Shown: positions 1 through 64,000 of the stretch, in pieces
Layout of the letters: each line of letters opens with the position of its first letter
Numbering within the stretch: the stretch's first letter is position 1
IMG/VR virus record: IMGVR_UViG_3300049811_000081
Coordinates: 46,305-110,304 of that record
Reading direction: 5' to 3' (one strand)
Length of the DNA: 64,000 nucleotides
Origin: a virus
Notes under the pieces: generated by a model
What the model was told of the DNA's origin: nothing
The model's input: the letters and a program-made list of their open reading frames with translations, nothing else
Database searches by the model: none
Made by a program: the position numbers and the translations under genes

Positions 1-172
1 AGGATTTATATAACCGTATTCCCGTAACCTTAGATGGAACCTTTGGGGAGAACTCCATAGATAAGGTTACACCTTCTCCATCATTTTTGGGTTCGCTCGA
101 TGGGGAGGGTAATTCTTGTCCTAATGTTGATAGACAAAACAATAATGCCAAAATTGATAACAACTTTTTCAT
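1..172 (-). CDS. Partial secreted protein with signal peptide and start of a DUF4082-like domain (runs off the window edge; absent from ORF track)
   Basis: Manual translation MKKLLSILALLFCLSTLGQELPSPSSEPKNDGEGVTLSMEFSPKVPSKVTGIRLYKS: hydrophobic signal peptide, then a segment resembling the DUF4082 start of ORF 50883-52184 (GVNLGTVF...KAIRFYK). Confidence 0.55.
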   Translation of the reverse strand, partial: MKKLLSILALLFCLSTLGQELPSPSSEPKNDGEGVTLSMEFSPKVPSKVTGIRLYKS

Positions 173-246
173 AGTTTTTGGTTTTTAATTTAAGATCGAA
201 TTTAAGTACAAATTTTTAAAACCGTAAATAAAAAAATTAATTCGTT

Positions 247-657
247 TTATTGATCGGAGGATACCATTAGATAGGGGTGTTCACAAACGTTACCAATAAC
301 CTCACATTCTTTCTCCCATCCATATAAATCATCACCACAGTCTCCCATGACATATTTACCGTTTTCAAAAGTGACGGTACTAAGATCTTCATCGGAACTA
401 AACCTTAATATGTCCCCCTCATATATCTCATTTCCATTTTTATCAAGTAATCCAGAAAATTGATGCATTTCTTTAAATCGAATTGCTGGAACCAACATTT
501 CAGCATAATTACCTCCCGAACCCAAAAATCCCGAACCGGTACTTTTTTCACATTTATGCCAACTCTTCGAAATAACGAAATCCCATTGCCATGGAATGAC
601 ACCATAATGCATTTTTTCACCATCCCATGCTCTGAATTTGTATTGATCGTATTTCAT
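247..657 (-). CDS. YopX family protein
   Basis: KFRAWD at N-terminus, QFSGLLDKNGNEIYEGDIL, C-terminal EVIGNVCEHP. Confidence 0.9.
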   Translation of the reverse strand: MKYDQYKFRAWDGEKMHYGVIPWQWDFVISKSWHKCEKSTGSGFLGSGGNYAEMLVPAIRFKEMHQFSGLLDKNGNEIYEGDILRFSSDEDLSTVTFENGKYVMGDCGDDLYGWEKECEVIGNVCEHPYLMVSSDQ

Positions 658-1013
658 GATAACAGTTCTTTATTTTCAAAAATATTACCGAGAACAACAA
701 CATTTCGTTTATCGAAGTCTTCGGTTATGTCATGGATTGAACCATCGGTATTTTCAACGTAGTAACGAGCAAGTTTTTCTGACCACTTAATGATGTATTT
801 ATGATCATTTATCATCAATATATCATTCTCATATATGTCTTGTCCGTCACCATCATTTAATCCTGTATAACTCATTAAAACATCACCATGATCCAATGGA
901 TATATTTCACCAAAGAAATCCGATAAACCTCCTGTGTCCTCATTTTCGTAATGCCAAGAGTTGATCATTTCTTCTAGGTTATCCAACCAAACTCTGAATT
1001 TAAGTTCTCTCAT
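654..1013 (-). CDS. YopX family protein (second tandem copy)
   Basis: MRELKFRVW, SYTGLNDGDGQDIYENDIL, VVLGNIFENKELL; start moved to the ATG at 1013. Confidence 0.9.
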   Translation of the reverse strand: MRELKFRVWLDNLEEMINSWHYENEDTGGLSDFFGEIYPLDHGDVLMSYTGLNDGDGQDIYENDILMINDHKYIIKWSEKLARYYVENTDGSIHDITEDFDKRNVVVLGNIFENKELLS

Positions 1014-1036
1014 TTTGTATTTTTTTAATGTTGTGT

Positions 1037-1378
1037 TTAATCGTATAACCACCTATTGATGATAAGTTTATTTCCTCTCTTTGTCTTAGGTCTAACACCA
1101 TCTTCGGACATAACCAATTCAATTTGTTTTGCTGTCAATGCATCGAATTCCAACATTTTAAATGTGGGAATTCCTTTAAATTTTTTTGTTGAGGCGACAA
1201 TTTTAAATTGATTGGGGAGATCATAATCATTTAAATTATCTATTTGCCACAAAGAATATGTCCCGTCCACCAATCTTTCAACACATATAATGGGAAAATT
1301 TTCTTCCATTGTTAAATGGTCATCAATAATGACATAAAAATCATCTACCTTAACAAATTTAAATTTCTTTAAAATCAT
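1037..1378 (-). CDS. Hypothetical phage protein
   Basis: 113-aa ORF in tightly packed minus-strand array; KIVAST...RPKT resembles KVIAQ...QPKF of 4031-4720. Confidence 0.6.
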   Translation of the reverse strand: MILKKFKFVKVDDFYVIIDDHLTMEENFPIICVERLVDGTYSLWQIDNLNDYDLPNQFKIVASTKKFKGIPTFKMLEFDALTAKQIELVMSEDGVRPKTKRGNKLIINRWLYD

Positions 1379-1381
1379 AAA

Positions 1382-1588
1382 TTACTCGGTGGCTTTTAAC
1401 GCAATATCAATTTTTAATAATAGACTTTCCGTGGTGCGTAACATGGTTTGTAAAACACCCCTGATTTCTGTTATTTTTTTCCCCTCTTCTCCGTGTGTGT
1501 AGTCTTCAATCATCATTAAATCAAAATCGGCATCGTCGATTAATTCGCGAGCATCCATTAGTTTTTGTTTTATAGTTTTTGTTGCCAT
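1382..1588 (-). CDS. Hypothetical helical protein
   Basis: 68-aa ORF, 2-3 nt gaps to both neighbours. Confidence 0.6.
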   Translation of the reverse strand: MATKTIKQKLMDARELIDDADFDLMMIEDYTHGEEGKKITEIRGVLQTMLRTTESLLLKIDIALKATE

Positions 1589-1590
1589 AA

Positions 1591-2055
1591 TTAAAGGTTC
1601 ATGTCGCTAACAGTATTTTTGAAAATATTCACCAACTGATCGGATAGTTTAAACCTATCTTTATTAAATTCAATAGATTTGGTTATACTACCATCCTTCG
1701 TCCTTTCTGATGCCGCTTTCCAATCAAAAAACATTTCAACAATATCCATTAAATTCATTCCATCAACACCATCATTACCATAATGTTGGGGGTGGTGTGA
1801 ATTATATTCGTAGTGATGATTTAAAGCAACATCCAATTCTTTTAAACATTCTTTGTATTCATCACTACCATATTCCAAGTCTTTTAATTTTGGTGTTAAC
1901 TTGTCAAATAATTCTTTTTCCGGATAACGTAATTTACTGTCATCATGTCTGATTGATCTATCGATGATCTCCTTTGCAAATTTTAATAAGAGCTCATTAA
2001 CTCTCCTGATATGTATTAACGTTTCTGCGGTAGAATCGTATTGATTTGTATCCAT
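1591..2055 (-). CDS. DUF5662-like HD-superfamily protein
   Basis: H...HDDSK, HHYEYNSHHPQHY and EMFFDWKAAS motifs. Confidence 0.75.
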   Translation of the reverse strand: MDTNQYDSTAETLIHIRRVNELLLKFAKEIIDRSIRHDDSKLRYPEKELFDKLTPKLKDLEYGSDEYKECLKELDVALNHHYEYNSHHPQHYGNDGVDGMNLMDIVEMFFDWKAASERTKDGSITKSIEFNKDRFKLSDQLVNIFKNTVSDMNL

Positions 2056-2059
2056 TTTT

Positions 2060-2275
2060 TTAAATATTATCGGTGAATTTGTTTTTAGGAGTTTTAGTTA
2101 GATCCTGAACTCTGACATCACGAATTTTTTTAACCTTATCCTCCATTTCTTTCTTTTTGTTTCTTATCTTATCGAAGAACTCGTTGACCTTCTTTAGTTC
2201 TTCGTCAGTTACTTCAATAACCTTTTCAGATTTCACCTCTCCGTTTGAATATGATCTCATTATTATCTTGTTCAT
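2060..2275 (-). CDS. Hypothetical protein
   Basis: 71-aa ORF in operon-like array. Confidence 0.55.
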   Translation of the reverse strand: MNKIIMRSYSNGEVKSEKVIEVTDEELKKVNEFFDKIRNKKKEMEDKVKKIRDVRVQDLTKTPKNKFTDNI

Positions 2276-2286
2276 ATGTTTTGTTT

Positions 2287-2802
2287 TTAAACAATAAATC
2301 CTCGATGTTCATTTAATGTAATCAATTCCCCACTTTTCTGATATATCTGATTGGCTCTATGTGACATAACCACATTAATAGCCGCAGATAGATTTAAACA
2401 ATGTGCGGTGGGTATTTGAACAAATCGATGACAATGTTGTAAAATTGTTGAGGGTATTCCACCGTCTTCGGGTCCAAAAATGTAGAATGCATTTTCAGGA
2501 TGTTCAAAATCAAATAAGTTTTCAGAATTTTCAACCAATTCTATCGCCACCGGAACATATCCCTTAAATTCATCTTTAAACTTTTCTGACTTACTTAGTT
2601 CAACATCCTTATATCCCTTCATTCTTTCTTCCCTTGGCATACGATATTCCCTGAATTCTTCCGAATTCATCCAATCCTTGGGGAGAGGAACTCTATTACC
2701 ACTCCAAATTAATTTTGGGATCCTCCAACAAGATGCAGAACGGATTGCTGCCCCAACATTATGGGGAAATTTTGGATTATATAATGCAATTGCTGTTGAC
2801 AT
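2287..2802 (-). CDS. SpoU/TrmH-family (SPOUT) RNA 2'-O-methyltransferase
   Basis: PKFPHNVGAAIRS motif 1, IFGPEDGGI motif 2, VQIP...CLNLSAA motif 3. Confidence 0.88.
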   Translation of the reverse strand: MSTAIALYNPKFPHNVGAAIRSASCWRIPKLIWSGNRVPLPKDWMNSEEFREYRMPREERMKGYKDVELSKSEKFKDEFKGYVPVAIELVENSENLFDFEHPENAFYIFGPEDGGIPSTILQHCHRFVQIPTAHCLNLSAAINVVMSHRANQIYQKSGELITLNEHRGFIV

Positions 2803-2807
2803 AATGT

Positions 2808-3272
2808 TTATCGGTTAAACCAAATTATGGTATCAAAATCAGTTCTGATTGATTTATGTTTAACATCACTCGGATATATGTCTATGTCCGATTCCATGTT
2901 GTTCTTAACGTATCTTCCAAATCCATCATAATCAATAAATGATCCGTCTTCACAACACTCAATGAATTCATCCAATTTCATGACATCACCAAAGGTCGAT
3001 AATTCACTAAAAATTGGTTTTTTTACCAATCGATATGCTCGACTTTTTATCGCAACTTTAGTGTTTACCTCTCTCATGAAATCATTGATTTCTTTATAGT
3101 CTAAAAATCTGTCAATGGGTAACTCATCAAATCTTTTACTTTGTTCTTCGGACGCTTGCTCATATTCCCATTCCAACCTGTTAATATATAAATCAGTTCC
3201 TTTAGCCCAAGCAACATCAGTTGGAATACAGCCCCAAATATCTAAACACACTCTTTTGTATTCCTTATCCAA
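2808..3272 (-). CDS. Hypothetical phage protein
   Basis: 154-aa ORF; acidic FIDYDGFG motif, C-terminal WFNR. Confidence 0.6.
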   Translation of the reverse strand: MDKEYKRVCLDIWGCIPTDVAWAKGTDLYINRLEWEYEQASEEQSKRFDELPIDRFLDYKEINDFMREVNTKVAIKSRAYRLVKKPIFSELSTFGDVMKLDEFIECCEDGSFIDYDGFGRYVKNNMESDIDIYPSDVKHKSIRTDFDTIIWFNR

Positions 3273-3276
3273 CTAA

Positions 3277-3501
3277 TTAAGATTTGATGTATCTACGGAT
3301 GATTTCGTCCTTTAAGATCTCTACCGCAACTCTATGGCAATCCATTGTATTGACATGAAGTTCTTCTGAAACTTTATCTCTAAAAGACATCAAAAATCCT
3401 TTTTCTAATTCACCTGTTGAATGATATTCTATGAGTTCTTTTCCCATTTCTTTCAATGTGATGTCATCGAGCCCCTTCAAATAATCCAAATAGTGTAACA
3501 T
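3277..3501 (-). CDS. Hypothetical protein
   Basis: 74-aa ORF in array. Confidence 0.55.
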   Translation of the reverse strand: MLHYLDYLKGLDDITLKEMGKELIEYHSTGELEKGFLMSFRDKVSEELHVNTMDCHRVAVEILKDEIIRRYIKS

Positions 3502-3508
3502 TTTATTA

Positions 3509-3847
3509 CTATTTTACGATTGTGACATTGGTACTAATATAAGTAATTTTTTCGGTTTTTTTTAACCTAACATACCCGTGGACGTACTTTTTTTTCTTTT
3601 TGCTAAAGAATTGCGTTTCTTCCGAAATGTGATCGTCAATAACGGTATCCAATACTTTGGGGTCATATTCCCTGTTATAAAAGAATTCATATTTTACTTT
3701 TTCACATTCAACAACGTAAAAACCATCCATACGTTTATAGATGATACCATTTACGTGATGATTAAACCTTCTGTGTAAAATCATATCAACCTCAACACCA
3801 CACTCAGAATGATCAATTCCTGCCTCTTTAAATTCAATTTTATCCAT
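3509..3847 (-). CDS. Hypothetical protein
   Basis: 112-aa ORF in array. Confidence 0.55.
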   Translation of the reverse strand: MDKIEFKEAGIDHSECGVEVDMILHRRFNHHVNGIIYKRMDGFYVVECEKVKYEFFYNREYDPKVLDTVIDDHISEETQFFSKKKKKYVHGYVRLKKTEKITYISTNVTIVK

Positions 3848-3857
3848 AGATTTATTT

Positions 3858-4034
3858 TTACGCGATTAATAACAGGTAAGATAAAATCGATACTATTGAT
3901 ATCATCTGATACACGGTTAACCACACAAGTCTTACACCATCTCTATTCGTTAATTTTTCCAACTCCACAAAATATCTTCTGTATGTTGAGAACAATCCAT
4001 AAAAGGGAATGAAATCGGTAATTCGATATTTCAT
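3858..4034 (-). CDS. Small membrane protein (58 aa, below ORF-track cutoff)
   Basis: MKYRITDFIPFYGLF...VRLVWLTVYQMISIVSILSYLLLIA; ATGA overlap with upstream stop and fills the gap. Confidence 0.6.
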   Translation of the reverse strand: MKYRITDFIPFYGLFSTYRRYFVELEKLTNRDGVRLVWLTVYQMISIVSILSYLLLIA

Positions 4035-4720
4035 AATAATTTAATTATTTTAACTTTACCATTGGTAAACTTAGGTTGTAGGGTTACATGTCTTGTTAAA
4101 CCTTTTCCACCAATTTCATCAAGGGGTCTCAATCCACCTGAAATAACAGATTGGGTTTGTTCCATTTCCAATTCCACTTCCCATGATTTGGGTTGAGATA
4201 GAAATTTGAATTTATTTTCAAGTTCTTCAGTAATATTTGTTATAGATAATCCACTCGATCTTTTACCTTCTGCCATTAATGCTGACCAAGCCATTAATTG
4301 TTTTATATCCTCCAACGTAAACATTCTATCTGTAAGTTCTTGTGCTTTTTGAAAGCCTTTTTGGTAGTTATTGAAATGGTCATTTTTATTAGTTTCACCA
4401 AAACTTATGGTCTTGGTATCTTCTAGCCAATACTTCTCAACATCAAACCACCCAATCTCTTTAAGTTTATCTTCGGGTATATCTTCTGAAAAAGTAATTT
4501 GGTCTTGTTGAGCAATTACTTTTACTACACTACTTCTTAAATTATATGGACCATAATCAATTATCTTATCATTATGACCATCTACTTTAATTATATCAGT
4601 AACTTCTCTTATATTGGCAGGTAACCCATTTGAATAAAAATCTAATCTTTTATCACCAATTATTATTTCTTCATCAGAAACAACAACAAAACCCCCTTTC
4701 AGTTTATACAATCTATACAT
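4031..4720 (-). CDS. Hypothetical phage protein
   Basis: 229-aa ORF in array. Confidence 0.6.
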   Translation of the reverse strand: MYRLYKLKGGFVVVSDEEIIIGDKRLDFYSNGLPANIREVTDIIKVDGHNDKIIDYGPYNLRSSVVKVIAQQDQITFSEDIPEDKLKEIGWFDVEKYWLEDTKTISFGETNKNDHFNNYQKGFQKAQELTDRMFTLEDIKQLMAWSALMAEGKRSSGLSITNITEELENKFKFLSQPKSWEVELEMEQTQSVISGGLRPLDEIGGKGLTRHVTLQPKFTNGKVKIIKLL

Positions 4721-4722
4721 AT

Positions 4723-5283
4723 CTAAACCAATTTATTTTCAAACAAAAGATCCAGATATTCAATCATTTCGTGACACCAGTGAATTGACGGAGGAGTTTC
4801 TCCACAAATTCCTTTTATGAACTTGGAGTTTTCGTTCCTATAACCCTCAAACATTCTGCTTTTAGTCAGCTTACTGTACTGGACATTTGCTATCCTGTCA
4901 CAGAGTTTGACAAAATCTGCACATGGAGTATTTCGAATACCCTCATAATATTTCTCATTCGCCTTTTCAGCTCTTGTTTTACCCTTTTCATTCGTTACTG
5001 CGTATATCATATCAGCAACATCATCACCCAATTTTCTTTTTACGTCGTTATAACTTTTCCTGCAATCCTCAATTAGGTCGTGACCCCAACACGCCATCTC
5101 GACCCTATCACGTAAACTACCGTAGGATAAATTTAGGGTATTACCAATAATTAAATGTTGAAATTGTTTAAAATTTTCAACAACCATCCTTAAATGGAAT
5201 TCATACGGGAGATAATCATCGTAAAAATGATTGGTGTTTCTGTGTTGGTCAATACACCATTGGATGTTTTCTACCTTATTCAT
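4723..5283 (-). CDS. HD-domain hydrolase, SpoT/Mesh1-like small alarmone hydrolase type
   Basis: PYEFHL, WGHDLIED, VTNEKG, VKLCDRIAN motifs; start placed at MNKVEN downstream of a promoter-like motif. Confidence 0.82.
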   Translation of the reverse strand: MNKVENIQWCIDQHRNTNHFYDDYLPYEFHLRMVVENFKQFQHLIIGNTLNLSYGSLRDRVEMACWGHDLIEDCRKSYNDVKRKLGDDVADMIYAVTNEKGKTRAEKANEKYYEGIRNTPCADFVKLCDRIANVQYSKLTKSRMFEGYRNENSKFIKGICGETPPSIHWCHEMIEYLDLLFENKLV

Positions 5284-5299
5284 AAAAAATGTTTGTATA

Positions 5300-5307
5300 C
5301 AAATATA
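5300..5307 (-). promoter_or_regulatory. Bacteroidota-type -7 promoter element TATATTTG
   Basis: Matches TAnnTTTG just upstream of the HD gene ATG (5283); -33 element degenerate. Confidence 0.5.
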
Positions 5308-5336
5308 CATATTTTATCTGATATAAAAAATATTTT

Positions 5337-5642
5337 TTAGTCCCCACCACACGAACTACACGAACTGCAAGAGGATCCTCCACTATCCTCACCACCAAAA
5401 GAACCTCCGGCACCTCCTCCACCAAAATCTCCTCCCCCAAAATTTGTATCACGGGATGATAAATCCGAACTCATAAATCCCGAACTATGATCATATGAAC
5501 CACCGTATTTATCGTTTCTTGATGAAACATACCCACCCCTATTTTTTTTGTTCCTTCTTTTGGATCTGTTGGCCAAAAAATAAAAGATACCAATTAAAGA
5601 TAAGGTTAGTAAAATAATCGACATAAATTGAATTATAGTCAT
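5337..5642 (-). CDS. Single-pass membrane protein with Gly/Ser/Cys-rich tail
   Basis: N-terminal TM helix, basic stop-transfer segment, tail FGGGDFGGGGAGG...SSCSSCSSCGGD. Confidence 0.7.
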   Translation of the reverse strand: MTIIQFMSIILLTLSLIGIFYFLANRSKRRNKKNRGGYVSSRNDKYGGSYDHSSGFMSSDLSSRDTNFGGGDFGGGGAGGSFGGEDSGGSSCSSCSSCGGD

Positions 5643-6103
5643 AACAGATGTTTTATTTCGTCAATTAATACTTTGATTATTGATTTGATGTCTCCGATTG
5701 GAATAACCCAATATTTTTTTAAATCAACGATAAGATTATTTTGTTCGTACCACCTTGTCCATATATGTCTTGGAGCTTCTTGTTTAAAGTTTTTTTTATA
5801 TAATTCTAATGTTGAGACGTAATCGTATATTTTGGTTTCCCTTTTGTCTGTGGGAACATGATGTATAAATTTTTTAAAAACGGTATCACACATTTTCTTA
5901 TAGTCTTTCGTAAAAAGAAGATGTGTGTGCCAAACCCTGTCAATGGGTGGTGAGGGAGATACATTAGACATAGACGCTAAAAATAAAAATTTCTTATACT
6001 CATCAATAACCTCCGTGGCGTATTCGATACTCCACCAATTTTCTTTCATAATTCTAGAAAGAAACAGGTCATGATTTTCTACCAATTTAAAATCAAAATT
6101 CAT
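5639..6103 (-). CDS. Glycine-rich-domain-protein (GRDP)-like domain protein
   Basis: EYKKFLFL, PSPPIDRVWHTHLLFTKDY, FIHHVP, Y..TLELY...F motifs. Confidence 0.75.
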   Translation of the reverse strand: MNFDFKLVENHDLFLSRIMKENWWSIEYATEVIDEYKKFLFLASMSNVSPSPPIDRVWHTHLLFTKDYKKMCDTVFKKFIHHVPTDKRETKIYDYVSTLELYKKNFKQEAPRHIWTRWYEQNNLIVDLKKYWVIPIGDIKSIIKVLIDEIKHLL

Positions 6104-6110
6104 GTATTAA

Positions 6111-6416
6111 TTAATTTACGTTTTTATGTGTATGAATGAACATTTTGATTTTAAGTGAAACCCTATTCAATTCCTCAAAAACATCGGGATCATCATTTTT
6201 CAAATTTTGTAACTCATCATCCCTGACTTTCCTTAAAGATAAATTCTCACAATCAAAATTTGGTTTATAGAACGATAGAATTTCCCCACAACTTGCACAA
6301 ATCGAAAAATCACCGTTTTTTGGGACTTCTTCACCACCATCAGCGGGTGTTGCACCACTTAAATTGTCCCCACAAGTAGGACATAAAATTTCATAAGAAA
6401 ATATTGTCGTTTTCAT
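6111..6416 (-). CDS. Zinc-ribbon protein
   Basis: CPTCG and CASCG pairs. Confidence 0.65.
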   Translation of the reverse strand: MKTTIFSYEILCPTCGDNLSGATPADGGEEVPKNGDFSICASCGEILSFYKPNFDCENLSLRKVRDDELQNLKNDDPDVFEELNRVSLKIKMFIHTHKNVN

Positions 6417-6431
6417 ATAAATTAATTTCCA

Positions 6432-6462
6432 CTAAGATATGGAGTTTTATTGATTTTACAAA
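6432..6462 (-). promoter_or_regulatory. Bacteroidota-type promoter variant (TTTG-N19-TATCTTAG)
   Basis: Heads the 6416-to-1 minus-strand array; one mismatch to TAnnTTTG. Confidence 0.5.
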
Positions 6463-6498
6463 AAAAAATGAATAATATTTATAATAAAATACTATATT

Positions 6499-6825
6499 AT
6501 GAAAAGAAATTTTTGGATTGAAAAGGTAATTCCTATCGGTATTGCGATACTAATCGTTGTTGTTTTGGTTAAAAATCTAATGGATCCCACATCTACAATT
6601 GGGTGGGAGTATGAAAGAACCAGTTTATTTAATAAGGTATTAGGGGGTGTGTTTTTAAGCATGGTACCTCTTATCTTTATTACGGGAGATAGGTGGCATG
6701 TTGTTAAAAACAACCACAATTTTGATTTAATGATAAAACTATTGATGGTTGCAATCTCTCTCGTATTGTTCTTTTTTGCTTCCGTTGGTTGGTCATATGA
6801 TCATTTACACAACCCGTATCTATGA
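6499..6825 (+). CDS. Three-TM membrane protein
   Basis: Three hydrophobic segments; ATATTTAT at 6475-6482 upstream. Confidence 0.65.
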   Translation: MKRNFWIEKVIPIGIAILIVVVLVKNLMDPTSTIGWEYERTSLFNKVLGGVFLSMVPLIFITGDRWHVVKNNHNFDLMIKLLMVAISLVLFFFASVGWSYDHLHNPYL

Positions 6826-7325
6826 TTTATTTTATACCGAAGAATTGGCATAATTCAATACGATTACCGTCGTTAAAGAGAGGTCATTCATTATCAAAAA
6901 AGGTAATTCTTGATAACACCTGCAAGTATAAATTCGATACTGTTGACGATTTGGATTGGAATAAATTAATTGGTTATACGTTTAATTTTTCCGGTGTCCA
7001 TCGAAACAGTTTAAGGATTGGTTGGCGATATAATTCATTGAAAGATATTTTCGAACTATCTGTTTACTATTATTTAAATGGTGTGAAATACTTTAACATG
7101 AACCCTCAATTTGAGGTTGGGTCGGATAAAATGTTTCATGTTAAGTTTGTTCCAAACTATACGGAAAGATATATTGATGTTTTAATCGATAACAAAACGA
7201 TATATAATTTACCTATTCCTGAAAACATAAAGTTTTCTAAAAAAAGTTGGGGTTGGAAATTATTTCCGTATTTTGGTGGAAATAGAAAGTCTCCACATTT
7301 GATGAGAGTTGAGATAAAAAAATAA
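6822..7325 (+). CDS. Beta-rich protein, possibly a concanavalin/LamG-like fold
   Basis: WNKLIGY, LRIGWRY, LFPYFGGN; aromatic-rich beta-strand pattern. Confidence 0.5.
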   Translation: MIYFIPKNWHNSIRLPSLKRGHSLSKKVILDNTCKYKFDTVDDLDWNKLIGYTFNFSGVHRNSLRIGWRYNSLKDIFELSVYYYLNGVKYFNMNPQFEVGSDKMFHVKFVPNYTERYIDVLIDNKTIYNLPIPENIKFSKKSWGWKLFPYFGGNRKSPHLMRVEIKK

Positions 7326-7348
7326 ACCACCGATTGGTGGTTTATTTT
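7319..7348. terminator. Bidirectional intrinsic terminator
   Basis: AATAAACCACC-GATT-GGTGGTTTATT between convergent genes, flanked by A and T runs. Confidence 0.8.
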
Positions 7349-7376
7349 ATTTGTTTAACATCAAGGAGGGTAAAAA

Positions 7377-7640
7377 TTAAATCGCTTCTATCTTGTTCCC
7401 AACAATAAAAGTTGATGTTCCGTTATTTTCATCAAAATTAACAAGATAACATTCGTATCCTGACACATTCATTCCTCCCACTACGGTTCCCTCAGAAAGA
7501 AGATCATGAACATCTCCATCTTCTTTCATTACCTTTCTAACTCGCTGACCTTCTCGATGAGTTACTCCATCAAAATTTTTCATTTCAGAAAAAAGTTTTT
7601 CAAACTCTTCTTTGGTGATTTTGTTTAATCCTACTTTCAT
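7377..7640 (-). CDS. Hypothetical protein (SH3/KOW-like)
   Basis: 87 aa; GQRVRK...EGTVVG...YLVNFD beta pattern. Confidence 0.55.
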   Translation of the reverse strand: MKVGLNKITKEEFEKLFSEMKNFDGVTHREGQRVRKVMKEDGDVHDLLSEGTVVGGMNVSGYECYLVNFDENNGTSTFIVGNKIEAI

Positions 7641-7651
7641 TTCTTTTTATT

Positions 7652-8275
7652 TTATCCGAGTGATTGATGTGTGATTATTCCTTTTTCAACATGAAAATTC
7701 AGCCTTTCTCTGTTAAGGTCTGCGGTTCCCAAATATTTAACACCGTCTTGAACCATAATTCGGAAGTCAACATCATAGGTGTTTAATATTCTTGTGAGAT
7801 CCTTAATTTTTTTCCCAACATGATTTTCACTAATTAGTTGAAACCTTTTAAAATTTTTAAAATCATCATTGGTTTTCTTGATGTCTTCTCCACCATATTT
7901 TAATTTTAGTTCTTCATACAATTTCCTTTCATTCTCTTCAATTGTTCTTTTCTTTTTTTCCGCAGCTTCTTTCCTTTTTTTCTTTAGTTCATTTTCTTTT
8001 TTTATTCTGGTGTTGTATTCATCGTCGGTTTCTTCTTTATAACAAACCAATCTAATTTCGTATTCATCAAATGAACGCGTATGCTCAACCTCTATTTTTT
8101 TATAATCTTCTATTGGTGTTAATTTGTTCTTAAAATAATTTTCATGTTCGGTGATCGCTTTCGCAATGGTTTGTCTTAGATTGGTTAATCTTTCGATAAT
8201 GAGATCCACATCACCACTTAAAATGTCATCAATATAGACATTTGGCGCGTCTTTTATTTCAATCAGTTTCTTCAT
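7652..8275 (-). CDS. Coiled-coil protein with C-terminal I78/potato-inhibitor-I-like domain
   Basis: ETDDEYNTRI plus charged coil; C-terminal VGKKI...FRIMVQDG...GTADLNRERLNFHVEKGIIT matches the T-x-D-x-x-x-x-R-L-N inhibitor loop pattern. Confidence 0.55.
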   Translation of the reverse strand: MKKLIEIKDAPNVYIDDILSGDVDLIIERLTNLRQTIAKAITEHENYFKNKLTPIEDYKKIEVEHTRSFDEYEIRLVCYKEETDDEYNTRIKKENELKKKRKEAAEKKKRTIEENERKLYEELKLKYGGEDIKKTNDDFKNFKRFQLISENHVGKKIKDLTRILNTYDVDFRIMVQDGVKYLGTADLNRERLNFHVEKGIITHQSLG

Positions 8276-9611
8276 TTTTTTTATTTCTTTTATATAAACT
8301 ATTACCCGCCATTATACAACCATAAGGAACAATTTCATCCTCTATGATCGCTAATTTATATTTGGTGATCTGATTTTTCACTTGTTCCGCATTTTTGTAT
8401 GCGGAAGGTAATTCAGATAAGTCAGGATTATCAAAATAAAATCTGACATCTAACCCCTTAGTTTCTTCTTCAATATTGATTTCCTTTTTAAGGAACTTAC
8501 TTCTGGATAAATTACGTCCAGCACCATGAGGAGCAAACCCCAATGGATTTTCGGGGTGATTAGATACCACCAATACAGGTTGTGACATGTTTAATGGTAT
8601 TAACCTTAATCCTGTATTGTTGTCAGGTATCATATCCATCATTGGTGTCGATCCCTTTGCATGATAAAATAAATTGTCTTGTTTAAAAACAAAATTATGT
8701 TCGTTCCAAAAATGGAGATCAGAAACATATTTTACTTTTTCACGTATTCCAAAGTGTAAAACTTCGTGGTTAAGTTTTGTCCATTCTCTCACAATTTGCA
8801 ACGCTTCCCAATATTCAACACCATCTTCGGTATCGTATGGGATCCAGGCATTAATAGAAGGTAGAGATGGGCACAATCTTTTTCTCCACTTTTCAGCACA
8901 CATCATCCCTGCTTTATATAACTCAGCCCCCAACCCCCTACTACCGTGATGCGTCACTAAACAGGTTTCACCCGTACTCTTAGACGTTCCAACAAATGAA
9001 AAGTGGTTTCCATCCCCTTGGGTTCCGAGATGGGTAATGGCCATAGCTTTCGCCTTATCACTAAAAAACCTATTTTTATTAATTCGGTCTAATAACTCTT
9101 TAGGGGGAACAAATTTATGTGGCGCCTTTCTTTTACCAGCACCAAAATCGGTTAACCTATGAACAATATCCAATATTCTTTTAGGATCGTTACTACCATA
9201 TCCTGTTATCATAACCGAACAACATATGTCGGCACTATGCATCGCGGGATGAATGGCGTTATCGGTAATAACAACACCACCTACAGGGATGTGTCCAATA
9301 GGACCGGCAGGGCATGCGTCTGGCATGATTGCACCCTTATAAACGGTTGGTGTTTTCATCACAACATCCATCGTTTCTTCTACCGAAATAAGGTTCACCA
9401 ATTCTTCCTCAGATTCAGCATCTATGAACTTATCATAAGTTAATGCCTCTTCCTTTGGTACTAACACATTATACTTAGGTATGAAGAGTTCGATGATCTC
9501 TTTTACATTATCAGAGTTTATCGCGTCAGGATGGTCATTGAAGTATTCAATGACCTCCCCAAACCATGCTGCTGGTTTATACCCCATCGCTATCAAATCC
9601 TTTCCTGTCAT
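8259..9611 (-). CDS. rtcB: RtcB-family RNA ligase
   Basis: MPDAC, SADICC, GTQGDGNHF, THHGSRG, NEHNF, HAKG, HGAGR, ELPSAYK motifs. Confidence 0.93.
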   Translation of the reverse strand: MTGKDLIAMGYKPAAWFGEVIEYFNDHPDAINSDNVKEIIELFIPKYNVLVPKEEALTYDKFIDAESEEELVNLISVEETMDVVMKTPTVYKGAIMPDACPAGPIGHIPVGGVVITDNAIHPAMHSADICCSVMITGYGSNDPKRILDIVHRLTDFGAGKRKAPHKFVPPKELLDRINKNRFFSDKAKAMAITHLGTQGDGNHFSFVGTSKSTGETCLVTHHGSRGLGAELYKAGMMCAEKWRKRLCPSLPSINAWIPYDTEDGVEYWEALQIVREWTKLNHEVLHFGIREKVKYVSDLHFWNEHNFVFKQDNLFYHAKGSTPMMDMIPDNNTGLRLIPLNMSQPVLVVSNHPENPLGFAPHGAGRNLSRSKFLKKEINIEEETKGLDVRFYFDNPDLSELPSAYKNAEQVKNQITKYKLAIIEDEIVPYGCIMAGNSLYKRNKKNEETD

Positions 9612-9612
9612 T

Positions 9613-10200
9613 TTATTTCATTTTTCTAAAAGACGACTTTAAATCAAATCCGTGTGATTGGATTTTTTCTTTATCAGTCATGTTATTTTCAATATTATCT
9701 TTTGGGGATAACCAGTCAGATAATTTAAGATAGATTTCTTGCGGAGACATTTGCCTATTAAACCCAATCTTATCCAATTGGGGAAACGGGTAAATTCGAT
9801 CATGTACCTGTAATAAAATAGGGATGTTATATTTCTCGTTGAAATTAGTTTTTCTCGGACCGAGATATACATTCATATAACTACTATTAAGACCTCCATC
9901 TTTAATAATAACATATTTCTCGTTTGTTCTATAATGGTTTTTAACATCCATAATTTTTTCCAACTCTTGACACCAGAAAGTTTTATTTTCTTTGTGTAAA
10001 TAAACTCCACCATATGAAATACCACACAGGTGTAATGTCAGACCATAATTAAAATGTGATGATAACATGTGGGTATCAAATTTGAAAATAGGATATTCAT
10101 ACGTCCCCGAATATCTTCTATCGAGCACAATTTTATCATCTACCCCATAGACCCCAGAGAGGTAATCATAGTAGTCTTTATATTTTGAAATAATTTTCAT
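9613..10200 (-). CDS. Conserved phage hypothetical protein
   Basis: MKIISKYKDYYDY N-terminus and KIQSHGFDLKSSFRK C-terminus. Confidence 0.65.
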   Translation of the reverse strand: MKIISKYKDYYDYLSGVYGVDDKIVLDRRYSGTYEYPIFKFDTHMLSSHFNYGLTLHLCGISYGGVYLHKENKTFWCQELEKIMDVKNHYRTNEKYVIIKDGGLNSSYMNVYLGPRKTNFNEKYNIPILLQVHDRIYPFPQLDKIGFNRQMSPQEIYLKLSDWLSPKDNIENNMTDKEKIQSHGFDLKSSFRKMK

Positions 10201-10670
10201 CTCAGTTCATGTTTTAATAAGGTCAATACCCAACCCAACAAATTCTGTCCTCTCCAATTTTTAGGGTCTTTAATGAGTTCATTATCTTCCCTCAATCCAA
10301 TACCCCATATTCTATCATATGGAGACGCCTCAACCAATATCTTGTCACCAGTTGCAAGTAGTGTCTCTTTTAGTTTCGGGTTCTGTGTGAATTTTTCATA
10401 ATTTCCTTTGTAAACTATTTGAAAATTCTTTTCTCCCCATATTTTTTCATCGAAATTTTTAACTCTCCGACCGAGCATTTTTTGAACTTTCGGATCTTTA
10501 CTTTGCATAATGAGGTCAGCCATCTCACTATCACCAAAAATAATAGATTTCCTATACATCATGTATTGTTCACAACATTTGAATTTCAATCCCTCAGTTT
10601 CAAATTCTGATGGATACCATTGCGAGAATGGACCATTCCAAAAAAATTCATATTTCTGATTTGAATTCAT
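10197..10670 (-). CDS. NADAR (YbiA-like) family N-glycosidase
   Basis: FSQWY, EQYMM, KMLGRRV, KFTQNPKL, LVEASPYDRIWGIG, GQNLLG. Confidence 0.93.
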   Translation of the reverse strand: MNSNQKYEFFWNGPFSQWYPSEFETEGLKFKCCEQYMMYRKSIIFGDSEMADLIMQSKDPKVQKMLGRRVKNFDEKIWGEKNFQIVYKGNYEKFTQNPKLKETLLATGDKILVEASPYDRIWGIGLREDNELIKDPKNWRGQNLLGWVLTLLKHELR

Positions 10671-10842
10671 TGTTGTTTATGATTTCAAGTTTTTCTTTTC
10701 TATTGGCTAATTTCTTACTGTTACCAATCCTTTTATGGGGGGAACATAAACCGCACTTGGGTAGATTACATTTATCCCCCGAATGGTTCTTTCTCTTCTT
10801 TTTCCACTTTTTTGTAAAGTGTCTGTTTTCTGACTTACTCAT
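10648..10842 (-). CDS. Small basic Cys/His-rich protein
   Basis: MSKSENRH...KCNLPKCGLCSPHKR; Lys/Arg rich. Confidence 0.55.
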   Translation of the reverse strand: MSKSENRHFTKKWKKKRKNHSGDKCNLPKCGLCSPHKRIGNSKKLANRKEKLEIINNNEFKSEI

Positions 10843-11114
10843 ATGATTAAATATGACCCCGTTACCGTTTCTCCATCCCAACCAAGATCTTCATCGATTT
10901 CACACAATGTCGTTTGTTTAAAAGACCACCCTTCCTCCCAAGAGATTTCACCGTCCTCACTACCAACCTTTATGATACCATCCTTAATTTGACCTACAAT
11001 CACTTTAAGGGGTATTGAGCCAGCAAGCATTCTGGTAACGACATCACCCACTTTTATTTCTTTCCCCACATTACGGTTAACCACAATTTCAGCCAATTTT
11101 ATATCCCTTTTCAT
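10839..11114 (-). CDS. Hypothetical protein
   Basis: 91-aa ORF overlapping neighbours. Confidence 0.6.
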   Translation of the reverse strand: MKRDIKLAEIVVNRNVGKEIKVGDVVTRMLAGSIPLKVIVGQIKDGIIKVGSEDGEISWEEGWSFKQTTLCEIDEDLGWDGETVTGSYLII

Positions 11115-11292
11115 ACTTACGTTTTACACGTTTGATGAACAATCTATTTTTATCCATGACGTAAAATCGTTTGTGTATTTTACCATCACCCATCCCATCA
11201 CGCAAAATAGAAATTATTCTATTATAAAGTTCAAGTCTATAAGACTTTATTCTTAAAAACTTCGGTTTTTTTCTATTTGTTAGATACCCCAT
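11089..11292 (-). CDS. Small basic hypothetical protein
   Basis: 67-aa ORF overlapping neighbours. Confidence 0.45.
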   Translation of the reverse strand: MGYLTNRKKPKFLRIKSYRLELYNRIISILRDGMGDGKIHKRFYVMDKNRLFIKRVKRKYEKGYKIG

Positions 11293-11764
11293 TATTTTTG
11301 ATCATTTCAATCAACTCTTCCTTGGTTTTCTCTTTTAGAGTATCAACAGATAAATCACCCGTTAACCTTATTTCACTAATTTCGGATTTGATTTTTTCCC
11401 TCAGTAACGATGTGAGTTCATATGGGATTTGTTTACTGGAACTATCTGACGTAATAAATTCACCAACAGCTCCGCCAGCAACAATAATCAACGCATCTTT
11501 TTTAGTGGGGATGAAAATATACCCCATCCATGATATAAAGGAAAAGATTGTGAACCATATAAAAAGTTTTCTAAAATTCGTTCCCCAATACTGTACTGAT
11601 TGTTTCTCCTTATCGGTGGGTCTTTCTGACATGGACATATGTGTAAGCACATAGACAACAAATGAGACAATACAAAGAATTGTAAACGCATTTGACGTAA
11701 AATCAAAAAAACGTTTAACGTTGTCAGCAACTGAAATCCAATAAAAAATCTGATACCAATTCAT
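11273..11764 (-). CDS. Membrane protein
   Basis: Start at MNWYQIF; two to three TM segments; FIPTKKDALIIVAGG. Confidence 0.65.
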   Translation of the reverse strand: MNWYQIFYWISVADNVKRFFDFTSNAFTILCIVSFVVYVLTHMSMSERPTDKEKQSVQYWGTNFRKLFIWFTIFSFISWMGYIFIPTKKDALIIVAGGAVGEFITSDSSSKQIPYELTSLLREKIKSEISEIRLTGDLSVDTLKEKTKEELIEMIKNNGVSNK

Positions 11765-11787
11765 AATATTTGTTTTTATGTAAAAAA

Positions 11788-12225
11788 TTAAATACACATT
11801 TGTTTCAGTTCTTCCCAAGTCGGTTTAGTTCCTTCCGGAACAAAAAATTCCCAACCATTATCAAAGATTTCTCTTTGTGTAAATACCCAATTGGGATCGG
11901 TATCGTCAACATATTTTAAAACGGGTTTATTGTCAACCATGTGAAGATACCCACTATCAAATTTTCCCCCATCAGATTGAAAATGATCACAGGTTGAGGA
12001 TTGTGCCAAATATTCGTATTCTGAATTATTCGGATTTTTTTCAACCAACTCTAAATATTTTCTCTTCGCATCATACCAATCCTTTACGAAATTTCCAGAC
12101 TTAAATGAAGTTGTTTTACCTCCGTGAAATAAACTCACACCACGATATACCATATCGTTTGATATGACATTTCCATCATCGTCATAATTGTTCCCACCCT
12201 CGTAATTGATCGATATTACTGCCAT
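11788..12225 (-). CDS. Hypothetical protein immediately downstream of the structured RNA
   Basis: Start at MAVISINY (ATG 12225). Confidence 0.6.
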   Translation of the reverse strand: MAVISINYEGGNNYDDDGNVISNDMVYRGVSLFHGGKTTSFKSGNFVKDWYDAKRKYLELVEKNPNNSEYEYLAQSSTCDHFQSDGGKFDSGYLHMVDNKPVLKYVDDTDPNWVFTQREIFDNGWEFFVPEGTKPTWEELKQMCI

Positions 12226-12242
12226 GATATTTTTTTTAAAAA

Positions 12243-12450
12243 TCAAGATAACAACCGCCTTCTAAGTAGGATACTGTTTTAAGGCTGGTTTGCTAGGAAA
12301 TAGCGTCCATAATTTAAGTGCTTTCACTTACCTATCAGTACATTAATCTGAACCACTCACATCTTAGAACTGTGAGGTAATAATTGGGACTCAAACCCAC
12401 ATAGTAACTAGCTTATATTACTGTTTAGTATTAATCGGTTGTTATCTCAA
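12243..12450 (-). ncRNA. Unannotated ~205-nt structured RNA (closed multi-way junction with a T-loop-like arm)
   Basis: Perfect 12-bp terminal inverted repeat (12246-12257 / 12436-12447), extended by G-U pairs only on the minus strand; abutting internal helices; no long ORF; consensus promoter just upstream. Confidence 0.72.
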
Positions 12451-12462
12451 AGAACTTGAATA

Positions 12463-12494
12463 CAAAGATAAAACATTTATATCAATAAACCAAA
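12463..12494 (-). promoter_or_regulatory. Consensus Bacteroidota primary-sigma promoter TTTG-N20-TATCTTTG
   Basis: Exact -33/-7 consensus and spacing; points into the structured RNA. Confidence 0.8.
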
Positions 12495-12501
12495 TTTATT
12501 T

Positions 12502-12696
12502 TTAGAAAATTCTGTCAATCAAAAGGTAACCCAAAAAAATTGATATCGAGAAATATATGATTACTGTCTGAAATTTACTCATTGGGGTTGCCCAATATGT
12601 GTCCTTTAAAAAATTAGGTTCAAAAAGTATATATACTCCTCTCAATAAATAGGAGATCGAACCTAACGCAAAAATGACATTTATTAAGATATTCAT
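12502..12696 (-). CDS. Small two-TM membrane protein (possible immunity partner of upstream lipoprotein)
   Basis: MNILINVIFALGSISYLLRG...IIYFSISIFLGYLLIDRIF. Confidence 0.6.
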   Translation of the reverse strand: MNILINVIFALGSISYLLRGVYILFEPNFLKDTYWATPMSKFQTVIIYFSISIFLGYLLIDRIF

Positions 12697-12709
12697 AATG
12701 ATAGATTTT

Positions 12710-13300
12710 TTAATCCCACCATTCGAGACAATCTCCGACTTCATATATCATAATCCCAACAGTAATTACCCCAGCAACCCTTCTACCGATTAATTTCAAC
12801 GCACCAATAACTGTTCTTTTAGTTGCACCAGCAACAATGGATTCGTATATACTTTGTATCTCCGTAATTCCAATAAGTGTTCCAACCGCAGTTAGAAAAC
12901 AACCGAAATCGTCAATGTCTTTCCTAATGGTTAAATCATTGGTTGTGGTTGGTTTTGTTCTTTGATTATACTTTTCATGTAATCCAAGGAAAACCCCAAC
13001 CATAATAACACCTTCGGGATCATCAATATAGTCATTCGTTAAATCAATCCCTTCTGTGTCTTTTACATAGGATCCGATTTTATTTGCCAAATCGATAAAA
13101 ACCTCTTTAGCAAACTCCTTATCCTTATCCATTATGATCTCCTGTAAATCCAATTTTTTGTCATCAAAAATATCCTTGATCGATGTGTGAGTGTTTTTTG
13201 ACAACTCCAACTTCCAAGGATTTTTGACTTCAATTTCTTCGTTCTTTTTACAAGAAGAAAATAATGTCAACATCAAAACAAAAACAATCAAATTTTTCAT
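12710..13300 (-). CDS. Lipoprotein with amphipathic, Cys-bracketed C-terminal domain
   Basis: MKNLIVFVLMLTLFSS-C-KKNEE lipobox; C-terminal CFLTAVG...YEVGDCLEWWD. Confidence 0.75.
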   Translation of the reverse strand: MKNLIVFVLMLTLFSSCKKNEEIEVKNPWKLELSKNTHTSIKDIFDDKKLDLQEIIMDKDKEFAKEVFIDLANKIGSYVKDTEGIDLTNDYIDDPEGVIMVGVFLGLHEKYNQRTKPTTTNDLTIRKDIDDFGCFLTAVGTLIGITEIQSIYESIVAGATKRTVIGALKLIGRRVAGVITVGIMIYEVGDCLEWWD

Positions 13301-13376
13301 AATAAAATTTTGTGGTTTCTCCTACCTTCAGATTATACTCTGTGTCGGAATTTCAGTAAGTTTTCATAATAAAGGA

Positions 13377-13640
13377 TTAAATATTATCCAATATCTCTTT
13401 CATAACTTCTTTTTTCGGTTTTGTCGTCATATAGGTTTTCATAACCATTGACATCTCAACAAACTTATTAATCATGTACCTTTCTTCGGTTTCATAATTA
13501 AACTTTTTCAATGCATCCTCCAAAGGTATTTCTTTAACAAGATAGTCTGAGTGTTTAAACATGATCTTATCCTTTGTGATATCATAACGCAAAGACATCA
13601 CTTCCCCACGATTGTTTCTGTATGTGATTTTAAATTCCAT
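13377..13640 (-). CDS. Hypothetical protein
   Basis: 87-aa ORF downstream of consensus promoter. Confidence 0.6.
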   Translation of the reverse strand: MEFKITYRNNRGEVMSLRYDITKDKIMFKHSDYLVKEIPLEDALKKFNYETEERYMINKFVEMSMVMKTYMTTKPKKEVMKEILDNI

Positions 13641-13655
13641 ATATAAAATTATTCA

Positions 13656-13686
13656 CAAATATAATGTGTTTTTTCGAATATCCAAA
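13656..13686 (-). promoter_or_regulatory. Consensus Bacteroidota promoter TTTG-N19-TATATTTG
   Basis: Exact consensus 15 nt upstream of ATG 13640. Confidence 0.75.
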
Positions 13687-13745
13687 AAAATTTTAAATAA
13701 AAATATAATCATAATTTTTTTATAACGTCGGTGAAAAAAAAACCG

Positions 13746-13925
13746 TTAATCCAGTTGTTTGATGATGTCCCTTGTTATGATGTAGAACCAAATACCAACA
13801 ATTATATATCTTAAATTAGAAATTGCATACCACTCATCACCAAATAAATAATATATGGATATTGCAATTAAGACAATGTTTGTGATTATTAAAATGATTT
13901 TGATATTTTTTACATACTTTTTCAC
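13746..13925 (-). CDS. Small two-TM protein (59 aa, GTG start, not in track)
   Basis: MKKYVKNIKIILIITNIVLIAISIYYLFG...YIIVGIWFYII. Confidence 0.5.
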   Translation of the reverse strand: MKKYVKNIKIILIITNIVLIAISIYYLFGDEWYAISNLRYIIVGIWFYIITRDIIKQLD

Positions 13926-13926
13926 T

Positions 13927-14145
13927 TCAATCGATATTTTTTAAGATGTGACTAATACAAGTGGTGTATACTTTTTTACCATGAAATTCATTTAACTCTT
14001 TAATTTTTTTCTTTAATATTCTTAATCCATATGATTTTCCTTTTCTTGGGGAATTTTTATACTTCATTACAATTGGTTTAATAACCGAATTGTATTCATT
14101 AATATATTTTTGTTCTCCTCTGTATTTCAAATATATACAATTCAT
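13927..14145 (-). CDS. Small basic hypothetical protein
   Basis: ORF in array; likely start MNCIYL. Confidence 0.45.
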   Translation of the reverse strand: MNCIYLKYRGEQKYINEYNSVIKPIVMKYKNSPRKGKSYGLRILKKKIKELNEFHGKKVYTTCISHILKNID

Positions 14146-14147
14146 AA

Positions 14148-14369
14148 TTAACCAACAACCCAATTTAATATTTTTAAATGCTCTTCAACCTTTCTCATTT
14201 CGTGATCGGTGAAATCCACTTTCTTTTTCAGGTCACCACCCGAATTAACCCCATTAATTGAGATCTCTTTCAGATAATCGATCATGTATGCATCCGAAAT
14301 TGTTTTATAATATTCAAGGGTGTTTTTTAATTCCTCAATTTTGGTTTTGATTTCGTTTTGTGTTCTCAT
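14148..14369 (-). CDS. Hypothetical coiled-coil protein
   Basis: MRTQNEIKTKIEEL...LKILNWV. Confidence 0.6.
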   Translation of the reverse strand: MRTQNEIKTKIEELKNTLEYYKTISDAYMIDYLKEISINGVNSGGDLKKKVDFTDHEMRKVEEHLKILNWVVG

Positions 14370-14374
14370 CTAAT

Positions 14375-14626
14375 TTATCGATTTATTAAATAATCAACCA
14401 TTTCTTTTATTTTCTTATTTAGAAAATCTGCGTCAGATGATGATAAACTTAAAGTCGGTTTTTCTGAGTTGTCGATATGTATGTCGATACATTTTGTTTC
14501 TTCATTGGTGTCTATTCTTATTTCATGTTTGGTACTTGTTCGAAAAGTTGATCTAACGAAAAAAGGATTTACTAATTTTTCCATAAAGAACATTTTTATC
14601 TTGTACTGTCTCGGAGACCACTTCAA
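14375..14626 (-). CDS. Hypothetical protein
   Basis: ORF in array; start uncertain. Confidence 0.5.
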   Translation of the reverse strand: MKWSPRQYKIKMFFMEKLVNPFFVRSTFRTSTKHEIRIDTNEETKCIDIHIDNSEKPTLSLSSSDADFLNKKIKEMVDYLINR

Positions 14627-14810
14627 AATCTACTTCCTTACCGTCATTATCCACTATCTGTGAAATGGACGCCTGCACAATATTGACATCATCGGGATGT
14701 AAGGGGATAGTTTTTTCTATCTCATACGGCACAACACCGAATTGGTTTTGTTTTGTTTGGTAACTAATAACCCATCCTTCTTTTGTGTAATGTAATATGC
14801 CGTGTGACAT
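14553..14810 (-). CDS. Hypothetical phage protein
   Basis: GILHYTKEGWVI...IPLHPDD...GKEVDFEVV. Confidence 0.6.
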   Translation of the reverse strand: MSHGILHYTKEGWVISYQTKQNQFGVVPYEIEKTIPLHPDDVNIVQASISQIVDNDGKEVDFEVVSETVQDKNVLYGKISKSFFR

Positions 14811-14815
14811 GGTGA

Positions 14816-15364
14816 TTAATTTACATATAACCTCTTGTTATTATAAAAGGCAACCGGATTATCTCCAGCAATTACACCATATTCGGTTTTCACGTTATTA
14901 TAAATGGAATTTTTGTCATTGTCGATGTATTCTGACAAGATATGACAAAACCCATAATTGGATTCATCAACAATATCCTGAGACGTTCCGTATAATCCAC
15001 AATAGTATGCTTCGGAAACTTCGGAAATAAACATACCACTATAAAAACCAAATAGGTTATTATTTTTAACAAATTGATCGGCGTTACACCAAATGTATAT
15101 GTTTTCCTTTTTATTTTTCAAATGGGACACAATCTTTTTGTCTATCACATACCCACCAAAATCGGGAAATTTTCCGACGGAAAATAAACCTTCGGGTGAA
15201 CCATGACCCATCATCATTATCCTGTCATGTGACTTTATTAAGTCAATTAATTCACTTCTGGTAACATTACCTTTAATTACAGTTTTTTCCACAATTGGAT
15301 TATATACGATTTCGAGAAAATCCGTTGTTTTGTCTTTGGGATGAATAATCAATGTTTTGTTCAT
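14816..15364 (-). CDS. Putative clan CD (caspase/gingipain-fold) cysteine protease-like protein
   Basis: IMMMGHGS and IYIWCNA: hydrophobic strand plus His-Gly and hydrophobic strand plus Cys, about 38 residues apart. Confidence 0.5.
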   Translation of the reverse strand: MNKTLIIHPKDKTTDFLEIVYNPIVEKTVIKGNVTRSELIDLIKSHDRIMMMGHGSPEGLFSVGKFPDFGGYVIDKKIVSHLKNKKENIYIWCNADQFVKNNNLFGFYSGMFISEVSEAYYCGLYGTSQDIVDESNYGFCHILSEYIDNDKNSIYNNVKTEYGVIAGDNPVAFYNNKRLYVN

Positions 15365-15389
15365 AAAAACTAAATTAACGTTTATTTTA

Positions 15390-15821
15390 TTAATACCAAT
15401 TTTTTCTTGCGGGAGATAATAATTTACTCCTACTATAATTTATAGATAGTGTATCAAACACTTGTTTACAAGAATTTCGATAATCGAATTCTAATTGATA
15501 TCGATTGGCAAATTCTTTAAAACCGTGAAGTACCGATGCATGATCCCTATCAACATGCCCACCGATAATAGTGCTACTTAATCCATATTTTAATTTTATA
15601 CAGGCGTAATATAAATAACGAGCATTTACGTGAACAACTTTTCTTGATTTTGAAATTATTTCCTTTTCAGTTACCTTAAAAGTGTGTGCAACTATTTTAA
15701 GTATTTTTTTTTGTGATGTGTCACAATGTTTTTTGATACACGCCTCCTGAATATCTTTTGGTAAATCATCTACCCTTATACCCGGATAGATATAAGGGGA
15801 GATTATTGGTGATTTCTGCAT
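15390..15821 (-). CDS. Stand-alone DnaA C-terminal (domain IV) helix-turn-helix protein
   Basis: IISKSRKVVHVNARY...SSTIIGGHVDRDHASVLHG resembles the DnaA RDHTTV signature. Confidence 0.8.
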   Translation of the reverse strand: MQKSPIISPYIYPGIRVDDLPKDIQEACIKKHCDTSQKKILKIVAHTFKVTEKEIISKSRKVVHVNARYLYYACIKLKYGLSSTIIGGHVDRDHASVLHGFKEFANRYQLEFDYRNSCKQVFDTLSINYSRSKLLSPARKNWY

Positions 15822-15832
15822 TTGGTTTTTAT

Positions 15833-16882
15833 TTAGAAATGGATATTTTCATCAAGTCCACTTATTGGATCGACCCCACTTATTATGTGTGACGAACTTA
15901 TCGTTAGGGTATCATTAAAGATGCCCATTTTTTTGATTATCTCTGTTCCTTCCGAATTTACGCCGTTATCTACCATATCAGATAAAAGATTATTTGCGTG
16001 ATTTACATATCCTTCGGACAATGGGAAGTTTTGGGTAATGTTCCCACTCATGACTGTTAGCGGTGGAGCGGCTTCATTTACAATTATACGATCATCACCT
16101 AAATCAAAATCATCTTCGGAGTTGAAAGTGATATTGGCAATTCCATCACTACTGATTATGTGGTCTTTTATGATACCTAATATTTTTGGGTCAATATTGG
16201 ACATCATGGAATCTATTCTAACATCTATTTGATCCCAAAAAGTTAATTCCCTATCACTAAATCTAAAGTGTGTGGCAACTTTTAGTCCTGTTTTTTTATT
16301 GATGGTATAAATCAGAATTCCATTTGATGCCCATTGAGCAAAATAATGACGCCTACCTGTGTCGGTTGATGACGTACACCATTTTGTGTTTTTCCCATAC
16401 TTAATCGAAGCCTCCCAAGTCAATGGTTTTAAAACCAGCCACTCATTATCTTCATAAATTTTTGTGATTTGCTTTTCAAGTTCTTTTTCCTCCAGAGTTA
16501 ATTCAACAACATTCAAGATGTTTAAAATTTGTGAATACGATTTGATATTGTTTAGGTCTTCTTTTATTCTGTTCTTTTCATAATGAGATATAAATTTTTG
16601 AATATTCTTTATTTTTTCTAAATCATCAGAATGGAAGTGTTTATTCACCAAATAATCAAATTCATAATGATTAAGGTTTTTATTATCATCATTAAAATAC
16701 ACCTCTTGTTTTTCTAGTTGAAACCTAAGTTGCGGTCGGTCTACGTCATGAAAGTTTGGTTTAAAAAAGCTCATCAAAAATGGTAAATATTTGTGTGGTT
16801 TTTCTTCACAAAAACACTCAAATATTTTTGCCAAATTGATATTGTTTTCCTCATTTGATCTAATCTCTTTAATTTTTGACAT
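15833..16882 (-). CDS. Phage protein with PcfJ-related domain
   Basis: KIYEDNEWLVLKPLTWEASIKYGKNTKWCTSS motif, FWDQID. Confidence 0.6.
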   Translation of the reverse strand: MSKIKEIRSNEENNINLAKIFECFCEEKPHKYLPFLMSFFKPNFHDVDRPQLRFQLEKQEVYFNDDNKNLNHYEFDYLVNKHFHSDDLEKIKNIQKFISHYEKNRIKEDLNNIKSYSQILNILNVVELTLEEKELEKQITKIYEDNEWLVLKPLTWEASIKYGKNTKWCTSSTDTGRRHYFAQWASNGILIYTINKKTGLKVATHFRFSDRELTFWDQIDVRIDSMMSNIDPKILGIIKDHIISSDGIANITFNSEDDFDLGDDRIIVNEAAPPLTVMSGNITQNFPLSEGYVNHANNLLSDMVDNGVNSEGTEIIKKMGIFNDTLTISSSHIISGVDPISGLDENIHF

Positions 16883-16913
16883 GGATATAAAATTTTAATT
16901 TTGGAAATTACGA

Positions 16914-16943
16914 TAAAGATATACAAAAAATAAACCCCACAAA
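16914..16943 (-). promoter_or_regulatory. Host-type promoter variant TTTG-N18-TATCTTTA overlapping the upstream terminator
   Basis: Upstream of ATG 16882. Confidence 0.45.
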
Positions 16944-16958
16944 AATTTTTGCGGGGTT
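16925..16958 (-). terminator. Intrinsic terminator
   Basis: AACCCCGC-loop-GTGGGGTT followed by TATTTTTT on the minus strand. Confidence 0.7.
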
Positions 16959-16980
16959 AAAATAAAATGGTTTGGTAATT

Positions 16981-17181
16981 TTATTTTCGTTCTATGACTT
17001 CATTTGTGTCAATGTCAATTATGTAATGTGTGCCGTTTCTATCCACCCCAACAACATACCTACCGTTTTCGTTTCCGTCGCTCGGAGTAACTGATGTTGT
17101 CTCGTCTTGATTTATTTCGTTTACGATTTCGGTAACTATTTTTTCTAAATCCGATTCTTTTAATTTAATAATCTTTTTCAT
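16981..17181 (-). CDS. Small probable head-internal protein
   Basis: MKKIIKLKESDLEKIVTEIVNE leader; ATATTTAT 5 nt upstream. Confidence 0.65.
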   Translation of the reverse strand: MKKIIKLKESDLEKIVTEIVNEINQDETTSVTPSDGNENGRYVVGVDRNGTHYIIDIDTNEVIERK

Positions 17182-17199
17182 ATCTAATAAATATCCCCA

Positions 17200-17478
17200 T
17201 TATTTCTTTTTTTTGACACTTTTTAATTCATTATATGGGATATAATCAATTTCTGTTTCCCCTTCGGGTATATCCGATACCTCAACCTTTTTCTGGTCTG
17301 ATAACCAAATAGAATAAATGAGAACTAAAAATAATGAAATCAATAAGACAGACAATAATAACGTCATTAAAATCCTCACACCAATATGTGGAGATTTTAA
17401 ACCGGGTAAAATCACTAATTCAACTAAGATCAATGATGCAATACCAAACGAAATGGGGTTAATAATTTTCTTAAACAT
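17200..17478 (-). CDS. Two-TM membrane protein (holin-like size and charged tail)
   Basis: Two hydrophobic helices, charged C-terminus ending KKKK. Confidence 0.55.
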   Translation of the reverse strand: MFKKIINPISFGIASLILVELVILPGLKSPHIGVRILMTLLLSVLLISLFLVLIYSIWLSDQKKVEVSDIPEGETEIDYIPYNELKSVKKKK

Positions 17479-17548
17479 AAAGTGGTTTGTGTAACAATCT
17501 AGTAATAAATAATTGTGTATTTGTAAATAGAAAAATCTTTTTATTTTT

Positions 17549-18022
17549 TTAAGAAAACTCGGTGCTCGATGATACCCTTAATCCATCGATATAGATGTCA
17601 TGGTATTTTTCATCATAGTGCATATCGTGTTCTTTACTAAAGGTCTGGGTATCCCATCCATCAACATACCAACTTAGTGCCATATCGATAAATTTATCAG
17701 GATCGATTTCATCACCGTATTCGTCAACAACTCTGCCAGATCTAATAAAAGAGAACAATTCTTCTTTATTGGAATAGTATTTATTGTTATTAAAGTTCCA
17801 TAAGAACTTCCATCCCCCGCTTCGTTTACCTAAATGAATTGATATTCCATCCATAAATTCTTCCCAAGGATTTATGGATAAAAAATCGTTTAGAAATATG
17901 TACCTAAACCCTCCTTCAATACTATATTGTGATATATCCAGATTTTCAATTCTATTAATTAATTGATTTTTCTTTTCTACTACCTCTTCATGTGTCGGTA
18001 TTCTAAAAAAATTAGTTCCCAA
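17549..18022 (-). CDS. Conserved phage hypothetical protein
   Basis: MGTNFF, IHLGKRSGGWKFLW, VVDEYG; TTG start. Confidence 0.65.
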   Translation of the reverse strand: MGTNFFRIPTHEEVVEKKNQLINRIENLDISQYSIEGGFRYIFLNDFLSINPWEEFMDGISIHLGKRSGGWKFLWNFNNNKYYSNKEELFSFIRSGRVVDEYGDEIDPDKFIDMALSWYVDGWDTQTFSKEHDMHYDEKYHDIYIDGLRVSSSTEFS

Positions 18023-18055
18023 AATATACCTCCTTTGTTTATTGAATATATCTTA

Positions 18056-18063
18056 CAAATATA
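18056..18063 (-). promoter_or_regulatory. Bacteroidota-type -7 element TATATTTG
   Basis: Between terminator 18085-18108 and gene start 18022. Confidence 0.55.
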
Positions 18064-18080
18064 ATTCATTATATCATAAC

Positions 18081-18108
18081 AAAAAAAAATCCCGAAAACG
18101 GGATTTTT
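18081..18108. terminator. Intrinsic terminator (probably bidirectional)
   Basis: AAAAATCCCG-AAAA-CGGGATTTTT. Confidence 0.75.
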
Positions 18109-18127
18109 ATATAAAAGAAATTTTGTT

Positions 18128-19315
18128 TTAATTTGTTTTAACTATATCCTTCTTACCGTATGTGGCAATTTTTAATGCCGATTTCGGATTAATGGATTCC
18201 AACTTCTGTTTAAAATCACTAATACATTGCATTAACGCCCCAGTAATGATTGCATCATCCATCACCGTAAAATCATCGTTATGTTCTTTATCCATTGGAA
18301 CCGTAACACTAGAAGAAATTACGTTGTCATCGAGATAACCATTCGGATCTAATCGAATAACACTTAATCCGTCTTTTATATAATTTTCATCTGATCTTTT
18401 CCTACCAAATTTATTTTTCATTTTTATTTGCCATATAAAGTTGTTGTTTACTTTTTTACCGACAACTGAAAATAGTGTTTGTAGTGTAACGTCTAAATTT
18501 AATTCATAATAACCCCTTTTATCCAATTTATACACAGGAGTTTTTCCTTCATAGTGTTTTTTTGCCTTTCTATCTTCTTCCCAATTTGTATATTTGTTAT
18601 TGAATTGTCTAGCAAGATAATAAGTGTTCATATTATCATTTTTAACTCCCCTAACTCTATCGACAACGGCATTGAGAAACTGATTGGCACTTTGGTATGA
18701 ATTGAAGTTTAAGGACTGAAACGTGATTAAATTATTTGTGTACTTTGGGACATGATTATTTATGTAGTTTCTGGATTTCCAAACCTCTAACATAATGGCA
18801 GGAATACTTCTTAGATTTAAGACTTCGTTAAATTCCCTACCTTTTTCACTTTGATCTCCGAATTCACTTCTTAGTATTTTCAAAAATTTTCTATTGATTT
18901 TTTCAGGTAATGATTGTTTACCCCCAAGATTAGATCTTGTTGAGAAATTTTTATTGTCAGGGGCGTGCATGGGTCTTTTACATTCAATTAATTGTGGTTC
19001 TATTCCATGTAAGTCTTCAATTTCTTTTAACCAATCTCTATTTTCATTAATAAATTCATCTAACTGTTGACAATCTAGTGGTACGACAACGATATCCCCA
19101 CCTTCGGTTTTACTTGGATTTAATACCCAATAATGTGGAATTTTATCTGGACTATCTTTCTTCCAATAGGGTGTTGCTTTGCTGATTTTAAAAGCTCCTG
19201 TCTTTTTATCCCACTTGGGTTTTGGTGGCAAATGAGGATCCTTCCTTTTGAAAACATCTTCATCGACATCAAGTTCTAAATTTTCTAATAATTGTTTTTT
19301 ATTTATAATTTTCAT
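18128..19315 (-). CDS. Hypothetical, probable virion protein
   Basis: 395 aa; MKIINKKQLLENLE leader; apparently co-transcribed with the M23 hydrolase. Confidence 0.6.
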   Translation of the reverse strand: MKIINKKQLLENLELDVDEDVFKRKDPHLPPKPKWDKKTGAFKISKATPYWKKDSPDKIPHYWVLNPSKTEGGDIVVVPLDCQQLDEFINENRDWLKEIEDLHGIEPQLIECKRPMHAPDNKNFSTRSNLGGKQSLPEKINRKFLKILRSEFGDQSEKGREFNEVLNLRSIPAIMLEVWKSRNYINNHVPKYTNNLITFQSLNFNSYQSANQFLNAVVDRVRGVKNDNMNTYYLARQFNNKYTNWEEDRKAKKHYEGKTPVYKLDKRGYYELNLDVTLQTLFSVVGKKVNNNFIWQIKMKNKFGRKRSDENYIKDGLSVIRLDPNGYLDDNVISSSVTVPMDKEHNDDFTVMDDAIITGALMQCISDFKQKLESINPKSALKIATYGKKDIVKTN

Positions 19316-19325
19316 TTTACTTACT

Positions 19326-20801
19326 TTACGAAACGTTTGATGGTTTATTTTTATTTGCCGCCAAAATCTCTTGCGAGTACCTGTTTATTTGAGATACCAA
19401 TCTTCTTAAATTAAACTCGTATCTTGGGTCGGACGCGTATCTACTATTATTTTTGTTAACAAATTTATTAATTAAATCAGATGCCGTTCTTCCCTTTGTG
19501 ATGTAGTTACGAGCCATTAAATTATAATATGCATCAATACCACTTTGAACATTTGGGTGATTTGAAACCTTACCACTATCAACATTACCCACATTGAACG
19601 GATTTTTAGTCCTAATTGGTTTGGCGTTTACGTTTTGAGAAAACCCACCTTCCTGTGCAAGTTGTGCTAACGCCAATTCAGGTGGTACGTATTTACCGAA
19701 CTGATCAAAAACTTTTTTAGCGGAATATGCTAACATAGAACCCGTTATTTTTAAGGGATTTGAAGGTCTTGTTTTAATAAACCTATCCGCAATATCTGAA
19801 TATAGCTTAACCCCAATTTGGTTACTTAGGTCTAAATCTGTGAACAATTTACCACCCCCGCTGGTTACAGGACTATCAACCAATTTTTTTAAATCTTCGG
19901 GTTTAACATTTTTTTGTTCCAATTTGGTTTTTATGGTCTCAACTACTTTTGGTGTCACGACTGATTTTGTACTATCGGTATTGGTTTTGGGTGAACTTAC
20001 ATTCATTTGACCACTAGATTTATTAATATATCTCAACGGATCAACCAACTTACCATTTAATTTGAGTTCAAAATGAACGTGAGCTCCCGTTGATCTTCCT
20101 CTTCCAACATCACCTCTATCACCACCACTTAAACCAATTATATCGCCTTGTTTAATTGTTTGACCGGTAGTTACATTGATTTTTTTACAATGACAATACC
20201 TACTTGTAAATCCATTTGGATGTTCAATTTGGATAGTTCCTCCACATCCGGTATTTTTAATTGCAGCAACTAAAACTTTACCATCCGCCGGGGATTTAAT
20301 TTCTGTTCCAGATGGTGCAGCAATATCGATACCGGGATGTTTGTGATCAGTTCTTCTTGCTCCGAATTTGCTTGTTATTCTTGTTACATCCACCGGAGCG
20401 ATGAGCGTCACCTCACCTTCGTTTATATCAACCTCTTCCTCTATTGTTGTTTCGTCGTTGGTTAAATTATTATCGTCTTTGAATTTTTCCACCGCTTGTG
20501 CGGTTTCAGGACCATATAACCCATCGACACCATGAACTGGTAAATCATACCCCAATAATTCCAACCCCATTTGAACCGTTTCAACATCTTTTTGATATTC
20601 CATATCACCCTTTTGTTGTTGAAACAAGGGTTGGTCAATATTGTCTAAATTTTGGAAAAATTGATTTACATCAGTACCGACTAAGTCTGCCTTTTTAGGG
20701 TCATCAACCTTTTGTTGCTCTGTTGACTGTTCGTTAACGACCTTTTTATCCGAAAAAAGATATTTAATTCTACTTAATTGTTCATTAAGATTTCTTCTCA
20801 T
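19326..20801 (-). CDS. Multidomain peptidoglycan hydrolase: PG-binding + M23 peptidase + glucosaminidase/lysozyme-like domain
   Basis: GVDGLYGPETAQAVEKF (PG-binding); HPGID and HVH (M23); PELALAQLAQEGG, NPFNVG, YASDPRY (lysozyme-like). Confidence 0.88.
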   Translation of the reverse strand: MRRNLNEQLSRIKYLFSDKKVVNEQSTEQQKVDDPKKADLVGTDVNQFFQNLDNIDQPLFQQQKGDMEYQKDVETVQMGLELLGYDLPVHGVDGLYGPETAQAVEKFKDDNNLTNDETTIEEEVDINEGEVTLIAPVDVTRITSKFGARRTDHKHPGIDIAAPSGTEIKSPADGKVLVAAIKNTGCGGTIQIEHPNGFTSRYCHCKKINVTTGQTIKQGDIIGLSGGDRGDVGRGRSTGAHVHFELKLNGKLVDPLRYINKSSGQMNVSSPKTNTDSTKSVVTPKVVETIKTKLEQKNVKPEDLKKLVDSPVTSGGGKLFTDLDLSNQIGVKLYSDIADRFIKTRPSNPLKITGSMLAYSAKKVFDQFGKYVPPELALAQLAQEGGFSQNVNAKPIRTKNPFNVGNVDSGKVSNHPNVQSGIDAYYNLMARNYITKGRTASDLINKFVNKNNSRYASDPRYEFNLRRLVSQINRYSQEILAANKNKPSNVS

Positions 20802-20830
20802 ATTTATATAAATATCAGAAAAAATGTTGT

Positions 20831-21013
20831 TTATTCGTCGGTGGATTTATTCTTACCTTTTATTTTTTCGAGTAGGGTTCTCTCTCTAGATTTTACGATT
20901 TTTTCGTCACTTTCATCGTGTTGCTCACTTCTTGTGATCCAGTAGTAAAGTTTTTTTTGGAGTTGGTGAAGCTTGTGGTACAGTTTTCCTTTATCAAGTT
21001 TTTTGTTACTCAT
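20831..21013 (-). CDS. Small hypothetical protein
   Basis: 60-aa ORF. Confidence 0.5.
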   Translation of the reverse strand: MSNKKLDKGKLYHKLHQLQKKLYYWITRSEQHDESDEKIVKSRERTLLEKIKGKNKSTDE

Positions 21014-21122
21014 TTTTGTTGTTTAATAGTTATACTTTATTTTTTCCAAAATTCCCACCATTTGGGTTCTTTATTTGGTTTAAGATTATGTGACACATTA
21101 AAATATAACAAAACTTTTTATA

Positions 21123-22499
21123 CTAAAGAAAATCATACCTCTCTTTTTTCCACACAATGTCTTTATGCTTCACCATTTTTTCATTTAAAATGTCTACCGC
21201 ATCAGTAAAATCCAAGTGAATTGGTTTATTTGTTTTCGATAGTGCTTGGACGAGATCTCCTTTCCTGTACTGTAAATTAATTTTAGTTTTATAGTTAGAC
21301 ATCGATAGATAGATATACACCAATCCATGTATAAATTGTCTAGCCATACAATTTTTCATAACCGCACCTTCTACCCTGAAATCATCTTCCGATTTTAATA
21401 TTTTGACTTTAAAAGTCTTACCATTAATAATAATATCGTCCTCAACTTCGTCAATAAATTCTTTTGGAAAAAGATATTTGTTCTTATATCCTCTACTATT
21501 ATGTTCTTTTAATCCTATCCATTCTTCTTTAAGTAAATTAAATTTAATTTGTTTATTTGCGGTGAATTTTGTTTCAATGTTTTTTTCGTCCAAATATTTT
21601 CGTACTTTGAAAATTTCTGCGAGAGAATAAATTAATGGTTCATATGTCTCAACATCGTCTTCCCAATTTTTAATTAAACTAGATAATTGTTTTTTTTCGT
21701 AATCATTTTTTAATGGTTCTGGTATTGTTTTTTTTGTTAACTCAACATAACAATGCCTTTGCCAAGGAGTACTCTTTAGGTAATCGGTAAAGTTATTTCC
21801 AAATAATTTACATAAATAATTTATTGAGGAGATCTTTAATTGTTTTTCGGATTTGTTTATCTCAGAAATTAGATATGAGGTTTTAATTCCCAAGGAATCC
21901 AGAACCGCAGGTAAATATTTGTTATTGTTTTTGGTTAACCATTTTTTTGTAGGATAATGATACATTAAATCATCATATATATGATCATGACCTTTGATAT
22001 TTTTTTTAGATAGATGAAAATCCACCAACAATTCATACATTTCAGAATAGTCTTCCTTGTCTTTGTGGGTTGGGGGAGTAAATTTTGTAAGTAAAATCGT
22101 TTTGAAGATGTTAAAGATGTTATTGTTCGCTCTTTTATACTGAGTACCCCAATAACCAAGTCTCTTTTCACCCCTTTCTAGACCATTCCACAATAAATCA
22201 TTCACATGTTTAAATGAATTTTTTCTTCTTATTTCACAGTTTTTGTAATATTTTTTATCGACTAAATCGTCATCGTTATTTATTTTATATACGGTTTCGA
22301 CATTTCCGTTATTTGTATTGATCGATAGAGAGTGATTGAAAATGAGTTGTTTTTTGGTGATGGTTGATAAATTCGTATAGTTAAAGTTAAAATTAAGTGT
22401 CAAATTCAAATTTACTCCATCATAGGTGATATGTATATCACAAAAGGAAACATTAACCTTTTCTTTTTTTTCTTGTTTGTGTCTAAATAATAAATCCAT
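21123..22499 (-). CDS. PcfJ-like domain protein
   Basis: C-terminal ILKSEDDFRVEGAVMKNCM...QALSKTN; paralogue of 22543-24369 (YPTKKWLTKNNNK vs YPTEKYLKKNKRK). Confidence 0.72.
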   Translation of the reverse strand: MDLLFRHKQEKKEKVNVSFCDIHITYDGVNLNLTLNFNFNYTNLSTITKKQLIFNHSLSINTNNGNVETVYKINNDDDLVDKKYYKNCEIRRKNSFKHVNDLLWNGLERGEKRLGYWGTQYKRANNNIFNIFKTILLTKFTPPTHKDKEDYSEMYELLVDFHLSKKNIKGHDHIYDDLMYHYPTKKWLTKNNNKYLPAVLDSLGIKTSYLISEINKSEKQLKISSINYLCKLFGNNFTDYLKSTPWQRHCYVELTKKTIPEPLKNDYEKKQLSSLIKNWEDDVETYEPLIYSLAEIFKVRKYLDEKNIETKFTANKQIKFNLLKEEWIGLKEHNSRGYKNKYLFPKEFIDEVEDDIIINGKTFKVKILKSEDDFRVEGAVMKNCMARQFIHGLVYIYLSMSNYKTKINLQYRKGDLVQALSKTNKPIHLDFTDAVDILNEKMVKHKDIVWKKERYDFL

Positions 22500-22523
22500 C
22501 TATCAAAAGATAGATGGATTTAT
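22490..22523. promoter_or_regulatory. Perfect 15-bp hairpin covering the start codon of 21123-22499
   Basis: ATAAATCCATCTATC-AAAA-GATAGATGGATTTAT; the ATG (22497-22499) lies inside the stem. Confidence 0.7.
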
Positions 22524-22542
22524 CTTTTTTGTAAATATTAAA

Positions 22543-24369
22543 TCATGACAAAAGATCCTTGGTACTTAATATGACCGTCTTTCTATTTTGTGGCCCCAAC
22601 ATATTTGTTTTTGATAATCTCTTTGTTCTCTTTTTGAGTGCTTCGATTGGGGTTTCAAATATTTCTGGTGGTGCCTGATTACAATAATGTCTTGCTTGAA
22701 TAATGTCACCGGTTTTAATATTGACTTCACAAGTTACTCTAAGTCCATTTTCATCTCTCAGAGAAACAATGATACTCTCTTCTTTATTTATATAAGAACT
22801 TACACAATGATGCATATAAGTACCTTCAGATGTGTATTCTAAACCAGATTTTAATAATACGGGTTTAATAACTACACCACCATCAATAACAATATCGGTT
22901 TCGATTGTTTTAATGGTATTTTCATCAAACGTTAAAATTGTTTCTGTTTTCTTTTTTAAAATATTATTTAATAGTGAAAAGTGTCGGTGTTCTTCATAAA
23001 AACCTGTAACTGTTTTTGCGGACAACTCGACATCGGTAAAATGGTCTTTAATTTTTCTATACATTTTGAAATGATCGGCGATATCGTTAAAAATAGTTAA
23101 CAATCTGGTAAAGTCTTTTATGGTTTTAATATGAGTAACCCAAGAGTTAATAATGTTAACGATGTAGTTTTTTTCAAACAAACTTAAATCACCAATACGT
23201 ACATTAACCATGTGATCATAATGGTTTTTATAAAAATTTTTACCTGACATTATATGGTAATCCACCAATTTATCGGGGGTTGAAGATAATTGACGACATT
23301 CATTTTGATAGTATGTTTCCCAATCGATTTTTGAAACCCAATGATTAGCATCCTCACCAAAGATATCATACGTACATTTCAATAAAACAACATTTTTTAT
23401 GGGTGTTCTATGTAAGATTTTAATTGTGGTTTTGGATTTAATTCCCAACATATCAAGAATTGATGAAACAAGTTTTCTCTTGTTTTTTTTAAGATATTTC
23501 TCTGTTGGATAATATTCTTTGAGCCAATGAGCATAATCGGAGTTAGGGACACCGATTTTTTTTGTTTTAATAAAAAAATCAACCAATTTAAAATACAACA
23601 TAAGTAATGATTCTCTATTGATTTTAGATCCATTAATGGGTTTAAAATCGAATTCATTACCAAATATCTTGTATATTTCCATAAAAAAATCAACATCTTT
23701 TCTTTGGTTATGAGTTGCTGGGTCATACTCTTTGAACATCACCTCAAGAGTTCTCATCAATGAATGAAAGTCATTTGTTAAAAATTTTTTATTTCTTAAG
23801 TTTGACTTTTCTGTTTTACTTATTGTTGTTATGACAAAATTACCCGTTTTGAGATTAATGGTTATTGAATGGGAGTGGTATGATGACCTGAAAAACCTTT
23901 TATTATATGGTCTTCTATTGATACCATTAAAAACATTGATAGTTAGTTTATCTCCGTTTTTAAAAATTTTTCTAATTATTTTGTTAACTTGAATAGTTGA
24001 AAATGGGTTATCATAATGTCTTTTAATGGTGTGATCTTTTGTTGTGGTAAATACGGTGGATCTACTCCCATATTTTTTATCGTAAAAAGGGTTGATTACT
24101 TCTTCAAATGGGACATTAAATGTTTTTTCACCATGAGAATGGAAATAAACAGAATTTACATTACCCATTTTATTTTTTGGAATTCCAAAATATGACTTTT
24201 TATCGTTATAATTGAATAGGGTCATCTCATGAAAGGGTTCAGCAAAAATCCAACTTGCTCTGAGCGGATTTGGATTACTTGGTTGTCCTGGTCGGTCTAT
24301 TAATCTTGAATAATTTTTTAATATGGAAATTTGTACATAACCGAATTGTTCGAAATAAATGTTTTCCAT
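22543..24369 (-). CDS. PcfJ-like domain protein
   Basis: LLKSGLEYTSEGTYMHHCVSSY...IVSLR...RVTCE...QARHYCN. Confidence 0.8.
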   Translation of the reverse strand: MENIYFEQFGYVQISILKNYSRLIDRPGQPSNPNPLRASWIFAEPFHEMTLFNYNDKKSYFGIPKNKMGNVNSVYFHSHGEKTFNVPFEEVINPFYDKKYGSRSTVFTTTKDHTIKRHYDNPFSTIQVNKIIRKIFKNGDKLTINVFNGINRRPYNKRFFRSSYHSHSITINLKTGNFVITTISKTEKSNLRNKKFLTNDFHSLMRTLEVMFKEYDPATHNQRKDVDFFMEIYKIFGNEFDFKPINGSKINRESLLMLYFKLVDFFIKTKKIGVPNSDYAHWLKEYYPTEKYLKKNKRKLVSSILDMLGIKSKTTIKILHRTPIKNVVLLKCTYDIFGEDANHWVSKIDWETYYQNECRQLSSTPDKLVDYHIMSGKNFYKNHYDHMVNVRIGDLSLFEKNYIVNIINSWVTHIKTIKDFTRLLTIFNDIADHFKMYRKIKDHFTDVELSAKTVTGFYEEHRHFSLLNNILKKKTETILTFDENTIKTIETDIVIDGGVVIKPVLLKSGLEYTSEGTYMHHCVSSYINKEESIIVSLRDENGLRVTCEVNIKTGDIIQARHYCNQAPPEIFETPIEALKKRTKRLSKTNMLGPQNRKTVILSTKDLLS

Positions 24370-24399
24370 GATTTATATATTTATATAAAAAAAGATTTT

Positions 24400-24528
24400 A
24401 TGGCAAAAGGTAAAAGTATTTCAGACAAAATTAAGGTTACTTTCGGTAAAAGAAAAAAGGGTAAATCAGCTAAAAGTCATAACAAACACGATAGAAGTGA
24501 AAAAAATTACAGGGGTCAGGGAAGATAA
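24400..24528 (+). CDS. Very basic 42-aa peptide ending YRGQGR
   Basis: MAKGKS...KNYRGQGR; ATATTTAT at 24377-24384 upstream. Confidence 0.65.
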   Translation: MAKGKSISDKIKVTFGKRKKGKSAKSHNKHDRSEKNYRGQGR

Positions 24529-24632
24529 TTACATTTCATTAATATCATAAAGGTCACCATAATTAGTGATAATACAAGAATTGCTGTGGTATAAACAACA
24601 ATTGGTTTATCCGCATCATTATCTTTTTTCAT
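24516..24632 (-). CDS. 38-aa single-TM peptide (not in track)
   Basis: MKKDNDADKPIVVYTTAILVLSLIMVTFMILMKCNYLP; ATGA overlap with the receiver-domain gene. Confidence 0.45.
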   Translation of the reverse strand: MKKDNDADKPIVVYTTAILVLSLIMVTFMILMKCNYLP

Positions 24633-25213
24633 TGTTTAAAATAAAACATCAAAAACAAAAATATACATATTAAAATTCCAGAAATAAACCCAATTGTTAT
24701 TCCTTTAATTACTGATATACTATTCCTTTCCCACCACTTAAAAAATCCATAATTTTTAATCTCATCAATAGGGTGGTTATACAAATTTTTTGGTTCATTT
24801 AATTCCTGAAAAAAATTTGGGCTTGTTATGTTATTAACATAGAAATTATAATGATAACAAGACATTATTGCGTCATAAAGTATGTCAAAACCAACATCCT
24901 TTTTTAAAAATGTGCAACAACCATTTTTAATAACTCTTGAAACAAATTCTTTATCTATGTTATCCGATATTGGTATAATTTTAACATCTTTATATTGTAT
25001 CTTTATATTGGATATGATATTCATTGTGTCGATATTATCGATATCAATGATTATAACATCGGGTGTCTCGTGAGACGTATAATTAAGATTTAAAGGGTTT
25101 AAAACCCGACCGACTATTTTTAAATTATCTTTTGTTTGAAAAAAAGAGCACATCCCCTCACAATATATTGGATATGGGGTAAAAATGAGAACCTTTATTT
25201 TATCGGGGGTCAT
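24629..25213 (-). CDS. NarL-like (pseudo)receiver domain with C-terminal membrane anchor
   Basis: KIKVLIF..PIYCEG, PDVIIIDI, KIIPIS, GCCTFLKK; no HTH; C-terminal TM ITIGFISGILICIFLFLMFYF. Confidence 0.7.
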   Translation of the reverse strand: MTPDKIKVLIFTPYPIYCEGMCSFFQTKDNLKIVGRVLNPLNLNYTSHETPDVIIIDIDNIDTMNIISNIKIQYKDVKIIPISDNIDKEFVSRVIKNGCCTFLKKDVGFDILYDAIMSCYHYNFYVNNITSPNFFQELNEPKNLYNHPIDEIKNYGFFKWWERNSISVIKGITIGFISGILICIFLFLMFYFKQ

Positions 25214-25494
25214 AATACTTTGAAAGAGTACGTGTTTTTGGAATTTTCAACCTCGTCAAGCCAGTCATCGTCATCGATATCATCTGGTTTATTTTGTAAA
25301 ACAAGTTTCACAACCAACAATAAATGTTCGCCGTCAATATATGACCATCCATCCTTTATATCGTTAATCCTACTTTCAAGTGTTTCATCAATTAAACGAG
25401 TATCTGTTTCAACAAAAATGTATTTATCAAGATCTTCCAAATATATTTCCGAAAATCTTTCATTAACTTCTTTGTATAAAACTTTTGTAATCAT
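25210..25494 (-). CDS. Hypothetical acidic protein
   Basis: ORF in array; start MITKVL. Confidence 0.55.
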   Translation of the reverse strand: MITKVLYKEVNERFSEIYLEDLDKYIFVETDTRLIDETLESRINDIKDGWSYIDGEHLLLVVKLVLQNKPDDIDDDDWLDEVENSKNTYSFKVL

Positions 25495-25823
25495 AACGGA
25501 AAAAAATATTTTGTGACACAATATACATTATGTGAACTAATAAGTCCCCACGGAAAATTTTCTTCAATATTAAATTGTTTTTCAACTTCTTTTTTAAGAA
25601 ACTCTGTTGTTAAAAAAGTGTTTCCACCCATTTTTGATTGTACACTTCTATAAAGTGTACTGTGGGTAGAAAACAATAATCCAGATCGTCCCGCATTTTT
25701 AAAATAACATTCAAATATTAATTCTGTTCCATCAAAAATAAAAACTTTGTTGGGGTATTCTCTAAAATCCATTTTGGCGGTTGCTCTCCCCCAAACCTCG
25801 TTAAATTCTTCTTGTATTGTCAT
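25491..25823 (-). CDS. Hypothetical protein
   Basis: 110-aa ORF in array. Confidence 0.55.
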   Translation of the reverse strand: MTIQEEFNEVWGRATAKMDFREYPNKVFIFDGTELIFECYFKNAGRSGLLFSTHSTLYRSVQSKMGGNTFLTTEFLKKEVEKQFNIEENFPWGLISSHNVYCVTKYFFPL

Positions 25824-25985
25824 TTATTTTCTTAATATCCTAATACTTGTTACAAGTGTCGCTACAACCAAAAAAGAAAAAAAGTAAATCATGTAATCGG
25901 GGAAAAACCACGCAATCAATGAAATAATGGTTATTAAAGAAATTATCCCCAAAACCATCAATAAAATTTTAAAATTGTTATCCAT
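25824..25985 (-). CDS. 53-aa two-TM protein (not in track)
   Basis: MDNNFKILLMVLGIISLITIISLIAWFFPDYMIYFFSFLVVATLVTSIRILRK fills the gap. Confidence 0.55.
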   Translation of the reverse strand: MDNNFKILLMVLGIISLITIISLIAWFFPDYMIYFFSFLVVATLVTSIRILRK

Positions 25986-25988
25986 AAA

Positions 25989-26216
25989 TTAGACTTTATA
26001 TTTGATTTGAAATTCAACCCCCCACGAGAATGTTAACCACTTAAAGGTAAACGAAACCGGAGAAATTTCCTCAGTATTTTTTAAAATTTTATTTTGATTA
26101 TATACAAAAACGACTGTTGGTAGAATGTACCACGTTAAATTATCGAAGCTATAATATGATGTTATTGAACAAAATACGTTCCCAAAGAAATTTAAATGCT
26201 TAGTGTTCAATGTCAT
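25989..26216 (-). CDS. Hypothetical protein
   Basis: 75-aa ORF. Confidence 0.5.
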   Translation of the reverse strand: MTLNTKHLNFFGNVFCSITSYYSFDNLTWYILPTVVFVYNQNKILKNTEEISPVSFTFKWLTFSWGVEFQIKYKV

Positions 26217-26406
26217 TGTTTTTTAATTTAGATAATGATTTATATAAATAATGAGCCTCTTTTAAATTAAATATCCCGTTTTGTTGGGCATATGTAATGG
26301 CTATTTCAATTATCCTGATTGCGTTTTCATTATCGATGTTATCAATAAACTCATTAAATTCTGTTTGAGTTTCAAACTCTATTAGTCCACCAAAAAGTAC
26401 GTCCAT
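26200..26406 (-). CDS. Hypothetical phage protein
   Basis: LFGGLIEF...YAQQNGIFNLKEA. Confidence 0.6.
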   Translation of the reverse strand: MDVLFGGLIEFETQTEFNEFIDNIDNENAIRIIEIAITYAQQNGIFNLKEAHYLYKSLSKLKNNDIEH

Positions 26407-26452
26407 GTATAAATTATAAGGAAAATATTTTATTATTTATATAATTATAGTT

Positions 26453-26815
26453 ATGTCGGTAAGAATTGGGGATAAAATTTATGACGCGGAATACCTCACA
26501 ACACCAGAAGAAACAGAACGAGGGATGATGGGTAGAACCGAATTAGATGGGTGTATGGTCTTCAAATTGAATAAAGGTCATCATTCATTTTGGATGAAGG
26601 GGTGTAAAATACCATTGGATATTGTTTTTGTTTTAAACAATCGTATTTCTAAAATACATCAAAATTGTCCCGTTCCTGATGAGCACAGAATGAACCCCCC
26701 GAAATATACGGGAATTGGAGATCACGTTATTGAATTTCCTGCCGGTGTTGCTTCGGGATTTAAAGTGGGGGATCGGGTATCAATGTATCTTGGATCACCT
26801 GAAAATCCTGTATAA
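26453..26815 (+). CDS. DUF192 family protein
   Basis: TPEETERGMMGR, GCMVF, FWMKGCKIPLDIVF, VIEFPAG, GFKVGD. Confidence 0.9.
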   Translation: MSVRIGDKIYDAEYLTTPEETERGMMGRTELDGCMVFKLNKGHHSFWMKGCKIPLDIVFVLNNRISKIHQNCPVPDEHRMNPPKYTGIGDHVIEFPAGVASGFKVGDRVSMYLGSPENPV

Positions 26816-26826
26816 CGTCTTCTGTT

Positions 26827-27648
26827 TCATTTAAAATTCCTGATTGTTTTGACATTATCTAAAATAATTTTCTTTCTATTCAAATAGAATTCATCACAAT
26901 CTTTATATAAAAATTTTTTTATTTTTTCACATTTTCTATTACCCGAATAAAAAACATCGACAATATTGCCATTACATTTTTTACAAGGTAAAATCTTTGA
27001 GGGATTTATATTACACTCTTTGGATATTATATTATTGATTTCAACAATTAAATTATTATTTCCTGTAAAATATATTCTTGATTGATTTTTTTTGTTTATG
27101 TTTACTCCACCATCACCATCAAAAACTCCCCTAATAAAATGATTAATATACGCCTTATTTATTTTTGGGAATGTTGTAAAATGAGTTTTGTTTTTTATAC
27201 ATCCATGCTTTGTTAAATCTTCAGAAATTTTTTTTGAAAATATAGTTAATATACTAGTTTTTTTAACCGTATTATATCCCCCTTTTAGATGTGTTGTTTT
27301 TATGTTTCCTCCATATTCAATACATTTTTTGAATTTTTCTATAATCTCCACATCTTTTTCTGTTAGTGTAATTTTTAATCCTCTCCCCGTATTGCTTCCA
27401 TCACTATACATCAATCCTAAAAAATATGCTTTGTCTACACTATTAATCACATCAAAATAATCTTCATTTAATTTATATATCCTTTTGAATGATGGTCTTA
27501 TTTTTACATCATTTTTTTTTAAAATATACCTTATGCTTTGTGGAGAAACACCATATCTTTTAGAAATAACAATAGATGATAACCCGAATAAATAAGATTC
27601 GATAATTGATTTTATAGTATCCTGACTAAAATTTAGTTTCTTTCTCAT
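26827..27648 (-). mobile_element. Free-standing double-motif LAGLIDADG homing endonuclease with N-terminal HTH
   Basis: KAYFLGLMYSDGS and HFIRGVFDGDG motifs; N-terminal ISKRYGVSPQSIRYIL. Confidence 0.88.
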
Positions 27649-27787
27649 TAAAATATTTTATCAACAAATCATTTGTTAATGATGACAGATTAATGTGTTT
27701 TTCTTTTACTAATTTTTCAATTATAGGATCTATTGTTATGGTCACCCTAATTTTCTTAAGATTTTTATTCATTTTCTGTCTACCCAT
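27626..27787 (-). CDS. Small ribbon-helix-helix (CcdA-like) protein (53 aa, not in track)
   Basis: MGRQKM...KKIRVTITIDPIIEKLVKEKHINLSSLTNDLLIKYF; overlaps the endonuclease start. Confidence 0.6.
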   Translation of the reverse strand: MGRQKMNKNLKKIRVTITIDPIIEKLVKEKHINLSSLTNDLLIKYFNEKETKF

Positions 27788-27829
27788 AATAATAAATATA
27801 TGATTTATATAAAAAGTATTACTTATTGA

Positions 27830-28531
27830 TTAAATACCGAAATAAAAATTTTTAAAATCTTCTTTTTTAAAAACCTGAAAATACGAGTGATATTTTCTAC
27901 CGTGTTGTTGATTTGCATGTTTCGGGCTTATAATTCTATTTTTTGCCAAAAGAATAAACAAATCTTTGGGGTAGAACCCTACTTTAACCGCCATATTATG
28001 GCTATAATTGTGTAAAAGATATTGAATTCCTCCACTTATCTGATCCTGAGTTTTAAAAATTAAAATTCCATTTGGTTTTAAAACTCTATGCGATTCATTA
28101 ATCCAATGTTGGTAGGAATCCAACAATTCATTTATATTTCTATATCCAGAAAATCTTTTTCCGATTATACAGCTACCCGTTTTATATTCCTTTACATTTT
28201 TATTTCCTTGAATAATAAAAGGTAAGTCAACCATAATAGTATCGATAGATTCATCGTCGAGTGGGATAAATTCTCCCAAATCTAAAGTATCTTCTGTTTG
28301 TGGAAATTTATCAAATTTAAATTTTGGTTTTGGTATTCCTGTTTTTTTATAAAAATTACCTTTTGAATATGTTATATCGCAATCAATCAAACCACTAGGG
28401 ACATGTAATTTTAGTATGTTTTTAATGATTACTCCCTGATCATAATCGATAGATTTAATAACATCATTATTTGTTGATTTAGTTTTCTCGACCCCATTTT
28501 CTTCTATTTTAGAAATCATACTGGTATCCAT
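27830..28531 (-). CDS. Orphan amino-DNA methyltransferase (N6-A/N4-C type)
   Basis: DCDITYSKGNFY, SIDTIMVDLPF, ESHRVLKPNGILIFKTQD. Confidence 0.8.
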   Translation of the reverse strand: MDTSMISKIEENGVEKTKSTNNDVIKSIDYDQGVIIKNILKLHVPSGLIDCDITYSKGNFYKKTGIPKPKFKFDKFPQTEDTLDLGEFIPLDDESIDTIMVDLPFIIQGNKNVKEYKTGSCIIGKRFSGYRNINELLDSYQHWINESHRVLKPNGILIFKTQDQISGGIQYLLHNYSHNMAVKVGFYPKDLFILLAKNRIISPKHANQQHGRKYHSYFQVFKKEDFKNFYFGI

Positions 28532-28605
28532 TGATTTTATATTTTTATTTAACTATATTTTTATTATTAAAATAATAAACTAAAATATTTATAAAAAAAA
28601 ATACT

Positions 28606-28755
28606 ATGAGTTGTGGATGCAAGGGTAAAAAACCCGCTGAACAAACAAATACAGTAAATAATCCAGTAAACATTAGTGTAAAGGTTAACGAAACTCAAAC
28701 AGGTCAGTCAACCAATACTAATACTACTGATAAAAAAGATAACACAAATTCTTAA
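28606..28755 (+). CDS. 49-aa MSCGCK micro-protein (not in track)
   Basis: MSCGCKGKKPAEQTNT...; ATATTTAT at 28585-28592 upstream. Confidence 0.6.
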   Translation: MSCGCKGKKPAEQTNTVNNPVNISVKVNETQTGQSTNTNTTDKKDNTNS

Positions 28756-28819
28756 TTAAATAACATCAAAATTTGATCGGGTTTTCTATTTTATATATTT
28801 ATATATAAAATATATAACA

Positions 28820-29020
28820 ATGCAAGAAGATTTAACGAAACTAACGAGTGTAAAAATAATTAGAAAAAATTATTTTGATTTTAAGAAAGCAACTGCCCAT
28901 ACAAATATCACGTTACAAAAATTTGTAAACAGGGCACTGGACTTGTACCTAACAAACACAGAATTTAAGGAAAAAGTGGATGGTCACGAAACAAGTGGAG
29001 TTAAAAACTCAAAATATTGA
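28820..29020 (+). CDS. Small ribbon-helix-helix-like protein heading the glycan cluster
   Basis: KLTSVKI...FKK...TLQKFVNRALDLYL; ATATTTAT at 28795-28802. Confidence 0.6.
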   Translation: MQEDLTKLTSVKIIRKNYFDFKKATAHTNITLQKFVNRALDLYLTNTEFKEKVDGHETSGVKNSKY

Positions 29021-29023
29021 TTA

Positions 29024-30397
29024 ATGAAGAAAAAAATATTGTTATTATGTGACGATCTTAGATTGGTCTCAGGTGTAGCCACAATGGCCAAGGAGATTGT
29101 TTATGGTACCGTTCATAAGTACGATTGGGTTCAACTTGGAGCAGCAATAAAAAACCCAGATTATGGTAAAATAGTTGATTTAAACGAAGAAGTTAGAAAA
29201 GAAACGGGGGTACCTGACGCTAATGTCAAAATAATTCCTAATAACGACTACGGTAACATATTTCTTCTTAGAAATCTCATAAAAGAAGAAAAACCAGACG
29301 CTATATTACACTTTACCGATCCACATTTTTGGGAATGGTTATATAACAACGAAAATGAAATAAGACAACAAATACCTATTTTATTTTATCATGTTTGGGA
29401 TAGTCTACCAAATCCCCAATATAATAGAAACTATTATGAAAGTTGTGATTGGATAGGTTGTATCTCAAGACAAACATATGGTATCGTCAATAACGTTGGA
29501 AAAAGAACGGATTTCAAAACATTTAAACCATTAGAAGATTGGCAAATAGATTATGTTCCACATGGGGTAAATCCAAATGTTTTTAAACCTCTTGAGGAAA
29601 TTAATAAAGACATAAGAAAAACCGTATTTAATGGCAGTGAATTTGATTTCGTTATATTCTACAATAGTAGAAATATCAGAAGAAAACAACCATCGGATAT
29701 CATTTATTCATTTAAGTTGTTTTGTGATCAATTACCCAAAGAACGAGCTGATAGGTGTTTATTATTGATGAGAACCGAATCTGTTGACGAAAACGGTACT
29801 GATTTAGTTAGGGTATCCGAAGATCTGGCACCAAACTGTAAAATACATTTTTTGGATGTTAGAATAAGTCAAAGTGAATTGAATGAACTATATAACATCG
29901 CAGATTGTACCGTGAATATTTCCAATAATGAGGGATTTGGTATTTCAACAATTGAAAGTTTAATGGCTGGAACTCCCATAATTGTTAATGTAACTGGAGG
30001 TCTACAAGACCAATGTGGGTTTAATATTGATGGTAAAGAATTTACCGAAAAAGATTATATCGATATTGGATCATTACATAATAAAGAGAAATGGTCTCAT
30101 ATCGATCATGGTAATTGGTGTATTCCGATTTGGTCGGTTTCACAAACAATTAATGGGTCCCCGATGACCCCATATATCTTTGAAGATAGGATTAATCATG
30201 ATGATGTGTCAGATACATTTATGCAAATGTACCTATTAGGTAGAGATAGACGAAAAAAAATGGGTTTAGAGGGTAGAGATTGGGTGATGAAAAACTTTTC
30301 CTCAAGTGTAATGTGTGAAAAAATGATAAACGGAATTGAGACCGCGTTTAATAAATTCAAAAAGAAAGAAAAATATAGATTATACAAAATCATATGA
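29024..30397 (+). CDS. GT4-like glycosyltransferase
   Basis: SGVATMAK, NSRNIRRKQ, LYNIAD...SNNEGFGISTIESLMAGTPII. Confidence 0.9.
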   Translation: MKKKILLLCDDLRLVSGVATMAKEIVYGTVHKYDWVQLGAAIKNPDYGKIVDLNEEVRKETGVPDANVKIIPNNDYGNIFLLRNLIKEEKPDAILHFTDPHFWEWLYNNENEIRQQIPILFYHVWDSLPNPQYNRNYYESCDWIGCISRQTYGIVNNVGKRTDFKTFKPLEDWQIDYVPHGVNPNVFKPLEEINKDIRKTVFNGSEFDFVIFYNSRNIRRKQPSDIIYSFKLFCDQLPKERADRCLLLMRTESVDENGTDLVRVSEDLAPNCKIHFLDVRISQSELNELYNIADCTVNISNNEGFGISTIESLMAGTPIIVNVTGGLQDQCGFNIDGKEFTEKDYIDIGSLHNKEKWSHIDHGNWCIPIWSVSQTINGSPMTPYIFEDRINHDDVSDTFMQMYLLGRDRRKKMGLEGRDWVMKNFSSSVMCEKMINGIETAFNKFKKKEKYRLYKII

Positions 30398-31644
30398 ATA
30401 GACCATTTTTATTATTTAGAGGACCGGTAGAAAGTGTGTCGGGGTATGGTTCACATTCCAGAGATTTATTGAGAGCATTATATGATATGGATCTATTTCA
30501 TATCAGAGTAGATAGTTCCAATTGGGGGATTACTCCATTAACCGCTTTGGAAGATAATAATCTATTTCATAAATGGATTAAAGATAATATTGTTACGAAT
30601 ATTCAATCCATACCCGACGTTTATGTTCAAGTTACGGTTCCCAACGAATTCAGACCTATTGGAAAGTTTAACATCGGAATAACTGCGGGCATAGAGACAA
30701 CCATAATACCTTTCGATTGGATTGATGGTTGTAATAAAATGGATTTAATTATTACAACATCACAATTTTCGAAAACTGTTTTAAGTGAGACCGTTTATGA
30801 TGAAAAAAATAAAGAAACTAATCAAGTAATAAAACAACATAGGATAATCAAACCCATTGAAGTTTTATTTGAGGGTGCCGACACAAACATATATAATGAC
30901 GTATATAAAAATTTTGATTTGGATATTTCAGAAGATTTTTGCTTTGTTTTCGTCGGTCATTGGTTAAAAGGAAATTTGGGTGAGGATAGGAAAAATATTG
31001 GTTGGTTGATTAAAACTTTTGTGGATACGTTTAAAAATGAACCCAACAAACCCGCACTAATACTTAAAACATCTTCGGGAACATTTTCTGTTATTGACAG
31101 AGAATCGATCAGGGAAAAGATAATGAAATTGATTGCGGGTATTGAGAACCCACCTTCAATATATCTATTATTTGGTGATCTAACAGATGAAGAAATGAAT
31201 AATCTCTATAATCACCCAAAGGTTAAGGCTATGGTTAGTTTCACACGCGGAGAGGGTTTCGGTAGACCTTTATTGGAATTTACAATGACGGGGAAGCCCG
31301 TAATAGCATCAAACTGGTCTGGTCATAAAGATTTTTTAAATGAACATTATTCAGTTCTACTTAGTGGGACATTAACTCCTGTTCATGATAGTGCTGTTGA
31401 TCAATTTATTTTGAAAGATAGTCGTTGGTTTAGTGTTGACTACAAAAACGCGTCGTTTGTTTTGAAACAGGTAAAAGATAACTACGATTTTTTTCTTAAA
31501 AAATCAAATACGTTAATGAACATTAATAAAGTGAAATTCTCCTATACTAAAATGGTGGAAGCATTTAAAGATATTATTACCCCACATTTACCAAACATTT
31601 CAGAAAATAGTTTATTATTACCAGAATTAACAAAAGTTGCATGA
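30394..31644 (+). CDS. GT4-like glycosyltransferase
   Basis: SGYGSHSR, DRKNIG, TRGEGFGRPLLEF...GKPVIASNWSGH. Confidence 0.9.
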   Translation: MNRPFLLFRGPVESVSGYGSHSRDLLRALYDMDLFHIRVDSSNWGITPLTALEDNNLFHKWIKDNIVTNIQSIPDVYVQVTVPNEFRPIGKFNIGITAGIETTIIPFDWIDGCNKMDLIITTSQFSKTVLSETVYDEKNKETNQVIKQHRIIKPIEVLFEGADTNIYNDVYKNFDLDISEDFCFVFVGHWLKGNLGEDRKNIGWLIKTFVDTFKNEPNKPALILKTSSGTFSVIDRESIREKIMKLIAGIENPPSIYLLFGDLTDEEMNNLYNHPKVKAMVSFTRGEGFGRPLLEFTMTGKPVIASNWSGHKDFLNEHYSVLLSGTLTPVHDSAVDQFILKDSRWFSVDYKNASFVLKQVKDNYDFFLKKSNTLMNINKVKFSYTKMVEAFKDIITPHLPNISENSLLLPELTKVA

Positions 31645-32252
31645 TAAATTTAATTTACGGTATTACCGTGTGTGATGAACACGAAGAGATAATTAGATTA
31701 TTAAATCTATTAAAAAATAATACCAAAGATGAGATTGTTGTCCAATACGATTTAACAAAAACCCCACAATCATTGCTTGATGACATAAAAAAATATGATG
31801 TTAAAATCTTTGAACAACCATTTAATGGAGACTTTTCTAAATTTAAGAATGAGTTAAATTTAACTTGTCAAATTCTTGGGGCGGACTATATATTCCAATT
31901 AGATGCTGACGAACTTTTATCAGAAACACTAATTAAAAGTGTAAAGTCAATGGTGTATCGAAATAGTGAGTGTGAATTATTTTACTTACCGAGAATAAAT
32001 ACTGTTCAAGGTATCACCGAAGAACATGTCAAAATGTGGGGATGGTCAATTAATGAAAAAGGTTATATAAACTTCCCCGATAATCAAGGAAGAATATTTC
32101 GTTCCCATTTAAGATGGGGAGGTAAAGTTCATGAAAGTATTGTAGGAATGAAAAACTACATGTTCTTCCCGATAAAGGAAGAATATTGTATCATACATAA
32201 CAAAACAATAGAAAAACAAGAAAAACAAAATACATTATATTCCGGGTTGTAA
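31641..32252 (+). CDS. GT2-like glycosyltransferase
   Basis: DFSKFKN, YIFQLDADE, FPDNQGRI, WGGKVHE. Confidence 0.85.
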   Translation: MINLIYGITVCDEHEEIIRLLNLLKNNTKDEIVVQYDLTKTPQSLLDDIKKYDVKIFEQPFNGDFSKFKNELNLTCQILGADYIFQLDADELLSETLIKSVKSMVYRNSECELFYLPRINTVQGITEEHVKMWGWSINEKGYINFPDNQGRIFRSHLRWGGKVHESIVGMKNYMFFPIKEEYCIIHNKTIEKQEKQNTLYSGL

Positions 32253-32288
32253 TTCCTTTTTAGACATATTTTATTTATATTTTATCAT

Positions 32289-33260
32289 ATGTCTAAAAGA
32301 GCGTTAATAACGGGAATAAATGGGATGGATGGTTCTCATTTATCAGATTTCTTACTTACAAAAGGATATGAAATTTTTGGCTTAGAAAGAAGAAAGGCTA
32401 ATTATTATTCCCCAAACATAGAACACCTAATTGGTAAAATCACTTTACTAAAAGGTGACTTGTCGGATCAAAATTCACTTTTAAGAGCAATAAAAGATTG
32501 TGAACCACATGAAATATACAATTTGGGTGCTCAATCTTTTGTGGGTGAAAGTTGGCAGATGCCAGAACAGACTTCGGATATTACGGGGTTAGGTGCTTTA
32601 AGAATGCTCGAAGCGATAAGAGAGCATGGTAATAAAGAAATAAAATTTTATCAAGCATCGTCTTCAGAGATGTTTGGTAAAATGACAGGAATAGCAAATG
32701 AAGAGACTTGTTTTTATCCGTGTTCGCCATATGGTGTTGCTAAGCTTTACGCTCATTGGATAACAAAAAACTACCGAGAATCATATGGTATGTTTGCGGT
32801 ATCTGGAATTTTATTCAATCACGAATCTGAAAGGAGAGGACACGAATTTGTCACCAGGAAAATTTCCGATGGGGTTGCGAGAATATATCTTGGATTATCG
32901 GATCATTTAACATTAGGGAATTTAGATCCAATTAGGGATTGGGGTTATGCCCCAGATTATGTCGAAGGTATGTGGTTAATGTTACAACAAGAAACACCTG
33001 ACGATTATGTTTTAAGTACCGCATTATCACATTCTGTTAAAGATTTTTTAACCGAGGCTTTTAATATCATAGGAATTACGGATTGGCAACCATATGTTGT
33101 TCAAGATCCAAAACTAATGAGACCCGTTGAAGTTAATTACTTATTAGGTGATTACTCTAAAGCAAAAAGAGAGTTGGGTTGGGAACCGAAAACATCCTTT
33201 AAAGATTTGGTTAAAATAATGGTCGAAAACGATATAAAACTACTTTCAAAAAATGTCTGA
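32289..33260 (+). CDS. gmd: GDP-mannose 4,6-dehydratase
   Basis: ALITGINGMDGS, YNLGAQSFV, FYQASSSEMFG, SPYGVAKLY, ILFNHES, FVTRKI, RDWG. Confidence 0.96.
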   Translation: MSKRALITGINGMDGSHLSDFLLTKGYEIFGLERRKANYYSPNIEHLIGKITLLKGDLSDQNSLLRAIKDCEPHEIYNLGAQSFVGESWQMPEQTSDITGLGALRMLEAIREHGNKEIKFYQASSSEMFGKMTGIANEETCFYPCSPYGVAKLYAHWITKNYRESYGMFAVSGILFNHESERRGHEFVTRKISDGVARIYLGLSDHLTLGNLDPIRDWGYAPDYVEGMWLMLQQETPDDYVLSTALSHSVKDFLTEAFNIIGITDWQPYVVQDPKLMRPVEVNYLLGDYSKAKRELGWEPKTSFKDLVKIMVENDIKLLSKNV

Positions 33261-34194
33261 TATTTTATTTTTAAATCACAAAAAATCGCAATGTGGAATA
33301 TATGAAATAGGTAATAGAATTTATGAATTAATAGATAAGAACATAATACCTATTGAATATATCGATACGGTTCCAAATAAAGACGGTGTTTATGATTTTG
33401 TTTTCTTTATGGATAAACACAAACCAAAATGTGTTTTTGTGAATTATTTTGTTTTGACGCTTCCATACATAAATAAAAAACTTTTTAAGCAGTTCCCAAA
33501 TACCAAATTTATAGGTATTATACACGATCCATTAAGTCTCCCATATATCCAAATGTATGATAATACATTTGATTATTGGATAATACATGATGAAACTAAT
33601 CAGATATCCAGCAATAAGAAGTTTAACACCATTAGACCAATAAGAAGATTTGAAAAGAAAGAAAATAATAACGGCGTATTAAACATCGGTTCTCACGGGT
33701 TTAGTGTTTCTCCTTGGAAAATGTTTGATAGGATTATTAAAATAATCCATGACGAGTTTAATGAGGTAAACATAAATATGAATATTACCCAAGCAACATT
33801 TGGGGGAACTAACGATAGTGGAAAATTTAATGAATGGAAAAAATTAATTACAAAACCAAATGTAAACTTAAACATTACAAACACGTATTTCGATAAAGAA
33901 ATTGACCTCATATCATTTCTATCTAAAAATGATATGAACATATATTTCTATAATGCTCAACCCCATGTTGGTATTGGTGGTAGCGCGGATCTGGTAATAA
34001 GTGCTCAAACAAGTTTGGTTGTAAATAATACACACATGTATAGACATTTACATGAACATCTCGGGTATTACGAGCAGACAAATTCTTTGCGTTCTTTTTT
34101 GGGTAATCATACTAAAGTAAAAGAACTATATGATATGTGGTCACCTGAGAGATTAACGAATGACTATAAAAAAATTCTTGAATTAATATTATGA
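33253..34194 (+). CDS. Putative GT-B glycosyltransferase, paralogue 1 of 3
   Basis: ILFLN...CGIYEIG, IGSHGF, DMNIYFY, HMYRH shared with the next two ORFs. Confidence 0.6.
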   Translation: MSDILFLNHKKSQCGIYEIGNRIYELIDKNIIPIEYIDTVPNKDGVYDFVFFMDKHKPKCVFVNYFVLTLPYINKKLFKQFPNTKFIGIIHDPLSLPYIQMYDNTFDYWIIHDETNQISSNKKFNTIRPIRRFEKKENNNGVLNIGSHGFSVSPWKMFDRIIKIIHDEFNEVNINMNITQATFGGTNDSGKFNEWKKLITKPNVNLNITNTYFDKEIDLISFLSKNDMNIYFYNAQPHVGIGGSADLVISAQTSLVVNNTHMYRHLHEHLGYYEQTNSLRSFLGNHTKVKELYDMWSPERLTNDYKKILELIL

Positions 34195-35111
34195 AAGATA
34201 TTCTTATTGTTAACAGGTCTAAAACAAATTGCGGTATATACCAATATGGTATAAACATCTTCCAATCATTAAAAAATAGTGATGTAAACAACTATTATCA
34301 CTTTGAGTGTGATAGTCAAAATGAATTTTTTAACTTCATTAAAGAACGTCATTATGATGTGGTTATTTTTAATTGGTATAGACCAATAATGAGTTGGGTG
34401 AACGATAATACCACAACTTATTTATATGATAGAAGAATAAAGACGTACTTTATATATCATGATGGGGATTACCCAACTTTTAAATATACGAAATCAATTT
34501 TATATAATGATCCGACGAAGATTGTAAATTACCTATATGAATTTAATATTGGTAGATGTTTATTTGATTACCCAAATAATGATAAACCGAAGGATAAAGT
34601 AATTATATCTTCTTTTGGGTTTGGCTTTATGGATAAGGGGTTTGATGATGTGATTAAAAGAGTTAATGATGAATTTGAAAACGCCACTATTAGATTACAC
34701 ATGCCAAATGCAAGTGTAGATCCGTCAGGTATACTAAGAAACAAGACAATAGAAAACTGTTATAAGGAATTAAATAATAAAAATGAATTACTGATAACGT
34801 CAGATTATAAAAACACTAATGATTTATTGGATTGGTTAAATGAGAGTACCATTAATTGTTTTTTTTATCATAAAAAACAAAGCAATGGTATTTCTTCTGT
34901 TATTGATTATGCCCTATCTGTTCCTGTTCCCATTGCGGTTACCGAATGTGATATGTTTAGACATATAAAAAATGATGACATTTCAATTGAAAAAAATTCA
35001 TTAAAACAAATAATTGAAAAAGGGTTATCTCCAACAAAAAATTTTAGAGAGAAGTGGTCTAATGAAAATTTTAGGATAAACTTTGATAAAATCATGAATG
35101 AAAATGGATAA
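34191..35111 (+). CDS. Putative GT-B glycosyltransferase, paralogue 2 of 3
   Basis: ILIVN...CGIYQYG, ISSFGFGFMDKGF, GISSVIDYALS, DMFRH. Confidence 0.6.
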   Translation: MKDILIVNRSKTNCGIYQYGINIFQSLKNSDVNNYYHFECDSQNEFFNFIKERHYDVVIFNWYRPIMSWVNDNTTTYLYDRRIKTYFIYHDGDYPTFKYTKSILYNDPTKIVNYLYEFNIGRCLFDYPNNDKPKDKVIISSFGFGFMDKGFDDVIKRVNDEFENATIRLHMPNASVDPSGILRNKTIENCYKELNNKNELLITSDYKNTNDLLDWLNESTINCFFYHKKQSNGISSVIDYALSVPVPIAVTECDMFRHIKNDDISIEKNSLKQIIEKGLSPTKNFREKWSNENFRINFDKIMNENG

Positions 35112-36042
35112 TACCATATTGTTTGTAAATAGATTGAATAAAAATTGTGGGGTTATTGATTATGGTATTAGGTTATTTAATATAGTAAAAAAATCAACAA
35201 ATTTTAATATCGTATACCTACCTGTAGAAAACAGCGAGGACGTTGTTAATGGCATTAAGTTATACCAACCAAACATAGTTATATACAACTATTATCCATC
35301 GGTCTTACCTTTTATTACCGATGATTTGTTGTCCGATTTTAGAAACATTCCTCATGTGGGTATTCTCCACGAAATTGGTTTATATTTTACATCAAATGGT
35401 ATTCTTACTGTTGATAGTACCTATGATGACAGCATAGATGGGATATTTTCATTACCAAGACCATTATTTGAAGACATTGACATTACTGTTGAAAAAAATG
35501 AAATACCAACAATCGGTAGTTTTGGATTTGGTTTTCGGGATAAAAATTTCCCAAAAATTGCTGAGATGGTGTGCAACGAATTTGATATTGCGAAATTAAG
35601 ATTAAACATCCCATTCGCAACTTTTGGTGACCATGATGGGGCATCGGCTAAATATGAAATCGATAAAATAAAAGAAGTGATATCAAAAAATAATAAGAAC
35701 ATAAAATTAGAATACTCACATGATTTTTTAAACCATTCTGACTTATTAAAATTTTTAAAACAAAATGATGTAAATATATTCCTATACGATAAACACGAAA
35801 CGAGAAGTTTAAGTAGTACCATCGACTATGCTTTATCAATAAAAAAACCAATCGGTATTAGTGATAGTCATATGTTTAGACATATAAATTGGGTGACACC
35901 AACAATAATGCTTGACAATACTAATATTAAAGATATTATTAATAATGGTATAGAACCTTTAAATAAGTTATACGAAATACATAGTAATAAGAATTTGATT
36001 GAAAAATTCGAATATTCAATAAATAAATTTTTAAATAGATAA
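35098..36042 (+). CDS. Putative GT-B glycosyltransferase, paralogue 3 of 3
   Basis: ILFVN...CGVIDYG, IGSFGFGFRDKNF, SLSSTIDYALS, HMFRH. Confidence 0.6.
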   Translation: MKMDNTILFVNRLNKNCGVIDYGIRLFNIVKKSTNFNIVYLPVENSEDVVNGIKLYQPNIVIYNYYPSVLPFITDDLLSDFRNIPHVGILHEIGLYFTSNGILTVDSTYDDSIDGIFSLPRPLFEDIDITVEKNEIPTIGSFGFGFRDKNFPKIAEMVCNEFDIAKLRLNIPFATFGDHDGASAKYEIDKIKEVISKNNKNIKLEYSHDFLNHSDLLKFLKQNDVNIFLYDKHETRSLSSTIDYALSIKKPIGISDSHMFRHINWVTPTIMLDNTNIKDIINNGIEPLNKLYEIHSNKNLIEKFEYSINKFLNR

Positions 36043-36043
36043 T

Positions 36044-37276
36044 ATGAAAAAAATAGGTGAAAAATTATTCTCTCTCGGTGAATTATACGTATCTGATTTC
36101 ATAAAACAAGATTCGGATGCAAGAGCTGGTAAACACGACATGACAATGGTTTTAGATGAAAGGTACGGTGCTGCCAGATTAGAAAAATGTACACCAATAC
36201 ATTCTATGTTTGGTAAATATTGGTATCGTAGTGGAACTAATCTAACCATGACAAATGAACTCAAAGGTATCGTTGATAGTGTTAAATCAGTACATAAATT
36301 GAAAGATGGTGATTTATGGTTAGATATTGCTTGTAACGATGGTACTTTACTGAAGTTTGTTCCTGATAATGTCTTAAAATTAGGTATCGATCCCGCCGAA
36401 AATTCTTTTCTTGAAGAATCGTCTAAAGTTGCTGATGAAGTAATACAAGACTATTTCACCATTGATAGTTTTAATCGTTCCAAGTTTAAAGATAAGAAAG
36501 TGTCGGTTGTTACATGTATTGCCATGTTTTACGACTTAGATGAACCAGAAGATTTTTTAATGGACGTATATGATGTATTAGATGATAATGGATTGTTTGT
36601 ACTACAAATGAGTTACACTCCATTAATGATAAAGCAATTAGCTTTCGATAACATTTGTCACGAACACGTATATTATTGGTCTCTGTTTTCTCTTAAGAGA
36701 TTACTAGAAAAATGTAAATTTAAAATTGTTGACTGTCAATTAAATGATGTCAACGGTGGTAGTTTTAGAATTTATATTAAAAAAGACGTATCCAACGTTG
36801 GAACTTTCGGATCTTCCCCATACAGGGATGTTTGTAATGTTAGGGTCGAATCATTATTAACATGGGAATCCAATTTAAAATTGAATGAAAGACATATATG
36901 GGACGATTTTATTAGTAAAGTGAGAGATCTTAGATACCAAGTCACTCATTTCATTAAAGAAGAGAAATCGAAAGGAAAAACGATATGTGGGTACGGTGCT
37001 TCAACAAAAGGAAACACTCTTCTACAATATTTTGATTTGGATAATACTTTAATTGATGCCATAGCTGAAAGATCTCCATATAAATTTGGATTAAAGACTA
37101 TCGGAACAAATATCCCTATCCTATCTGAAGAAGAAGTTAGAAAAATGAAACCAGATTATATGTTGGTTCTACCGTGGCATTTTATTACCGAATTCATTGA
37201 AAGAGAAAAAGAATATTTAGATAATGGGGGAAAATTTATTGTTCCCTGCCCTACTTTTCAAATAATTGAAAAATGA
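36044..37276 (+). CDS. NDP-hexose C-methyltransferase (C3-methyltransferase family)
   Basis: YWYRSG, LDIACNDGTLL, FDNICHEH, NGGSFR, GYGASTKGNTLL, LVLPWHF, GGKFIVP. Confidence 0.88.
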   Translation: MKKIGEKLFSLGELYVSDFIKQDSDARAGKHDMTMVLDERYGAARLEKCTPIHSMFGKYWYRSGTNLTMTNELKGIVDSVKSVHKLKDGDLWLDIACNDGTLLKFVPDNVLKLGIDPAENSFLEESSKVADEVIQDYFTIDSFNRSKFKDKKVSVVTCIAMFYDLDEPEDFLMDVYDVLDDNGLFVLQMSYTPLMIKQLAFDNICHEHVYYWSLFSLKRLLEKCKFKIVDCQLNDVNGGSFRIYIKKDVSNVGTFGSSPYRDVCNVRVESLLTWESNLKLNERHIWDDFISKVRDLRYQVTHFIKEEKSKGKTICGYGASTKGNTLLQYFDLDNTLIDAIAERSPYKFGLKTIGTNIPILSEEEVRKMKPDYMLVLPWHFITEFIEREKEYLDNGGKFIVPCPTFQIIEK

Positions 37277-38061
37277 TAAATGATATAGGTAAAATGGACT
37301 TAGTTATTCAAGGTCCAGCAAATAACTATACGTTAGAAATTGTAAATCTATACCTAAACTTAGATTTTGTAAATAACATAATCATATCATGCTGGGAGGG
37401 GGATAATGTTGATCCAAATATGAATGAAAGGGTGAGGGTTATTTTTAACAAGGATATACCGAACCCCGGAATTACAAATAGAAATAGACAAATTGTTTCA
37501 TCATATAATGGTTTAAAAGAAGTAACCACTAAATTTTCAGCAAAATTAAGATCATGTCAAAAAATAACATTAGAGAGCATGCAATTAATGTATGATTACT
37601 ATAACAAACACAAAGAAAGATCATTAAGTTTTGAAGATGATGTAAATAAACCATTCAATAGGGTATGTGTTGCGGGTATTTTTAAACCATTTCCTTTTCA
37701 CCCAAGAGATCATATCTATTGGGGTAACACTATGGATTTATTGGATGTTTTTGACATACCATTGGATACATATAATGGTGTTGAGGATTATAGTAAAATA
37801 ACAAGATCGGAGGCATACATTTCGTCTTTTTATTATGCAAAATTCAATAAAAAGATAAATCATTTTATTGAAAATTATGAAACATATCTGGTTGATAATG
37901 CACCAAAAATAAATGAAGCCTTTGAGATAAATGATGAGATCATAACAAAAGTGTTTTTACCATTCCCAAAAATCGATTTTGAGTGGCCAAAACACGGATT
38001 GTATAGGTATCATTATGATTTTACGGAAAAACATTTTGGGGAATATTTCGGAAATGAATAG
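37273..38061 (+). CDS. WavE-like polysaccharide synthesis protein (GT-A-like)
   Basis: LVIQGP, IIISCW, NRNRQIVSSYNGL, KLRS, FHPRDHIYWG. Confidence 0.75.
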   Translation: MINDIGKMDLVIQGPANNYTLEIVNLYLNLDFVNNIIISCWEGDNVDPNMNERVRVIFNKDIPNPGITNRNRQIVSSYNGLKEVTTKFSAKLRSCQKITLESMQLMYDYYNKHKERSLSFEDDVNKPFNRVCVAGIFKPFPFHPRDHIYWGNTMDLLDVFDIPLDTYNGVEDYSKITRSEAYISSFYYAKFNKKINHFIENYETYLVDNAPKINEAFEINDEIITKVFLPFPKIDFEWPKHGLYRYHYDFTEKHFGEYFGNE

Positions 38062-38410
38062 AAACATAACGATATTTTGTGACATAGATGGAGTTTTAAT
38101 GAAACATCAATATCCAAACGTAACATGTAGAGAAGATTTTACACCAGAAGAAATCAATGGTGTCTCAGAAAAAATAACAGAATGGGTTACTAAGGGATAT
38201 ATCATTGTTTTAACAACAGCGAGGAAGGAATCGATGAGAAGGGTCACAGAAAAACAATTATCTTCCATTGGTGTGATTTATGATTATTTAATAATGGGGT
38301 TAGGTTCTGGCACTAGATATTTAATTAATGACAATAAATTAGACGGCGAAAAAACGGCGTTTGCTATTACTTTAGATAGAGATAAAGGAATTAAAGATGT
38401 TAACATATAA
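38054..38410 (+). CDS. Capless HAD-family phosphatase
   Basis: IFCDIDGVL, LTTAR, YDYLIMG, YLIND; start at ATG 38054. Confidence 0.82.
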   Translation: MNRNITIFCDIDGVLMKHQYPNVTCREDFTPEEINGVSEKITEWVTKGYIIVLTTARKESMRRVTEKQLSSIGVIYDYLIMGLGSGTRYLINDNKLDGEKTAFAITLDRDKGIKDVNI

Positions 38411-39812
38411 TAAATTTTTTATTGGTATTTCTGGTCCTTCTGGTGTTGGTAAAACAACCATATCTCACCTAATTTCTTATATGTTTAAACATAAATGTTT
38501 AATAATAAGTGGTGATGATTTACATAAATGGGAGAGAAACGATGATAATTGGAATAAGTTTACCCACTTTAATCCTGAAGCCAATAATTTGGATTTGGGT
38601 TTCCAACATCTTGAAAAATTAAAAAATGGGTTACATATAGAAAGATCGATATACAACCACTCAACAGGTAAGTTTGATGCACTAAAAACATTAAATCCAG
38701 AAAATATTTTAATATATGAGGGTCTACACACTTTATACGACGAAAGAGTGTTAGATCTGTTGGATTTAAAAATATATGTCGATACAAATGAAGACTTAAC
38801 CAAAGAATGGAAATTAAAAAGAGATATTCAACAAAGAGGATATTCAAAGAGACAGGTTGAGGATGTGATTACGAGGAGAAAAGAAGATCAAAAAAAATTT
38901 ATTGATCCTCAAAAAAATAATGCTGACGTTATAGTGAAATTTTTTAAAAACAATGATAAGGTTGAGATAGATTATTTCGTTATCAATAACAAGTTTGAGA
39001 ATTTCGTTAAAGAATTGACGGAATTTTACAACGCATTAAATCAATTTATTGAATTGTCTAAAATGTTATCAACAGAGATTTCTTTAACTCAATCAAAAGG
39101 TGGTAACATATCAATAAAATACGGTAATAAAATAATTATTAAAGAATCTGGACAGGAGATATCAAACATCTCTATTTTAAATGGGTTTTCTATTTGTGAA
39201 AATACAAAACATATGCCGATATTGTTATCGGAATCACAATACGAAAATTACATAAATGAAATAAAATTTTCAAATAAAAATCCATCGATGGAAATTGGGT
39301 TTCATATTGTTTTACACGATTCTGTTGTTATCCACACCCACCCAATTTATCTAAATACAATTTTATGTTCTAAAGAAGCTAAAGAGATAATTGAAAAATT
39401 GTTTAATCATCTAAAATACGAATATATCAACTACATTCTTCCGGGTTATAAGTTGGCGGGAATAATTAAAAACAAAAATGACAAAAACATATATTTCTTG
39501 GAAAATCATGGGTTAATCGTTTCTTCGGATAATATAGAAAAGGCGTTCGCAATTACTGTTGAAATTAATAATATCTGTAAAAAATGGATCGATGGTCATG
39601 TGGATACCTTTGTGGAGATAAAAAATCGTTCCGTTTCTGGTCTTCCATTATTTCCTGATGCTGTTGTGTTAAAAGAAGAAATGGGTGTGATTAATAAGTA
39701 TATGGTAAGTTTAATGAAAAATTGTTTTTTAACACCGAAGTTTTTAACAAAAAAAGAAATAAACGAGATTTTAGAATTAGAATCAGAAAAGAAGAGAAAA
39801 GAAAAAATATGA
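38397..39812 (+). CDS. Fusion of phosphoribulokinase/uridine-kinase-like P-loop kinase and class II aldolase/epimerase
   Basis: GISGPSGVGKTT, GDDLHKWER, YEGLH, RDIQQRG; then KGGNISIK, PSMEIGFH, IHTHP, LENHGL. Confidence 0.82.
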   Translation: MLTYNKFFIGISGPSGVGKTTISHLISYMFKHKCLIISGDDLHKWERNDDNWNKFTHFNPEANNLDLGFQHLEKLKNGLHIERSIYNHSTGKFDALKTLNPENILIYEGLHTLYDERVLDLLDLKIYVDTNEDLTKEWKLKRDIQQRGYSKRQVEDVITRRKEDQKKFIDPQKNNADVIVKFFKNNDKVEIDYFVINNKFENFVKELTEFYNALNQFIELSKMLSTEISLTQSKGGNISIKYGNKIIIKESGQEISNISILNGFSICENTKHMPILLSESQYENYINEIKFSNKNPSMEIGFHIVLHDSVVIHTHPIYLNTILCSKEAKEIIEKLFNHLKYEYINYILPGYKLAGIIKNKNDKNIYFLENHGLIVSSDNIEKAFAITVEINNICKKWIDGHVDTFVEIKNRSVSGLPLFPDAVVLKEEMGVINKYMVSLMKNCFLTPKFLTKKEINEILELESEKKRKEKI

Positions 39813-40642
39813 AAATAATTGTTCCAATGGCTGGATCTGGTAACCGATTTTTAGAAAAGGGTTATAGAGATCCAAAACCACTAATTAAGGTTGGAGGTAA
39901 AAAAATAATCGAATACGTTATTGATATGTTTTCTCCAAACGATGAATTTATCTTCATTTGCAATGAACTTCATAAAAAGTTTTTCGACATTGATAAATCA
40001 TTAAAGAAAATAAAGCCGTCTTCTAAAGTTTTTTCAATGCCTAATCATAAGTTAGGTCCGGTATATACGGTATTACCATTTTTTCAATACATAGATGATG
40101 ATGAAGAAGTAATAATATCATACTGTGATAATTCATTTCTATGGGATATTGAAGACTTTAAAAATTTTTTGGAAAAAGAAAAACCAGATGGTTGCATATT
40201 AACACATACAGGATTTCATCCACATACATTAAGTAAAACCAAAATGGCTTTTATTAAAGAAAAAGACGGTATTGTTGGAGAAATACAAGAAAAAGAGTGT
40301 TACACGGATGACCCAATGAGTGAGCACGCATCGACAGGAATATACTACTTTAAAAAGGGTAGTTATGTAAAAAAATATTTCAAAGAATTAATTGATTTAG
40401 ATATAAATTATAATGGTGAATATTATGTTACATTAGTTTATAATCTGTTAATCAGAGATAAGTTAAAATGTATGTACTATGATACACCATTTGTTACGGT
40501 TTTTGGTACGCCAGAAGAAGTTGAACATTTCGAAGCATGGAAAACATTGCTTAGTGAGTTGCAAATAAAGAACGAAGATGATTTAATAAATTCATACAGA
40601 TATTGGAAAAAATATTTTAAATTTTACAATGATGAATCATAG
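39809..40642 (+). CDS. Sugar-phosphate nucleotidyltransferase
   Basis: IIVPMAGSGNRF...PKPLI, SYCD, EK, GIYYF, NGEYY, FGTPEE; start at ATG 39809. Confidence 0.85.
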   Translation: MKIIVPMAGSGNRFLEKGYRDPKPLIKVGGKKIIEYVIDMFSPNDEFIFICNELHKKFFDIDKSLKKIKPSSKVFSMPNHKLGPVYTVLPFFQYIDDDEEVIISYCDNSFLWDIEDFKNFLEKEKPDGCILTHTGFHPHTLSKTKMAFIKEKDGIVGEIQEKECYTDDPMSEHASTGIYYFKKGSYVKKYFKELIDLDINYNGEYYVTLVYNLLIRDKLKCMYYDTPFVTVFGTPEEVEHFEAWKTLLSELQIKNEDDLINSYRYWKKYFKFYNDES

Positions 40643-41357
40643 AGAACGTTTATTCGAAATAAATAATATTCCCGTTTTAAATTATAAGGTGTTGAATTAT
40701 CTTTTTGAAAATAATTTAGTTCCGCAAGATGATGATTTATGGTTAGAATTTGGGACTTATGATGGAAGAAGTATTAATAAAATATCGAGATATACCGAAA
40801 AAACAATATATGGTTTTGATAGTTTTGAAGGGTTACCAGAACCTTGGGTTGGTAGGATAGACGAAAATGGTGAGTTTCATCATCATAAAGGAGTTTTTGA
40901 TTTAGGTGGTGGTCATGATAATTTTACTTTAGATAGATTTTTTGTCTACCCAAATGTAAAATTAATAAAAGGATGGTTTAAAGATACTTTACCGGTTTTT
41001 ATGGAAGAAAATGATAGACCAATTTCTTTTATTCATGTTGATTGTGACATATATTCATCAACCGTTGATGTTTTTAAATATACACACAAAAATATAAAAA
41101 ATGGGTGTATTATCGTATTTGATGAGATGATTGGTTATCCAAATTTTGAAGAACATGAGTGGAAAGCTTGGTGGGAATTTGTTGAAAATAAAAACATAAC
41201 GTTTGAGTGGATAGGAGGTAATGTTGGTGGTGTTGAAATACCAAATAACATAAATAAAAAATTTGGGGAGGGGACGCCACATTTTCACGAAATGGTTTCT
41301 CCGTCATATGAAAACGTCGGTTTAAAAATTTTACATAATCCAACATATAAATTTTAA
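40629..41357 (+). CDS. TylF/MycF-like O-methyltransferase
   Basis: LEFGTYDGRS, GFDSFEGLPEPW, KGWFKDTL, FIHVDCDIYSST, IVFDE. Confidence 0.88.
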   Translation: MMNHRERLFEINNIPVLNYKVLNYLFENNLVPQDDDLWLEFGTYDGRSINKISRYTEKTIYGFDSFEGLPEPWVGRIDENGEFHHHKGVFDLGGGHDNFTLDRFFVYPNVKLIKGWFKDTLPVFMEENDRPISFIHVDCDIYSSTVDVFKYTHKNIKNGCIIVFDEMIGYPNFEEHEWKAWWEFVENKNITFEWIGGNVGGVEIPNNINKKFGEGTPHFHEMVSPSYENVGLKILHNPTYKF

Positions 41358-41358
41358 A

Positions 41359-41805
41359 ATGGAATTAATATCACATAGGGGAAATTTAAATTCTATTAAT
41401 CCTGATTTAGAAAACAGTCCGGATTATATAGACAATGCAATATTAGAGGGTTTTGATGTTGAAGTGGATGTTAGGTGTGTTGATGGTAAATTATTTTTAG
41501 GTCATGATTACCCCCAGTACGAAATAAATGAACGGTGGTTAATAGACAGAAAAAGAAAATTATGGATCCATACAAAAGATTTTAATTCATTAAATTTACT
41601 TATACGTTCCTATACTAGAATTTTTTTTCACGAAAAAGAATCTCATACAATTATTCACAATACTAACCAAATATGGTCACATAATATTGATGAGGCTAGT
41701 GAAAATTCGATAATCCCTTTATTAAGTAAAGAAGATGTTCTCAATTGGAATAATAGGAAAAAAGTATATGGTGTTTGTTCAGATTATATAAAACTTTTCA
41801 GATGA
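41359..41805 (+). CDS. Short glycerophosphodiester phosphodiesterase/PLC-like protein
   Basis: ISHRGN, ENSP, GFDVEVDV, LGHD, WIHTK, GVCSDY. Confidence 0.8.
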   Translation: MELISHRGNLNSINPDLENSPDYIDNAILEGFDVEVDVRCVDGKLFLGHDYPQYEINERWLIDRKRKLWIHTKDFNSLNLLIRSYTRIFFHEKESHTIIHNTNQIWSHNIDEASENSIIPLLSKEDVLNWNNRKKVYGVCSDYIKLFR

Positions 41806-42446
41806 AATCATATGCACAATACGAAGAGGATTTATTTTTGATGTCATATTTTAATGACAATAAAAAACACTATGGTGTTGAGGTTGGTGCATCAGATGGT
41901 GTATTTGTGTCCCCAACAAAGTTATTAGAAGAAAATGGGTGGGAAATACTTTGTATTGAGCCAAATCCCATTTCTTTTATGGATTTACAAAAGAACAGAA
42001 AACATTGCTTACAATATGCTGTAGGTAATGAAAACATGGATAACGTTACATTTACTGTTTTTAATTTAGATAGAGATGAAAATTATCAGGATGCCATTTC
42101 TTCATTAAATCCTGATCAACGTCTAATTGATGAACACATTGGGTTTGATTTACTAATCAATTCATACCCCGAAAACGTAAATGTAAGAACGTTGGATTTT
42201 TGTATAAACCAATGGTTAAATATACTTGGAATATCTAAGGATGATTTTAAATTAGATTTTGTATCCATAGATACTGAAGGTACGGAGATGGATGTAATTG
42301 AAGGATTTGATATAGAATATTGGGATCCAAAACTTGTGTTAATTGAAAATAACTTTAATGAGGAGAGATATAGAGTAAAAATGATGGAAAGAGGATACAA
42401 ATTAATAAATATTTTTGGTATAAACGATTTATATGTTAAAAATTAG
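41802..42446 (+). CDS. FkbM-family methyltransferase
   Basis: SYAQYEED, VEVGASDG, CIEPNP, RTLD, FVSIDTEGTEMDVIEG. Confidence 0.9.
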   Translation: MKSYAQYEEDLFLMSYFNDNKKHYGVEVGASDGVFVSPTKLLEENGWEILCIEPNPISFMDLQKNRKHCLQYAVGNENMDNVTFTVFNLDRDENYQDAISSLNPDQRLIDEHIGFDLLINSYPENVNVRTLDFCINQWLNILGISKDDFKLDFVSIDTEGTEMDVIEGFDIEYWDPKLVLIENNFNEERYRVKMMERGYKLINIFGINDLYVKN

Positions 42447-42783
42447 TCTAGATGAAGCATATGTTTTTGATCTCCTTTCGATCCACGAAGTAAAATTAAT
42501 GAAAAGTGGTGGTGATAAAAGGAAACAATTAGAAAAAACGTATGATAAATTAAAAGAAGAAATTATCTCTCAAATAGGTCATGAAAAATACACTAAAATT
42601 GTTGTTAGTCCTGAGTACCATGATTTAAAAATATCAAACGCAATTGTGTTTATGTTAGTTGATAGGTCAAACCAAAGTGAACTGTCTAAACTAACCGCTG
42701 ACGCAAACTATGACAGGTATATAAAGAAAACTACGTTACAAAATAAATTTTTTGGTAATAATTTGGATGAGGTTAAATTATGA
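42433..42783 (+). CDS. Small helical protein typical of glycan loci (DUF6165-like)
   Basis: FDLLSIHEVK...LKISN...NYDRYIKK...EVK pattern. Confidence 0.55.
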   Translation: MLKISLDEAYVFDLLSIHEVKLMKSGGDKRKQLEKTYDKLKEEIISQIGHEKYTKIVVSPEYHDLKISNAIVFMLVDRSNQSELSKLTADANYDRYIKKTTLQNKFFGNNLDEVKL

Positions 42784-43517
42784 GTGATAGCATAAGTTTT
42801 TTATTTGGAGGTAGATTAGGTGATTTTATTCATGGATTGTGTGTCTGTAAATACAACTGGGAGCTCACAGGGAAGAAATGTGACATCTATATGGATAACA
42901 TAGGGGATATATTCCAAAATGGGTTAGAACCCACCTATAAGGATTTAAAACCCATTTTAGACAAACAGGAGTGGTGTAATTCATTCGAGATATACAATAG
43001 AACCACCCATATTGACATAAATGTGGTTAATTTCAGGAGAAGTCCTCTCTTATGTAGAACAAATTGGATTGAAATTTATTTCAAAACTTTTTTCAACATC
43101 GATAACCCACCCAAGGAATATTCATGGTTAACTCTAGAAAAAGATGAAAAATATAAGGACATGGTTCTTGTTAATAGAAACATGAACTCTATGAGTGACA
43201 ACACAACGGAAATGTATCGAAAAAAATTAAAAAAATATGATAGCGTGTCATTCATCTGTTTTGACAAGAAACAATATGAAAATTTTAAATTGAAAGATGA
43301 ATACCCCGTAATTTATGTTGATAACCTCTATGACTTTGCGGTTAAAATCAATAGTTGCAAATTATTTGTTGGGAACCAATCAGCGCCGATGGCGTTAGCG
43401 GTTGCATTAAATGTCCCAAGATATACGGAACTATATGGAAAAATCGATCATATTCATTATATGAAAGATATTGTTTATTATCAAAATTATGATTATTTTA
43501 TTGGGGATAACTATTGA
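42780..43517 (+). CDS. GT9-like (GT-B) glycosyltransferase
   Basis: GRLGDFIHGL; INSCKLFVGNQSAPMALAVALNVP. Confidence 0.7.
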   Translation: MSDSISFLFGGRLGDFIHGLCVCKYNWELTGKKCDIYMDNIGDIFQNGLEPTYKDLKPILDKQEWCNSFEIYNRTTHIDINVVNFRRSPLLCRTNWIEIYFKTFFNIDNPPKEYSWLTLEKDEKYKDMVLVNRNMNSMSDNTTEMYRKKLKKYDSVSFICFDKKQYENFKLKDEYPVIYVDNLYDFAVKINSCKLFVGNQSAPMALAVALNVPRYTELYGKIDHIHYMKDIVYYQNYDYFIGDNY

Positions 43518-43519
43518 TC

Positions 43520-44605
43520 ATGAACATATCTTTTGTACTTGCGGTTTACAATAATTTAGAGTTAACTGTTAATGCTTATAATGATTTAAGAAAAAAGTAC
43601 CCCAATGTTCCTTTAATTATAACAAGTGGAGGATCTACGGATGGCACCCATGAGTGGTTAAAATCTCTAACCGATAGTAATTTAATATTTGATATTGAAG
43701 AAAATCGTAGAACGTTTTCTCAAAATTTTAATAAAGGAATAAAATTAGTTCAAACAGAAAAATTAGTACTAATACATAATGACATGATCCTTGGGGATAT
43801 GTTTTTGGAAAACATAGAAAAACACTCATCTCCCAACAGATTATTATCTTATACAACGATTGAGCCATCGATATATTCCACACACATAAGACCTGGTAAA
43901 GTAATCCTAAATTTAGGTCACGATTTTAACGATTTCGATAATACGAATTTTAATCTATACGTCAATCAACACAAAGAAACGTGTACATTGTACGATGGTG
44001 CATCATTCTTTATGAGTGGTTACAAATCATTATTCGAGAGTGTTGGGTATTTTGATGAATTTTCTTTTATTCCTTCATTTTGTGAAGATGATGATTTTTT
44101 AATCAGAACAAAACTCAATGATTTTGAATTAAAAACAATCACTTGCGCAATTGTATATCATTTTGTATCAAAAACATCAAGATCATCTTCATCATATGAA
44201 AACGAATTAAACTCAAATAGAAACTTCATAAGAAAATGGGGAGCTCCGATAAAAACGTTTCAGGACATGAAATATTGGGTAAATAGTGATTTTTGGGGAT
44301 ATAATCCTAAAAAAATTGAACTACTTAAGTCTGACTTTGAAAATGTCCCCGATATCGAACCGTTCTTTAAAAAAATAGTGATTGATAACGGATATGATTT
44401 CGGATATGTAAAAGAAGAACAGAAAAAAACGAATTACGACGTAAAAGGTAAGTTCATCGATCCCATTCAATGTGATGTTACCATCCATTTAATTGGAAAA
44501 TTAACAGTATCCAATTTAGATTTCTTTTCTAAAATGCAGTTTGTTTTACCTAAGTATAGTAAGGGTGTGTACAAACACGAAAACTTAATGATTAGTATCC
44601 ATTAA
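43520..44605 (+). CDS. GT2 glycosyltransferase
   Basis: ISFVLAVYN, GGSTDGT, FSQNFNKG, IHNDMIL, GYFDE...FCEDDD, YHFVS. Confidence 0.88.
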   Translation: MNISFVLAVYNNLELTVNAYNDLRKKYPNVPLIITSGGSTDGTHEWLKSLTDSNLIFDIEENRRTFSQNFNKGIKLVQTEKLVLIHNDMILGDMFLENIEKHSSPNRLLSYTTIEPSIYSTHIRPGKVILNLGHDFNDFDNTNFNLYVNQHKETCTLYDGASFFMSGYKSLFESVGYFDEFSFIPSFCEDDDFLIRTKLNDFELKTITCAIVYHFVSKTSRSSSSYENELNSNRNFIRKWGAPIKTFQDMKYWVNSDFWGYNPKKIELLKSDFENVPDIEPFFKKIVIDNGYDFGYVKEEQKKTNYDVKGKFIDPIQCDVTIHLIGKLTVSNLDFFSKMQFVLPKYSKGVYKHENLMISIH

Positions 44606-46738
44606 TAATTTTTCGATTTGAGTTATCACCATTTCAGAAGTGATTTGTTTTGAACACTCAAATTGTCTGTTCGTGTTTTTATGTACAGGACACCAATTCC
44701 AGTCTCCCGCATCAAAATTGTAATTATGCCAACATCCGTGACAAACATCTTTATTTATTACTCGATAAATCCCGTTAGTTGGTTCAAGGTATTCATCGGT
44801 AAATCCTGATATGAGTATTGTTGGTGTTCCTCCAGCCCAAGATAACCAACTTAAACCACTACTTACACCAATGAAGAATTCGGATTCTTGCATCACCTTT
44901 AATATACCAAGTAGGTCGGTTCTTTCTTGTTGAACAACACCTGTTGGGTTTTTATTTCCCATATAACCATCTTCTTCGTTTGATAATAGTCTAACCTCAT
45001 ATCCTTTACCATTTAAATAATCAACAACTTCTTGCCATCCATTTTCATTATTCCAATATTTGCATTGTGCTGTTGAGTGTATTCCTATACATACTCTTTT
45101 GCGTTTATTCCTACCTAATTTAGGAAGTCTTGGTTTGAGTTCTTCATATTGTAATCCTAAAATATCCGAAGCAATCTTCATTAAAGGTTGTTTATATGGA
45201 TCTAATGGATGTGCGGTTTCGTCAAATCCATCTTTTGTTTTAAACAACCCTATTCGATACTGAGCATATATGTCATGTACAACCTCATTTGGTTTAATGA
45301 AATTAATTTCCGGATATTGGGTTTCAAATAAGTTGTTATGGAATGTGGAACAAATAACGTAACAATTTTTTTCTTTCCTAAATTGTTCTACATACGGTAT
45401 CCAAGCAATCGTGTCTCCGACAGATTTAGATTCCAGTGAAATCAAAATACGTTTTCTGGTCGGATCAAAAATAAAATCTTTCTGAAATTTTTTAGATTTA
45501 ACACTAATTTTCCAATCAACATAATATTTTAAATTAGCTCTGTGCCAATGATTGTTTTTTGATTTAACCCTATAAACTTCAAGATTTCTTTTTGTATCAG
45601 TAAAAGAAATATCAAATATACCCAATTCATCATCAATGATTTCAAAAAATGGTCCGTCAATAAAGTGATAATTAATTTGTTTTGGTGGTTTTGTCATAAT
45701 TTCTTTGTTTTTCCAATGTAGTATATTTTGTCTGGTGTCCCTAAAATCAGTTATGTCTTTTAATAAAAATTGTGAATAAACTTCAACACCGAGATAATAT
45801 ATGTTAACTATTTTAAATTTTTCGTATTTACCTAGATTTTGTAACGTAAATTTATTTACACCTAAAGTAATAAATTTTTTAATATCACCATATGTTATTT
45901 CCAACAAATATTGTTTTTCTTTATCATCGGTTTCGGTACAATTATTAATAAAAAGATATAATTCATCATCATGATCGGCAGCACATAAAACATCAAACGA
46001 AATACCATTCCTGTCTATCCCTCCCCTATTCCAAACAGCAACTTTATTAAATTCATTATCGTTTGGTATGTAGTCCGTTATTTTTATATTTTGGGTCAAA
46101 TTGGTTAAACAAGTATAGAAAACGTGCTCTAAAGAAAATCCTGTTGGTCTGTTATAAAAATATTCTTTTTTAGTTTTAATCTGATCAACTAAGTTAACCG
46201 CGACATCGGTTCTTATTGAAAAAATATATGTTGCACAATATGGTTGTTCAACATTGTGTTTAGTAGAATTTTTGTGATACTCATAAATAACAGCATCCCA
46301 ATATTCTAATTCTTCTAAAAAGGCTTGTCTATATTGTACGTGATCGGGTAAATTATCATACTCCATAAAATGGATATATTTTTTACCCAAATACTTGGCA
46401 AAATTAAACGAATTTCTCATGGTCTCCCATATGGCATAATCATGATGAAACTCATATGTTGTCTCAATTTTGAAATCGTTTGTTTCAAACCAAATACCAC
46501 TACCAACACCAAAATCATTATATTCTTCCAATAACAATAAAGGATTGTTTTTATCATAGATGAAATAATCTACCATATTCTGTATTTCCACAGAAACGGT
46601 TTGGTGTCCACATAACAGTATATCAACATTAAACTCTCTTAATCTTTTTAATAATTGAATTAAATATTCCTTTTTTTCTTCTGTATTAATCCAATAATCA
46701 ACAATAAAAATATGATCTTTCCGATTTTCTTCCATCAT
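44585..46738 (-). CDS. Aah/TibC-like autotransporter O-heptosyltransferase (BAHT) homologue with extra N-terminal domain
   Basis: C-terminal half: FIDGPFFEI, KYYVDWKI, SKSVGDTIAWIPY, YRIGLF, STAQCKYWNNENGW, FFIGVSSGLSWLSW, LISGFT, and four-Cys iron finger CHGCW...WCP...FECS. Confidence 0.85.
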   Translation of the reverse strand: MMEENRKDHIFIVDYWINTEEKKEYLIQLLKRLREFNVDILLCGHQTVSVEIQNMVDYFIYDKNNPLLLLEEYNDFGVGSGIWFETNDFKIETTYEFHHDYAIWETMRNSFNFAKYLGKKYIHFMEYDNLPDHVQYRQAFLEELEYWDAVIYEYHKNSTKHNVEQPYCATYIFSIRTDVAVNLVDQIKTKKEYFYNRPTGFSLEHVFYTCLTNLTQNIKITDYIPNDNEFNKVAVWNRGGIDRNGISFDVLCAADHDDELYLFINNCTETDDKEKQYLLEITYGDIKKFITLGVNKFTLQNLGKYEKFKIVNIYYLGVEVYSQFLLKDITDFRDTRQNILHWKNKEIMTKPPKQINYHFIDGPFFEIIDDELGIFDISFTDTKRNLEVYRVKSKNNHWHRANLKYYVDWKISVKSKKFQKDFIFDPTRKRILISLESKSVGDTIAWIPYVEQFRKEKNCYVICSTFHNNLFETQYPEINFIKPNEVVHDIYAQYRIGLFKTKDGFDETAHPLDPYKQPLMKIASDILGLQYEELKPRLPKLGRNKRKRVCIGIHSTAQCKYWNNENGWQEVVDYLNGKGYEVRLLSNEEDGYMGNKNPTGVVQQERTDLLGILKVMQESEFFIGVSSGLSWLSWAGGTPTILISGFTDEYLEPTNGIYRVINKDVCHGCWHNYNFDAGDWNWCPVHKNTNRQFECSKQITSEMVITQIEKLLMDTNH

Positions 46739-46747
46739 TATAAAATT

Positions 46748-49474
46748 TTACTCTCTCCAAAAATATAACATTTGTAAATTGTTGTCTGTACCTAAAAACA
46801 TTATAAACGATCTAAATCCGAGACTGTTTAATCTATTTATCAAGTTGTTTCTATCGTTTTCATTATAAAAAAAATGTGCATGATGATACTCCATCGATAT
46901 GTTTTTAATCTTTAAAAGATTTTCATCACTAATACCAGAAAATATATCTAATTCTGACCCTTCCACATCTACTTTTAAGAAATCAATTTTATCTATCAAA
47001 TTGGATTCAAAAAGATAATCAAGTGTATAGGTTCTTGCTTTATAAAAATTTTGTCCAAATTCTTTATTTAAAAAATTAGAACCACCTAAATGATCACTTT
47101 CGTAAAAGTACCCCCGACCAACTTCGCTATGGACACCCGCATTAAAAAGAATTGATCTATCATCAGAATTTAATTGTAATAGTTTGAAATATCGCTTATC
47201 TGGTTCAAAAGATATAACTTTAGATGCTCCTTGTGAATATGCCCATCTGTTGAAGATACCGATATTTGCTCCTAAATCAACAACAATGTCACCATCATTT
47301 ATTCTTTTGGTTCTGTGTAAATAATAGTCTTGTAGATTAAAAATTTCGTGATATATACAATAATCCCAACCGTATTGATCCGCGACCTGTAAAGAAGATC
47401 CTTCAAACCCTTTTATTTCCCCCAAATTTTTACAAACATTTTCTTCGGTGAAGAAATATTCAGAACTGTGAAAGTTTTTATCTCTTTTTAATTTAATAAA
47501 ATTTATCATTTTTTCCGAAACCTCGGAATTCTTATTTCCATGAAAATATATGATATTGGATTTATCTTTTGGTATGAACTGATATCCATAAATTTTATTA
47601 AAGTTGTAGGGACCGTTTTTCACCCAAAAAGTAAAAAAATCTTTTAAATTATTTGCAGTGTAACCAACATCCCCATCATATGATGATGTGTCAAAATTTG
47701 ACAACGGTAAATATTTTTTAAACCCATATTTCCATCTTAAAAAATTATCAATACCCTCATCATTCCATAGGAGATATTTTTTGTAATCAATTAAGGGAAT
47801 TTGCTTATATACCTCAATTATTTCATTAAACCACCACTCACATTTCTTATTGTAGATGTACATACAGACATGGGCATAGGGATCTGATTTTTTCACCTGA
47901 AATAATTCACACAGTTTTTCATTAAAGAGTTGAGTTTCTTTTTTATCATTATATTCACCGAAAAATTCTTTTTGTACATGGATGTCAGATATTGGGTAAT
48001 TATCAATTTCTTTCATGTATTTGTTTATGTTGTCGATATTGTAGTTAACAATTACATCCCCATCAATCCATACATAATTTTCATAATCTTCTTTTAGTGA
48101 TTCTATACATGCATACTGTTTCCAATACCATCTATCATGTTCGGAATACTTTGGTGGGTTGATTGTTTTCTTGATTAAGCATGGGTAATCAAATGGAACA
48201 TCACAATCCACACCGTATACTATAATTTTATGATTGGAAAATTCATTTATGGATTTAACTAATTTTTCGATTACAGGCATATATCCAATATTACCCGTTG
48301 TTACAAAAACAAAATTATTATCGGAATTTATTTTTAATAAATGTTCCGATACTTGTGAAGCGATTTTTCCCCAATTAAATTCTTCATGTATTTCCTGACT
48401 TTCTTTTATTGATCTTTTTTTATAGAGATCGTGGGTTTCATAAACCAATTTCATTTTGTATGATAGGTCTTGGAAATCGGGTTCAATATAATTTCCAACA
48501 AAATTAGGGTCTTGTTTTGTTGCTGGTACCTCATCTAAAACACTAACAGGTATTCCCTTACCATTTGCAAACTGTAATTGTGCTCCCCAATTTGAATATA
48601 TTGATGGGGTTCCGCAAGACATTGCCTCAATTAATGGCAAATTCCATCCCTCACTTCTGGCACAAGAAACAAAAACATGACCTTTTTTTAAATAGGTGAT
48701 ATAGTCTTCTCTTTTTAAAAAATGTAAAACTTTTACTTTATCATTGATTAATCCATAATGATCTAACCTTTCTTCGGTTGAATTAAATCCGTCATTTGCA
48801 AACATATTATCTGCGGATACGAGTAATTGTACGTTATTATTTTGTTTAAATGTTTCAATAAAGGTCTCAATGATTTCCTTTGTTGATTTTCTGTATTCCC
48901 ATCTACCAAACAATAAAAAAGTGAATTTTTCAAACTGTTCTATGTTTTCTTCTGGTTTAAATATGTTAACATCAACCCCCTCTGGTACTACAAATATTTT
49001 ATCTTTATCATAACCTTGTTTAATTAAATTATTTTTTTGCCATTCACTCGGCACCCAAAATTCGTCTAATGTTTTTATTTGATTAAAAAAGTTGTATGGG
49101 TATTCGGTAGTTTCCCAAACATTGTATCCGATAACATAACCGTCGTATTTGTCATAAAAATACCTATGGTTAACATCATTGAGTATAATGTGTAGGTCTG
49201 GTTTAAAATCAAAATTATACCCATATAAAGGAAAATCTGTTACCGTACCGTCTGAGTTATATAATGTTTGTAAAATCAACATATTCCTCATTTCTTCCGT
49301 CATATACGGTTCTTCATCATGAGCATACTGATTATACCCCTTCCATGTTTTACCGACGGTGTAATTTCTAATTTTTACGGTATGGAATTTATTTAAGGCT
49401 GTGAAAAAAGATCTTGCATGGTTATTATACCCAGTATCCCCAATAAATGAGGTGTGTACCAATATTTTCATCAT
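46748..49474 (-). CDS. Three-domain GT4 + GT-A-like + FkbM methyltransferase protein
   Basis: TGYNNHAR...RSEGWNLPLIEAMSCG (GT4); VWIDGD...WNDEG...YFHGNK (GT-A-like); VVDLGANIG...FEPD...FLKVDVEGSE (FkbM). Confidence 0.85.
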   Translation of the reverse strand: MMKILVHTSFIGDTGYNNHARSFFTALNKFHTVKIRNYTVGKTWKGYNQYAHDEEPYMTEEMRNMLILQTLYNSDGTVTDFPLYGYNFDFKPDLHIILNDVNHRYFYDKYDGYVIGYNVWETTEYPYNFFNQIKTLDEFWVPSEWQKNNLIKQGYDKDKIFVVPEGVDVNIFKPEENIEQFEKFTFLLFGRWEYRKSTKEIIETFIETFKQNNNVQLLVSADNMFANDGFNSTEERLDHYGLINDKVKVLHFLKREDYITYLKKGHVFVSCARSEGWNLPLIEAMSCGTPSIYSNWGAQLQFANGKGIPVSVLDEVPATKQDPNFVGNYIEPDFQDLSYKMKLVYETHDLYKKRSIKESQEIHEEFNWGKIASQVSEHLLKINSDNNFVFVTTGNIGYMPVIEKLVKSINEFSNHKIIVYGVDCDVPFDYPCLIKKTINPPKYSEHDRWYWKQYACIESLKEDYENYVWIDGDVIVNYNIDNINKYMKEIDNYPISDIHVQKEFFGEYNDKKETQLFNEKLCELFQVKKSDPYAHVCMYIYNKKCEWWFNEIIEVYKQIPLIDYKKYLLWNDEGIDNFLRWKYGFKKYLPLSNFDTSSYDGDVGYTANNLKDFFTFWVKNGPYNFNKIYGYQFIPKDKSNIIYFHGNKNSEVSEKMINFIKLKRDKNFHSSEYFFTEENVCKNLGEIKGFEGSSLQVADQYGWDYCIYHEIFNLQDYYLHRTKRINDGDIVVDLGANIGIFNRWAYSQGASKVISFEPDKRYFKLLQLNSDDRSILFNAGVHSEVGRGYFYESDHLGGSNFLNKEFGQNFYKARTYTLDYLFESNLIDKIDFLKVDVEGSELDIFSGISDENLLKIKNISMEYHHAHFFYNENDRNNLINRLNSLGFRSFIMFLGTDNNLQMLYFWRE

Positions 49475-49502
49475 TAAAATCTAATAAAAAAATTCGAAAA
49501 CG

Positions 49503-50240
49503 TCAATAATCATCATTAGATGAGATCCATTGAATAAATCTGACACCACTTGATGGTGAAAGTCTAACAACGATAAATGCTGCACCCCAATCCGCTGATG
49601 TACCAAATGTTGGGTTATACGTTTGATCACCTGACGCCGTAACTAATTTTCTTTGGGATATTATTTCGTTACCGGCGGTTGTGGTACCAACCCCGATTGC
49701 TTGGGCACTGCTCCATGATCCATTTGTTGTATCGGTATCTGCGTTTCTTGTTGTATTTGCTTCTCTACCAACAGCACCAATAATTAAATTACTATTACTA
49801 ACAAATCCCGTGACTGAACCTGTTGTTGACGCACCAGTTGCTGTACCTCCACTAACGTATTCAACTCGTTCACTTATTAATGATGAAGATATTTGCATTA
49901 TCACAAATGACTTTGCTGTTGTTGATATACCGAATGACATCGTGACAGAAGATGTTGATTGTAATCTTCCATTTGATAAATTTGATGTGAAAATTCTAAG
50001 TGTAACACCGGCATTAGCAGTACCGGGATCGTTTAAAACATTTTGTCTACTTGTCCATGTATTACCTAAACTATCTTGTATACTAGTATATGGATCGGCA
50101 CCGTTAGTGCCTGAGTTATCATATGAGACACAAAGAACGGCCATAGCATTTGGTGAAAAATTACCGCCAACCTGAAACGCATATGTTGTTCCTGCGGTAT
50201 TATTTGATCCAGATCCTATACTCGAAGCTACAAATGGCAT
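49503..50240 (-). CDS. Ser/Thr/Gly-rich beta-structured virion (tail-associated) protein
   Basis: SIQDSLGNTWT motif; composition like tail-fibre accessory domains. Confidence 0.6.
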   Translation of the reverse strand: MPFVASSIGSGSNNTAGTTYAFQVGGNFSPNAMAVLCVSYDNSGTNGADPYTSIQDSLGNTWTSRQNVLNDPGTANAGVTLRIFTSNLSNGRLQSTSSVTMSFGISTTAKSFVIMQISSSLISERVEYVSGGTATGASTTGSVTGFVSNSNLIIGAVGREANTTRNADTDTTNGSWSSAQAIGVGTTTAGNEIISQRKLVTASGDQTYNPTFGTSADWGAAFIVVRLSPSSGVRFIQWISSNDDY

Positions 50241-50244
50241 ATTA

Positions 50245-50856
50245 TTATTTTCTTACAAAATCAACCTGAACAGATACTTGGTTTGGAGTTCCCGCCGAAC
50301 CACTTATTATTATTTCTAACGAATCTCCCGCAGCGTATGAAACGTTCTGCACACTATTAAACGCGATCCAGTTGTCTTGTGTTGTTAAACTAAGATTCGA
50401 TCCAGAATGTGTTGCATATCCCGCAGAACCAGATCTTCTAGCATTTACTTCGGCACCAGTACCCCCATCTCTCCATCCATACATTGCAACGACATCACAA
50501 TTAAACGGTGCTCTCCAAACAACATAAAATTGATTATTTGTTATTCCTGCAGTATAATCGGCAATTGTTCCACCTTTAGAAAATCTATTTACTGTTGAAA
50601 TAAGTGCTCCAGTTACTAACGTTTCTCCAGAAATTCTAACCCTACCCTCAGATAAAACGTCCAATATTCTTACACTTCCTGTTTGAACCGTTAAAATAGA
50701 CCCCACAATTGAATCTGATACGCTAATTAACCCACCTAAACTACCTGTAATTTCCATTATTGCAGACCCACTACCAATAACACGTAAATCCACACCAGCA
50801 TCGGATGAACTAACAATTAAACTTCCTGTAGTACTCGTTCTTTGTAAATTAGCCAT
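50245..50856 (-). CDS. Probable tail-associated structural protein
   Basis: Repeated TGS/SGS beta motifs shared with the fibre N-terminus; C-terminal YAAGDSLEI; ATATTTAT 8 nt upstream. Confidence 0.6.
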   Translation of the reverse strand: MANLQRTSTTGSLIVSSSDAGVDLRVIGSGSAIMEITGSLGGLISVSDSIVGSILTVQTGSVRILDVLSEGRVRISGETLVTGALISTVNRFSKGGTIADYTAGITNNQFYVVWRAPFNCDVVAMYGWRDGGTGAEVNARRSGSAGYATHSGSNLSLTTQDNWIAFNSVQNVSYAAGDSLEIIISGSAGTPNQVSVQVDFVRK

Positions 50857-50882
50857 ACTATATCATAAATATTTGAGATTTG

Positions 50883-52184
50883 TTATTCAACAACAACATC
50901 AATAAAATAAGAAGATTCATTAAAAGTGTCAGTAGGATATACAACAGAATTAGAATACGTATATCTACCATTACCGGCATAACCTGTATTACTTTGTGGC
51001 GCAGTAATTATACCGTTGGCAATAGATGATGTGAAATAATCAGGTGCCAAACAATATTCCGCCCTATTAGCAAGAATAAATGGCATCAATACCGAAACAA
51101 CATATGTGGTATTTGCACTTATTGATACCGAAGATGTTAATTCCATTCTTTGCCAACCGCTTGTTGTTTCACCAGTAAAGGTAATTTGGGCCAATCTAAC
51201 ACTACCCGAATCTGTCCATAAAGCACCTATATGTGTATTACCATCCATTTGTGAATCTTTATAAAATCTGATTGCTTTTACAACACAATTTTGACTTGTT
51301 CTAAATACTGTACCTAGATTAACACCTGTACCCGAACCGTCCTCTTCAAATGCATATGGTGGAGTGGCATTACCAAATATTGTATATTCTGAAGGTGTTG
51401 GGGTGGGTGTTGGAGTTGGTGTCGGGGTAGGTGTTGGGGTAGGTTGTGCGAACGCCTCTTTTACCTCCAAAATTATTGTTCCGTGATATTGATCTGTAGG
51501 TGCGGAAAGACCCATTGTATATGTTGTTCCTGAAGTTGTACCCGACTTATAATAATTATAAATAGTATTTTTAGTTGTATAAAAACTATAAGAGGTCTCT
51601 GTTATTGGGGTGCTGCGATAAACTCTGGATGAACCATCTCGTGGAAACCAGTCATTTGTCACCGCAACAAAAATACTATCATTTTTTGTTGATGTAATAT
51701 CTACACTTGGAGCTTCTTGGGCACTTTTACTAACAAAAGATCCAGTTGTTGCATTACTAAATGCATATACCGCCATTGTTAATGTTCCATCATCTGTTGG
51801 CATATCGAGAGAACATGTTATTGTCATAGTTCCACCATTGGTAAAATTACCTAACCACATTGTTGTGTATGGTCTTGATTCAACAAATATTCTACCTTTT
51901 TCATTGAGCGAAAAACTTGGGATTGTGGTAAAATTTGGTGGTACAAATGAAAACCCATAAGCATCTGATGCGTCATTATTACTAACTGTTACAACAATTA
52001 GTGAATCTGCATCCAAAGATGTGAGTTGTAAACTGCAAGTAGGGCTGGTGGAACCAATCGACTGTGTTGATCTTACCGCATAAGATGTTAGTCCAAAATT
52101 TTGAAATCCTTGACTTAAAATTTGAGTACCTATCAATGTAAAACCATTAATTTGGGTCGATCCATTAATTACTACCGCAGCCAT
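50883..52184 (-). CDS. Tail-associated protein: beta domain + (PT)n linker + C-terminal DUF4082
   Basis: PTPTPTPTPTPTPTPTP linker; GVNLGTVF...AIRFYK...HIGALW...ETTSGWQ...ISANTTYVVS...YFIDVV. Confidence 0.78.
   Translation of the reverse strand: MAAVVINGSTQINGFTLIGTQILSQGFQNFGLTSYAVRSTQSIGSTSPTCSLQLTSLDADSLIVVTVSNNDASDAYGFSFVPPNFTTIPSFSLNEKGRIFVESRPYTTMWLGNFTNGGTMTITCSLDMPTDDGTLTMAVYAFSNATTGSFVSKSAQEAPSVDITSTKNDSIFVAVTNDWFPRDGSSRVYRSTPITETSYSFYTTKNTIYNYYKSGTTSGTTYTMGLSAPTDQYHGTIILEVKEAFAQPTPTPTPTPTPTPTPTPSEYTIFGNATPPYAFEEDGSGTGVNLGTVFRTSQNCVVKAIRFYKDSQMDGNTHIGALWTDSGSVRLAQITFTGETTSGWQRMELTSSVSISANTTYVVSVLMPFILANRAEYCLAPDYFTSSIANGIITAPQSNTGYAGNGRYTYSNSVVYPTDTFNESSYFIDVVVE
51393..51443 (-). repeat. 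Pro-Thr dipeptide linker repeat
   Basis: About 8 PT units with synonymous variation. Confidence 0.9.
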
Positions 52185-55100
52185 TAAATCTTTCTTTTAT
52201 TTTATTAATTTCTTCTTTTAGTTCTTGAATTGATTTAATTAATATCGATACCATTTTTGTATATGATATCGATTCTGGATTACCATCTCTATCAATTTTA
52301 ACCAAATCAGGATAAATTTTGTATAGTTCCTCCGCAATCAATCCGTATTCTAAACCATTACCCATTGATGAGTCTATCCATTTAAATGTAACAGGGTTTA
52401 ACATCATCACCGTATCTAATTGATTTTCCAATGGGTTAATATCCATTTTAAATCTTTTTGTTGAGGTTTCCGTTAGTGATGTTGCCACTAATGATCCCGT
52501 CAATTGAACCGTATTTGTTCCTTTGATAAATGTTAAATTATTTGATCCGCTAAACGCGCCTCCATCATTAAATTGAATGGTTGTTGTCGCACCTCCAGGT
52601 GAACCACTACCACCCGTTGCACTAATAGATGCTGTTCCACTAGTTACAGTTGCGGTAATATTTGTTGTAAAATTTAAATGTGTTGCAGTTCCTTGTGATA
52701 CACCATCATCCAATATTGTTAATTCACCTCCCACACCACTTGTTCCTGATGTTCCACTAGAACCTCCAGGTCCACTTGTTCCTGATGATCCCGATGATCC
52801 ACTTGTTCCAGATGATCCTGATGAACCGCTTGTACCAGAAGAACCTGACGATCCTGAACTACCGGAAGAACCCGATGACCCTGAACTACCAGATGAACCA
52901 CTTGTACCAGAAGATCCTGAACTACCGGAAGTTCCACTAGTTCCCGATGTTCCTCTTGTACCGGATGAACCACTACTACCAGAAGAACCTGAAGATCCGC
53001 TAGATCCAGAACTACCTGATGAACCACTTGTACCAGAAGTTCCGGAACTACCTGATGAACCACTTGTACCAGAAGATCCTGAACTACCAGATGATCCTGA
53101 TGATCCACTACTACCAGAACTACCAGATGAACCACTAGTACCAGAACTACCCGAAGATCCTGAACTACCAGATGATCCTGATGAACCAGAAGTTCCGGAA
53201 CTACCTGATGAACCAGAAGTTCCGGAACTACCTGATGAACCAGAAGTTCCAGATGATCCACTACTACCAGAACTACCTGATGAACCAGAAGTTCCGGAAC
53301 TACCTGATGAACCAGAACTACCAGATGATCCACTACTACCAGAACTACCAGATGATCCACTACTACCAGAAGTTCCACTACTTCCGGAAGATCCTGATGA
53401 ACCAGAACTGCCGGAAGTTCCACTTGTTCCAGATGTACCTCCGGTTCCAGAAGAACCACTACTACCAGATGATCCACTTGAACCGCTACTACCAGATGAT
53501 CCCGAACTTCCAGAAGTTCCGGATGATCCTGAACTACCAGATGAACCACTTGTACCAGAACTACCCGAAGAACCTGAACTTCCAGACGAACCACTTGTTC
53601 CTGATGTACCAGAACTACCCGCTTGACCCGCAGCTCCTTCTAAATTTGTTGTCCACGAAGCATATGTTCCAGACCCAAATATTGAGGTTACCTCAACAGT
53701 TAATTCACCCGTTGTTGGATTGTATGAAACAATGTCACCAGTAAATGAATTATTTACATCATATGCAATTAAAACTCCTTGAGCAATAGTATATGAAAGT
53801 TGTGTTGTGGCTGTTAGTGTTACATTATTACCAATTACTAATGAATTTAAATTTATTGAGGTGTTTGATGTTCCATTATATACTGGTGATAATCCTGATG
53901 TTCCGCTGGTACCTGATGTACCTCTTGTTCCAGATGATCCTGAACTGCCAGATGAACCACTACTACCTGACGATCCCGAACTACCAGACGATCCGCTTGT
54001 TCCTGACGATCCGCTTGTTCCTGACGAACCACTACTACCAGAAGATCCTGAACTACCAGACGATCCGCTTGTTCCTGACGATCCTGATGTACCACTTGTA
54101 CCAGAAGATCCTGAACTACCAGACGATCCTGATGTACCACTTGTACCAGAAGATCCTGAACTACCAGACGATCCACTACTACCTGATGAACCACCGGTAC
54201 CCGAACTACCAGATGATCCACTCGTACCGGAGGAACCCGACGAACCAGAACTTCCTGATGAACCACTAGTACCAGATGTTCCATTAATTCCGCTCGTACC
54301 AGAACTACCGGAAGAACCACTACCTCCCGATGCACCCTCTAGGTTAACCTCCCAATAACAAAATGTATTAGTGCCACCTATTGTACTTACTTCAACAACA
54401 AAGGCACCTGTGTTTTCATCATATGAGACAATATCACCGGTAAAATAATCATTCACGGAATTTGCAACCAAGATATGTTGCGCAAGTGTATATGAAAGAC
54501 CTGTTGTACCAGTAAAGGATGTATTTAAACCAATTGTTAATCCGCTTAATGTTAAACATGTATCGGATATTCCATCATACTTTGGGGATATACCAGAAGA
54601 TCCGCTTGTTCCTGATGTTCCGCTAGAACCTCCAGGTCCACTTGTTCCTGATGAACCAGAAGATCCGCTAGTACCGGAAGAACCTGACGAACCACTACTA
54701 CCAGAAGATCCACTACTTCCCGAACTACCAGATGATCCCGATGATCCACTTGTACCAGAACTACCAGATGATCCACTTGTACCAGAAGTTCCCCTTGTTC
54801 CTGACGATCCAGAACTTCCTGATGATCCACTTGTCCCTGACGAACCTGAGCTACCAGAAGATCCTGATGATCCACTTGTACCAGAAGAACCACTTGAACC
54901 AGAACTACCTGATGATCCACTTGTACCAGAAGTTCCTCTTGTTCCTGACGATCCAGAACTTCCTGATGAACCACTACTACCTGATGAACCACTTGTGCCA
55001 GAAGTTCCCCTTGTTCCGGATGATCCTGAACTACCAGATGATCCCGATGATCCACTTGTACCAGAACTACCAGATGAACCACTACTACCAGATGAACCAC

Positions 55101-56391
55101 TTGTACCAGAAGATCCTGAACTACCAGACGATCCACCACTACCTGATGAACCAGAAGTTCCTGATGTTCCTCTAGTTCCCGATGATCCTGAACTACCAGA
55201 AGATCCTGATGAACCACTACTTCCAGACGATCCAGAACTTCCAGAAGAACCACTTGTACCAGAAGTTCCTCTTGTTCCTGATGAACCACTTGTCCCTGAC
55301 GAACCTGAGCTACCAGAAGAGCCGGAAGATCCTGATGAACCGCTTGTACCAGAAGTTCCTCTTGTTCCTGACGATCCAGAACTTCCTGATGAACCACTTG
55401 TACCAGAACTACCAGATGATCCACTTGTACCGGATGTTCCTCTTGTACCCGAAGAACCACTACTACCAGATGAACCACTACTACCAGATGAACCCGATGA
55501 ACCACTACTTCCAGAAGAACCACTTGTACCAGAAGTTCCTCTTGTTCCTGATGATCCAGAACTACCAGATGAACCACTTGTACCAGAACTACCAGATGAA
55601 CCACTTGTACCAGAACTACCAGATGATCCTGAACTACCAGAAGATCCTGATGAACCACTTGTTCCGCTCGTACCGGAAGAACCAAATGCAATTAACCACG
55701 AGTTTCCATCGTATCTATATACCGAATCGGTTATTCTATCGTAATGGAGTTGCCCCTCTTCAATACCAACAGGTAACCCATTTCCTTTGGGTAAAACAAA
55801 CGAACCCGATATCTTAACGGAACCAGTGAACCTATGGGTATCATCCATAGTATTACCAAAAATGTGAGAACCCGATGCAAAGGATTGTGTTACAATTAAA
55901 ACCGAACTACTAACAATATATTGTCTTGCGGTAACGTCTCCTGTTACGGTTAGAGAACCCAAAATTTTGGTGTCGGTATTTACTACAAAACCATTTGTTG
56001 GTGATATTGATGCGGACGCACTTCCGCTCGATATCATCGATAAATTAAGACCTGTAACCCCACTTGCTGGAATATTATATAATCTAGATCCGTCTCCAAT
56101 AAATAAACCACTTACAGTAGATCCCGCAATCTCAACACTACCACTAACAATAAATGAACCCGTTACTTGAACGTTGTTGGTTGTTGCAACAAATGACCCC
56201 GTTCTAACCCATACGTCATCTGGTGTTATACCAGACAATATTGCGTCACAAATAGCAATTCCACCACAATAAACTTCTTCCGCATGTATTGAGGTTAGTT
56301 GTGTATCAAAGCTTCCGATATTAACAGTATATCCAGAAGGGATATTTTCTGTGTTAATTTGCGTCCAATTAATTTTCTGAAGACCACCCAT
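52165..56391 (-). CDS. 1408-aa tail fibre-like protein with Gly-Ser/Thr-Ser repeats and C-terminal peptidase S74 intramolecular chaperone
   Basis: Three G-X-Y repeat blocks; C-terminal TSTKRFKMDINPL...LNPVTFKW...YGLIAEEL...SISYTKMVSILIKSIQEL. Confidence 0.88.
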   Translation of the reverse strand: MGGLQKINWTQINTENIPSGYTVNIGSFDTQLTSIHAEEVYCGGIAICDAILSGITPDDVWVRTGSFVATTNNVQVTGSFIVSGSVEIAGSTVSGLFIGDGSRLYNIPASGVTGLNLSMISSGSASASISPTNGFVVNTDTKILGSLTVTGDVTARQYIVSSSVLIVTQSFASGSHIFGNTMDDTHRFTGSVKISGSFVLPKGNGLPVGIEEGQLHYDRITDSVYRYDGNSWLIAFGSSGTSGTSGSSGSSGSSGSSGSSGTSGSSGSSGTSGSSGSSGSSGTRGTSGTSGSSGSSGSSGSSGSSGSSGSSGSSGTRGTSGTSGSSGSSGTSGSSGSSGSSGTRGTSGTSGSSGSSGSSGSSGSSGTSGSSGTRGTSGTSGSSGSSGSSGSSGSSGSSGSSGSSGTRGTSGTSGSSGSGGSSGSSGSSGTSGSSGSSGSSGSSGTSGSSGSSGSSGSSGTRGTSGTSGSSGSSGSSGSSGSSGTRGTSGTSGSSGSSGSSGSSGTSGSSGSSGSSGSSGTSGSSGSSGSSGTRGTSGTSGSSGSSGTSGSSGSSGSSGSSGSSGSSGSSGSSGTSGSSGSSGTSGPGGSSGTSGTSGSSGISPKYDGISDTCLTLSGLTIGLNTSFTGTTGLSYTLAQHILVANSVNDYFTGDIVSYDENTGAFVVEVSTIGGTNTFCYWEVNLEGASGGSGSSGSSGTSGINGTSGTSGSSGSSGSSGSSGTSGSSGSSGTGGSSGSSGSSGSSGSSGTSGTSGSSGSSGSSGTSGTSGSSGTSGSSGSSGSSGSSGSSGTSGSSGTSGSSGSSGSSGSSGSSGSSGSSGTRGTSGTSGTSGLSPVYNGTSNTSINLNSLVIGNNVTLTATTQLSYTIAQGVLIAYDVNNSFTGDIVSYNPTTGELTVEVTSIFGSGTYASWTTNLEGAAGQAGSSGTSGTSGSSGSSGSSGSSGTSGSSGSSGSSGTSGSSGSSGSSGSSGSSGSSGSSGTGGTSGTSGTSGSSGSSGSSGSSGTSGSSGSSGSSGSSGSSGSSGSSGSSGTSGSSGSSGSSGSSGTSGSSGSSGTSGSSGSSGTSGSSGSSGSSGSSGSSGTSGSSGSSGSSGSSGSSGSSGSSGTSGSSGSSGTSGTSGSSGSSGSSGSSGSSGSSGSSGTRGTSGTSGTSGSSGSSGTSGSSGSSGSSGSSGSSGSSGSSGTSGSSGSSGTSGSSGSSGTSGPGGSSGTSGTSGVGGELTILDDGVSQGTATHLNFTTNITATVTSGTASISATGGSGSPGGATTTIQFNDGGAFSGSNNLTFIKGTNTVQLTGSLVATSLTETSTKRFKMDINPLENQLDTVMMLNPVTFKWIDSSMGNGLEYGLIAEELYKIYPDLVKIDRDGNPESISYTKMVSILIKSIQELKEEINKIKERFNGCGSN
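52738..53625 (-). repeat. Coding repeat block 3, (G-S/T-S)n, ~98 triplets
   Basis: Ends in GTSGPGGSSGTSGTSG, as block 1 does. Confidence 0.95.
53893..54327 (-). repeat. Coding repeat block 2, (G-S/T-S)n, ~48 triplets
   Basis: Lies between two homologous ~85-aa globular spacers. Confidence 0.95.
54592..55683 (-). repeat. Coding 9-nt-period repeat block 1, (G-S/T-S)n, ~120 triplets
   Basis: Gly every third residue; eight GTRGTSGTS punctuations by manual count. Confidence 0.95.
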
Positions 56392-56439
56392 CGATTATAA
56401 AAAGTCTTTAACATAAATACTTTTATAATCGTTATTGTA

Positions 56440-56468
56440 AAAAAAAGGGAGATGTATTTACATCTCCC
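56440..56468 (-). terminator. Intrinsic terminator after the glutaredoxin gene
   Basis: GGGAGATGTA/TACATCTCCC stem followed by a T run on the minus strand. Confidence 0.8.
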
Positions 56469-56481
56469 AAGGAAAAACAAC

Positions 56482-56754
56482 TCAGATATTGTTTTTTATT
56501 AACTCTATTAATTCGTCTTCGGTCTCAAAATGTTTACTTGGTATGAAAACAGGACCGTTATCTGTCCCTTCTTGTCTTATGAAGACAGTCGGAAACGCAT
56601 CATATCCCGTTTGTTTTAAGACCTGGTTCCATATTTTTGGGTTTTTCGTTGCTTCGATTTCCGTAAATGGTATAGACATACTTGTAAGTCTTTCTTTTAG
56701 ACGATTACAATATTGACATCCATTTAGAGTAAAAACAATTACTTTTTTTGTCAT
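56482..56754 (-). CDS. Glutaredoxin/NrdH-like protein
   Basis: FTLNGCQYC, AFPTVFI. Confidence 0.88.
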   Translation of the reverse strand: MTKKVIVFTLNGCQYCNRLKERLTSMSIPFTEIEATKNPKIWNQVLKQTGYDAFPTVFIRQEGTDNGPVFIPSKHFETEDELIELIKNNI

Positions 56755-57059
56755 TATAGGTTGTTCAGTATATCTTTATAATACCCATCGGGTTTAACTC
56801 CAATAGATCTGTCTACCACAGTTTCACCATTATAAATAATGACAGTTGGGACGGATCTTACACCTAATTCTGAAACAAAATCCATGTTTTTATTGATATC
56901 CATTTTAACAAACTCAACATCATTATATTGCGATGATATACTCTCTAATTTTGGGGCTAATAATTTGCAGGGTTGACACCAAGTAGCGAATAAATCCAAT
57001 AAGATTTTTTTATTGTCTTTTTGTAATTGTAATAATTCTTCTTTAGTGATTTCTTTCAT
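56754..57059 (-). CDS. trxA: Thioredoxin
   Basis: DLFATWCQPCK, GVRSVPT. Confidence 0.9.
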   Translation of the reverse strand: MKEITKEELLQLQKDNKKILLDLFATWCQPCKLLAPKLESISSQYNDVEFVKMDINKNMDFVSELGVRSVPTVIIYNGETVVDRSIGVKPDGYYKDILNNL

Positions 57060-57076
57060 TTTATATACATTTAATT

Positions 57077-58156
57077 CTATCTAATAAAACCAATTTTATT
57101 GGTTTTATCATCCACCTTATAGAGTACAGTATCGACATTATAAATATCCGCTAACGACATTGGTTTGTCGGAGATAAAATCTTTTTTAAGGTGTTTTAAT
57201 AAATTATTTGTGTCATTTATATTCAATTCTTCAAATTTATGTTCCGCAATTAATCTACCCTTTCTTAATAATGCTTTATCAATTTTCTCTTTTTTCATAT
57301 TAAAAGTGGCGATTATTTGAATATTTAAACAATCACCAAGAATACCGTCAGTTAAGTTTAATATGTTTGACACTCCCGCAGATGATCCATTAAATTCTCT
57401 ATCAGAGATAACTTTTTCAGCGTCTTCAATTACTAAAATTGAATTTTTATGTTCCATCAAAAATGGTATAATATTCGGCTCCGACAAAACTTCAGCAATA
57501 GAGGGTGGTATAAATAAAATTTCTTTTTCTTTAACCAAACTTGTTAAATACTTGACATATGAAGTTTTTCCAGTACCCGGACTACCATGAAGTAAAATTA
57601 TTCCCTGATCATCATTCGTGTTTAATCTTTTTAATATGACATTATGTATGTCTAAAAATTCACTACCATAATTTAATTTCAAATCAATTTTAGGTATTTT
57701 TAATTCATATTCATCAACATCCAAATGACCATTATCTGACCTAACTAAACTGATATTAGATTTCTTTTTCTTTTTTATATGTTTTTTTAATGATTGTAAA
57801 TCAAATTGGTCATCGATTTCACCATTTGAAATTTTGTATGTGAACTCAATTTTTAATTCGATTTTGGATCCGAAATCTTTTTGGTATTCAAAAAGTTTAA
57901 TAAAAATTTGTCGATGTTCATTAAAGAATAAAAATTGTTTAGATACGTCATATCTCCTGTTATTTACAGAAACTTTACAAATAAGATCAAATCCTTGTTG
58001 TTTAATAAATTCAATCACAGACATGTCGTAATCATCATTTGTAAAATACTTTGACGGCAAATCGTTATAGGTTTCAATAAAAATTTGCTCAACAGGAATT
58101 TCATTTCCATAACTTAAATCATACACAGAATACGCTTTCGGTAATTTTATATTCAT
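57077..58156 (-). CDS. AAA+ ATPase (BCS1-like)
   Basis: LLHGSPGTGKTS Walker A, LVIEDAE Walker B, ILNLTDG, IDKALLRKGR arginine finger; start at MNIKLP. Confidence 0.88.
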   Translation of the reverse strand: MNIKLPKAYSVYDLSYGNEIPVEQIFIETYNDLPSKYFTNDDYDMSVIEFIKQQGFDLICKVSVNNRRYDVSKQFLFFNEHRQIFIKLFEYQKDFGSKIELKIEFTYKISNGEIDDQFDLQSLKKHIKKKKKSNISLVRSDNGHLDVDEYELKIPKIDLKLNYGSEFLDIHNVILKRLNTNDDQGIILLHGSPGTGKTSYVKYLTSLVKEKEILFIPPSIAEVLSEPNIIPFLMEHKNSILVIEDAEKVISDREFNGSSAGVSNILNLTDGILGDCLNIQIIATFNMKKEKIDKALLRKGRLIAEHKFEELNINDTNNLLKHLKKDFISDKPMSLADIYNVDTVLYKVDDKTNKIGFIR

Positions 58157-58190
58157 ATTATATAATATATAAAAAAAATTGGATAAATTC

Positions 58191-58496
58191 TTAATTAAGA
58201 CAAATTTTTTCGTAGTCTTTGAAATCAATGAAAACTTTGTCTATGTATTTCATTTCTACACCGAAATCTTTTTGTTTTTCTTTATTCAGTACCTTATTTC
58301 TTAGAAATTCAAATTGTTCTTTTGTTAAAATTGCATCCCCATTATCCTCTAAATTTTTTTGTGCAATTTCACCAAGTATATTATAGAATTGATCTTCGTC
58401 GTAGTCATTAATGAAATAATCCCTAGCCTCCTTATTTGATTTGAAATATTTTTTAACCGTTTGAATATATATTAATACTTCTGGTGAAAATTTCAT
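58191..58496 (-). CDS. Hypothetical phage protein
   Basis: 101-aa ORF with ATGA overlap with nusG. Confidence 0.6.
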   Translation of the reverse strand: MKFSPEVLIYIQTVKKYFKSNKEARDYFINDYDEDQFYNILGEIAQKNLEDNGDAILTKEQFEFLRNKVLNKEKQKDFGVEMKYIDKVFIDFKDYEKICLN

Positions 58497-59020
58497 ACGA
58501 CTTTGCTGATTTGTTCGAAATTCAATGTTATTGGTGTTTTTCTACCAAAAATTAGAATTTCAACATCAACTTTGTCTTCATGTAATTGAGAGATTGTTCC
58601 ACCAAATGTCTTAAATGGACCTTCTTGTACAATTATGTATTCACCAATATCGTATTTTGTTCTTTTTGTTTCGATGTGCTCTTCGAGCTTATCATCTTTT
58701 AATATTTTCTCAATATCGTCTCTCCTCATCAATATTGGTTTTTTATCTCCCATTATCGCCATGATGTTTGGGGTTGTTGAAATTTCCTTTAACTGGTCTT
58801 CGGATAGTCTATTTTCAGTTTCAAAATATAAATAACCTGTATATATGATTTTTTCTCTTAATATTTTTTTGTTTTTAACAACAACATATTCTTTCTCTGT
58901 CGGACAGAGGAAACGAATGATATCTTTAACCTTACCCAAGGAAATCTGATCATTGAATTGCTGGGCAAGTTGCCTTTCTTTACCGGGTAATACTTTAATC
59001 ACATACCAAGACGTATTCAT
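58493..59020 (-). CDS. nusG: NusG-family transcription elongation/antitermination factor
   Basis: WYVIKVLPGKE, PTE...EKIIYTGYLY (NGN); GPFKTFGGTI...VEILIFGRKTPITLNFEQI (KOW). Confidence 0.93.
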   Translation of the reverse strand: MNTSWYVIKVLPGKERQLAQQFNDQISLGKVKDIIRFLCPTEKEYVVVKNKKILREKIIYTGYLYFETENRLSEDQLKEISTTPNIMAIMGDKKPILMRRDDIEKILKDDKLEEHIETKRTKYDIGEYIIVQEGPFKTFGGTISQLHEDKVDVEILIFGRKTPITLNFEQISKVV

Positions 59021-59042
59021 ACACTTCTATTTTAATAAATAT

Positions 59043-59921
59043 TTAAAAATCTAACGATAATTGCTTACATGGTTCGTTATAGTTCATTATCAGGAGCTCA
59101 GTACCAATATTTTGAGTTCCGTCTTTCTTTGAGGCAGCAGCCTTTTTAAAATCCTTACTTTTCCAACAATATTGATTGGTTGGAAACCATTCGTCCAAAT
59201 GATCAAAATGATAGTAAGATAATGCAAACCGACCAGATATGTTTTTAATAACATTAGCCATTCTGTTGTGATCTTCTCTATCAAAAATATGGTTTGAATA
59301 GTATTTTTCGGTTTTCCAATACGGAGGATCTAAATAAAAAAACGTTTTTTCACCATCATATTTTAAAATAACATCCTCAAAATCTAAATTTTCAACAAAT
59401 GTTATTTTATCAAAATGTTCTCTGTACTTAGGATGTTTTAACTTATCCATAAAAATCAATACCTTACAACGATATTTTCCTTTATAATCGGTATATGGGG
59501 ATGTTTCGGGTTTAGATCCTGAAAAAACTTGTGTTAATACATACACGTATTTACACGCGATTTCATAACTATTTTCTTCAGTTATCTCTAAAGATGGATC
59601 AAACACTTCCTTTTGGAACTGCCTAAACATTTGTTCATACTCTGGCGGAGTGTTTTCCACACCAAGTTGTTGACATGGGTATTTAGACAATTCTTCCCAT
59701 AGTGTATCATAATTCTTCGCACATTTAAATAAGTTAGAATTTAACCTATTAAAATCGTTGTACACCACAGTTTTTAAGTTGGGGTACTTTTTTAAATCCA
59801 TATTAAAAAATACCCAAAACATTCCACTGAAGCCCTCAACATACGTTTCGATATCTGTTGGAATAAAAGGAGCGATCCATTTACCAATACGACCCTTACC
59901 TCCAATATATGAAATTGCCAT
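59043..59921 (-). CDS. dam: Dam/D12-class DNA adenine methyltransferase
   Basis: SYIGGK, YVEGFSG, YNDFN, ENLDFE, FYLDPPY, ELLIMNY; target specificity cannot be determined. Confidence 0.88.
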   Translation of the reverse strand: MAISYIGGKGRIGKWIAPFIPTDIETYVEGFSGMFWVFFNMDLKKYPNLKTVVYNDFNRLNSNLFKCAKNYDTLWEELSKYPCQQLGVENTPPEYEQMFRQFQKEVFDPSLEITEENSYEIACKYVYVLTQVFSGSKPETSPYTDYKGKYRCKVLIFMDKLKHPKYREHFDKITFVENLDFEDVILKYDGEKTFFYLDPPYWKTEKYYSNHIFDREDHNRMANVIKNISGRFALSYYHFDHLDEWFPTNQYCWKSKDFKKAAASKKDGTQNIGTELLIMNYNEPCKQLSLDF

Positions 59922-60027
59922 ATAATTATTATACTATTTTTTTATATCTACGTTTATTATTTATTTGGTTATAAGAAATAATAGAAAAAAAAATTCACAA
60001 AGAGAAACTTATGATATATATTTTAAT

Positions 60028-60183
60028 ATGGGGTGCAATAGTTGTAAACAAAAAAGAAATTATAGAGAAGAACTATCTAAGACAACAGAACACATACAGA
60101 GAAACGCAATAATTCTTATGGTTATTTGGTCTATTTTGGGTCTTTATGGACTTTATACATTAATACTTAAAATCCTATGTTAA
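60028..60183 (+). CDS. Small membrane protein starting MGCNSCK
   Basis: CxxC N-terminus plus C-terminal TM helix. Confidence 0.6.
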   Translation: MGCNSCKQKRNYREELSKTTEHIQRNAIILMVIWSILGLYGLYTLILKILC

Positions 60184-60830
60184 GTTTAAAAACCGGCAAA
60201 TATCATATCATTCTTTTTTGTGAGAAAAAGAGAGTTAAGGTTTTATATAGTTGCATGAAAAAAGATACCGCATATGAAAAATGGAGGGAATTTAAAACAC
60301 AAAAAAAACCTCCATACATTAAACTAAGAACAGGTGGAAAAGACAGAAAAACCGAACTTGTTTACGAATTAGCACTAGTTTTCCCAAACAATAGATGGGC
60401 TAGAAAAGTGTTCGTTAAAGACAGTTTAGGTAGAAATATTGAGGCGAAAATTGAGAATGATAAATTTAGATTGAAGGAAATTATACCCTACTGGAAAGAA
60501 GAACTAATATATGATTTTGATAAAAAAGAAAGAATTAGGTATCATGAAATGATGGATTATATATTAACAATAACAAACATCGCCCAGATTTTTACATTAA
60601 ATAATAAACTGTTTGTTCAAATCGAGAATGATGTTAAGTTATATGGGAATAAAAATATTTTTGACGCAAACAGATTATTTGAAATAGTTAGGGAAGACTT
60701 GTTAAAAAGAAAAAGAAAAAATTTCTTATTTGTTAAAGATGTTTCGAGAAAACAGAGAACAATATTATACGAACTTCTGGAATCCAAAGGATTTAAAAAA
60801 ACCGAATTATTTAGACATTACTCTTATTAA
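60177..60830 (+). CDS. Basic hypothetical phage protein
   Basis: 217-aa ORF, KDSLGRN motif. Confidence 0.65.
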   Translation: MLSLKTGKYHIILFCEKKRVKVLYSCMKKDTAYEKWREFKTQKKPPYIKLRTGGKDRKTELVYELALVFPNNRWARKVFVKDSLGRNIEAKIENDKFRLKEIIPYWKEELIYDFDKKERIRYHEMMDYILTITNIAQIFTLNNKLFVQIENDVKLYGNKNIFDANRLFEIVREDLLKRKRKNFLFVKDVSRKQRTILYELLESKGFKKTELFRHYSY

Positions 60831-61044
60831 AAACAATATCAACTTCTCCGATGGTGATTGTGAAAGTAAGTTCGGGTTTATCTATTTTTCTTCCGTATTT
60901 TTTCTGAGTATTTTCAAAGGCGATATTAAAGTTTTCTTCATCTGTTTCGATGATGACTGTTGTTGATTTAATATTTAAATTAATCTTTTCTAATAAATCA
61001 CTAATGATTGCTAATTGATTTAATACATCACCCTTCTTTTCCAT
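60811..61044 (-). CDS. Hypothetical protein
   Basis: LNQLAIISDLLE. Confidence 0.6.
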   Translation of the reverse strand: MEKKGDVLNQLAIISDLLEKINLNIKSTTVIIETDEENFNIAFENTQKKYGRKIDKPELTFTITIGEVDIVFNKSNV

Positions 61045-61237
61045 AACCAAAAATGATTTTTAATTTATCAAAAAAAGATTTTTTTTCTTTCTCTCTTTCC
61101 TTAAACATTTCGGATTTATCTATTTTTTTGATTTCATCGATCATCCTCTTTTTCTCCAATAAAATTTGTTCCTGATCTTTCTTCTTCTCCCTCTCCAACC
61201 AATTCAAGGCTATCTGTATCGACCTGTTTATATCCAT
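61028..61237 (-). CDS. Hypothetical charged protein
   Basis: 69-aa ORF. Confidence 0.55.
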   Translation of the reverse strand: MDINRSIQIALNWLEREKKKDQEQILLEKKRMIDEIKKIDKSEMFKEREKEKKSFFDKLKIIFGYGKEG

Positions 61238-61628
61238 TTTCTGTTATTTTATCCTGAGTATTATCTAAAGCACGCATTTGAAAAAAATTTTTCAGTTTAT
61301 CTAAAGATTGTTGTTTAAATAACTCCTCCAGTTCTTTCACTTTTTCTTTAAATAAACGTTGTTTTTCCTCTTCTTCTTTATTATGGACAATAATATCTAG
61401 AGCAGCTTCAAACACCGAATTATACCCATCTTCTGACGAAACTGAGACTATGGATAAGAGACTTAATCTATCGTTCTTATCCTGAATTTTGCATTTTATG
61501 TTGTTGTACTTATTGACAATTTTTTCAAATTGCCAAGTATTTGGCAATTTAAGATCTAAGCTGACGTTATTTTCAATTTCTCTTAGAGAATGAAAATGTG
61601 GTTTTAATTTAAATATTAATTCGTACAC
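61134..61628 (-). CDS. Hypothetical coiled-coil protein
   Basis: 164-aa ORF, NKEEEEKQRLFKEKVKEL. Confidence 0.6.
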   Translation of the reverse strand: MYELIFKLKPHFHSLREIENNVSLDLKLPNTWQFEKIVNKYNNIKCKIQDKNDRLSLLSIVSVSSEDGYNSVFEAALDIIVHNKEEEEKQRLFKEKVKELEELFKQQSLDKLKNFFQMRALDNTQDKITENGYKQVDTDSLELVGEGEEERSGTNFIGEKEDDR

Positions 61629-61630
61629 AA

Positions 61631-61801
61631 TTATATAATTAAATAAGTTAAAAAATATGATATTGCCAGATACAAAAATACCGCATCTAATGCATCAATC
61701 TTAATTTGTTTTGGTTCTCGTTGGAGAAGTTTAAAAATAAACTCAAACAAATATCTTGCTATGTAAAGAGAGCTTAAAATAAAAATAAATAAGGGTATCA
61801 T
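61631..61801 (-). CDS. 56-aa two-TM protein (not in track)
   Basis: MIPLFIFILSSLYIARYLF...AVFLYLAISYFLTYLII; ATGA overlap upstream. Confidence 0.55.
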   Translation of the reverse strand: MIPLFIFILSSLYIARYLFEFIFKLLQREPKQIKIDALDAVFLYLAISYFLTYLII

Positions 61802-61992
61802 TTTTCTTCTATTTTTTCGTGTCTTTTCATTTCATCCAGAATTTCTTTCCTATATGTTCCAATTAATAGTTTTACTTCTTGGGCATATTTTCTTGCTCTA
61901 ATGGATGCGCTTCTATTTCCTTTTGAATAGACCTTTTGTGTGTCCATAGACATCTTCTCAACCAGGTCTTTAATTTTATTCAAGGTTTCCAT
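61798..61992 (-). CDS. Histone H1-like (Hc1-family) nucleoid protein
   Basis: KGNRSASIRARKYAQEVK...YRK resembles the GNKAAGTRARK motif of short Bacteroidota Hc1-like proteins. Confidence 0.78.
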   Translation of the reverse strand: METLNKIKDLVEKMSMDTQKVYSKGNRSASIRARKYAQEVKLLIGTYRKEILDEMKRHEKIEEK

Positions 61993-62032
61993 AATTTTTT
62001 CTGATTTTTAATATTAGTATAAGTAAAAAAAT

Positions 62033-62488
62033 CTACTTTTTCAAGTTTTGATTGATTAAATTATATAAATCAGTTAAAACGTCGAGTTCCGCTCTTGTTT
62101 TCTTATGATTAAAATCAAAAAGTTTTTTGAAGTATTCAGGAATTAATATCGGTTTATCCTGTATTTTGTTGTAGTAAAACGCTTCCAAAAAGAAGCCCCA
62201 AAAATATTCGTAGTGAACCCCCCTATTTTTTAAAAAAATCTTTTCTTTGGATAAATCATCGATTACTTTATCCCAACACCAAGTAAAATGATTTTTTTGA
62301 TCTTCTTCTGTTTTGACAACATCGTTACCTAGATAGGTATCATTTATAAGTTCATAAATGGAAATTAAGACATCATAAAATAAATCAATCTTTTCATGAC
62401 TTATATTATATGCCTTATACCAAACATCAATTTGTTGTTTGTAACTTTCTGATGTAATGAACTTAAGGTAATCTTCTTTATTTTCCAT
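62033..62488 (-). CDS. Conserved phage hypothetical protein
   Basis: INDTYLG, NHFTWCWDKVI. Confidence 0.6.
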   Translation of the reverse strand: MENKEDYLKFITSESYKQQIDVWYKAYNISHEKIDLFYDVLISIYELINDTYLGNDVVKTEEDQKNHFTWCWDKVIDDLSKEKIFLKNRGVHYEYFWGFFLEAFYYNKIQDKPILIPEYFKKLFDFNHKKTRAELDVLTDLYNLINQNLKK

Positions 62489-62535
62489 AATTCTTTCATT
62501 AAGAATATAGGAACAAAAGCATCAAAAAAGAAGAA

Positions 62536-63636
62536 TTACTGTGTTTTTTTATTGTATGTTGTTAATTTTTTTATTTTCTGAATTTCATCATTAACCTCTT
62601 GGGGGATTTTGTTTTCATTAACTTGCTTAACCTTTTCAGGTTCTTTCCAAGCATGTCCCCAACTAACATTAAACTCTTTCTTTTCCTTTTCTTTTTTCCT
62701 CTTAACTTTATCTACTATTTTTTTACCTGTATCTGTTTTTATAACATTGGCAGCATCTTGTGAGTTACCCATTTTTGGGTCGCCAGTTAATGCCTTTTCT
62801 GCTCTTTCTTTAAAAGTATCTGAAGGTTCTACATCGTAATCAAAATCTTCCATTCCACCTCCTCTATAATCAGAAACGGTTTCATCTTCTTCTTTAGAAT
62901 TCTGTCTCGCAACCTTTTCTCCTTTACCGATTTGTTTTGGAAATTCAGGATTATCATTTCCATCAAAAGAAAGATATTGTTTTATCTTTTTTTCAACATC
63001 ACTCATGTAACTATCATTATCTTTCTTAGAACCTTTTTGGGCGTTTTTGGTCACTTCAATTCCGGGAATTGCTTCAATAACCATTTTCTTAATCATTTCA
63101 ATAAGTTCACTTTCTTTCAGTCTAATTTTCTTCCTTTCATTTATTTGTGATCCCGAACATTCGGCACAAACACCTTCTTCGTTTAATTCACCCCCACATT
63201 CCGAACAAGTTTGTTTTGCTTCCTCTAATCCAACATCATTACTTACTTTCTTTCCAGATCTTGGAGATCTCAATATTTTCTCAAAATCAATTCCTTCTGT
63301 AGTTTCCTCTTCGGAAAACTCCTGATCTCCACATTCCGAACATTCTTCTTCCGTTTCATCAATTTCCTCACTCATTTCATCAAACTTATCAATCATTTCA
63401 TCATATGATTGATAGTCTCCGGGTTCAATTATTAATTCTTTCCCCGGATGTTCATTTTTGTACTTTGGGAGATACTCATTTGCCTCTTGCTCTGTTTCAT
63501 ATGTGGCAAGTGGAACACCGTCTGCTTTTATATGGTAAACCTCTTTACCTGAATTTTCGTTTAAAACCGATTTCTTTATCTCTTCAGATACCAATTTTTG
63601 AACTATCTGGTCAATGTCTTTTATTTTTAGTTTCAT
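62536..63636 (-). CDS. Acidic probable prohead-core/scaffold-like protein with CxxC motifs
   Basis: Repeated L/I/V-x-E motifs, KIRLKESELIEMIKKMVIE, three CxxC (CSECG, CSECG, CAECS); ATATTTAT 5 nt upstream of ATG 63636. Confidence 0.6.
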   Translation of the reverse strand: MKLKIKDIDQIVQKLVSEEIKKSVLNENSGKEVYHIKADGVPLATYETEQEANEYLPKYKNEHPGKELIIEPGDYQSYDEMIDKFDEMSEEIDETEEECSECGDQEFSEEETTEGIDFEKILRSPRSGKKVSNDVGLEEAKQTCSECGGELNEEGVCAECSGSQINERKKIRLKESELIEMIKKMVIEAIPGIEVTKNAQKGSKKDNDSYMSDVEKKIKQYLSFDGNDNPEFPKQIGKGEKVARQNSKEEDETVSDYRGGGMEDFDYDVEPSDTFKERAEKALTGDPKMGNSQDAANVIKTDTGKKIVDKVKRKKEKEKKEFNVSWGHAWKEPEKVKQVNENKIPQEVNDEIQKIKKLTTYNKKTQ

Positions 63637-64000
63637 ATTCAATAAATATCTCTTTTATTTCGTTTAATACGATATTTTCTATTTCTTTCTTAGGTATTCC
63701 ATACTTTTTTGAGGTCTCTTCGATTGTCTCCTTTAGCATTTCAATTGAGTTAATATCTCCTTGATTACAATATGGAAATTTTTTACACTTATCTTTGATT
63801 TTTATAAAAACCCCTCCAGGACCACCCCATTTAGGGAACTTTTTATCTTTGACTGCTCTGCTTGACTTCACACTTTTCTCCCCATCAATTTTTAGAGGAT
63901 TTTTTCTCCCTTTTGGTGTTTTACCAAATGTAGGAACATCGTATTGACCGGCATCCGTACCTCCAAAAACTTCTTTTAAATCCGTATTATGTAAAACGAT
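63611..64000 (-). CDS. Partial hypothetical protein (open to window end)
   Basis: Frame stays open from 64000 (IVLHNTDLKEVFGGTDAGQYDVP...KIKDKCKKFPYCNQGD). Confidence 0.65.
   Translation of the reverse strand: MVLHNTDLKEVFGGTDAGQYDVPTFGKTPKGRKNPLKIDGEKSVKSSRAVKDKKFPKWGGPGGVFIKIKDKCKKFPYCNQGDINSIEMLKETIEETSKKYGIPKKEIENIVLNEIKEIFIEYETKNKRH

Follow-up and report, generated by a model that had tools for sequence, protein, structure and literature searches.

On the minus strand of the stretch of viral DNA analysed here (64,000 nucleotides; hereafter the window) lies a gene of about 185–210 bases, which we regard, with moderate confidence, as specifying a stable, processed and trans-acting phage RNA of an uncatalogued, phage-only family. 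The fold of this RNA is conserved and specific to one strand, the family is found in and beside tRNA gene arrays as well as away from them, and the RNA is present in RNA libraries; action in trans is suggested by its stability, conservation and setting. At least 24 members have been collected, nine in metagenome contigs and 15 in viral contigs. The RNA family is new; the newness concerns the family and not a mechanism. An earlier note on this DNA had proposed a structured, non-coding RNA on the minus strand, and that proposal is borne out: the helices covary, RNA-library contigs lie over the gene, and the strand is indicated by G–U pairs that fit one strand only and by a direction shared with neighbouring tRNA genes in other members.

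Locus, transcript and flanking signals

The window belongs to a 110-kb IMG/VR virus record with a G+C content of 32%, and the DNA of the stretch is found in wetland metagenomes. Since the record is about 33% complete, the phage genome should be roughly 300 kb in length. The RNA gene occupies an ORF-free gap (Table 1) in which the longest ORF is at most 21 aa; the description of this gap as one of the largest non-coding gaps holds, as it is sixth by size in the window. Bigger gaps, which lack an ATG-started ORF of at least 70 aa, lie at 61045–62032, 28532–29023, 20802–21122 and 16883–17199, and none of these four contains an Rfam family at the gathering score; the first encloses a GTG-started ORF of 164 aa (61134–61628). 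The window also carries a glycosyltransferase gene cluster at 29024–49474 (GT1/GT4, GT9 and an FkbM methyltransferase fusion) and an M23 peptidase–glucosaminidase gene at 19326–20801.

Table 1. Window coordinates of the RNA gene, of its structural elements and of the features around it.
Feature	Position	Strand	Remarks
ORF-free gap	12226–12501		276 nt; RNA on minus strand
80-aa ORF	12502–12744	minus	5′ of gap
145-aa ORF	11788–12225	minus	3′ of gap
RNA gene of uncatalogued family	12244–12449	minus	about 185–210 bases
Promoter-like site, Bacteroidota type	12463–12494	minus	−33 TTTG 12494–12491; −7 TATCTTTG 12470–12463
boxA-like word GUUCUUUGA	12447–12455	minus	overlaps start of P1
P1, terminal stem	12449–12436 with 12257–12244	minus	14 pairs; pair probability ~1
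P2, 5′ strand	12435–12423	minus	AUUAAU 12435–12430, bulged A 12429, CUAAAC 12428–12423
P2, 3′ strand	12342–12353	minus	12-bp helix with P2 5′ strand
P3	12421–12416 with 12382–12377	minus	closes variable arm 1 (12377–12421)
P4 hairpin	12376–12371 with 12361–12356	minus	loop with UCUAAG 12368–12363
P5	12341–12336 with 12276–12271	minus	closes variable arm 2 (12271–12341)
P6 mini-hairpin	12270–12268 with 12260–12258	minus	7-nt loop with CUUAGA 12266–12261
Loop–loop pairing UCUAAG/CUUAGA	12368–12363 with 12266–12261	minus	six pairs
Stretch under RNA-library contigs	12254–12438		X5 12254–12435; X6 12277–12436; X7 12283–12438

The three RNA-library contigs X5, X6 and X7 are identical to the window and come from three metatranscriptome runs of three studies, one contig each; this support consists of contigs and not of reads, and DNA can occur in RNA libraries. 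All three stop at 12435–12438 without a loose end, and a DNA contig continues to 12503, which is a weak hint that the 5′ end of the RNA lies at the P1/P2 border. A fourth RNA contig of 220 nt, from the same run as one of the three, represents a diverged relative: it matches 12418–12436 exactly and 12339–12380 with four differences, has 67 nt in place of 37 nt between the matched parts, and is dissimilar beyond 12339. It keeps the core of the RNA and differs in both arms, and it ends 3 nt past the P1/P2 border. The flanking genes (11500–13400) are without contig cover in the three RNA libraries, which is no evidence of their absence, and no joints of a circular form were found in the RNA-library contigs, which cannot exclude one.

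Upstream of the RNA, the pattern TTTG-N20-TATCTTTG reported in the earlier note is present exactly, and by this pattern the site is promoter-like and may well act as a promoter. The pattern is not enriched in the window (9 sites vs 6.5 expected). A TTTGG-N18/19-TAnnTTTG layout stands before other genes of the phage, for example at 13656–13686, and the member at locus L046 has TAATTTTG in the same place as the −7 box; the promoter type TTTGG-N18/19-TAnnTTTG would point to a host among the Bacteroidota. In several relatives of the locus that carry the 145-aa gene (L002, L009–L011, L013, L020 and L021), another promoter-like motif is seen just upstream of that gene, which consists of TTTTTTAT, 2–3 nt, CCG, 11 nt and TAYATTTG.

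The boxA-like word at the start of P1 conforms to GYTCTTTRA, which occurs in nine of 22 members at between 7 nt before and 4 nt inside P1, where 0.05 would be expected from the frequency of the word in the same loci; it has no occurrence at P1 in the other 13. There are four occurrences of GYTCTTTRA in the window, and only the one at P1 is both intergenic and on the transcribed strand. In the rRNA leader of one Flavobacteriaceae genome (Kordia) a one-mismatch version, AGTTCATTGACA, follows a TAnnTTTG promoter. The boxA of rRNA operons recruits Nus factors; these are believed to anchor the leader so that the leader–trailer helix can form as soon as the trailer has been transcribed (PMC10250234). 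Nus factors might similarly bind the boxA-like word described here. At the other end, P1 encloses a domain of 180 nt and is then followed, in this copy, only by five U (12242–12238); a U-rich tail after P1 is found in most members. P1 together with the U-rich tail could serve as a terminator, and a scan of 11000–13500 for an intrinsic terminator, namely a G+C-rich small-loop hairpin with a U run, gave none.

Downstream on the same strand lie genes for an RtcB RNA ligase (8259–9611, Pfam E = 3e-29) and for a NADAR domain protein (10197–10670, Pfam E = 1e-53). Of the two enzymes that had been named as downstream neighbours, RtcB is upheld by Pfam; the SpoU methylase is not, as 7652–8275 and 9613–10200 are without a Pfam match. 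Pfam likewise gives nothing for the ORFs at 12502–13300, on the upstream side of the RNA promoter. Single-protein searches with the 145-aa, 196-aa and RtcB proteins gave no syntenic relatives in viral contigs.

Judged from this one sequence, the case for a structured RNA is weak, because the folding score is modest, the inner helices are not fixed, long inverted repeats are common and both Rfam and ARAGORN are silent. Against dinucleotide shuffles the folding z-score is −2.86, with one of 200 shuffles as good, so that the comparison with shuffled controls called for in the earlier note lends modest support. The terminal stem is the sole thermodynamically fixed helix of the single-sequence fold. 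All base pairs listed in the earlier note exist in the sequence; the inner helices among them have pair probabilities of 0–0.3, and the fold that they compose lies 6 kcal/mol above the minimum-energy fold. Inverted repeats of 12 nt or longer within 300 nt number 52 pairs in this AT-rich window.

Family members and their conserved fold

Members of the family were collected by pattern scans. The scan of metagenome contigs used a conserved 18-mer, taken from the diverged RNA-library contig, and gave nine true homologues in addition to an unrelated repeat and a few chance matches, while a pattern based on the central hairpin gave 15 more members in viral contigs. The unrelated repeat, which accounts for 40 of the metagenome matches, is AT-rich and multi-copy (L040, L042, L049, L051, L059 and others; contigs Ga0214923 and Ga0114964) and often forms inverted pairs 70–290 nt apart; that it contains the exact 18-mer of the RNA 5′ core is most likely a coincidence. 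The members are 157–296 nt in length; in nhmmer searches each locus, like this genome, has a single copy, at E-values between 1e-37 and 1e-18. The present copy has every core element, with a single A–C mismatch in P2, and scores 118.6 bits (E = 1e-34) against the family profile in nhmmer, a score that is partly circular since this copy is among the 20 rows of the profile. GenBank phages gave no blastn match for the region or for the member at L091, and among the representative genomes of 185,579 prokaryote species there were nine pattern matches, all of them chance matches in coding DNA; the distribution of the family is phage-only. A truncated variant, found at L046:3382–3486 and L087:336–440, keeps the 5′ strand of P1 together with P2, P3 and P4, is without the CUUAGA loop and the 3′ strand of P1, and is preceded by a TAATTTTG −7 box and a boxA-like word.

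The fold is carried by covariation, for which the earlier note had asked among homologues. When 20 members are aligned with MAFFT, standard pairs make up 93.4% of cells, compared with 33–45% when partners are slid; compensatory changes, in which both partners differ, affect 31 of the 53 pairs, and not one of five measures is attained by any of 500 shuffles. RNAalifold returns P1, P2, P3, P4 and P6 from the alignment alone. The terminal stem P1, already recognised in the earlier note, covaries in 12 of its 14 pairs (98.8% of cells pair) and has a length of 10–14 pairs across the family. P2 pairs in 97.5% of cells, with compensatory changes from U–A to C–G and from C–G to U–A. The GUAAUA/UAUUAC helix of the earlier fold is P3, in which all six pairs show compensatory changes and which closes an arm of 35–120 nt across the members; its CUCACA/UGUGAG hairpin is P4, with three of six pairs compensatory and 98.3% paired. 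P5 is blurred on the alignment because of alignment errors. It has compensatory changes in five of six pairs of the MAFFT alignment, and an anchor-based test finds a helix of at least five pairs in 19 of 23 members, with a mean of 5.7 pairs vs 4.2 for mismatched partners. In the mini-hairpin P6, all three pairs show compensatory changes.

Other parts of the earlier fold are not conserved. The bases assigned to a UGGUU/AACCA-closed multiloop with three hairpins and to a GCCUU/AAGGC hairpin belong to P2, P5, P6 or a variable arm, and a repeated AAACAGUA is not supported by the family. The complementarity that had been noticed between the loop UUCUAAG and the 3′ end fared better: its six loop–loop pairs (Table 1) are invariant in 20 of 20 members, and the location of the 3′ partner in the loop of the covarying 3-bp hairpin P6 indicates a true loop–loop contact. 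Because the six pairs never vary, the contact is supported by conservation and not by covariation. A loop-independent pattern added only the partial member L116, the matches L112–L115 and L117–L119 being unrelated coding sequence. The most conserved part of the family is this kissing-loop core, and not the leader; the core is almost invariant and comprises 95 nt. As a geometric model, the 6-bp P4, the kissing helix of 6 bp and the 3-bp P6 could stack as one rod beside the 12-bp P2, which would give two rods tied at both ends, from whose two junctions the variable arms would exit.

Arm 1 of this copy contains a T-arm-like hairpin, UGGG-UUUGAGU-CCCA, at 12399–12385. Strict T-arm hairpins are found in four of 23 members, about ten times the 0.39 found in shuffles, and they occupy arm 1 in this copy and in L082 and arm 2 in L054 and L055. 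The T-arm-like arm of the earlier note is real in the present copy and absent from most of the family. The hairpin is a sporadic module and not part of the family core, which is without any tRNA feature.

Genomic setting and comparison with known RNAs

Members are located inside, and co-directional with, arrays of 24, 25, 22, 24 and 14 tRNA genes at L065, L091, L092, L100 and L102, respectively, and at least six further loci have a member immediately next to tRNA genes. About one third of the members, including this copy, have no tRNA gene in the DNA examined; ARAGORN finds none in the present 110-kb record, which represents about a third of the genome. Within the arrays the placement is variable, with 8–23 tRNA genes upstream of the member, which is not at the head. 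Phage-encoded tmRNA genes lie near a member in two loci (L092:2660–3047 and L097:1743–2143). In many loci (L041, L082, L088, L089, L092 and L100) a long tRNA-like gene begins 4–12 nt after the RNA; it starts with GUCAGGUGGCGGAA, has a canonical T-arm and an acceptor strand at its end, and is missed or oddly typed by ARAGORN (Asn-ATT of 85 nt, Glu-CTC of 94 nt). The RNA and this odd tRNA look like a conserved pair. The possibility that P1 is a generic processing stalk around different cargos was rejected, as its sequence frames only this RNA in the member loci.

In Rfam 15 no family reaches the gathering score in the window, and at E ≤ 10 the region 12100–12650 gives one chance snoRNA match (E = 8.9) that falls outside the RNA. 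In nine member loci, the matches at E ≤ 1 are to tRNA, tmRNA and other families and all fall outside the RNA. Neither the window nor the whole 110-kb record yields a tRNA or tmRNA with ARAGORN, the corresponding Rfam models are silent on the RNA, and the covariance models of GOLLD, ROOL and manA have no match in this copy or in nine members. The earlier note had recognised no tRNA, tmRNA, RNase P, 6S RNA or known riboswitch here, and this absence from known families stands, the Rfam and ARAGORN searches having given no match on the RNA. We found no description of the family in the literature; a large catalogue of viral candidate RNAs lists motifs of 29–151 nt, among which a fragment may occur.

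The closest parallels come from other RNAs of phages. GOLLD and ROOL are phage RNAs encoded near tRNA islands that form cages, as seen by cryo-EM (PMC12286853). Like them, the present family is phage-encoded, often lies beside or inside tRNA islands and joins variable regions, in some cases with tRNA-like modules, to a core that is conserved; unlike them, it is encoded by a gene three to four times smaller with an unrelated sequence and fold. The manA RNA, which measures less than 200 nt, forms cages via kissing loops (bioRxiv 10.64898/2026.07.01.735769). It (RF01745) resembles our RNA in being shorter than 200 nt, phage-associated and equipped with kissing loops, but its kissing is intermolecular, whereas the geometry here also permits an intramolecular contact. 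Small stable RNAs among phage tRNA genes are likewise represented by species 1 and 2 of phage T4, which lie in the tRNA gene cluster and are matured with the tRNAs; this likeness is one of setting, and the family has no sequence match to GenBank phages.

Two further comparisons extend to cellular RNAs. As in an rRNA leader, a stable RNA is enclosed by a long-range helix whose 5′ strand is immediately preceded by a boxA-like word, and tRNA genes come next in the same transcription unit; the differences are that the helix has 10–14 pairs here and at least 17 there, that the cargo is about 180 nt and that the boxA-like word is present in nine of 22 members. With YrlA and the Y RNAs the family shares a terminal stem formed by both ends, and this copy adds a T-arm-like module and a nearby RtcB gene. 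In rsr-yrlA-rtcBA operons, RtcB is placed beside a Y RNA. Identity with Ro-associated Y RNAs was nevertheless rejected: YrlA (RF02553) has no match at E ≤ 10, Ro60/TROVE (PF05731) has none at E ≤ 1 in the 110-kb record, which is about 33% of the genome, and the T-arm is not conserved. A weak YrlA-like match (32 bits, E = 0.002, below the gathering score) was observed in the phage tRNA array at L102:1174–1240.

Function of the RNA

In the reading that we favour, transcription would start at the Bacteroidota-type promoter and pass the boxA-like word, and P1 would form between the 5′ leader strand and the 3′ trailer strand, in the manner of the leader–trailer helix of an rRNA operon. P1 and the U-rich tail would then end or punctuate the transcript, which would be trimmed to an RNA of about 185 bases; with 10–14 pairs, P1 is short for a classical RNase III site. 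During infection the RNA would act in trans as a rigid RNA particle that may bind a conserved factor, from host or phage, of the tRNA and translation sphere, or may assemble with itself, and it would share with GOLLD and ROOL the niche of phage tRNA islands. In the present phage, the cassette would stand alone in the 5′ untranslated region of the 145-aa gene and would probably also dampen read-through into that gene. A more specific form of self-assembly, in which the two invariant loops kiss between molecules to build RNA-only rings or cages as in manA, ROOL and GOLLD, whose surface would show the variable arms, some of them bearing tRNA elbows, is quite unlikely in our estimation. Less likely still is a new ribozyme, formed by the invariant core, with the tRNA precursor as its substrate.

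The nearest rival is a module of antitermination or processing that acts in cis. The boxA-like word would load host Nus factors, or the RNA itself would modify RNA polymerase, as do the folded RNAs HK022 put and Bacillus EAR; long untranslated tRNA operons would in this way escape Rho and hairpin terminators, P1 would be a cut site and the stable RNA a by-product. The boxA-like words at P1, the location of members inside or beside tRNA arrays and a layout resembling that of rRNA operons (PMC10250234) are all in keeping with such a module. We nonetheless consider it rather unlikely, since members occur anywhere in the arrays with many tRNA genes already upstream, more than half of them are without the boxA-like word, conservation peaks in the kissing-loop core and not in the leader, no tRNA gene is within reach of several members, the present copy included, and the RNA libraries hold the body of the RNA. 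Regulation in cis of a different kind, by a riboswitch or attenuator in the leader of the 145-aa gene, was put forward in the earlier note and is highly improbable. The RNA does sit between the promoter and this gene, which must for that reason be transcribed through it; only 18 nt separate P1 from the ATG, and P1 with the U run could attenuate. The 145-aa protein, however, has 262 homologues, and in all 30 related loci compared, from large phages and including 12 complete genomes of 270–435 kb, a gap of 0–70 nt separates the gene from the ORF or promoter before it, and nothing similar to the RNA lies upstream. The RNA is absent from the whole records of all 30, the 12 complete genomes included, so that here it constitutes an extra cassette between promoter and gene. 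Elsewhere the RNA is followed by unrelated genes or by tRNA genes, most members being in tRNA arrays, and as the function of the family a leader role is close to refuted.

The earlier note had also suggested a tRNA-mimic decoy or sponge, whose T-arm elbow would titrate a host defence protein that cleaves or binds tRNAs, with RtcB repairing the damage. The T-arm of this copy at 12385–12399, the canonical T-arms of L054, L055 and L082 with their excess over shuffles, an arm 1 in L082 for which a cloverleaf lacking a normal anticodon loop can be drawn, and the RtcB gene at 8259–9611 would all fit such a function. The suggestion is not supported for the family and is very unlikely: 19 of 23 members have no T-arm and the rest carry it in either arm, ARAGORN and the tRNA, tmRNA and YrlA models of Rfam are silent on the RNA, the 110-kb record has no Ro/TROVE gene, and the invariant core contains nothing tRNA-like. 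Finally, the inverted ends of 12–14 nt, the patchy distribution and what looks, against the relatives, like a clean insertion between promoter and gene could be those of a miniature mobile DNA element with terminal inverted repeats that mimic an RNA stem. Such an element is barely credible, given a single copy per genome, six internal helices that covary with G–U pairs on one strand only, a constant direction relative to tRNA genes, the presence in RNA libraries and the lack of any target-site duplication seen.

A stable RNA that acts in trans, as we propose, would belong to a poorly charted part of phage biology, as in large phages long operons are given over to tRNAs and other, ill-understood RNAs. 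Because its members are compact (about 160–300 nt), share a core of 95 nt, covary and are covered in RNA libraries, the family is a tractable object for structural work by SHAPE, cryo-EM or crystallography. It opens the question of how phages use the RNAs other than tRNAs that they keep in their tRNA islands, and it suggests that phages borrow the logic of host rRNA operons, with boxA and a leader–trailer helix, for the production of stable RNAs.

Follow-up and report, generated by a model that had tools for sequence, protein, structure and literature searches.

A giant-phage TibC/Aah-type glycosyltransferase encoded with a Gly-Ser/Thr-Ser collagen-like fibre: a probable cytoplasmic protein O-glycosylation system

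Which molecule receives the sugars when a phage carries a TibC/Aah-type glycosyltransferase, a serine-rich collagen-like fibre and about 20 further sugar-handling genes together? The question is raised by an uncultured giant phage represented by a 110-kb IMG/VR contig (IMGVR_UViG_3300049811_000081, ~33% complete), from which a window of 64,000 nucleotides (positions 46,305 to 110,304) was analysed. Two convergent gene blocks of about 27 kb occupy positions 29024-56391 of the window, with the open reading frames where the earlier note had placed them (Table 1). The minus-strand block holds the fibre, three Ser/Thr-rich proteins, a GT4...FkbM fusion and the TibC/Aah-type enzyme, and the plus-strand block holds 4-9 glycosyltransferases, Gmd, a sugar 3-C-methyltransferase, two O-methyltransferases and a kinase/nucleotidyltransferase set. 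The original observation of a TibC-like enzyme beside a Gly-Ser-Ser fibre is confirmed, and our literature search found no published description of such a system. Judging from its genes, the locus probably encodes cytoplasmic machinery for protein O-glycosylation, with the collagen-like fibre of the phage itself as the acceptor.

Table 1. Genes of the two convergent blocks, with positions in the window.
Feature	Position	Strand	Evidence
GT4a	29024-30397	+	Pfam Glycos_transf_1; phrog_37334 (cited for the 29024-32252 head)
GT4b	30394-31644	+	Pfam Glycos_transf_1; phrog_37334 (as above)
203-aa conserved protein, possibly GT-A (weak)	31641-32252	+	Conserved in relatives
Gmd	32289-33260	+	Family match
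Three paralogous GT-B-like proteins	33253-36042	+	Structure neighbours only, TM 0.75-0.83
NDP-sugar 3-C-methyltransferase	36044-37276	+	4RV9, E 3e-38
WavE-like glycosyltransferase	37273-38061	+	Pfam
Possible HAD phosphatase (weak)	37979-38410	+	
PRK-like kinase/class II aldolase fusion	38397-39812	+	Kinase half vs phosphoribulokinases, E 1e-38
Sugar-1-P nucleotidyltransferase (NTP_transferase)	39722-40642	+	Family match
TylF O-methyltransferase	40629-41357	+	Family match
Cassette ORF	41359-41805	+	
FkbM	41775-42446	+	Family match
Cassette ORF	42433-42783	+	
GT9-like (weak)	42780-43517	+	
GT2 glycosyltransferase	43514-44605	+	Pfam Glycos_transf_2, E 3e-10
717-aa two-enzyme protein, GT-A + TibC/Aah-type GT9	44585-46738	-	TibC (4RAP) over residues 393-711, E 2.8e-53; TIGR04414, 276.9 bits
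908-aa fusion: GT4 (~1-380), middle domain, FkbM methyltransferase (731-889)	46748-49474	-	Pfam, NCBIfam, PHROG
245-aa protein, 28% Ser/Thr	49503-50240	-	ORF
203-aa protein, 22% Ser/Thr	50245-50856	-	ORF
433-aa protein, 27% Ser/Thr, (TP)8 linker, C-terminal DUF4082	50883-52184	-	Pfam DUF4082, E 5e-33
Collagen-like fibre, 1408 aa	52165-56391	-	Pfam Collagen, E 2.8e-103 (10 stretches); Peptidase_S74, E 2e-12

The 717-aa enzyme consists of a GT-A-fold domain (residues 1-240), a β-sandwich (residues 246-345) and a TibC/Aah-type GT9 protein O-glycosyltransferase domain (residues 349-711). The motif CHGCW...WCP...FECS aligns with the four cysteines of the TibC iron finger (Cys4), and the score against TIGR04414, the NCBI equivalog model used to search for the autotransporter heptosyltransferase family, exceeds the cut-off of 200 bits, which bears out the Aah/TibC homologue with an intact finger described in the earlier note. 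The AF2 model matches 4RAP with a TM of 0.80-0.82 by target, and the equivalents of TibC Asp110, Thr226, Lys230, Trp305, Phe368 and Cys339/342/358/370 are invariant in 13 phage homologues. The N-terminal domain resembles GT-A/nucleotide-diphospho-sugar transferases (VIA Z 13-15), and its Glu126-x-Asp128 is invariant. The adenine-contacting Arg286 of TibC is replaced by Ile, Val or Leu in all 13 phage enzymes; therefore, the donor nucleotide may differ from that of TibC. No heptose pathway was found in this phage, and GmhA is absent from eight complete phage genomes that encode the enzyme together with a fibre of this kind. Given the lost arginine and the missing GmhA, heptose, the sugar suggested earlier, is an uncertain candidate for the sugar transferred by the enzyme, which we propose as the priming transferase of the fibre glycan.

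The proposed acceptor starts with an N-terminal domain (residues 1-236), followed by three blocks of triplets (residues 237-602, 686-835, and 919-1224) parted by two globular inserts of ~85 aa, and ends in an S74 intramolecular chaperone; its C-terminus matches >20 PHROG tail-fibre families. The 500 Ser and 157 Thr counted in the fibre agree with the estimate of over 500 Ser/Thr in G-S/T-S repeats, and the chain is almost proline-free, with 16 Pro. There are 274 in-register Gly-X-Y triplets, including 180 GSS, 70 GTS, and 10 GTR. The underlying DNA repeats are degenerate (60-85% match, with periods that are multiples of 9), and the regularity is therefore maintained at the protein level. The S74 domain suggests that the fibre may be placed on the virion.

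The absence of co-occurrence between such enzymes and Ser-repeat proteins had been set beforehand as a refutation of the proposal; the two were found together in both directions of search. In the forward test, relatives of the enzyme were found encoded on 456 viral contigs. Of 40 non-redundant clusters at 90% identity, 31 contain a G[ST][ST] collagen ORF that shares the strand of the enzyme and lies no more than 10 kb from it. The 80 forward loci belong mostly to one broad phage lineage, and part of their synteny is inherited. The collagen ORF starts 32-72 bp after the stop of the enzyme in 25 clusters and lies 3.6-7.7 kb upstream in six, as it does in this phage, where the distance is 5.4 kb and the three other Ser/Thr-rich genes stand between. 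The N-terminal domain of our fibre is homologous to the fibres encoded directly downstream of the enzyme in relatives. Seven of the nine clusters without a collagen ORF are truncated contigs; L007 and L051, with full flanks, lack any G[ST][ST] gene up to 10 kb from the enzyme. A protein with 28% Ser/Thr is encoded directly downstream of the enzyme in L051.

The reverse test compared phage records containing (G-S/T-S/T)x7 with control records containing (G-P-X)x6. The enzyme is present in 22/72 of the former and 0/72 of the latter (Fisher p = 7e-8), or in 6/9 versus 0/12 among records at least 90% complete, and 13 of the 22 positive records, from genomes of 66-548 kb, carry both genes within 10 kb. 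The same pairing exists in the 735-kb megaphage LR756501 and in the cyanophage Mel-JY01, in which a GTS/GSS/GTR fibre lies 1.7 kb upstream of a single protein combining GT4, GT-A and TibC-like parts. Mel-JY01, a Microcystis phage, is cultured. The pairing extends to methanotroph chromosomes, and small G[ST][ST] proteins adjoin the enzyme in Methylococcaceae and Polaromonas chromosomes. A quick tree placed the 42 repeat-adjacent enzymes of phages and methanotrophs, without exception, apart from 21 bacterial enzymes that have no G[ST][ST] neighbours, and the dividing branch has 99% SH-aLRT. The two-way co-occurrence and synteny, the negative Gly-Pro-X control and the bacterial pairing support the claim that the enzyme acts on the Ser-repeat fibre, which would make the fibre the acceptor.

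The remaining sugar genes differ in how constantly they accompany this pair. A constant companion of the TibC-like gene is the GT4...FkbM fusion (79/80 related loci, median 58% identity), whose GT4 part is joined to the TibC-like enzyme in one 1226-aa protein of Mel-JY01. The reading of the fusion as a GT4/GT-A/FkbM protein holds for both ends by Pfam, but for the middle region an Atlas structure neighbour (GT-A, TM 0.61) is set against a negative hhalign result. Of the plus-strand genes, only GT4a, GT4b, the 31641 gene and GT2 are found again next to the module in relatives. Homologues of the first three adjoin it with order and orientation kept (55-62% identity). GT2, whose 3' end runs 21 bp into the TibC-like gene from the opposite direction, has a homologue placed convergently in the same way at 29 of the 80 loci. 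Inserted inside this conserved glycosyltransferase block is an accessory cassette of ~11 kb (32289-43517, Gmd to GT9-like), which is essentially private: among the 80 loci, L040 and L051 alone have single matches, in the same place. The suggestion that the other enzymes all extend and methyl-cap the fibre glycan is accordingly tentative for the cassette, whose place inside the conserved block and recurring pieces in L040 and L051 speak for fibre glycosylation. Gmd, the C-methyltransferase, TylF, FkbM, the PRK/class II aldolase fusion and NTP_transferase were all matched as previously described, whereas the figure of about nine extra glycosyltransferases comprises four firm by Pfam (two GT4, WavE and GT2), three GT-B-like proteins with structure neighbours only and two weak candidates (31641-32252 and 42780-43517).

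It is doubtful that the TibC-like enzyme modifies other proteins, such as its three Ser/Thr-rich neighbours or another virion or host protein, and leaves the fibre unmodified. The neighbours, which separate the fibre gene from the enzyme genes, are indeed Ser/Thr-rich, and a (TP)8 linker occurs in one of them; the relatives L031 and L051 have non-collagen Ser/Thr-rich neighbours instead. However, no counterpart of the three occurs in any of the 80 related loci, in which the neighbour that stays constant is the collagen gene, and the bacterial pairs involve small G[ST][ST] proteins only. These three proteins had been called tail proteins, a label that found no tail homology: family searches gave no match for the 203-aa (50245-50856) and 245-aa proteins, and the DUF4082 protein has no PHROG or phage match. 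The latter is possibly a second acceptor or a partner of the fibre.

The cluster could instead remodel the host surface (LPS, capsule or S-layer glycan) during infection, perhaps against superinfection, its linkage to the fibre gene being incidental. Host-surface remodelling is the published reading of jumbo-phage sugar-gene clusters (PMC7824862), and the WavE-like and GT9-like genes are related to LPS-core genes. We consider it unlikely here. Export genes could sit elsewhere, as the contig is ~33% complete, but Bac_transf, Glycos_transf_4 and Wzx are missing from this contig and from two 100%-complete relatives, in line with the absence of an undecaprenyl-phosphate initiating transferase and flippase reported earlier, and none of the 24 proteins of the region has a candidate membrane helix. 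The earlier argument for a cytoplasmic protein acceptor holds, as neither export genes nor membrane helices are present; the family of the key enzyme is one that modifies proteins, and host-surface remodelling leaves the two-way association with Ser/Thr collagen repeats and the negative Gly-Pro-X control unexplained. Hypermodification of phage DNA bases with glycans by some or all of the glycosyltransferases is highly improbable. DNA glycans, heptose among them, can be made by phage clusters of several glycosyltransferases (bioRxiv 10.1101/2023.12.21.572611), three cassette paralogues lie near clusters of PF11440 (T4 AGT, a DNA α-glucosyltransferase) by language-model features only, and DNA methyltransferases flank the region. 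Those methyltransferases, however, are of the N6/N4 type rather than C5, a search of the contig that had no positive control found no Tet/JBP match, the sole thymidylate-synthase homologue lies 34 kb off and scores as an ordinary ThyA, and there is no connection between DNA modification and collagen repeats.

In the fibre glycosylation that we favour, the (Gly-Ser/Thr-Ser)n polypeptide, with ~250 such triplets per chain, would be made in the cytoplasm, where the TibC/Aah-type domain, with Asp442 as the predicted catalytic base, would load serine hydroxyls with a first sugar taken from a nucleotide sugar. The fused GT-A domain, the GT4...FkbM protein, GT4a, GT4b, and GT2 would then extend and O-methylate the glycan. 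The private cassette may supply a GDP-linked 6-deoxy-3-C-methyl-hexose through Gmd and the 3-C-methyltransferase, a second activated sugar through its kinase/nucleotidyltransferase set, and further transferases. The S74 chaperone would nucleate trimerisation, giving a glycan-covered fibre of ~235 nm as calculated from the triplet count. Such a glycan may serve adhesion, shielding or drag, as proposed earlier.

The closest known systems are TibC-TibA and Aah-AIDA-I of E. coli (BAHT; TIGR04414; 4RAP/4RB4), whose catalytic domain is a homologue of the phage one, with the catalytic Asp, the Thr/Lys/Trp donor contacts, the Cys4 iron finger and the hydrophobic thumb/Phe368 contacts in common. TibC and Aah are cytoplasmic, hyper-modify many serines and are encoded next to a repeat-rich substrate, features that the phage system would share. 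Their substrates are β-helical autotransporter repeats, whereas the phage has no autotransporter and its enzyme, which carries an extra N-terminus of ~345 aa (GT-A plus β-sandwich) and Ile/Val/Leu at the Arg286 position, neighbours a collagen-like Gly-Ser/Thr-Ser fibre among ~20 further sugar genes. In the BclA exosporium nap of Bacillus anthracis and the collagen-like fibrils of Mimivirus, Gly-X-Thr/Ser repeats bear O-linked oligosaccharides in a hair-like surface layer, and dedicated clusters make the unusual methylated or deoxy sugars that these contain; their transferase families differ, with no BAHT, and the BclA repeats are proline-rich (GPT), unlike the phage fibre. In the case of chlorovirus PBCV-1, capsid glycans are assembled in the cytoplasm by virus-encoded, host-independent enzymes, including the multi-domain glycosyltransferase/methyltransferase A064R. 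PBCV-1 shares with the phage fused glycosyltransferase-methyltransferase proteins and its own Gmd, but it is a eukaryotic virus with N-linked capsid-protein glycans and neither a BAHT nor a collagen acceptor. Mycobacteriophages are reported to glycosylate their structural proteins in the host cytoplasm with glycosyltransferases that they encode themselves (Freeman et al. 2023, Cell Host Microbe, as related in PMC12619734). Compared with that account of one or two glycosyltransferases acting on the C-terminal tails of capsid and tail-tube subunits, the present locus has a BAHT-type enzyme, a far larger toolkit and a linkage to a collagen-like fibre.

The 717-residue enzyme proposed to prime the glycan belongs to the Aah/TibC family of bacterial autotransporter heptosyltransferases (BAHT), as the earlier note had claimed, noting also an intact four-Cys iron finger: residues 349-711 span positions 6-374 of the 374-position TIGR04414 model, and their 276.9 bits pass the NCBI equivalog cut-off of 200. 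An AF2 model (pLDDT 79.8) matches the chains of the TibC structure 4RAP (Foldseek E 7e-31, TM 0.80-0.82 by target, 380-390 columns) and displays the GT-B/GT9 fold together with TibC's N-terminal barrel. Read against the residue roles published for TibC in catalysis, donor contacts, the iron finger and stereoselectivity (PMC4358343), the catalytic base Asp110 and the donor contacts Thr226, Lys230, and Trp305 correspond to Asp442, Thr556, Lys560, and Trp631, which are invariant in 13 phage homologues. The equivalent of Phe368 and the four finger cysteines are also conserved in these homologues; Cys339, 342, 358, and 370 of TibC align with the invariant Cys666, 669, 683, and 695, a predicted iron finger by the match to TibC. 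The stereoselectivity position (Pro300 in TibC, Ser294 in Aah) is a Ser, as in Aah, and the ring-building thumb (Phe265/Val266) and Phe368 of TibC find conserved counterparts in Tyr/Phe592-Met593 and Phe693, with the hydrophobic character kept. The adenine N1 contact Arg286, the basis of ADP-sugar specificity in TibC (PMC4358343), is replaced by Ile612 and is Ile, Val, or Leu in all 13 homologues, the nearest invariant basic residue being Lys614, although this position comes from a pairwise HMMER alignment whose register may be a few residues off. Residues 1-240 fold as a GT-A/nucleotide-diphospho-sugar transferase (Z 13-15) and contain an invariant Glu-x-Asp; a beta-sandwich comes next. Some relatives have two TibC-like enzymes per module; a 335-kb complete relative carries a second TibC-like domain (L047:4356-5450), 51% identical to residues 353-712, upstream of its GT4...FkbM gene.

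The fibre contains 500 Ser, 157 Thr, and 16 Pro among its 1408 residues. Its 274 in-register triplets, including 180 GSS, 70 GTS, and 10 GTR, are arranged in three blocks (runs of 122, 50, and 102) parted by two related globular inserts. Gly occupies every third residue without interruption over long runs, as in the Collagen family (PF01391), and the Pro/Hyp stabilisation of the helix is lacking, the repeats containing just two GPG triplets. The coding DNA shows degenerate repeats whose periods come in multiples of nine, so the repeat pattern is kept at the protein level. The fibre ends in a Peptidase_S74 intramolecular chaperone (PF13884, residues 1310-1365, E 2e-12). In PHROG, over 20 tail-fibre families are hit by its C-terminus and none by its first 235 residues.

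The co-occurrence and synteny of the enzyme with Ser-repeat proteins, which the earlier note had put forward as a check, were borne out in both directions. A profile of the 717-residue protein retrieved 456 viral contigs, and 80 loci were fetched, of which 79 have the GT4...FkbM gene together with the enzyme. At 90% identity the 80 loci form 40 clusters, and in 31 of these a G[ST][ST] collagen-like ORF shares the enzyme's strand at a distance of no more than 10 kb, starting 32-72 bp past the enzyme's stop codon in 25 and standing 3.6-7.7 kb upstream in 6, as it does in the window; of the others, seven are on truncated contigs and two have full flanks. For the reverse direction, a TibC-like domain was sought in an arbitrary sample of viral records with an unbroken run of seven Gly-(Ser/Thr-type)-(Ser/Thr-type) codon triplets; it was present in 22 of 72 records (6/9 among near-complete genomes), with enzyme and repeat at most 10 kb apart in 13 of the 22 and genomes of 66-548 kb. 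Gly-Pro-X repeat records, with comparable total DNA, gave 0/72 (Fisher p = 7e-8).

The cultured Microcystis phage Mel-JY01 (PP395634) has a GTS/GSS/GTR fibre with the same 'GTRGTSG' motif as the window fibre, 1.7 kb upstream of a single 1226-residue protein comprising a GT4, a GT-A, and a TibC-like domain, a fusion that ties together the two adjacent genes of the window, GT4...FkbM and the enzyme. The frame of this fibre (L001:2-3052(+), 1016 residues) is open at the record start, and the gene probably continues across the record ends; of this frame, GenBank gives just the 3' end as a 533-bp CDS (2519-3052), and an opposite-strand ORF (739-2298) is placed across most of it. In the 735-kb megaphage LR756501, a collagen-like gene lies 3.6 kb from the enzyme homologue. 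Among bacteria, the closest homologues (41-48% identity; Methylococcaceae, Polaromonas, Binatia) also adjoin small G[ST][ST] proteins, whereas the more distant ones (Burkholderiaceae, Selenomonadales, Acetobacteraceae) have no such neighbour. A branch with 99% SH-aLRT support in a quick maximum-likelihood tree has all of the repeat-adjacent enzymes (42) on the same side. In six loci from Methylococcaceae and related bacteria (L209, L216, L222, L226, L228, and L246), chromosomal TibC-like genes are found within ~50-250 bp of genes for proteins of 230-340 residues with 9-34 G[ST][ST] triplets, and these pairs seem to be the bacterial equivalent of those in phages.

The ORFs are located as first described, in two convergent blocks (plus, 29024-44605; minus, 44585-56391). 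At their 3' ends, the GT2 and TibC-like genes share 21 bp (44585-44605), leaving no space for a terminator between the blocks. The relatives have GT4...FkbM, then a small gene, the enzyme, and the fibre, facing GT2, a homologue of the 203-residue protein gene, and two GT4 genes. The window retains this convergent frame with two changes: the fibre and three private Ser/Thr-rich genes stand upstream of GT4...FkbM, and an insert of ~11 kb, starting with Gmd and ending with the GT9-like gene, separates the 203-residue protein gene from GT2. From its position, the insert appears to be a glycan-diversifying cassette; only single pieces of it were seen beside the module in relatives, namely the C-methyltransferase in one locus (L040) and the nucleotidyltransferase with the 41359 gene in another (L051). 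With at least 13 candidate transferase domains, 5 methyltransferase domains, and two nucleotide-sugar routes, the window holds the richest version seen here, and this largest accessory toolkit and the rearranged gene order are what it adds.

Genes of the candidate glycosylation cluster and of its surroundings
Product	Position	Strand	Remarks
RtcB RNA ligase	8259-9611		phrog_1075, E 1e-80
491-aa protein with M23-type metallo-endopeptidase domain	19326-20801	-	
DUF192 gene	within 26453-28531		
LAGLIDADG homing-endonuclease-like	26827-27648		
N6/N4 DNA methyltransferase	27830-28531		
Two GT4 enzymes	plus block, 29024-30397 and 30394-31644	+	
Conserved 203-aa protein	plus block, 31641-32252	+	'GT-A' reading weak
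Gmd	plus block	+	
Three paralogues	plus block	+	predicted structures resemble GT-B transferases
NDP-sugar 3-C-methyltransferase	plus block	+	4RV9, E 3e-38
WavE-like protein	plus block	+	
'HAD phosphatase'	37979-38410	+	weak
Phosphoribulokinase-like kinase fused to class II aldolase-like domain	plus block	+	
Sugar-1-phosphate nucleotidyltransferase	plus block	+	
TylF and FkbM methyltransferases	plus block	+	
GT9-like protein	plus block	+	weak
GT2	plus block, convergent with enzyme gene	+	
Enzyme (TibC-like)	44585-46738	-	residues 393-711 match TibC, E 2.8e-53
GT4...FkbM fusion	next to enzyme gene	-	domain matches
Three Ser/Thr-rich proteins	between fibre and GT4...FkbM	-	private to window phage
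433-aa DUF4082 protein (one of these three)	50883-52184	-	
Fibre	52165-56391	-	Pfam Collagen E 2.8e-103; Peptidase_S74 at C-terminus
Glutaredoxin and thioredoxin	56482-57059	-	
AAA ATPase	57077-58228		
Antiterminator-like	58493-59020		
Dam-type N6-adenine methyltransferase	59043-59921		

The middle of GT4...FkbM, the three paralogues, and the WavE-like protein gave no significant hhalign match to the GT-A profile of the enzyme, so the one pointer to 'GT-A' for the GT4...FkbM middle domain is an Atlas structure neighbour. Sequence searches of 34191-35111, 31641-32252, 41359-41805, and 37979-38410 against solved structures returned nothing significant. The three Ser/Thr-rich proteins match no PHROG family, no Pfam family beyond DUF4082, and no cultured phage. 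The 433-residue protein carries a perfect (Thr-Pro)8 linker, typical of O-glycosylation-type linkers, ahead of its C-terminal DUF4082, and neither the 80 related loci nor cultured phages contain a relative of it.

The window is the final 64 kb of a 110,304-bp IMG/VR virus record (CheckV completeness 33%) and has ~30% G+C. It is recognised as phage by its genes for RtcB, DNA methyltransferases, an M23 peptidase, and a LAGLIDADG endonuclease, and since relatives of the enzyme are carried on 270-340-kb contigs, it is taken as a jumbo-phage fragment. By megablast, 25 kb of the window matched no cultured phage; as a possible host clue, two contigs with the full fusion were binned in Bacteroidota MAGs. 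The genes for the RtcB ligase and the M23-type protein have no connection with the glycosylation finding and are ordinary accessory genes of phages. The DUF192, homing-endonuclease-like, and N6/N4 methyltransferase genes stand just ahead of the plus-strand glycosyltransferase block, and glutaredoxin and thioredoxin genes immediately precede the fibre gene in its own direction, with the ATPase, antiterminator-like, and Dam-type genes beyond them.

Several points argue for heptose as the first sugar: the family membership, the Aah-like Ser, and the WavE-like and GT9-like genes, both of which have heptose-related LPS relatives. Caution comes from the lost Arg286 and from GmhA, which is absent from the window's contig and from 8 complete genomes of phages with the enzyme and a Ser-repeat fibre; in such complete genomes, the HldE kinase domain gave only weak, non-specific PfkB-type matches far below cut-off. 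NDP-sugar 3-C-methyltransferases of the type present here act on NDP-4-keto-6-deoxy sugars, and a 3-C-methyl sugar is predicted to follow from Gmd and this enzyme by established enzymology.

Jumbo-phage sugar clusters have been read as modifying the host surface (PMC7824862), and the same could be supposed here, but this explanation is weakened by four points. The earlier note saw neither a flippase nor an initiating transferase, and PF02397, PF00953, and PF01943 are indeed absent from the contig and from two complete relatives, in searches whose positive controls worked. Nor does any of the 24 proteins contain a membrane helix (no 19-residue window above Kyte-Doolittle 1.6). Moreover, the key enzyme belongs to a protein-specific family, and the association is specific to Ser/Thr repeats.

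It is very improbable that the glycosyltransferases modify phage DNA. Clusters for DNA glycans usually have as neighbour a 5mYOX/TET enzyme with a C5-methyltransferase, or a ThyS-type hydroxymethylase, making 5hmC or 5hmU, and no such partner was recognised: the flanking methyltransferases are of the N6/N4 type, the ThyA homologue, 34 kb away, is ordinary (320 bits on the thymidylate synthase model, cut-off 327), and no Tet_JBP match was obtained, though the search controls gave no match either. It is possible, though unlikely, that the enzyme glycosylates a protein other than the fibre, but the three private neighbours cannot account for a partnership that is conserved in relatives without them.

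If the fibre is the acceptor, hundreds of large environmental phages, ranging from 66 to 735 kb and including the cultured Microcystis phage, would make heavily glycosylated collagen-like fibres by their own cytoplasmic machinery, and the annotation of such sugar clusters, at present taken as host-surface or DNA modification, would change. Such a system would provide a test case for glycan stabilisation of proline-free collagen and a genetically compact way to attach defined glycans to a simple Gly-Ser-Ser tag, and would bear on phage adsorption, persistence in water, and grazing or immune recognition. A more far-reaching 'glyco-collagen' reading is tentative and, taken as a whole, rather doubtful. 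Serine O-glycans would replace the stabilising role of hydroxyproline, such that the proline-free triple helix would need hyper-glycosylation to fold or persist, with up to ~500 sites per chain and ~1500 per trimer on a bottle-brush fibre of ~235 nm. The glycan might be diversified between phages by cassette swaps, here to branched 3-C-methyl deoxy-sugars and methyl caps, and the collagen-associated TibC-like clade, common to giant phages, cyanophages, and methanotrophs, would define a new glycoprotein class.

We found no description of phage TibC-like enzymes or glycosylated Ser-collagen fibres in open-access papers and preprints, and nothing relevant there on Mel-JY01. To our knowledge, phage virion glycosylation is known experimentally only from mycobacteriophages, the nearest published phage case, and we know of TibC/Aah enzymes only from autotransporter adhesins; the window contains no autotransporter. 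TibC assembles into a dodecameric ring through its beta-hairpin thumb (Phe265/Val266) and Phe368, whose counterparts in the phage enzyme are likewise hydrophobic. BAHT enzymes act on the passenger domain of an autotransporter encoded beside them; the conserved neighbour of the phage enzyme is a collagen-like G-S/T-S protein.

Follow-up and report, generated by a model that had tools for sequence, protein, structure and literature searches.

The stability of collagen has been accounted for by imino acids, by Lys-Glu/Asp salt bridges and, in some organisms, by glycosylated threonine (PMC11923368), and recent peptide work questions the need for Pro and Hyp (PMC13673506). Among the closest described systems is EPclA of the E. 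coli O157:H7 prophages (PMC3368898), in which long Gly-X-Y tracts of a trimeric phage fibre are flanked by non-collagen trimerising/globular modules. According to the summary given in PMC11923368, proteins of the EPclA type depend on Pro at X and on charged residues, which make up about 22%. The fibre described here shares the general layout, but its 822 repeat residues include just two Pro and 11 charged residues (10 Arg and 1 Glu, with neither Lys nor Asp).

The window, i.e. the whole stretch of 64,000 nt that was analysed, comes from an uncultured phage with an estimated genome size of about 330 kb. The product of its 1408-aa fibre ORF (Table 1) is most likely one chain of a homotrimeric virion fibre, the fibre itself most likely being a tail fibre or receptor-binding appendage, and we are highly confident that a real trimeric fibre is encoded. 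When triplets were counted as runs with Gly at each third residue, 274 of them were found in three unbroken blocks (GSS 180, GTS 70, GTR 10, others 14). An earlier note on this DNA had described about 265 triplets with Gly at every third position, Ser or Thr at X, Ser at almost every Y, only two Pro, and about ten GTR triplets each followed by GTSGTS. This picture is borne out by the exact figures: X is Ser in 66% and Thr in 30% of the triplets, Y is Ser in 93%, the number of Pro is exactly two, and GTSGTS comes next after ten of the ten GTR triplets. Both Pro sit in GPG as part of the motif GTSGPGGSSGTSGTSG, one close to the C-terminal end of block 1 and the other to that of block 3. Each of the ten Arg stands at Y, the position where Arg is known to stabilise collagen, and punctuation by Arg is hardly seen outside this fibre protein.

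Table 1. Features of the fibre locus and its surroundings (positions in the window).
Feature	Positions	Strand	Basis or proposed role
Fibre gene, ORF open for 1408 aa	52165..56391	(-)	
N-terminal segment, fibre aa 1-52	56236..56391	(-)	probably attachment end
Module A, fibre aa 53-236	55684..56235	(-)	conserved globular or intertwined module, about 150-180 aa
Collagen-like block 1, aa 237-602, 122 Gly-(S/T)-S triplets, 8 GTR	54586..55683	(-)	triplet count and Pfam
Knob 1, 83-aa beta-barrel module between collagen blocks	54337..54585	(-)	similarity to knob 2
Collagen-like block 2, aa 686-835, 50 triplets, 1 GTR	53887..54336	(-)	triplet count
Knob 2, 83-aa six-stranded beta-barrel	53638..53886	(-)	AF2 model
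Collagen-like block 3, aa 919-1224, 102 triplets, 1 GTR	52720..53637	(-)	triplet count
Ser/Thr-rich segment, aa 1225-1309	52465..52719	(-)	precedes predicted cleavage site
Peptidase_S74 intramolecular chaperone, aa 1310-1408, Ser1310 and Lys1315	52168..52464	(-)	Pfam PF13884
433-aa protein with C-terminal DUF4082	50883..52184	(-)	Pfam DUF4082, E 5e-33
908-aa GT4 glycosyltransferase and FkbM methyltransferase	46748..49474	(-)	Pfam; candidate glycan-extending/capping enzyme
717-aa protein, aa 393-711 = TibC-type (BAHT) protein-serine heptosyltransferase domain	44585..46738	(-)	phmmer; candidate fibre-glycosylating enzyme
Sugar-nucleotide and glycosyltransferase cluster (GT4 x2, GDP-mannose 4,6-dehydratase, C-methyltransferase, WavE, kinase-aldolase fusion, nucleotidyltransferase, TylF, FkbM, GT2)	29024..44605	(+)	possible donor supply

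The repeats match the Pfam family Collagen (PF01391) with 338 bits against a cut-off of 27.2, and two traits of that family are present: Gly at each third residue in long tracts without interruption, and an adjoining trimerisation/registration domain, here the C-terminal S74 domain, with globular modules flanking every block. Apart from the two Pro, the usual collagen stabilisers (imino acids at X/Y and Lys-Gly-Glu/Asp salt-bridge triplets) do not occur in the 822 repeat residues. In PF01391 proteins imino acids and salt bridges are a usual property rather than a strict requirement. Ser is encoded by all six of its codons (TCT 121, TCA 126, AGT 119, TCG 35, TCC 19, AGC 15) and Gly by GGT (152) and GGA (122). 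The repeats contain 77 distinct 9-mers, and the identity of tandem repeats at the DNA level is only about 60-80%. A recent DNA slippage array is ruled out by these three properties; given the codon diversity, it is selection on the protein that has kept the three-residue period.

The family extends to 54 distinct homologous fibres from 21 loci, found on uncultured phage contigs of up to 336 kb, which together hold 8,761 triplets in 183 runs (the longest of 138 triplets) with 15 Pro in all. The earlier note had looked to the homologues as a check, with free breaking of the three-residue register counting against its reading. The register is kept: only 16 short breaks were found, every other interruption being at least 17 aa long and mostly a whole domain, and the repeat lengths of close orthologues differ by whole triplets. 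The two variable positions are clearly distinguished, with Thr (4110 at X vs 78 at Y) and Val/Ile (242 vs 27) preferring X, and Asp/Asn (93 vs 1189), Ala (86 vs 470) and Arg (6 vs 28) preferring Y. Such asymmetry would not be expected of a disordered linker. Judged by sequence comparison, the Gly-X-Y register is under selection and conserved family-wide. Since only a minority of the homologous GXY fibres ends in S74, this domain is not needed for such shafts.

For fibre aa 1-52, comparison with Pfam and the PDB returned no matches; among the fibre paralogues of relatives, it is only the first whose N-terminus matches residues 4-51. Module A has 522 homologues in the protein database and recurs in relatives also within the shafts, between GXY blocks; its AF2 monomer model is poor (pLDDT 64.5). 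The two knobs are 52% identical to each other and belong to a family of 957 cluster representatives, whose fold was modelled on the sequence of knob 2 (AF2 pLDDT 96.5). The best solved match of this model is a baseplate protein of phage JBD30 (Z 8.0, rmsd 2.4 Å over 74 aligned residues), and a Foldseek search gave no matches at E <= 0.001. As modelled, the 83-aa knob is a widespread beta-barrel module. Among the best 150 of the 957 representatives, 108 carry at least 10 GXY triplets, and 68 of these 108 have at least 10% Pro, with P/A at X and T/Q at Y. The triple helix is favoured by this setting of the knob, in other proteins, amid ordinary Pro-containing collagen repeats.

At the C-terminus, Ser1310 and Lys1315 are the predicted catalytic dyad, as in endosialidase. 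These residues, five positions apart, align with SDRRIK of the long tail fibre of phage S16 (6F45), STKRFKMDI lying on SDRRIKKDI. Peptidase_S74 (PF13884) was detected with 47.6 bits against a cut-off of 22 (E 2.1e-12, aa 1310-1365 of 1408), so the C-terminal S74 chaperone named in the earlier note stands. To judge from its position relative to this domain, the segment aa 1225-1309 would form the distal tip once the fibre has matured. The gene of the DUF4082 protein overlaps the 3' end of the fibre gene by 20 nt, and no homologues of its product were found in any related locus; it could be a partner or tip protein of the fibre.

Candidates for modification of the fibre are encoded close by. The C-terminal domain of the 717-aa neighbour aligns with residues 58-386 of TibC (4RAP) with an E value of 2.8e-53 (phmmer), as against 0.01 only for WaaC-type LPS heptosyltransferases. 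It keeps the Asp of the GDxxxW motif, where the D110A mutant structure 4RB4 has Ala, and four of the four iron-finger Cys columns (TibC 339, 342, 358, 370); the roles of these residues were described for TibC, which puts heptose on Ser and not on Thr (PMC4358343). The N-terminal half of the phage protein (about 390 aa), preceding the point where the alignment begins at TibC residue 58, is different; enzymes of the BAHT family are marked by a beta-barrel at the N-terminus and by assembly into a dodecameric ring. By domain the protein is a TibC-type protein-serine heptosyltransferase, its activity being predicted. No heptose-nucleotide pathway, such as would supply the ADP-heptose used by BAHT enzymes, was recognised among the Pfam matches of the sugar cluster in the window.

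The TibC-like enzyme was found in 10 of 12 records with GXY fibres and in 0 of 15 with coiled-coil fibres, and full-length GT4-FkbM orthologues in 10 of 11 GXY-type records of at least 100 kb and in 0 of 21 non-GXY records, many of the records in these counts being fragments (24-70% complete). One GXY-type record (70% complete) carries neither enzyme. Coiled-coil relatives lack both, including those in which the syntenic sugar cluster is far from the contig ends. This co-occurrence is confounded by descent, since GXY and coiled-coil phages may be two clades. In eight of eight other genomes the order is GT4-FkbM, a gene of ~220 aa, the TibC-like gene and, directly downstream, a GXY protein, which in seven of the eight has an S74-like end; two genomes encode both enzymes as one fusion protein. 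In most relatives 30-60 kb separate the big tandem fibre genes from the enzymes, which have only one smaller GXY gene next to them. TibC-like genes of other phage lineages have as neighbours a Ser/Thr GXY protein of 1467 aa (L086) or mucin-like proteins of poly-Ser/Thr (L091, L095). The cultured Microcystis phage Mel-JY01 encodes a GT4-FkbM-TibC-like fusion next to a Ser-rich structural protein with two copies of module A. As that neighbour is free of GXY, the target of the enzyme could be Ser-rich modules and not the repeats. Meanwhile, homologues of the GT4, GT2 and C-methyltransferase genes of the sugar cluster occur in related phages, and GT4/GT2 genes are found even in sister phages whose fibres are of the coiled-coil type. 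The suggestion that neighbouring enzymes glycosylate the fibre thus gains indirect support from a close TibC/BAHT relative, which co-occurs with Ser/Thr collagen fibres in related and unrelated phages, and loses most of the 20-kb sugar cluster, which is not specific to such fibres.

With a relative of an enzyme that glycosylates adhesin serines encoded nearby, the fibre can be regarded as a probable sugar-coated collagen, the chemistry of which is so far unstudied. The explanation that we slightly favour as a whole is a clamped, O-glycosylated Gly-(Ser/Thr)-Ser triple-helical trimeric fibre. Taken separately, a collagen-type helix of the repeats seems likely and glycosylation of the fibre by the TibC-like enzyme fairly likely, while a need of the sugar for the helix is proposed tentatively. 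Such a fibre would resemble beads on a string: an N-terminal anchor, module A, three triple-helical rods parted by the two beta-barrel knobs, and a distal tip. Computed at 0.286 nm per residue, the rods would measure about 105, 43 and 88 nm, 235 nm in total, in keeping with the 200+ nm estimated earlier. The S74 domain would gather three chains, nucleate folding from the C-terminus and then cut itself off at Ser1310. Two other means would hold a helix that has neither imino acids nor Lys-Glu/Asp salt bridges. Each block has a globular module at either end, and these modules may act as clamps; polyglycine, when its strands are clamped at the two ends, takes up a collagen-like helix for which side chains are unneeded (PMC13673506). 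In addition, the exposed Ser, above all the near-invariant Ser at Y, may be O-glycosylated in the host cytoplasm, the first sugar being added by the TibC-like serine glycosyltransferase of the phage and then extended and methylated by the GT4-FkbM enzyme. A peptide cited in PMC11923368, (Gly-Pro-Thr)10, is a random coil until galactosylated. Somewhat unlikely in our view is the strongest form of this idea, according to which a natural collagen triple helix would owe its stability to glycosyl-serine alone: in this widespread phage family, rods of 0.1-0.4 micrometre, built solely of Gly-(Ser/Thr)-Ser, would fold only once a TibC-type enzyme of the phage has glycosylated the Ser at Y within the bacterial cytoplasm.

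The same helix might do without sugar, if the clamps, Arg at Y and the hydration and hydrogen bonding of Ser/Thr hydroxyls sufficed at low lake temperatures; the glycosyltransferases would then serve other virion proteins, the small adjacent GXY protein, host surface glycans or DNA. The clamped polyglycine helix speaks for this account, as do the distance of 30-60 kb between the big tandem fibres of relatives and the TibC-like gene, the presence of most of the sugar cluster in sister phages devoid of collagen fibres, and the GXY-type record without both enzymes. We nevertheless hold it unlikely: the TibC-like and GT4-FkbM genes go together with GXY fibres and are missing from coiled-coil relatives, TibC-like genes of unrelated phages again lie beside Ser/Thr-rich proteins, and the unglycosylated peptide cited in PMC11923368 stays unfolded.

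Less probable still are non-helical, heavily O-glycosylated mucin-like tethers (bottle-brush), with the period as a by-product of the expansion and contraction of a 9-nt unit. It is true that Gly/Ser-rich sequence is a classic flexible linker, that block lengths vary freely among orthologues and that aperiodic poly-Ser/Thr tails, which must be disordered, occur in other phages that have TibC-like genes. However, a disordered linker needs neither exact third-residue Gly over 8,761 triplets nor a strong X/Y asymmetry, codon diversity points to selection on the protein and not to recent slippage, and elsewhere the knob is flanked by ordinary collagen repeats. The least probable arrangement is one of polyglycine-II/polyproline-II helices lying side by side without the collagen supercoil, perhaps associating laterally between fibres, for which the snow-flea antifreeze protein, the gp38 adhesin of phage S16 and an untwisted C1q-peptide assembly are the models. 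The composition is indeed rich in small residues, untwisted PPII trimers exist (PMC11463431) and imino-poor sequences relax the collagen twist (PMC13673506). Yet known PGII bundles are antiparallel, short and turn-rich, whereas the longest run has 122 triplets in this fibre and 138 in relatives, without any turn motif; being joined at either end, the chains should run parallel, and a tight PGII lattice would be crowded by Thr, Val and Ile at X.

This family of Ser/Thr collagen-like fibres provides natural and very long sequences without imino-acid or salt-bridge stabilisers, and with a specific candidate enzyme at hand the question of whether sugar or clamps alone can keep a collagen helix together becomes testable with recombinant protein. 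Should sugar prove to be the only thing that holds the helix, a third chemistry of collagen would join those of imino acids and salt bridges, and the autotransporter heptosyltransferase family would gain a new class of substrate. Were the fibre glycosylated, the adhesin-glycosylating BAHT family would reach phage virion proteins, cytoplasmic protein O-glycosylation would be a structural step in phage assembly, and a Pro-free, enzyme-decorated collagen scaffold could be of interest for biomaterials. Fibres of hundreds of nm with interchangeable tips, in phage genomes of up to about 336 kb, also bear on host finding by large lake phages.

Several known systems are approached by the clamped, glycosylated fibre proposed here. 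In BclA of the Bacillus anthracis exosporium and in Riftia cuticle collagen, repeats rich in a hydroxy amino acid bear an O-linked sugar which replaces hydroxyproline; the present repeats are alike in their hydroxy-rich character, and the sugar would be a further likeness. Both of those collagens, however, keep Pro at X and Thr at Y, whereas here X is Ser/Thr and Y is Ser, nearly without Pro, and the candidate enzyme, unlike theirs, is a cytoplasmic TibC-type Ser transferase. Bacterial collagens usually have Thr at Y; with Thr at X and Ser at Y this order is reversed here, so the repeats may follow another structural logic. The known substrates of TibC and Aah are beta-helical adhesin passenger domains, with no collagen repeats among those of TibC, while collagen repeats are the substrate proposed for the phage enzyme. 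In the TibC-TibA and Aah-AIDA-I pairs of E. coli (4RAP/4RB4; PMC4358343) the enzyme gene lies, as in this locus, beside that of a Ser-rich repetitive structural protein; the phage enzyme differs from TibC by its extra N-terminal half and by its fusion to GT4-FkbM in some relatives. The S74 domain resembles that of endosialidase tailspikes and phage long tail fibres (PF13884; 6F45) in its C-terminal location and in the Ser, followed by Lys five residues on, at the domain start. In those fibres it follows a triple beta-helix, while here it follows a collagen-type shaft and its autocleavage is predicted. Finally, phage-encoded glycosyltransferases of mycobacteriophages decorate virion proteins (Freeman et al. 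2023, as cited in PMC12619734), as is proposed here; as described in that citation, their glycans sit on the C-terminal tails of capsid and tail-tube subunits, whereas the target proposed here is the shaft of a fibre, where the sugar would have a structural role.

The fibre gene is a single open frame, the product of which carries 274 Gly-X-Y (GXY) triplets in three blocks, delimited by a script that requires Gly in each third position. By type, the triplets comprise GSS (180), GTS (70), GTR (10) and 14 others, with position X occupied by Ser (66%) or Thr (30%) and position Y by Ser (93%). Among the 822 repeat residues there are two Pro (both in GPG), one Glu and no Lys or Asp; all ten Arg are found at Y, and GTSGTS directly follows GTR in ten of ten cases. 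The Pfam Collagen model scores 338 bits against a cut-off of 27.2, and in the alignment Ser1310 and Lys1315 of the Peptidase_S74 domain fall on the SDRRIK motif of the phage S16 long tail fibre (6F45). The description of a nearly Pro-free collagen-like fibre with an S74 chaperone, made in the earlier note, was thus borne out in every particular, and its estimate of a repeat span above 200 nm agrees with the predicted 235 nm (105, 43 and 88 nm for the three blocks, at 0.286 nm per residue).

Coordinates of the fibre, its parts and other genes in the window and in other records (L, loci of other phages; G003, a complete 336-kb relative)
Location	Strand	Feature	Remarks
8259-9611	-	RtcB-type RNA ligase	PHROG 1075, E 1e-80
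26827-27648	-	LAGLIDADG homing endonuclease	
38397-39812	+	Uridine-kinase/PRK-like P-loop domain fused to class II aldolase domain	Nucleotidyltransferase next
44585-46738	-	TibC-like gene	717 aa
46748-49474	-	GT4-FkbM gene	908 aa
50883-52184	-	433-aa protein, C-terminal DUF4082	20-nt overlap with fibre gene stop
52165-56391	-	Fibre gene	1408 aa
Fibre aa 53-236		Module A	
Fibre aa 237-602		GXY block 1	122 triplets, unbroken
Fibre aa 686-835		GXY block 2	50 triplets, unbroken
Fibre aa 919-1224		GXY block 3	102 triplets, unbroken
Fibre aa 1310-1365		Peptidase_S74 domain	Pfam
L003:9974-14200		GXY paralogue	~60-aa tip
L002:9986-14347		GXY paralogue	~60-aa tip
L030:13596-17342		GXY paralogue	~60-aa tip
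G003 C1:292000-294105		TibC-like orthologue	In-frame TAA
G003 C1:286358-287455		Second, stand-alone TibC-like copy	378 aa, 5 kb from first
L091:2-1195		Extreme mucin-like tract	In a protein near a TibC-like gene; poly-Ser, poly-Thr, SVSESD and TTPPP repeats in L091 and L095 together
L095:1113-3329		Extreme mucin-like tract	In a protein near a TibC-like gene
L099:3065-8430		1226-aa protein and preceding Ser-rich structural protein of Microcystis phage Mel-JY01	PP395634

At the DNA level, all six Ser codons are used (TCT 121, TCA 126, AGT 119, TCG 35, TCC 19, AGC 15), both unconnected codon families among them, and Gly is encoded by GGT (152) or GGA (122). A clean tandem array or recent slippage was ruled out by this diversity, by the 77 distinct 9-mers of the repeat DNA and by the matches of only about 60-80% returned by Tandem Repeats Finder. 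The three-residue period has therefore been kept at the protein level through much synonymous change.

A search with the first 236 aa of the fibre yielded 522 homologous proteins, and a scan of IMG/VR led to 70 related loci, the longest of their contigs measuring 336 kb; among the records searched whole, three are 95-100% complete and 316-336 kb long. Pro-free Ser/Thr GXY fibres occur at about thirty of the 70 loci, usually as 2-4 tandem paralogous genes, the largest protein having 436 triplets and the longest unbroken run 138. The remaining loci encode the same module with coiled-coil shafts and zero GXY. When 54 distinct GXY fibres were pooled (8,761 triplets), a strong X/Y asymmetry was observed, which argues for a defined three-residue structure over a featureless linker.

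Residue counts at positions X and Y in the 54 pooled GXY fibres
Residue	X	Y
Thr	4110	78
Ser	4069	6856
Val	138	16
Ile	104	11
Asp	68	665
Asn	25	524
Ala	86	470
Arg	6	28
Pro	4	11

Free breaking of the register by homologues had been named beforehand as the result that would speak against a collagen-like fold. The homologues hold the register: the 8,761 triplets contain only 16 short breaks (fourteen insertions of two residues and two of six), all other interruptions being at least 17 aa long and mostly whole domains. Block lengths of close orthologues differ by whole triplets. All 279 indels inside GXY blocks are multiples of three, a count that is partly circular since a register-breaking insertion ends a block by definition; hence the argument rests on the short breaks. 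The fibre itself looks mosaic in comparison with related loci L004, L005, L018 and others, residues 4-51 matching the N-terminus of the relatives' first paralogue and residues 53-236 later paralogues. Relatives have two to four GXY fibre genes in tandem after glutaredoxin, versus one on the contig of the window, where the fibre gene is the only GXY gene.

The two 83-aa segments between the blocks are 52% identical to each other and are modelled with high confidence as a six-stranded beta-barrel (pLDDT 96.5). Foldseek revealed no match to this model at E <= 0.001, and the best matches of a wide structural search were domains of phage baseplate/tail-tip proteins (JBD30, Z 8.0; GP4, 7.0; Chi, 6.9); on these middling scores, the knob is classed no further than as a small beta-barrel of a generic type that phage tails often contain. 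At E <= 0.001 its family comprises 957 cluster representatives. Ten or more GXY triplets are present in 108 of the top 150, and these 108 include 68 collagen-like proteins of the usual Pro-containing kind (X = Pro/Ala, Y = Thr/Gln) and 15 that are Ser/Thr-only. Because the same bead is threaded on conventional collagen strings elsewhere, the Ser/Thr tracts probably adopt the same fold as conventional collagen; this is our main comparative argument. Module A is a bead too, recurring inside the shafts of relatives with GXY on both sides. For the N-terminal 236 aa, no PDB sequence match was found, and only weak leads with scores of 0.88-0.90 came from the ESM Atlas, pointing to Mtd_N and to a trimerisation region of phage tails. 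The AF2 monomer model of module A was too poor (pLDDT 64.5) for a structure search; intertwined trimers often model poorly as monomers.

Homologous fibres possess 2-6 GXY blocks and differ in their C-terminal tip, for which several alternatives exist, S74 among them. When the homologous GXY fibres were screened by BLAST and by a crude search for the motif, S74 ends were seen in just a few; S74 was therefore rejected as a hallmark of the family and is regarded as a swappable end module. Many GXY paralogues share a ~60-aa tip with the motif YTNDLHLSN...GNWTIQEGE and no S74, others bear a third kind of tip, and the ends look interchangeable. Variable blocks with alternative tips are the pattern expected of diversifying receptor-binding fibres.

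The source contig (110 kb, IMG/VR) is 33% complete according to CheckV, so that the whole genome would measure about 330 kb. Megablast of the 20 kb around the fibre gene against GenBank phages produced one 58-nt repeat match only. Upstream of the fibre gene lie glutaredoxin, thioredoxin, AAA ATPase, NusG and Dam methylase genes, in an order kept in relatives. Downstream, on the same strand, follow in turn the 433-aa DUF4082 protein, two unknown genes, GT4-FkbM and the GT9-family TibC-like enzyme; a 15-kb sugar cluster on the opposite strand converges on these genes. The DUF4082 protein, which has no homologue in the 70 related loci, could be a tip or adhesin partner binding the fibre after S74 release, and the kinase-aldolase fusion may represent an unusual sugar-activation route for donor supply.

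Residues 393-711 of the TibC-like enzyme match residues 58-386 of the TibC chain with an E-value of 2.8e-53, against only 0.01 for LPS heptosyltransferases. The phage enzyme retains the four cysteines of the iron finger as well as the Asp that is replaced by Ala in the D110A crystal. In the cytoplasm, TibC attaches heptose to the Ser but not the Thr residues of a repetitive adhesin (PMC4358343). GT4-FkbM gave weak GT4 matches only in the PDB. When whole records were compared, 10 of 12 with GXY fibres had the TibC-like gene versus none of 15 with coiled-coil fibres; full-length GT4-FkbM orthologues (54-60% identity) occur in 10 of the 11 GXY-type records that reach 100 kb versus none of 21 others, and Pfam Collagen hits in 11 of 11 versus none of 10. 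The absence of the enzymes from coiled-coil-type records is not mere truncation, because the GT4/GT2 cluster which these records share lies well inside the contigs.

In all eight other genomes, GT4-FkbM is followed by a ~220-aa gene, the TibC-like gene and one for a GXY protein of 448-1049 aa, the latter having an S74-like end in seven; in two genomes (G005 and G021) a single 998-aa chain combines both enzymes. The window lacks the small GXY/S74 gene found after the TibC-like gene in these eight relatives, and its large fibre gene is located 2.7 kb upstream of GT4-FkbM. The earlier proposal that neighbouring enzymes glycosylate the fibre was narrowed to these two genes: the idea of the whole sugar cluster serving the fibre was dropped because a local synteny test found none of the window's sugar-cluster genes within 10 kb of homologous tandem fibre genes. 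The few nearby GT2 homologues adjoined coiled-coil fibres, and fibre types could not be told apart by general searches for the GT1 and GT2 families.

TibC-like genes were also found on other, smaller phage contigs. In L086 the gene immediately precedes that of a 1467-aa Ser/Thr GXY protein, at loci L087-L089 a fibre that combines GXY (Thr at Y) with S74 is encoded nearby, and at L091 and L095 so are proteins with mucin-like poly-Ser/Thr tails. The L095 tract ends a protein resembling, by eye, a run of repeated Ig-like units. In the cultured cyanophage Mel-JY01, a protein annotated only as FkbM methyltransferase matches the TibC-like domain in its C-terminal part (50% identity), which suggests a fusion of the same kind as in G005 and G021; its gene directly follows that of a "structural protein" that is rich in Ser and contains module A twice, and this case shows that the target of the enzyme need not be the GXY tract itself. 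Taken together, these genomic associations make a good circumstantial case for Ser-rich fibre proteins as the targets of phage TibC-like enzymes, the clade comparison being confounded by common descent and no donor pathway having been recognised among the Pfam hits of the sugar cluster.

In the proposed assembly, three chains would be joined at the C-terminus by the S74 domain, a collagen-type helix would zip up one block after another in the N-terminal direction, its register set anew by each bead, and S74 would then cleave at Ser1310. The stabilisers that a recent survey names across all collagens are imino acids and Lys-Glu/Asp salt bridges (PMC11923368). The fibre repeats are devoid of both, which leaves two sources, i.e. 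clamping at both ends and O-glycosylation of outward-facing serines. Clamping at both ends suffices for a short polyglycine helix in peptides (PMC13673506), and a sugar-free clamped helix, the enzymes serving other targets, is considered unlikely. O-glycosylation would help to stabilise the helix: (Gly-Pro-Thr)10 folds only if galactosylated (PMC11923368). In other collagens, Y holds hydroxyproline or galactosyl-Thr. The near-invariant Ser at Y is a natural candidate glycosylation site.

A disordered glycosylated brush is more doubtful still, the three-residue periodicity and X/Y asymmetry weighing most against it. An untwisted polyglycine-II bundle (PMC11463431) is quite improbable, as the long, turn-free, parallel runs of the repeats weigh against it. 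The ten Arg at Y also form ten built-in trypsin sites that would reveal the state of folding. In host-guest peptides, Arg at Y matches hydroxyproline as a stabiliser of collagen.

The literature search found no paper on phage collagen made of Ser/Thr only or on TibC-like enzymes of phages. The "moraphage" paper (PMC12619734) deals with aquatic phages of large size that encode several glycosyltransferases. The fibre family makes the question of minimal collagen-helix stabilisation bench-testable. Collagen-like phage fibres, S74 chaperones, glycosylated-Thr collagens and TibC are already known separately; the search found no paper on their combination in a Gly-(Ser/Thr)-Ser shaft that is Pro-free and nearly charge-free, travels with a phage TibC-like enzyme and is widespread in uncultured phages, the genomes of which reach about 336 kb.
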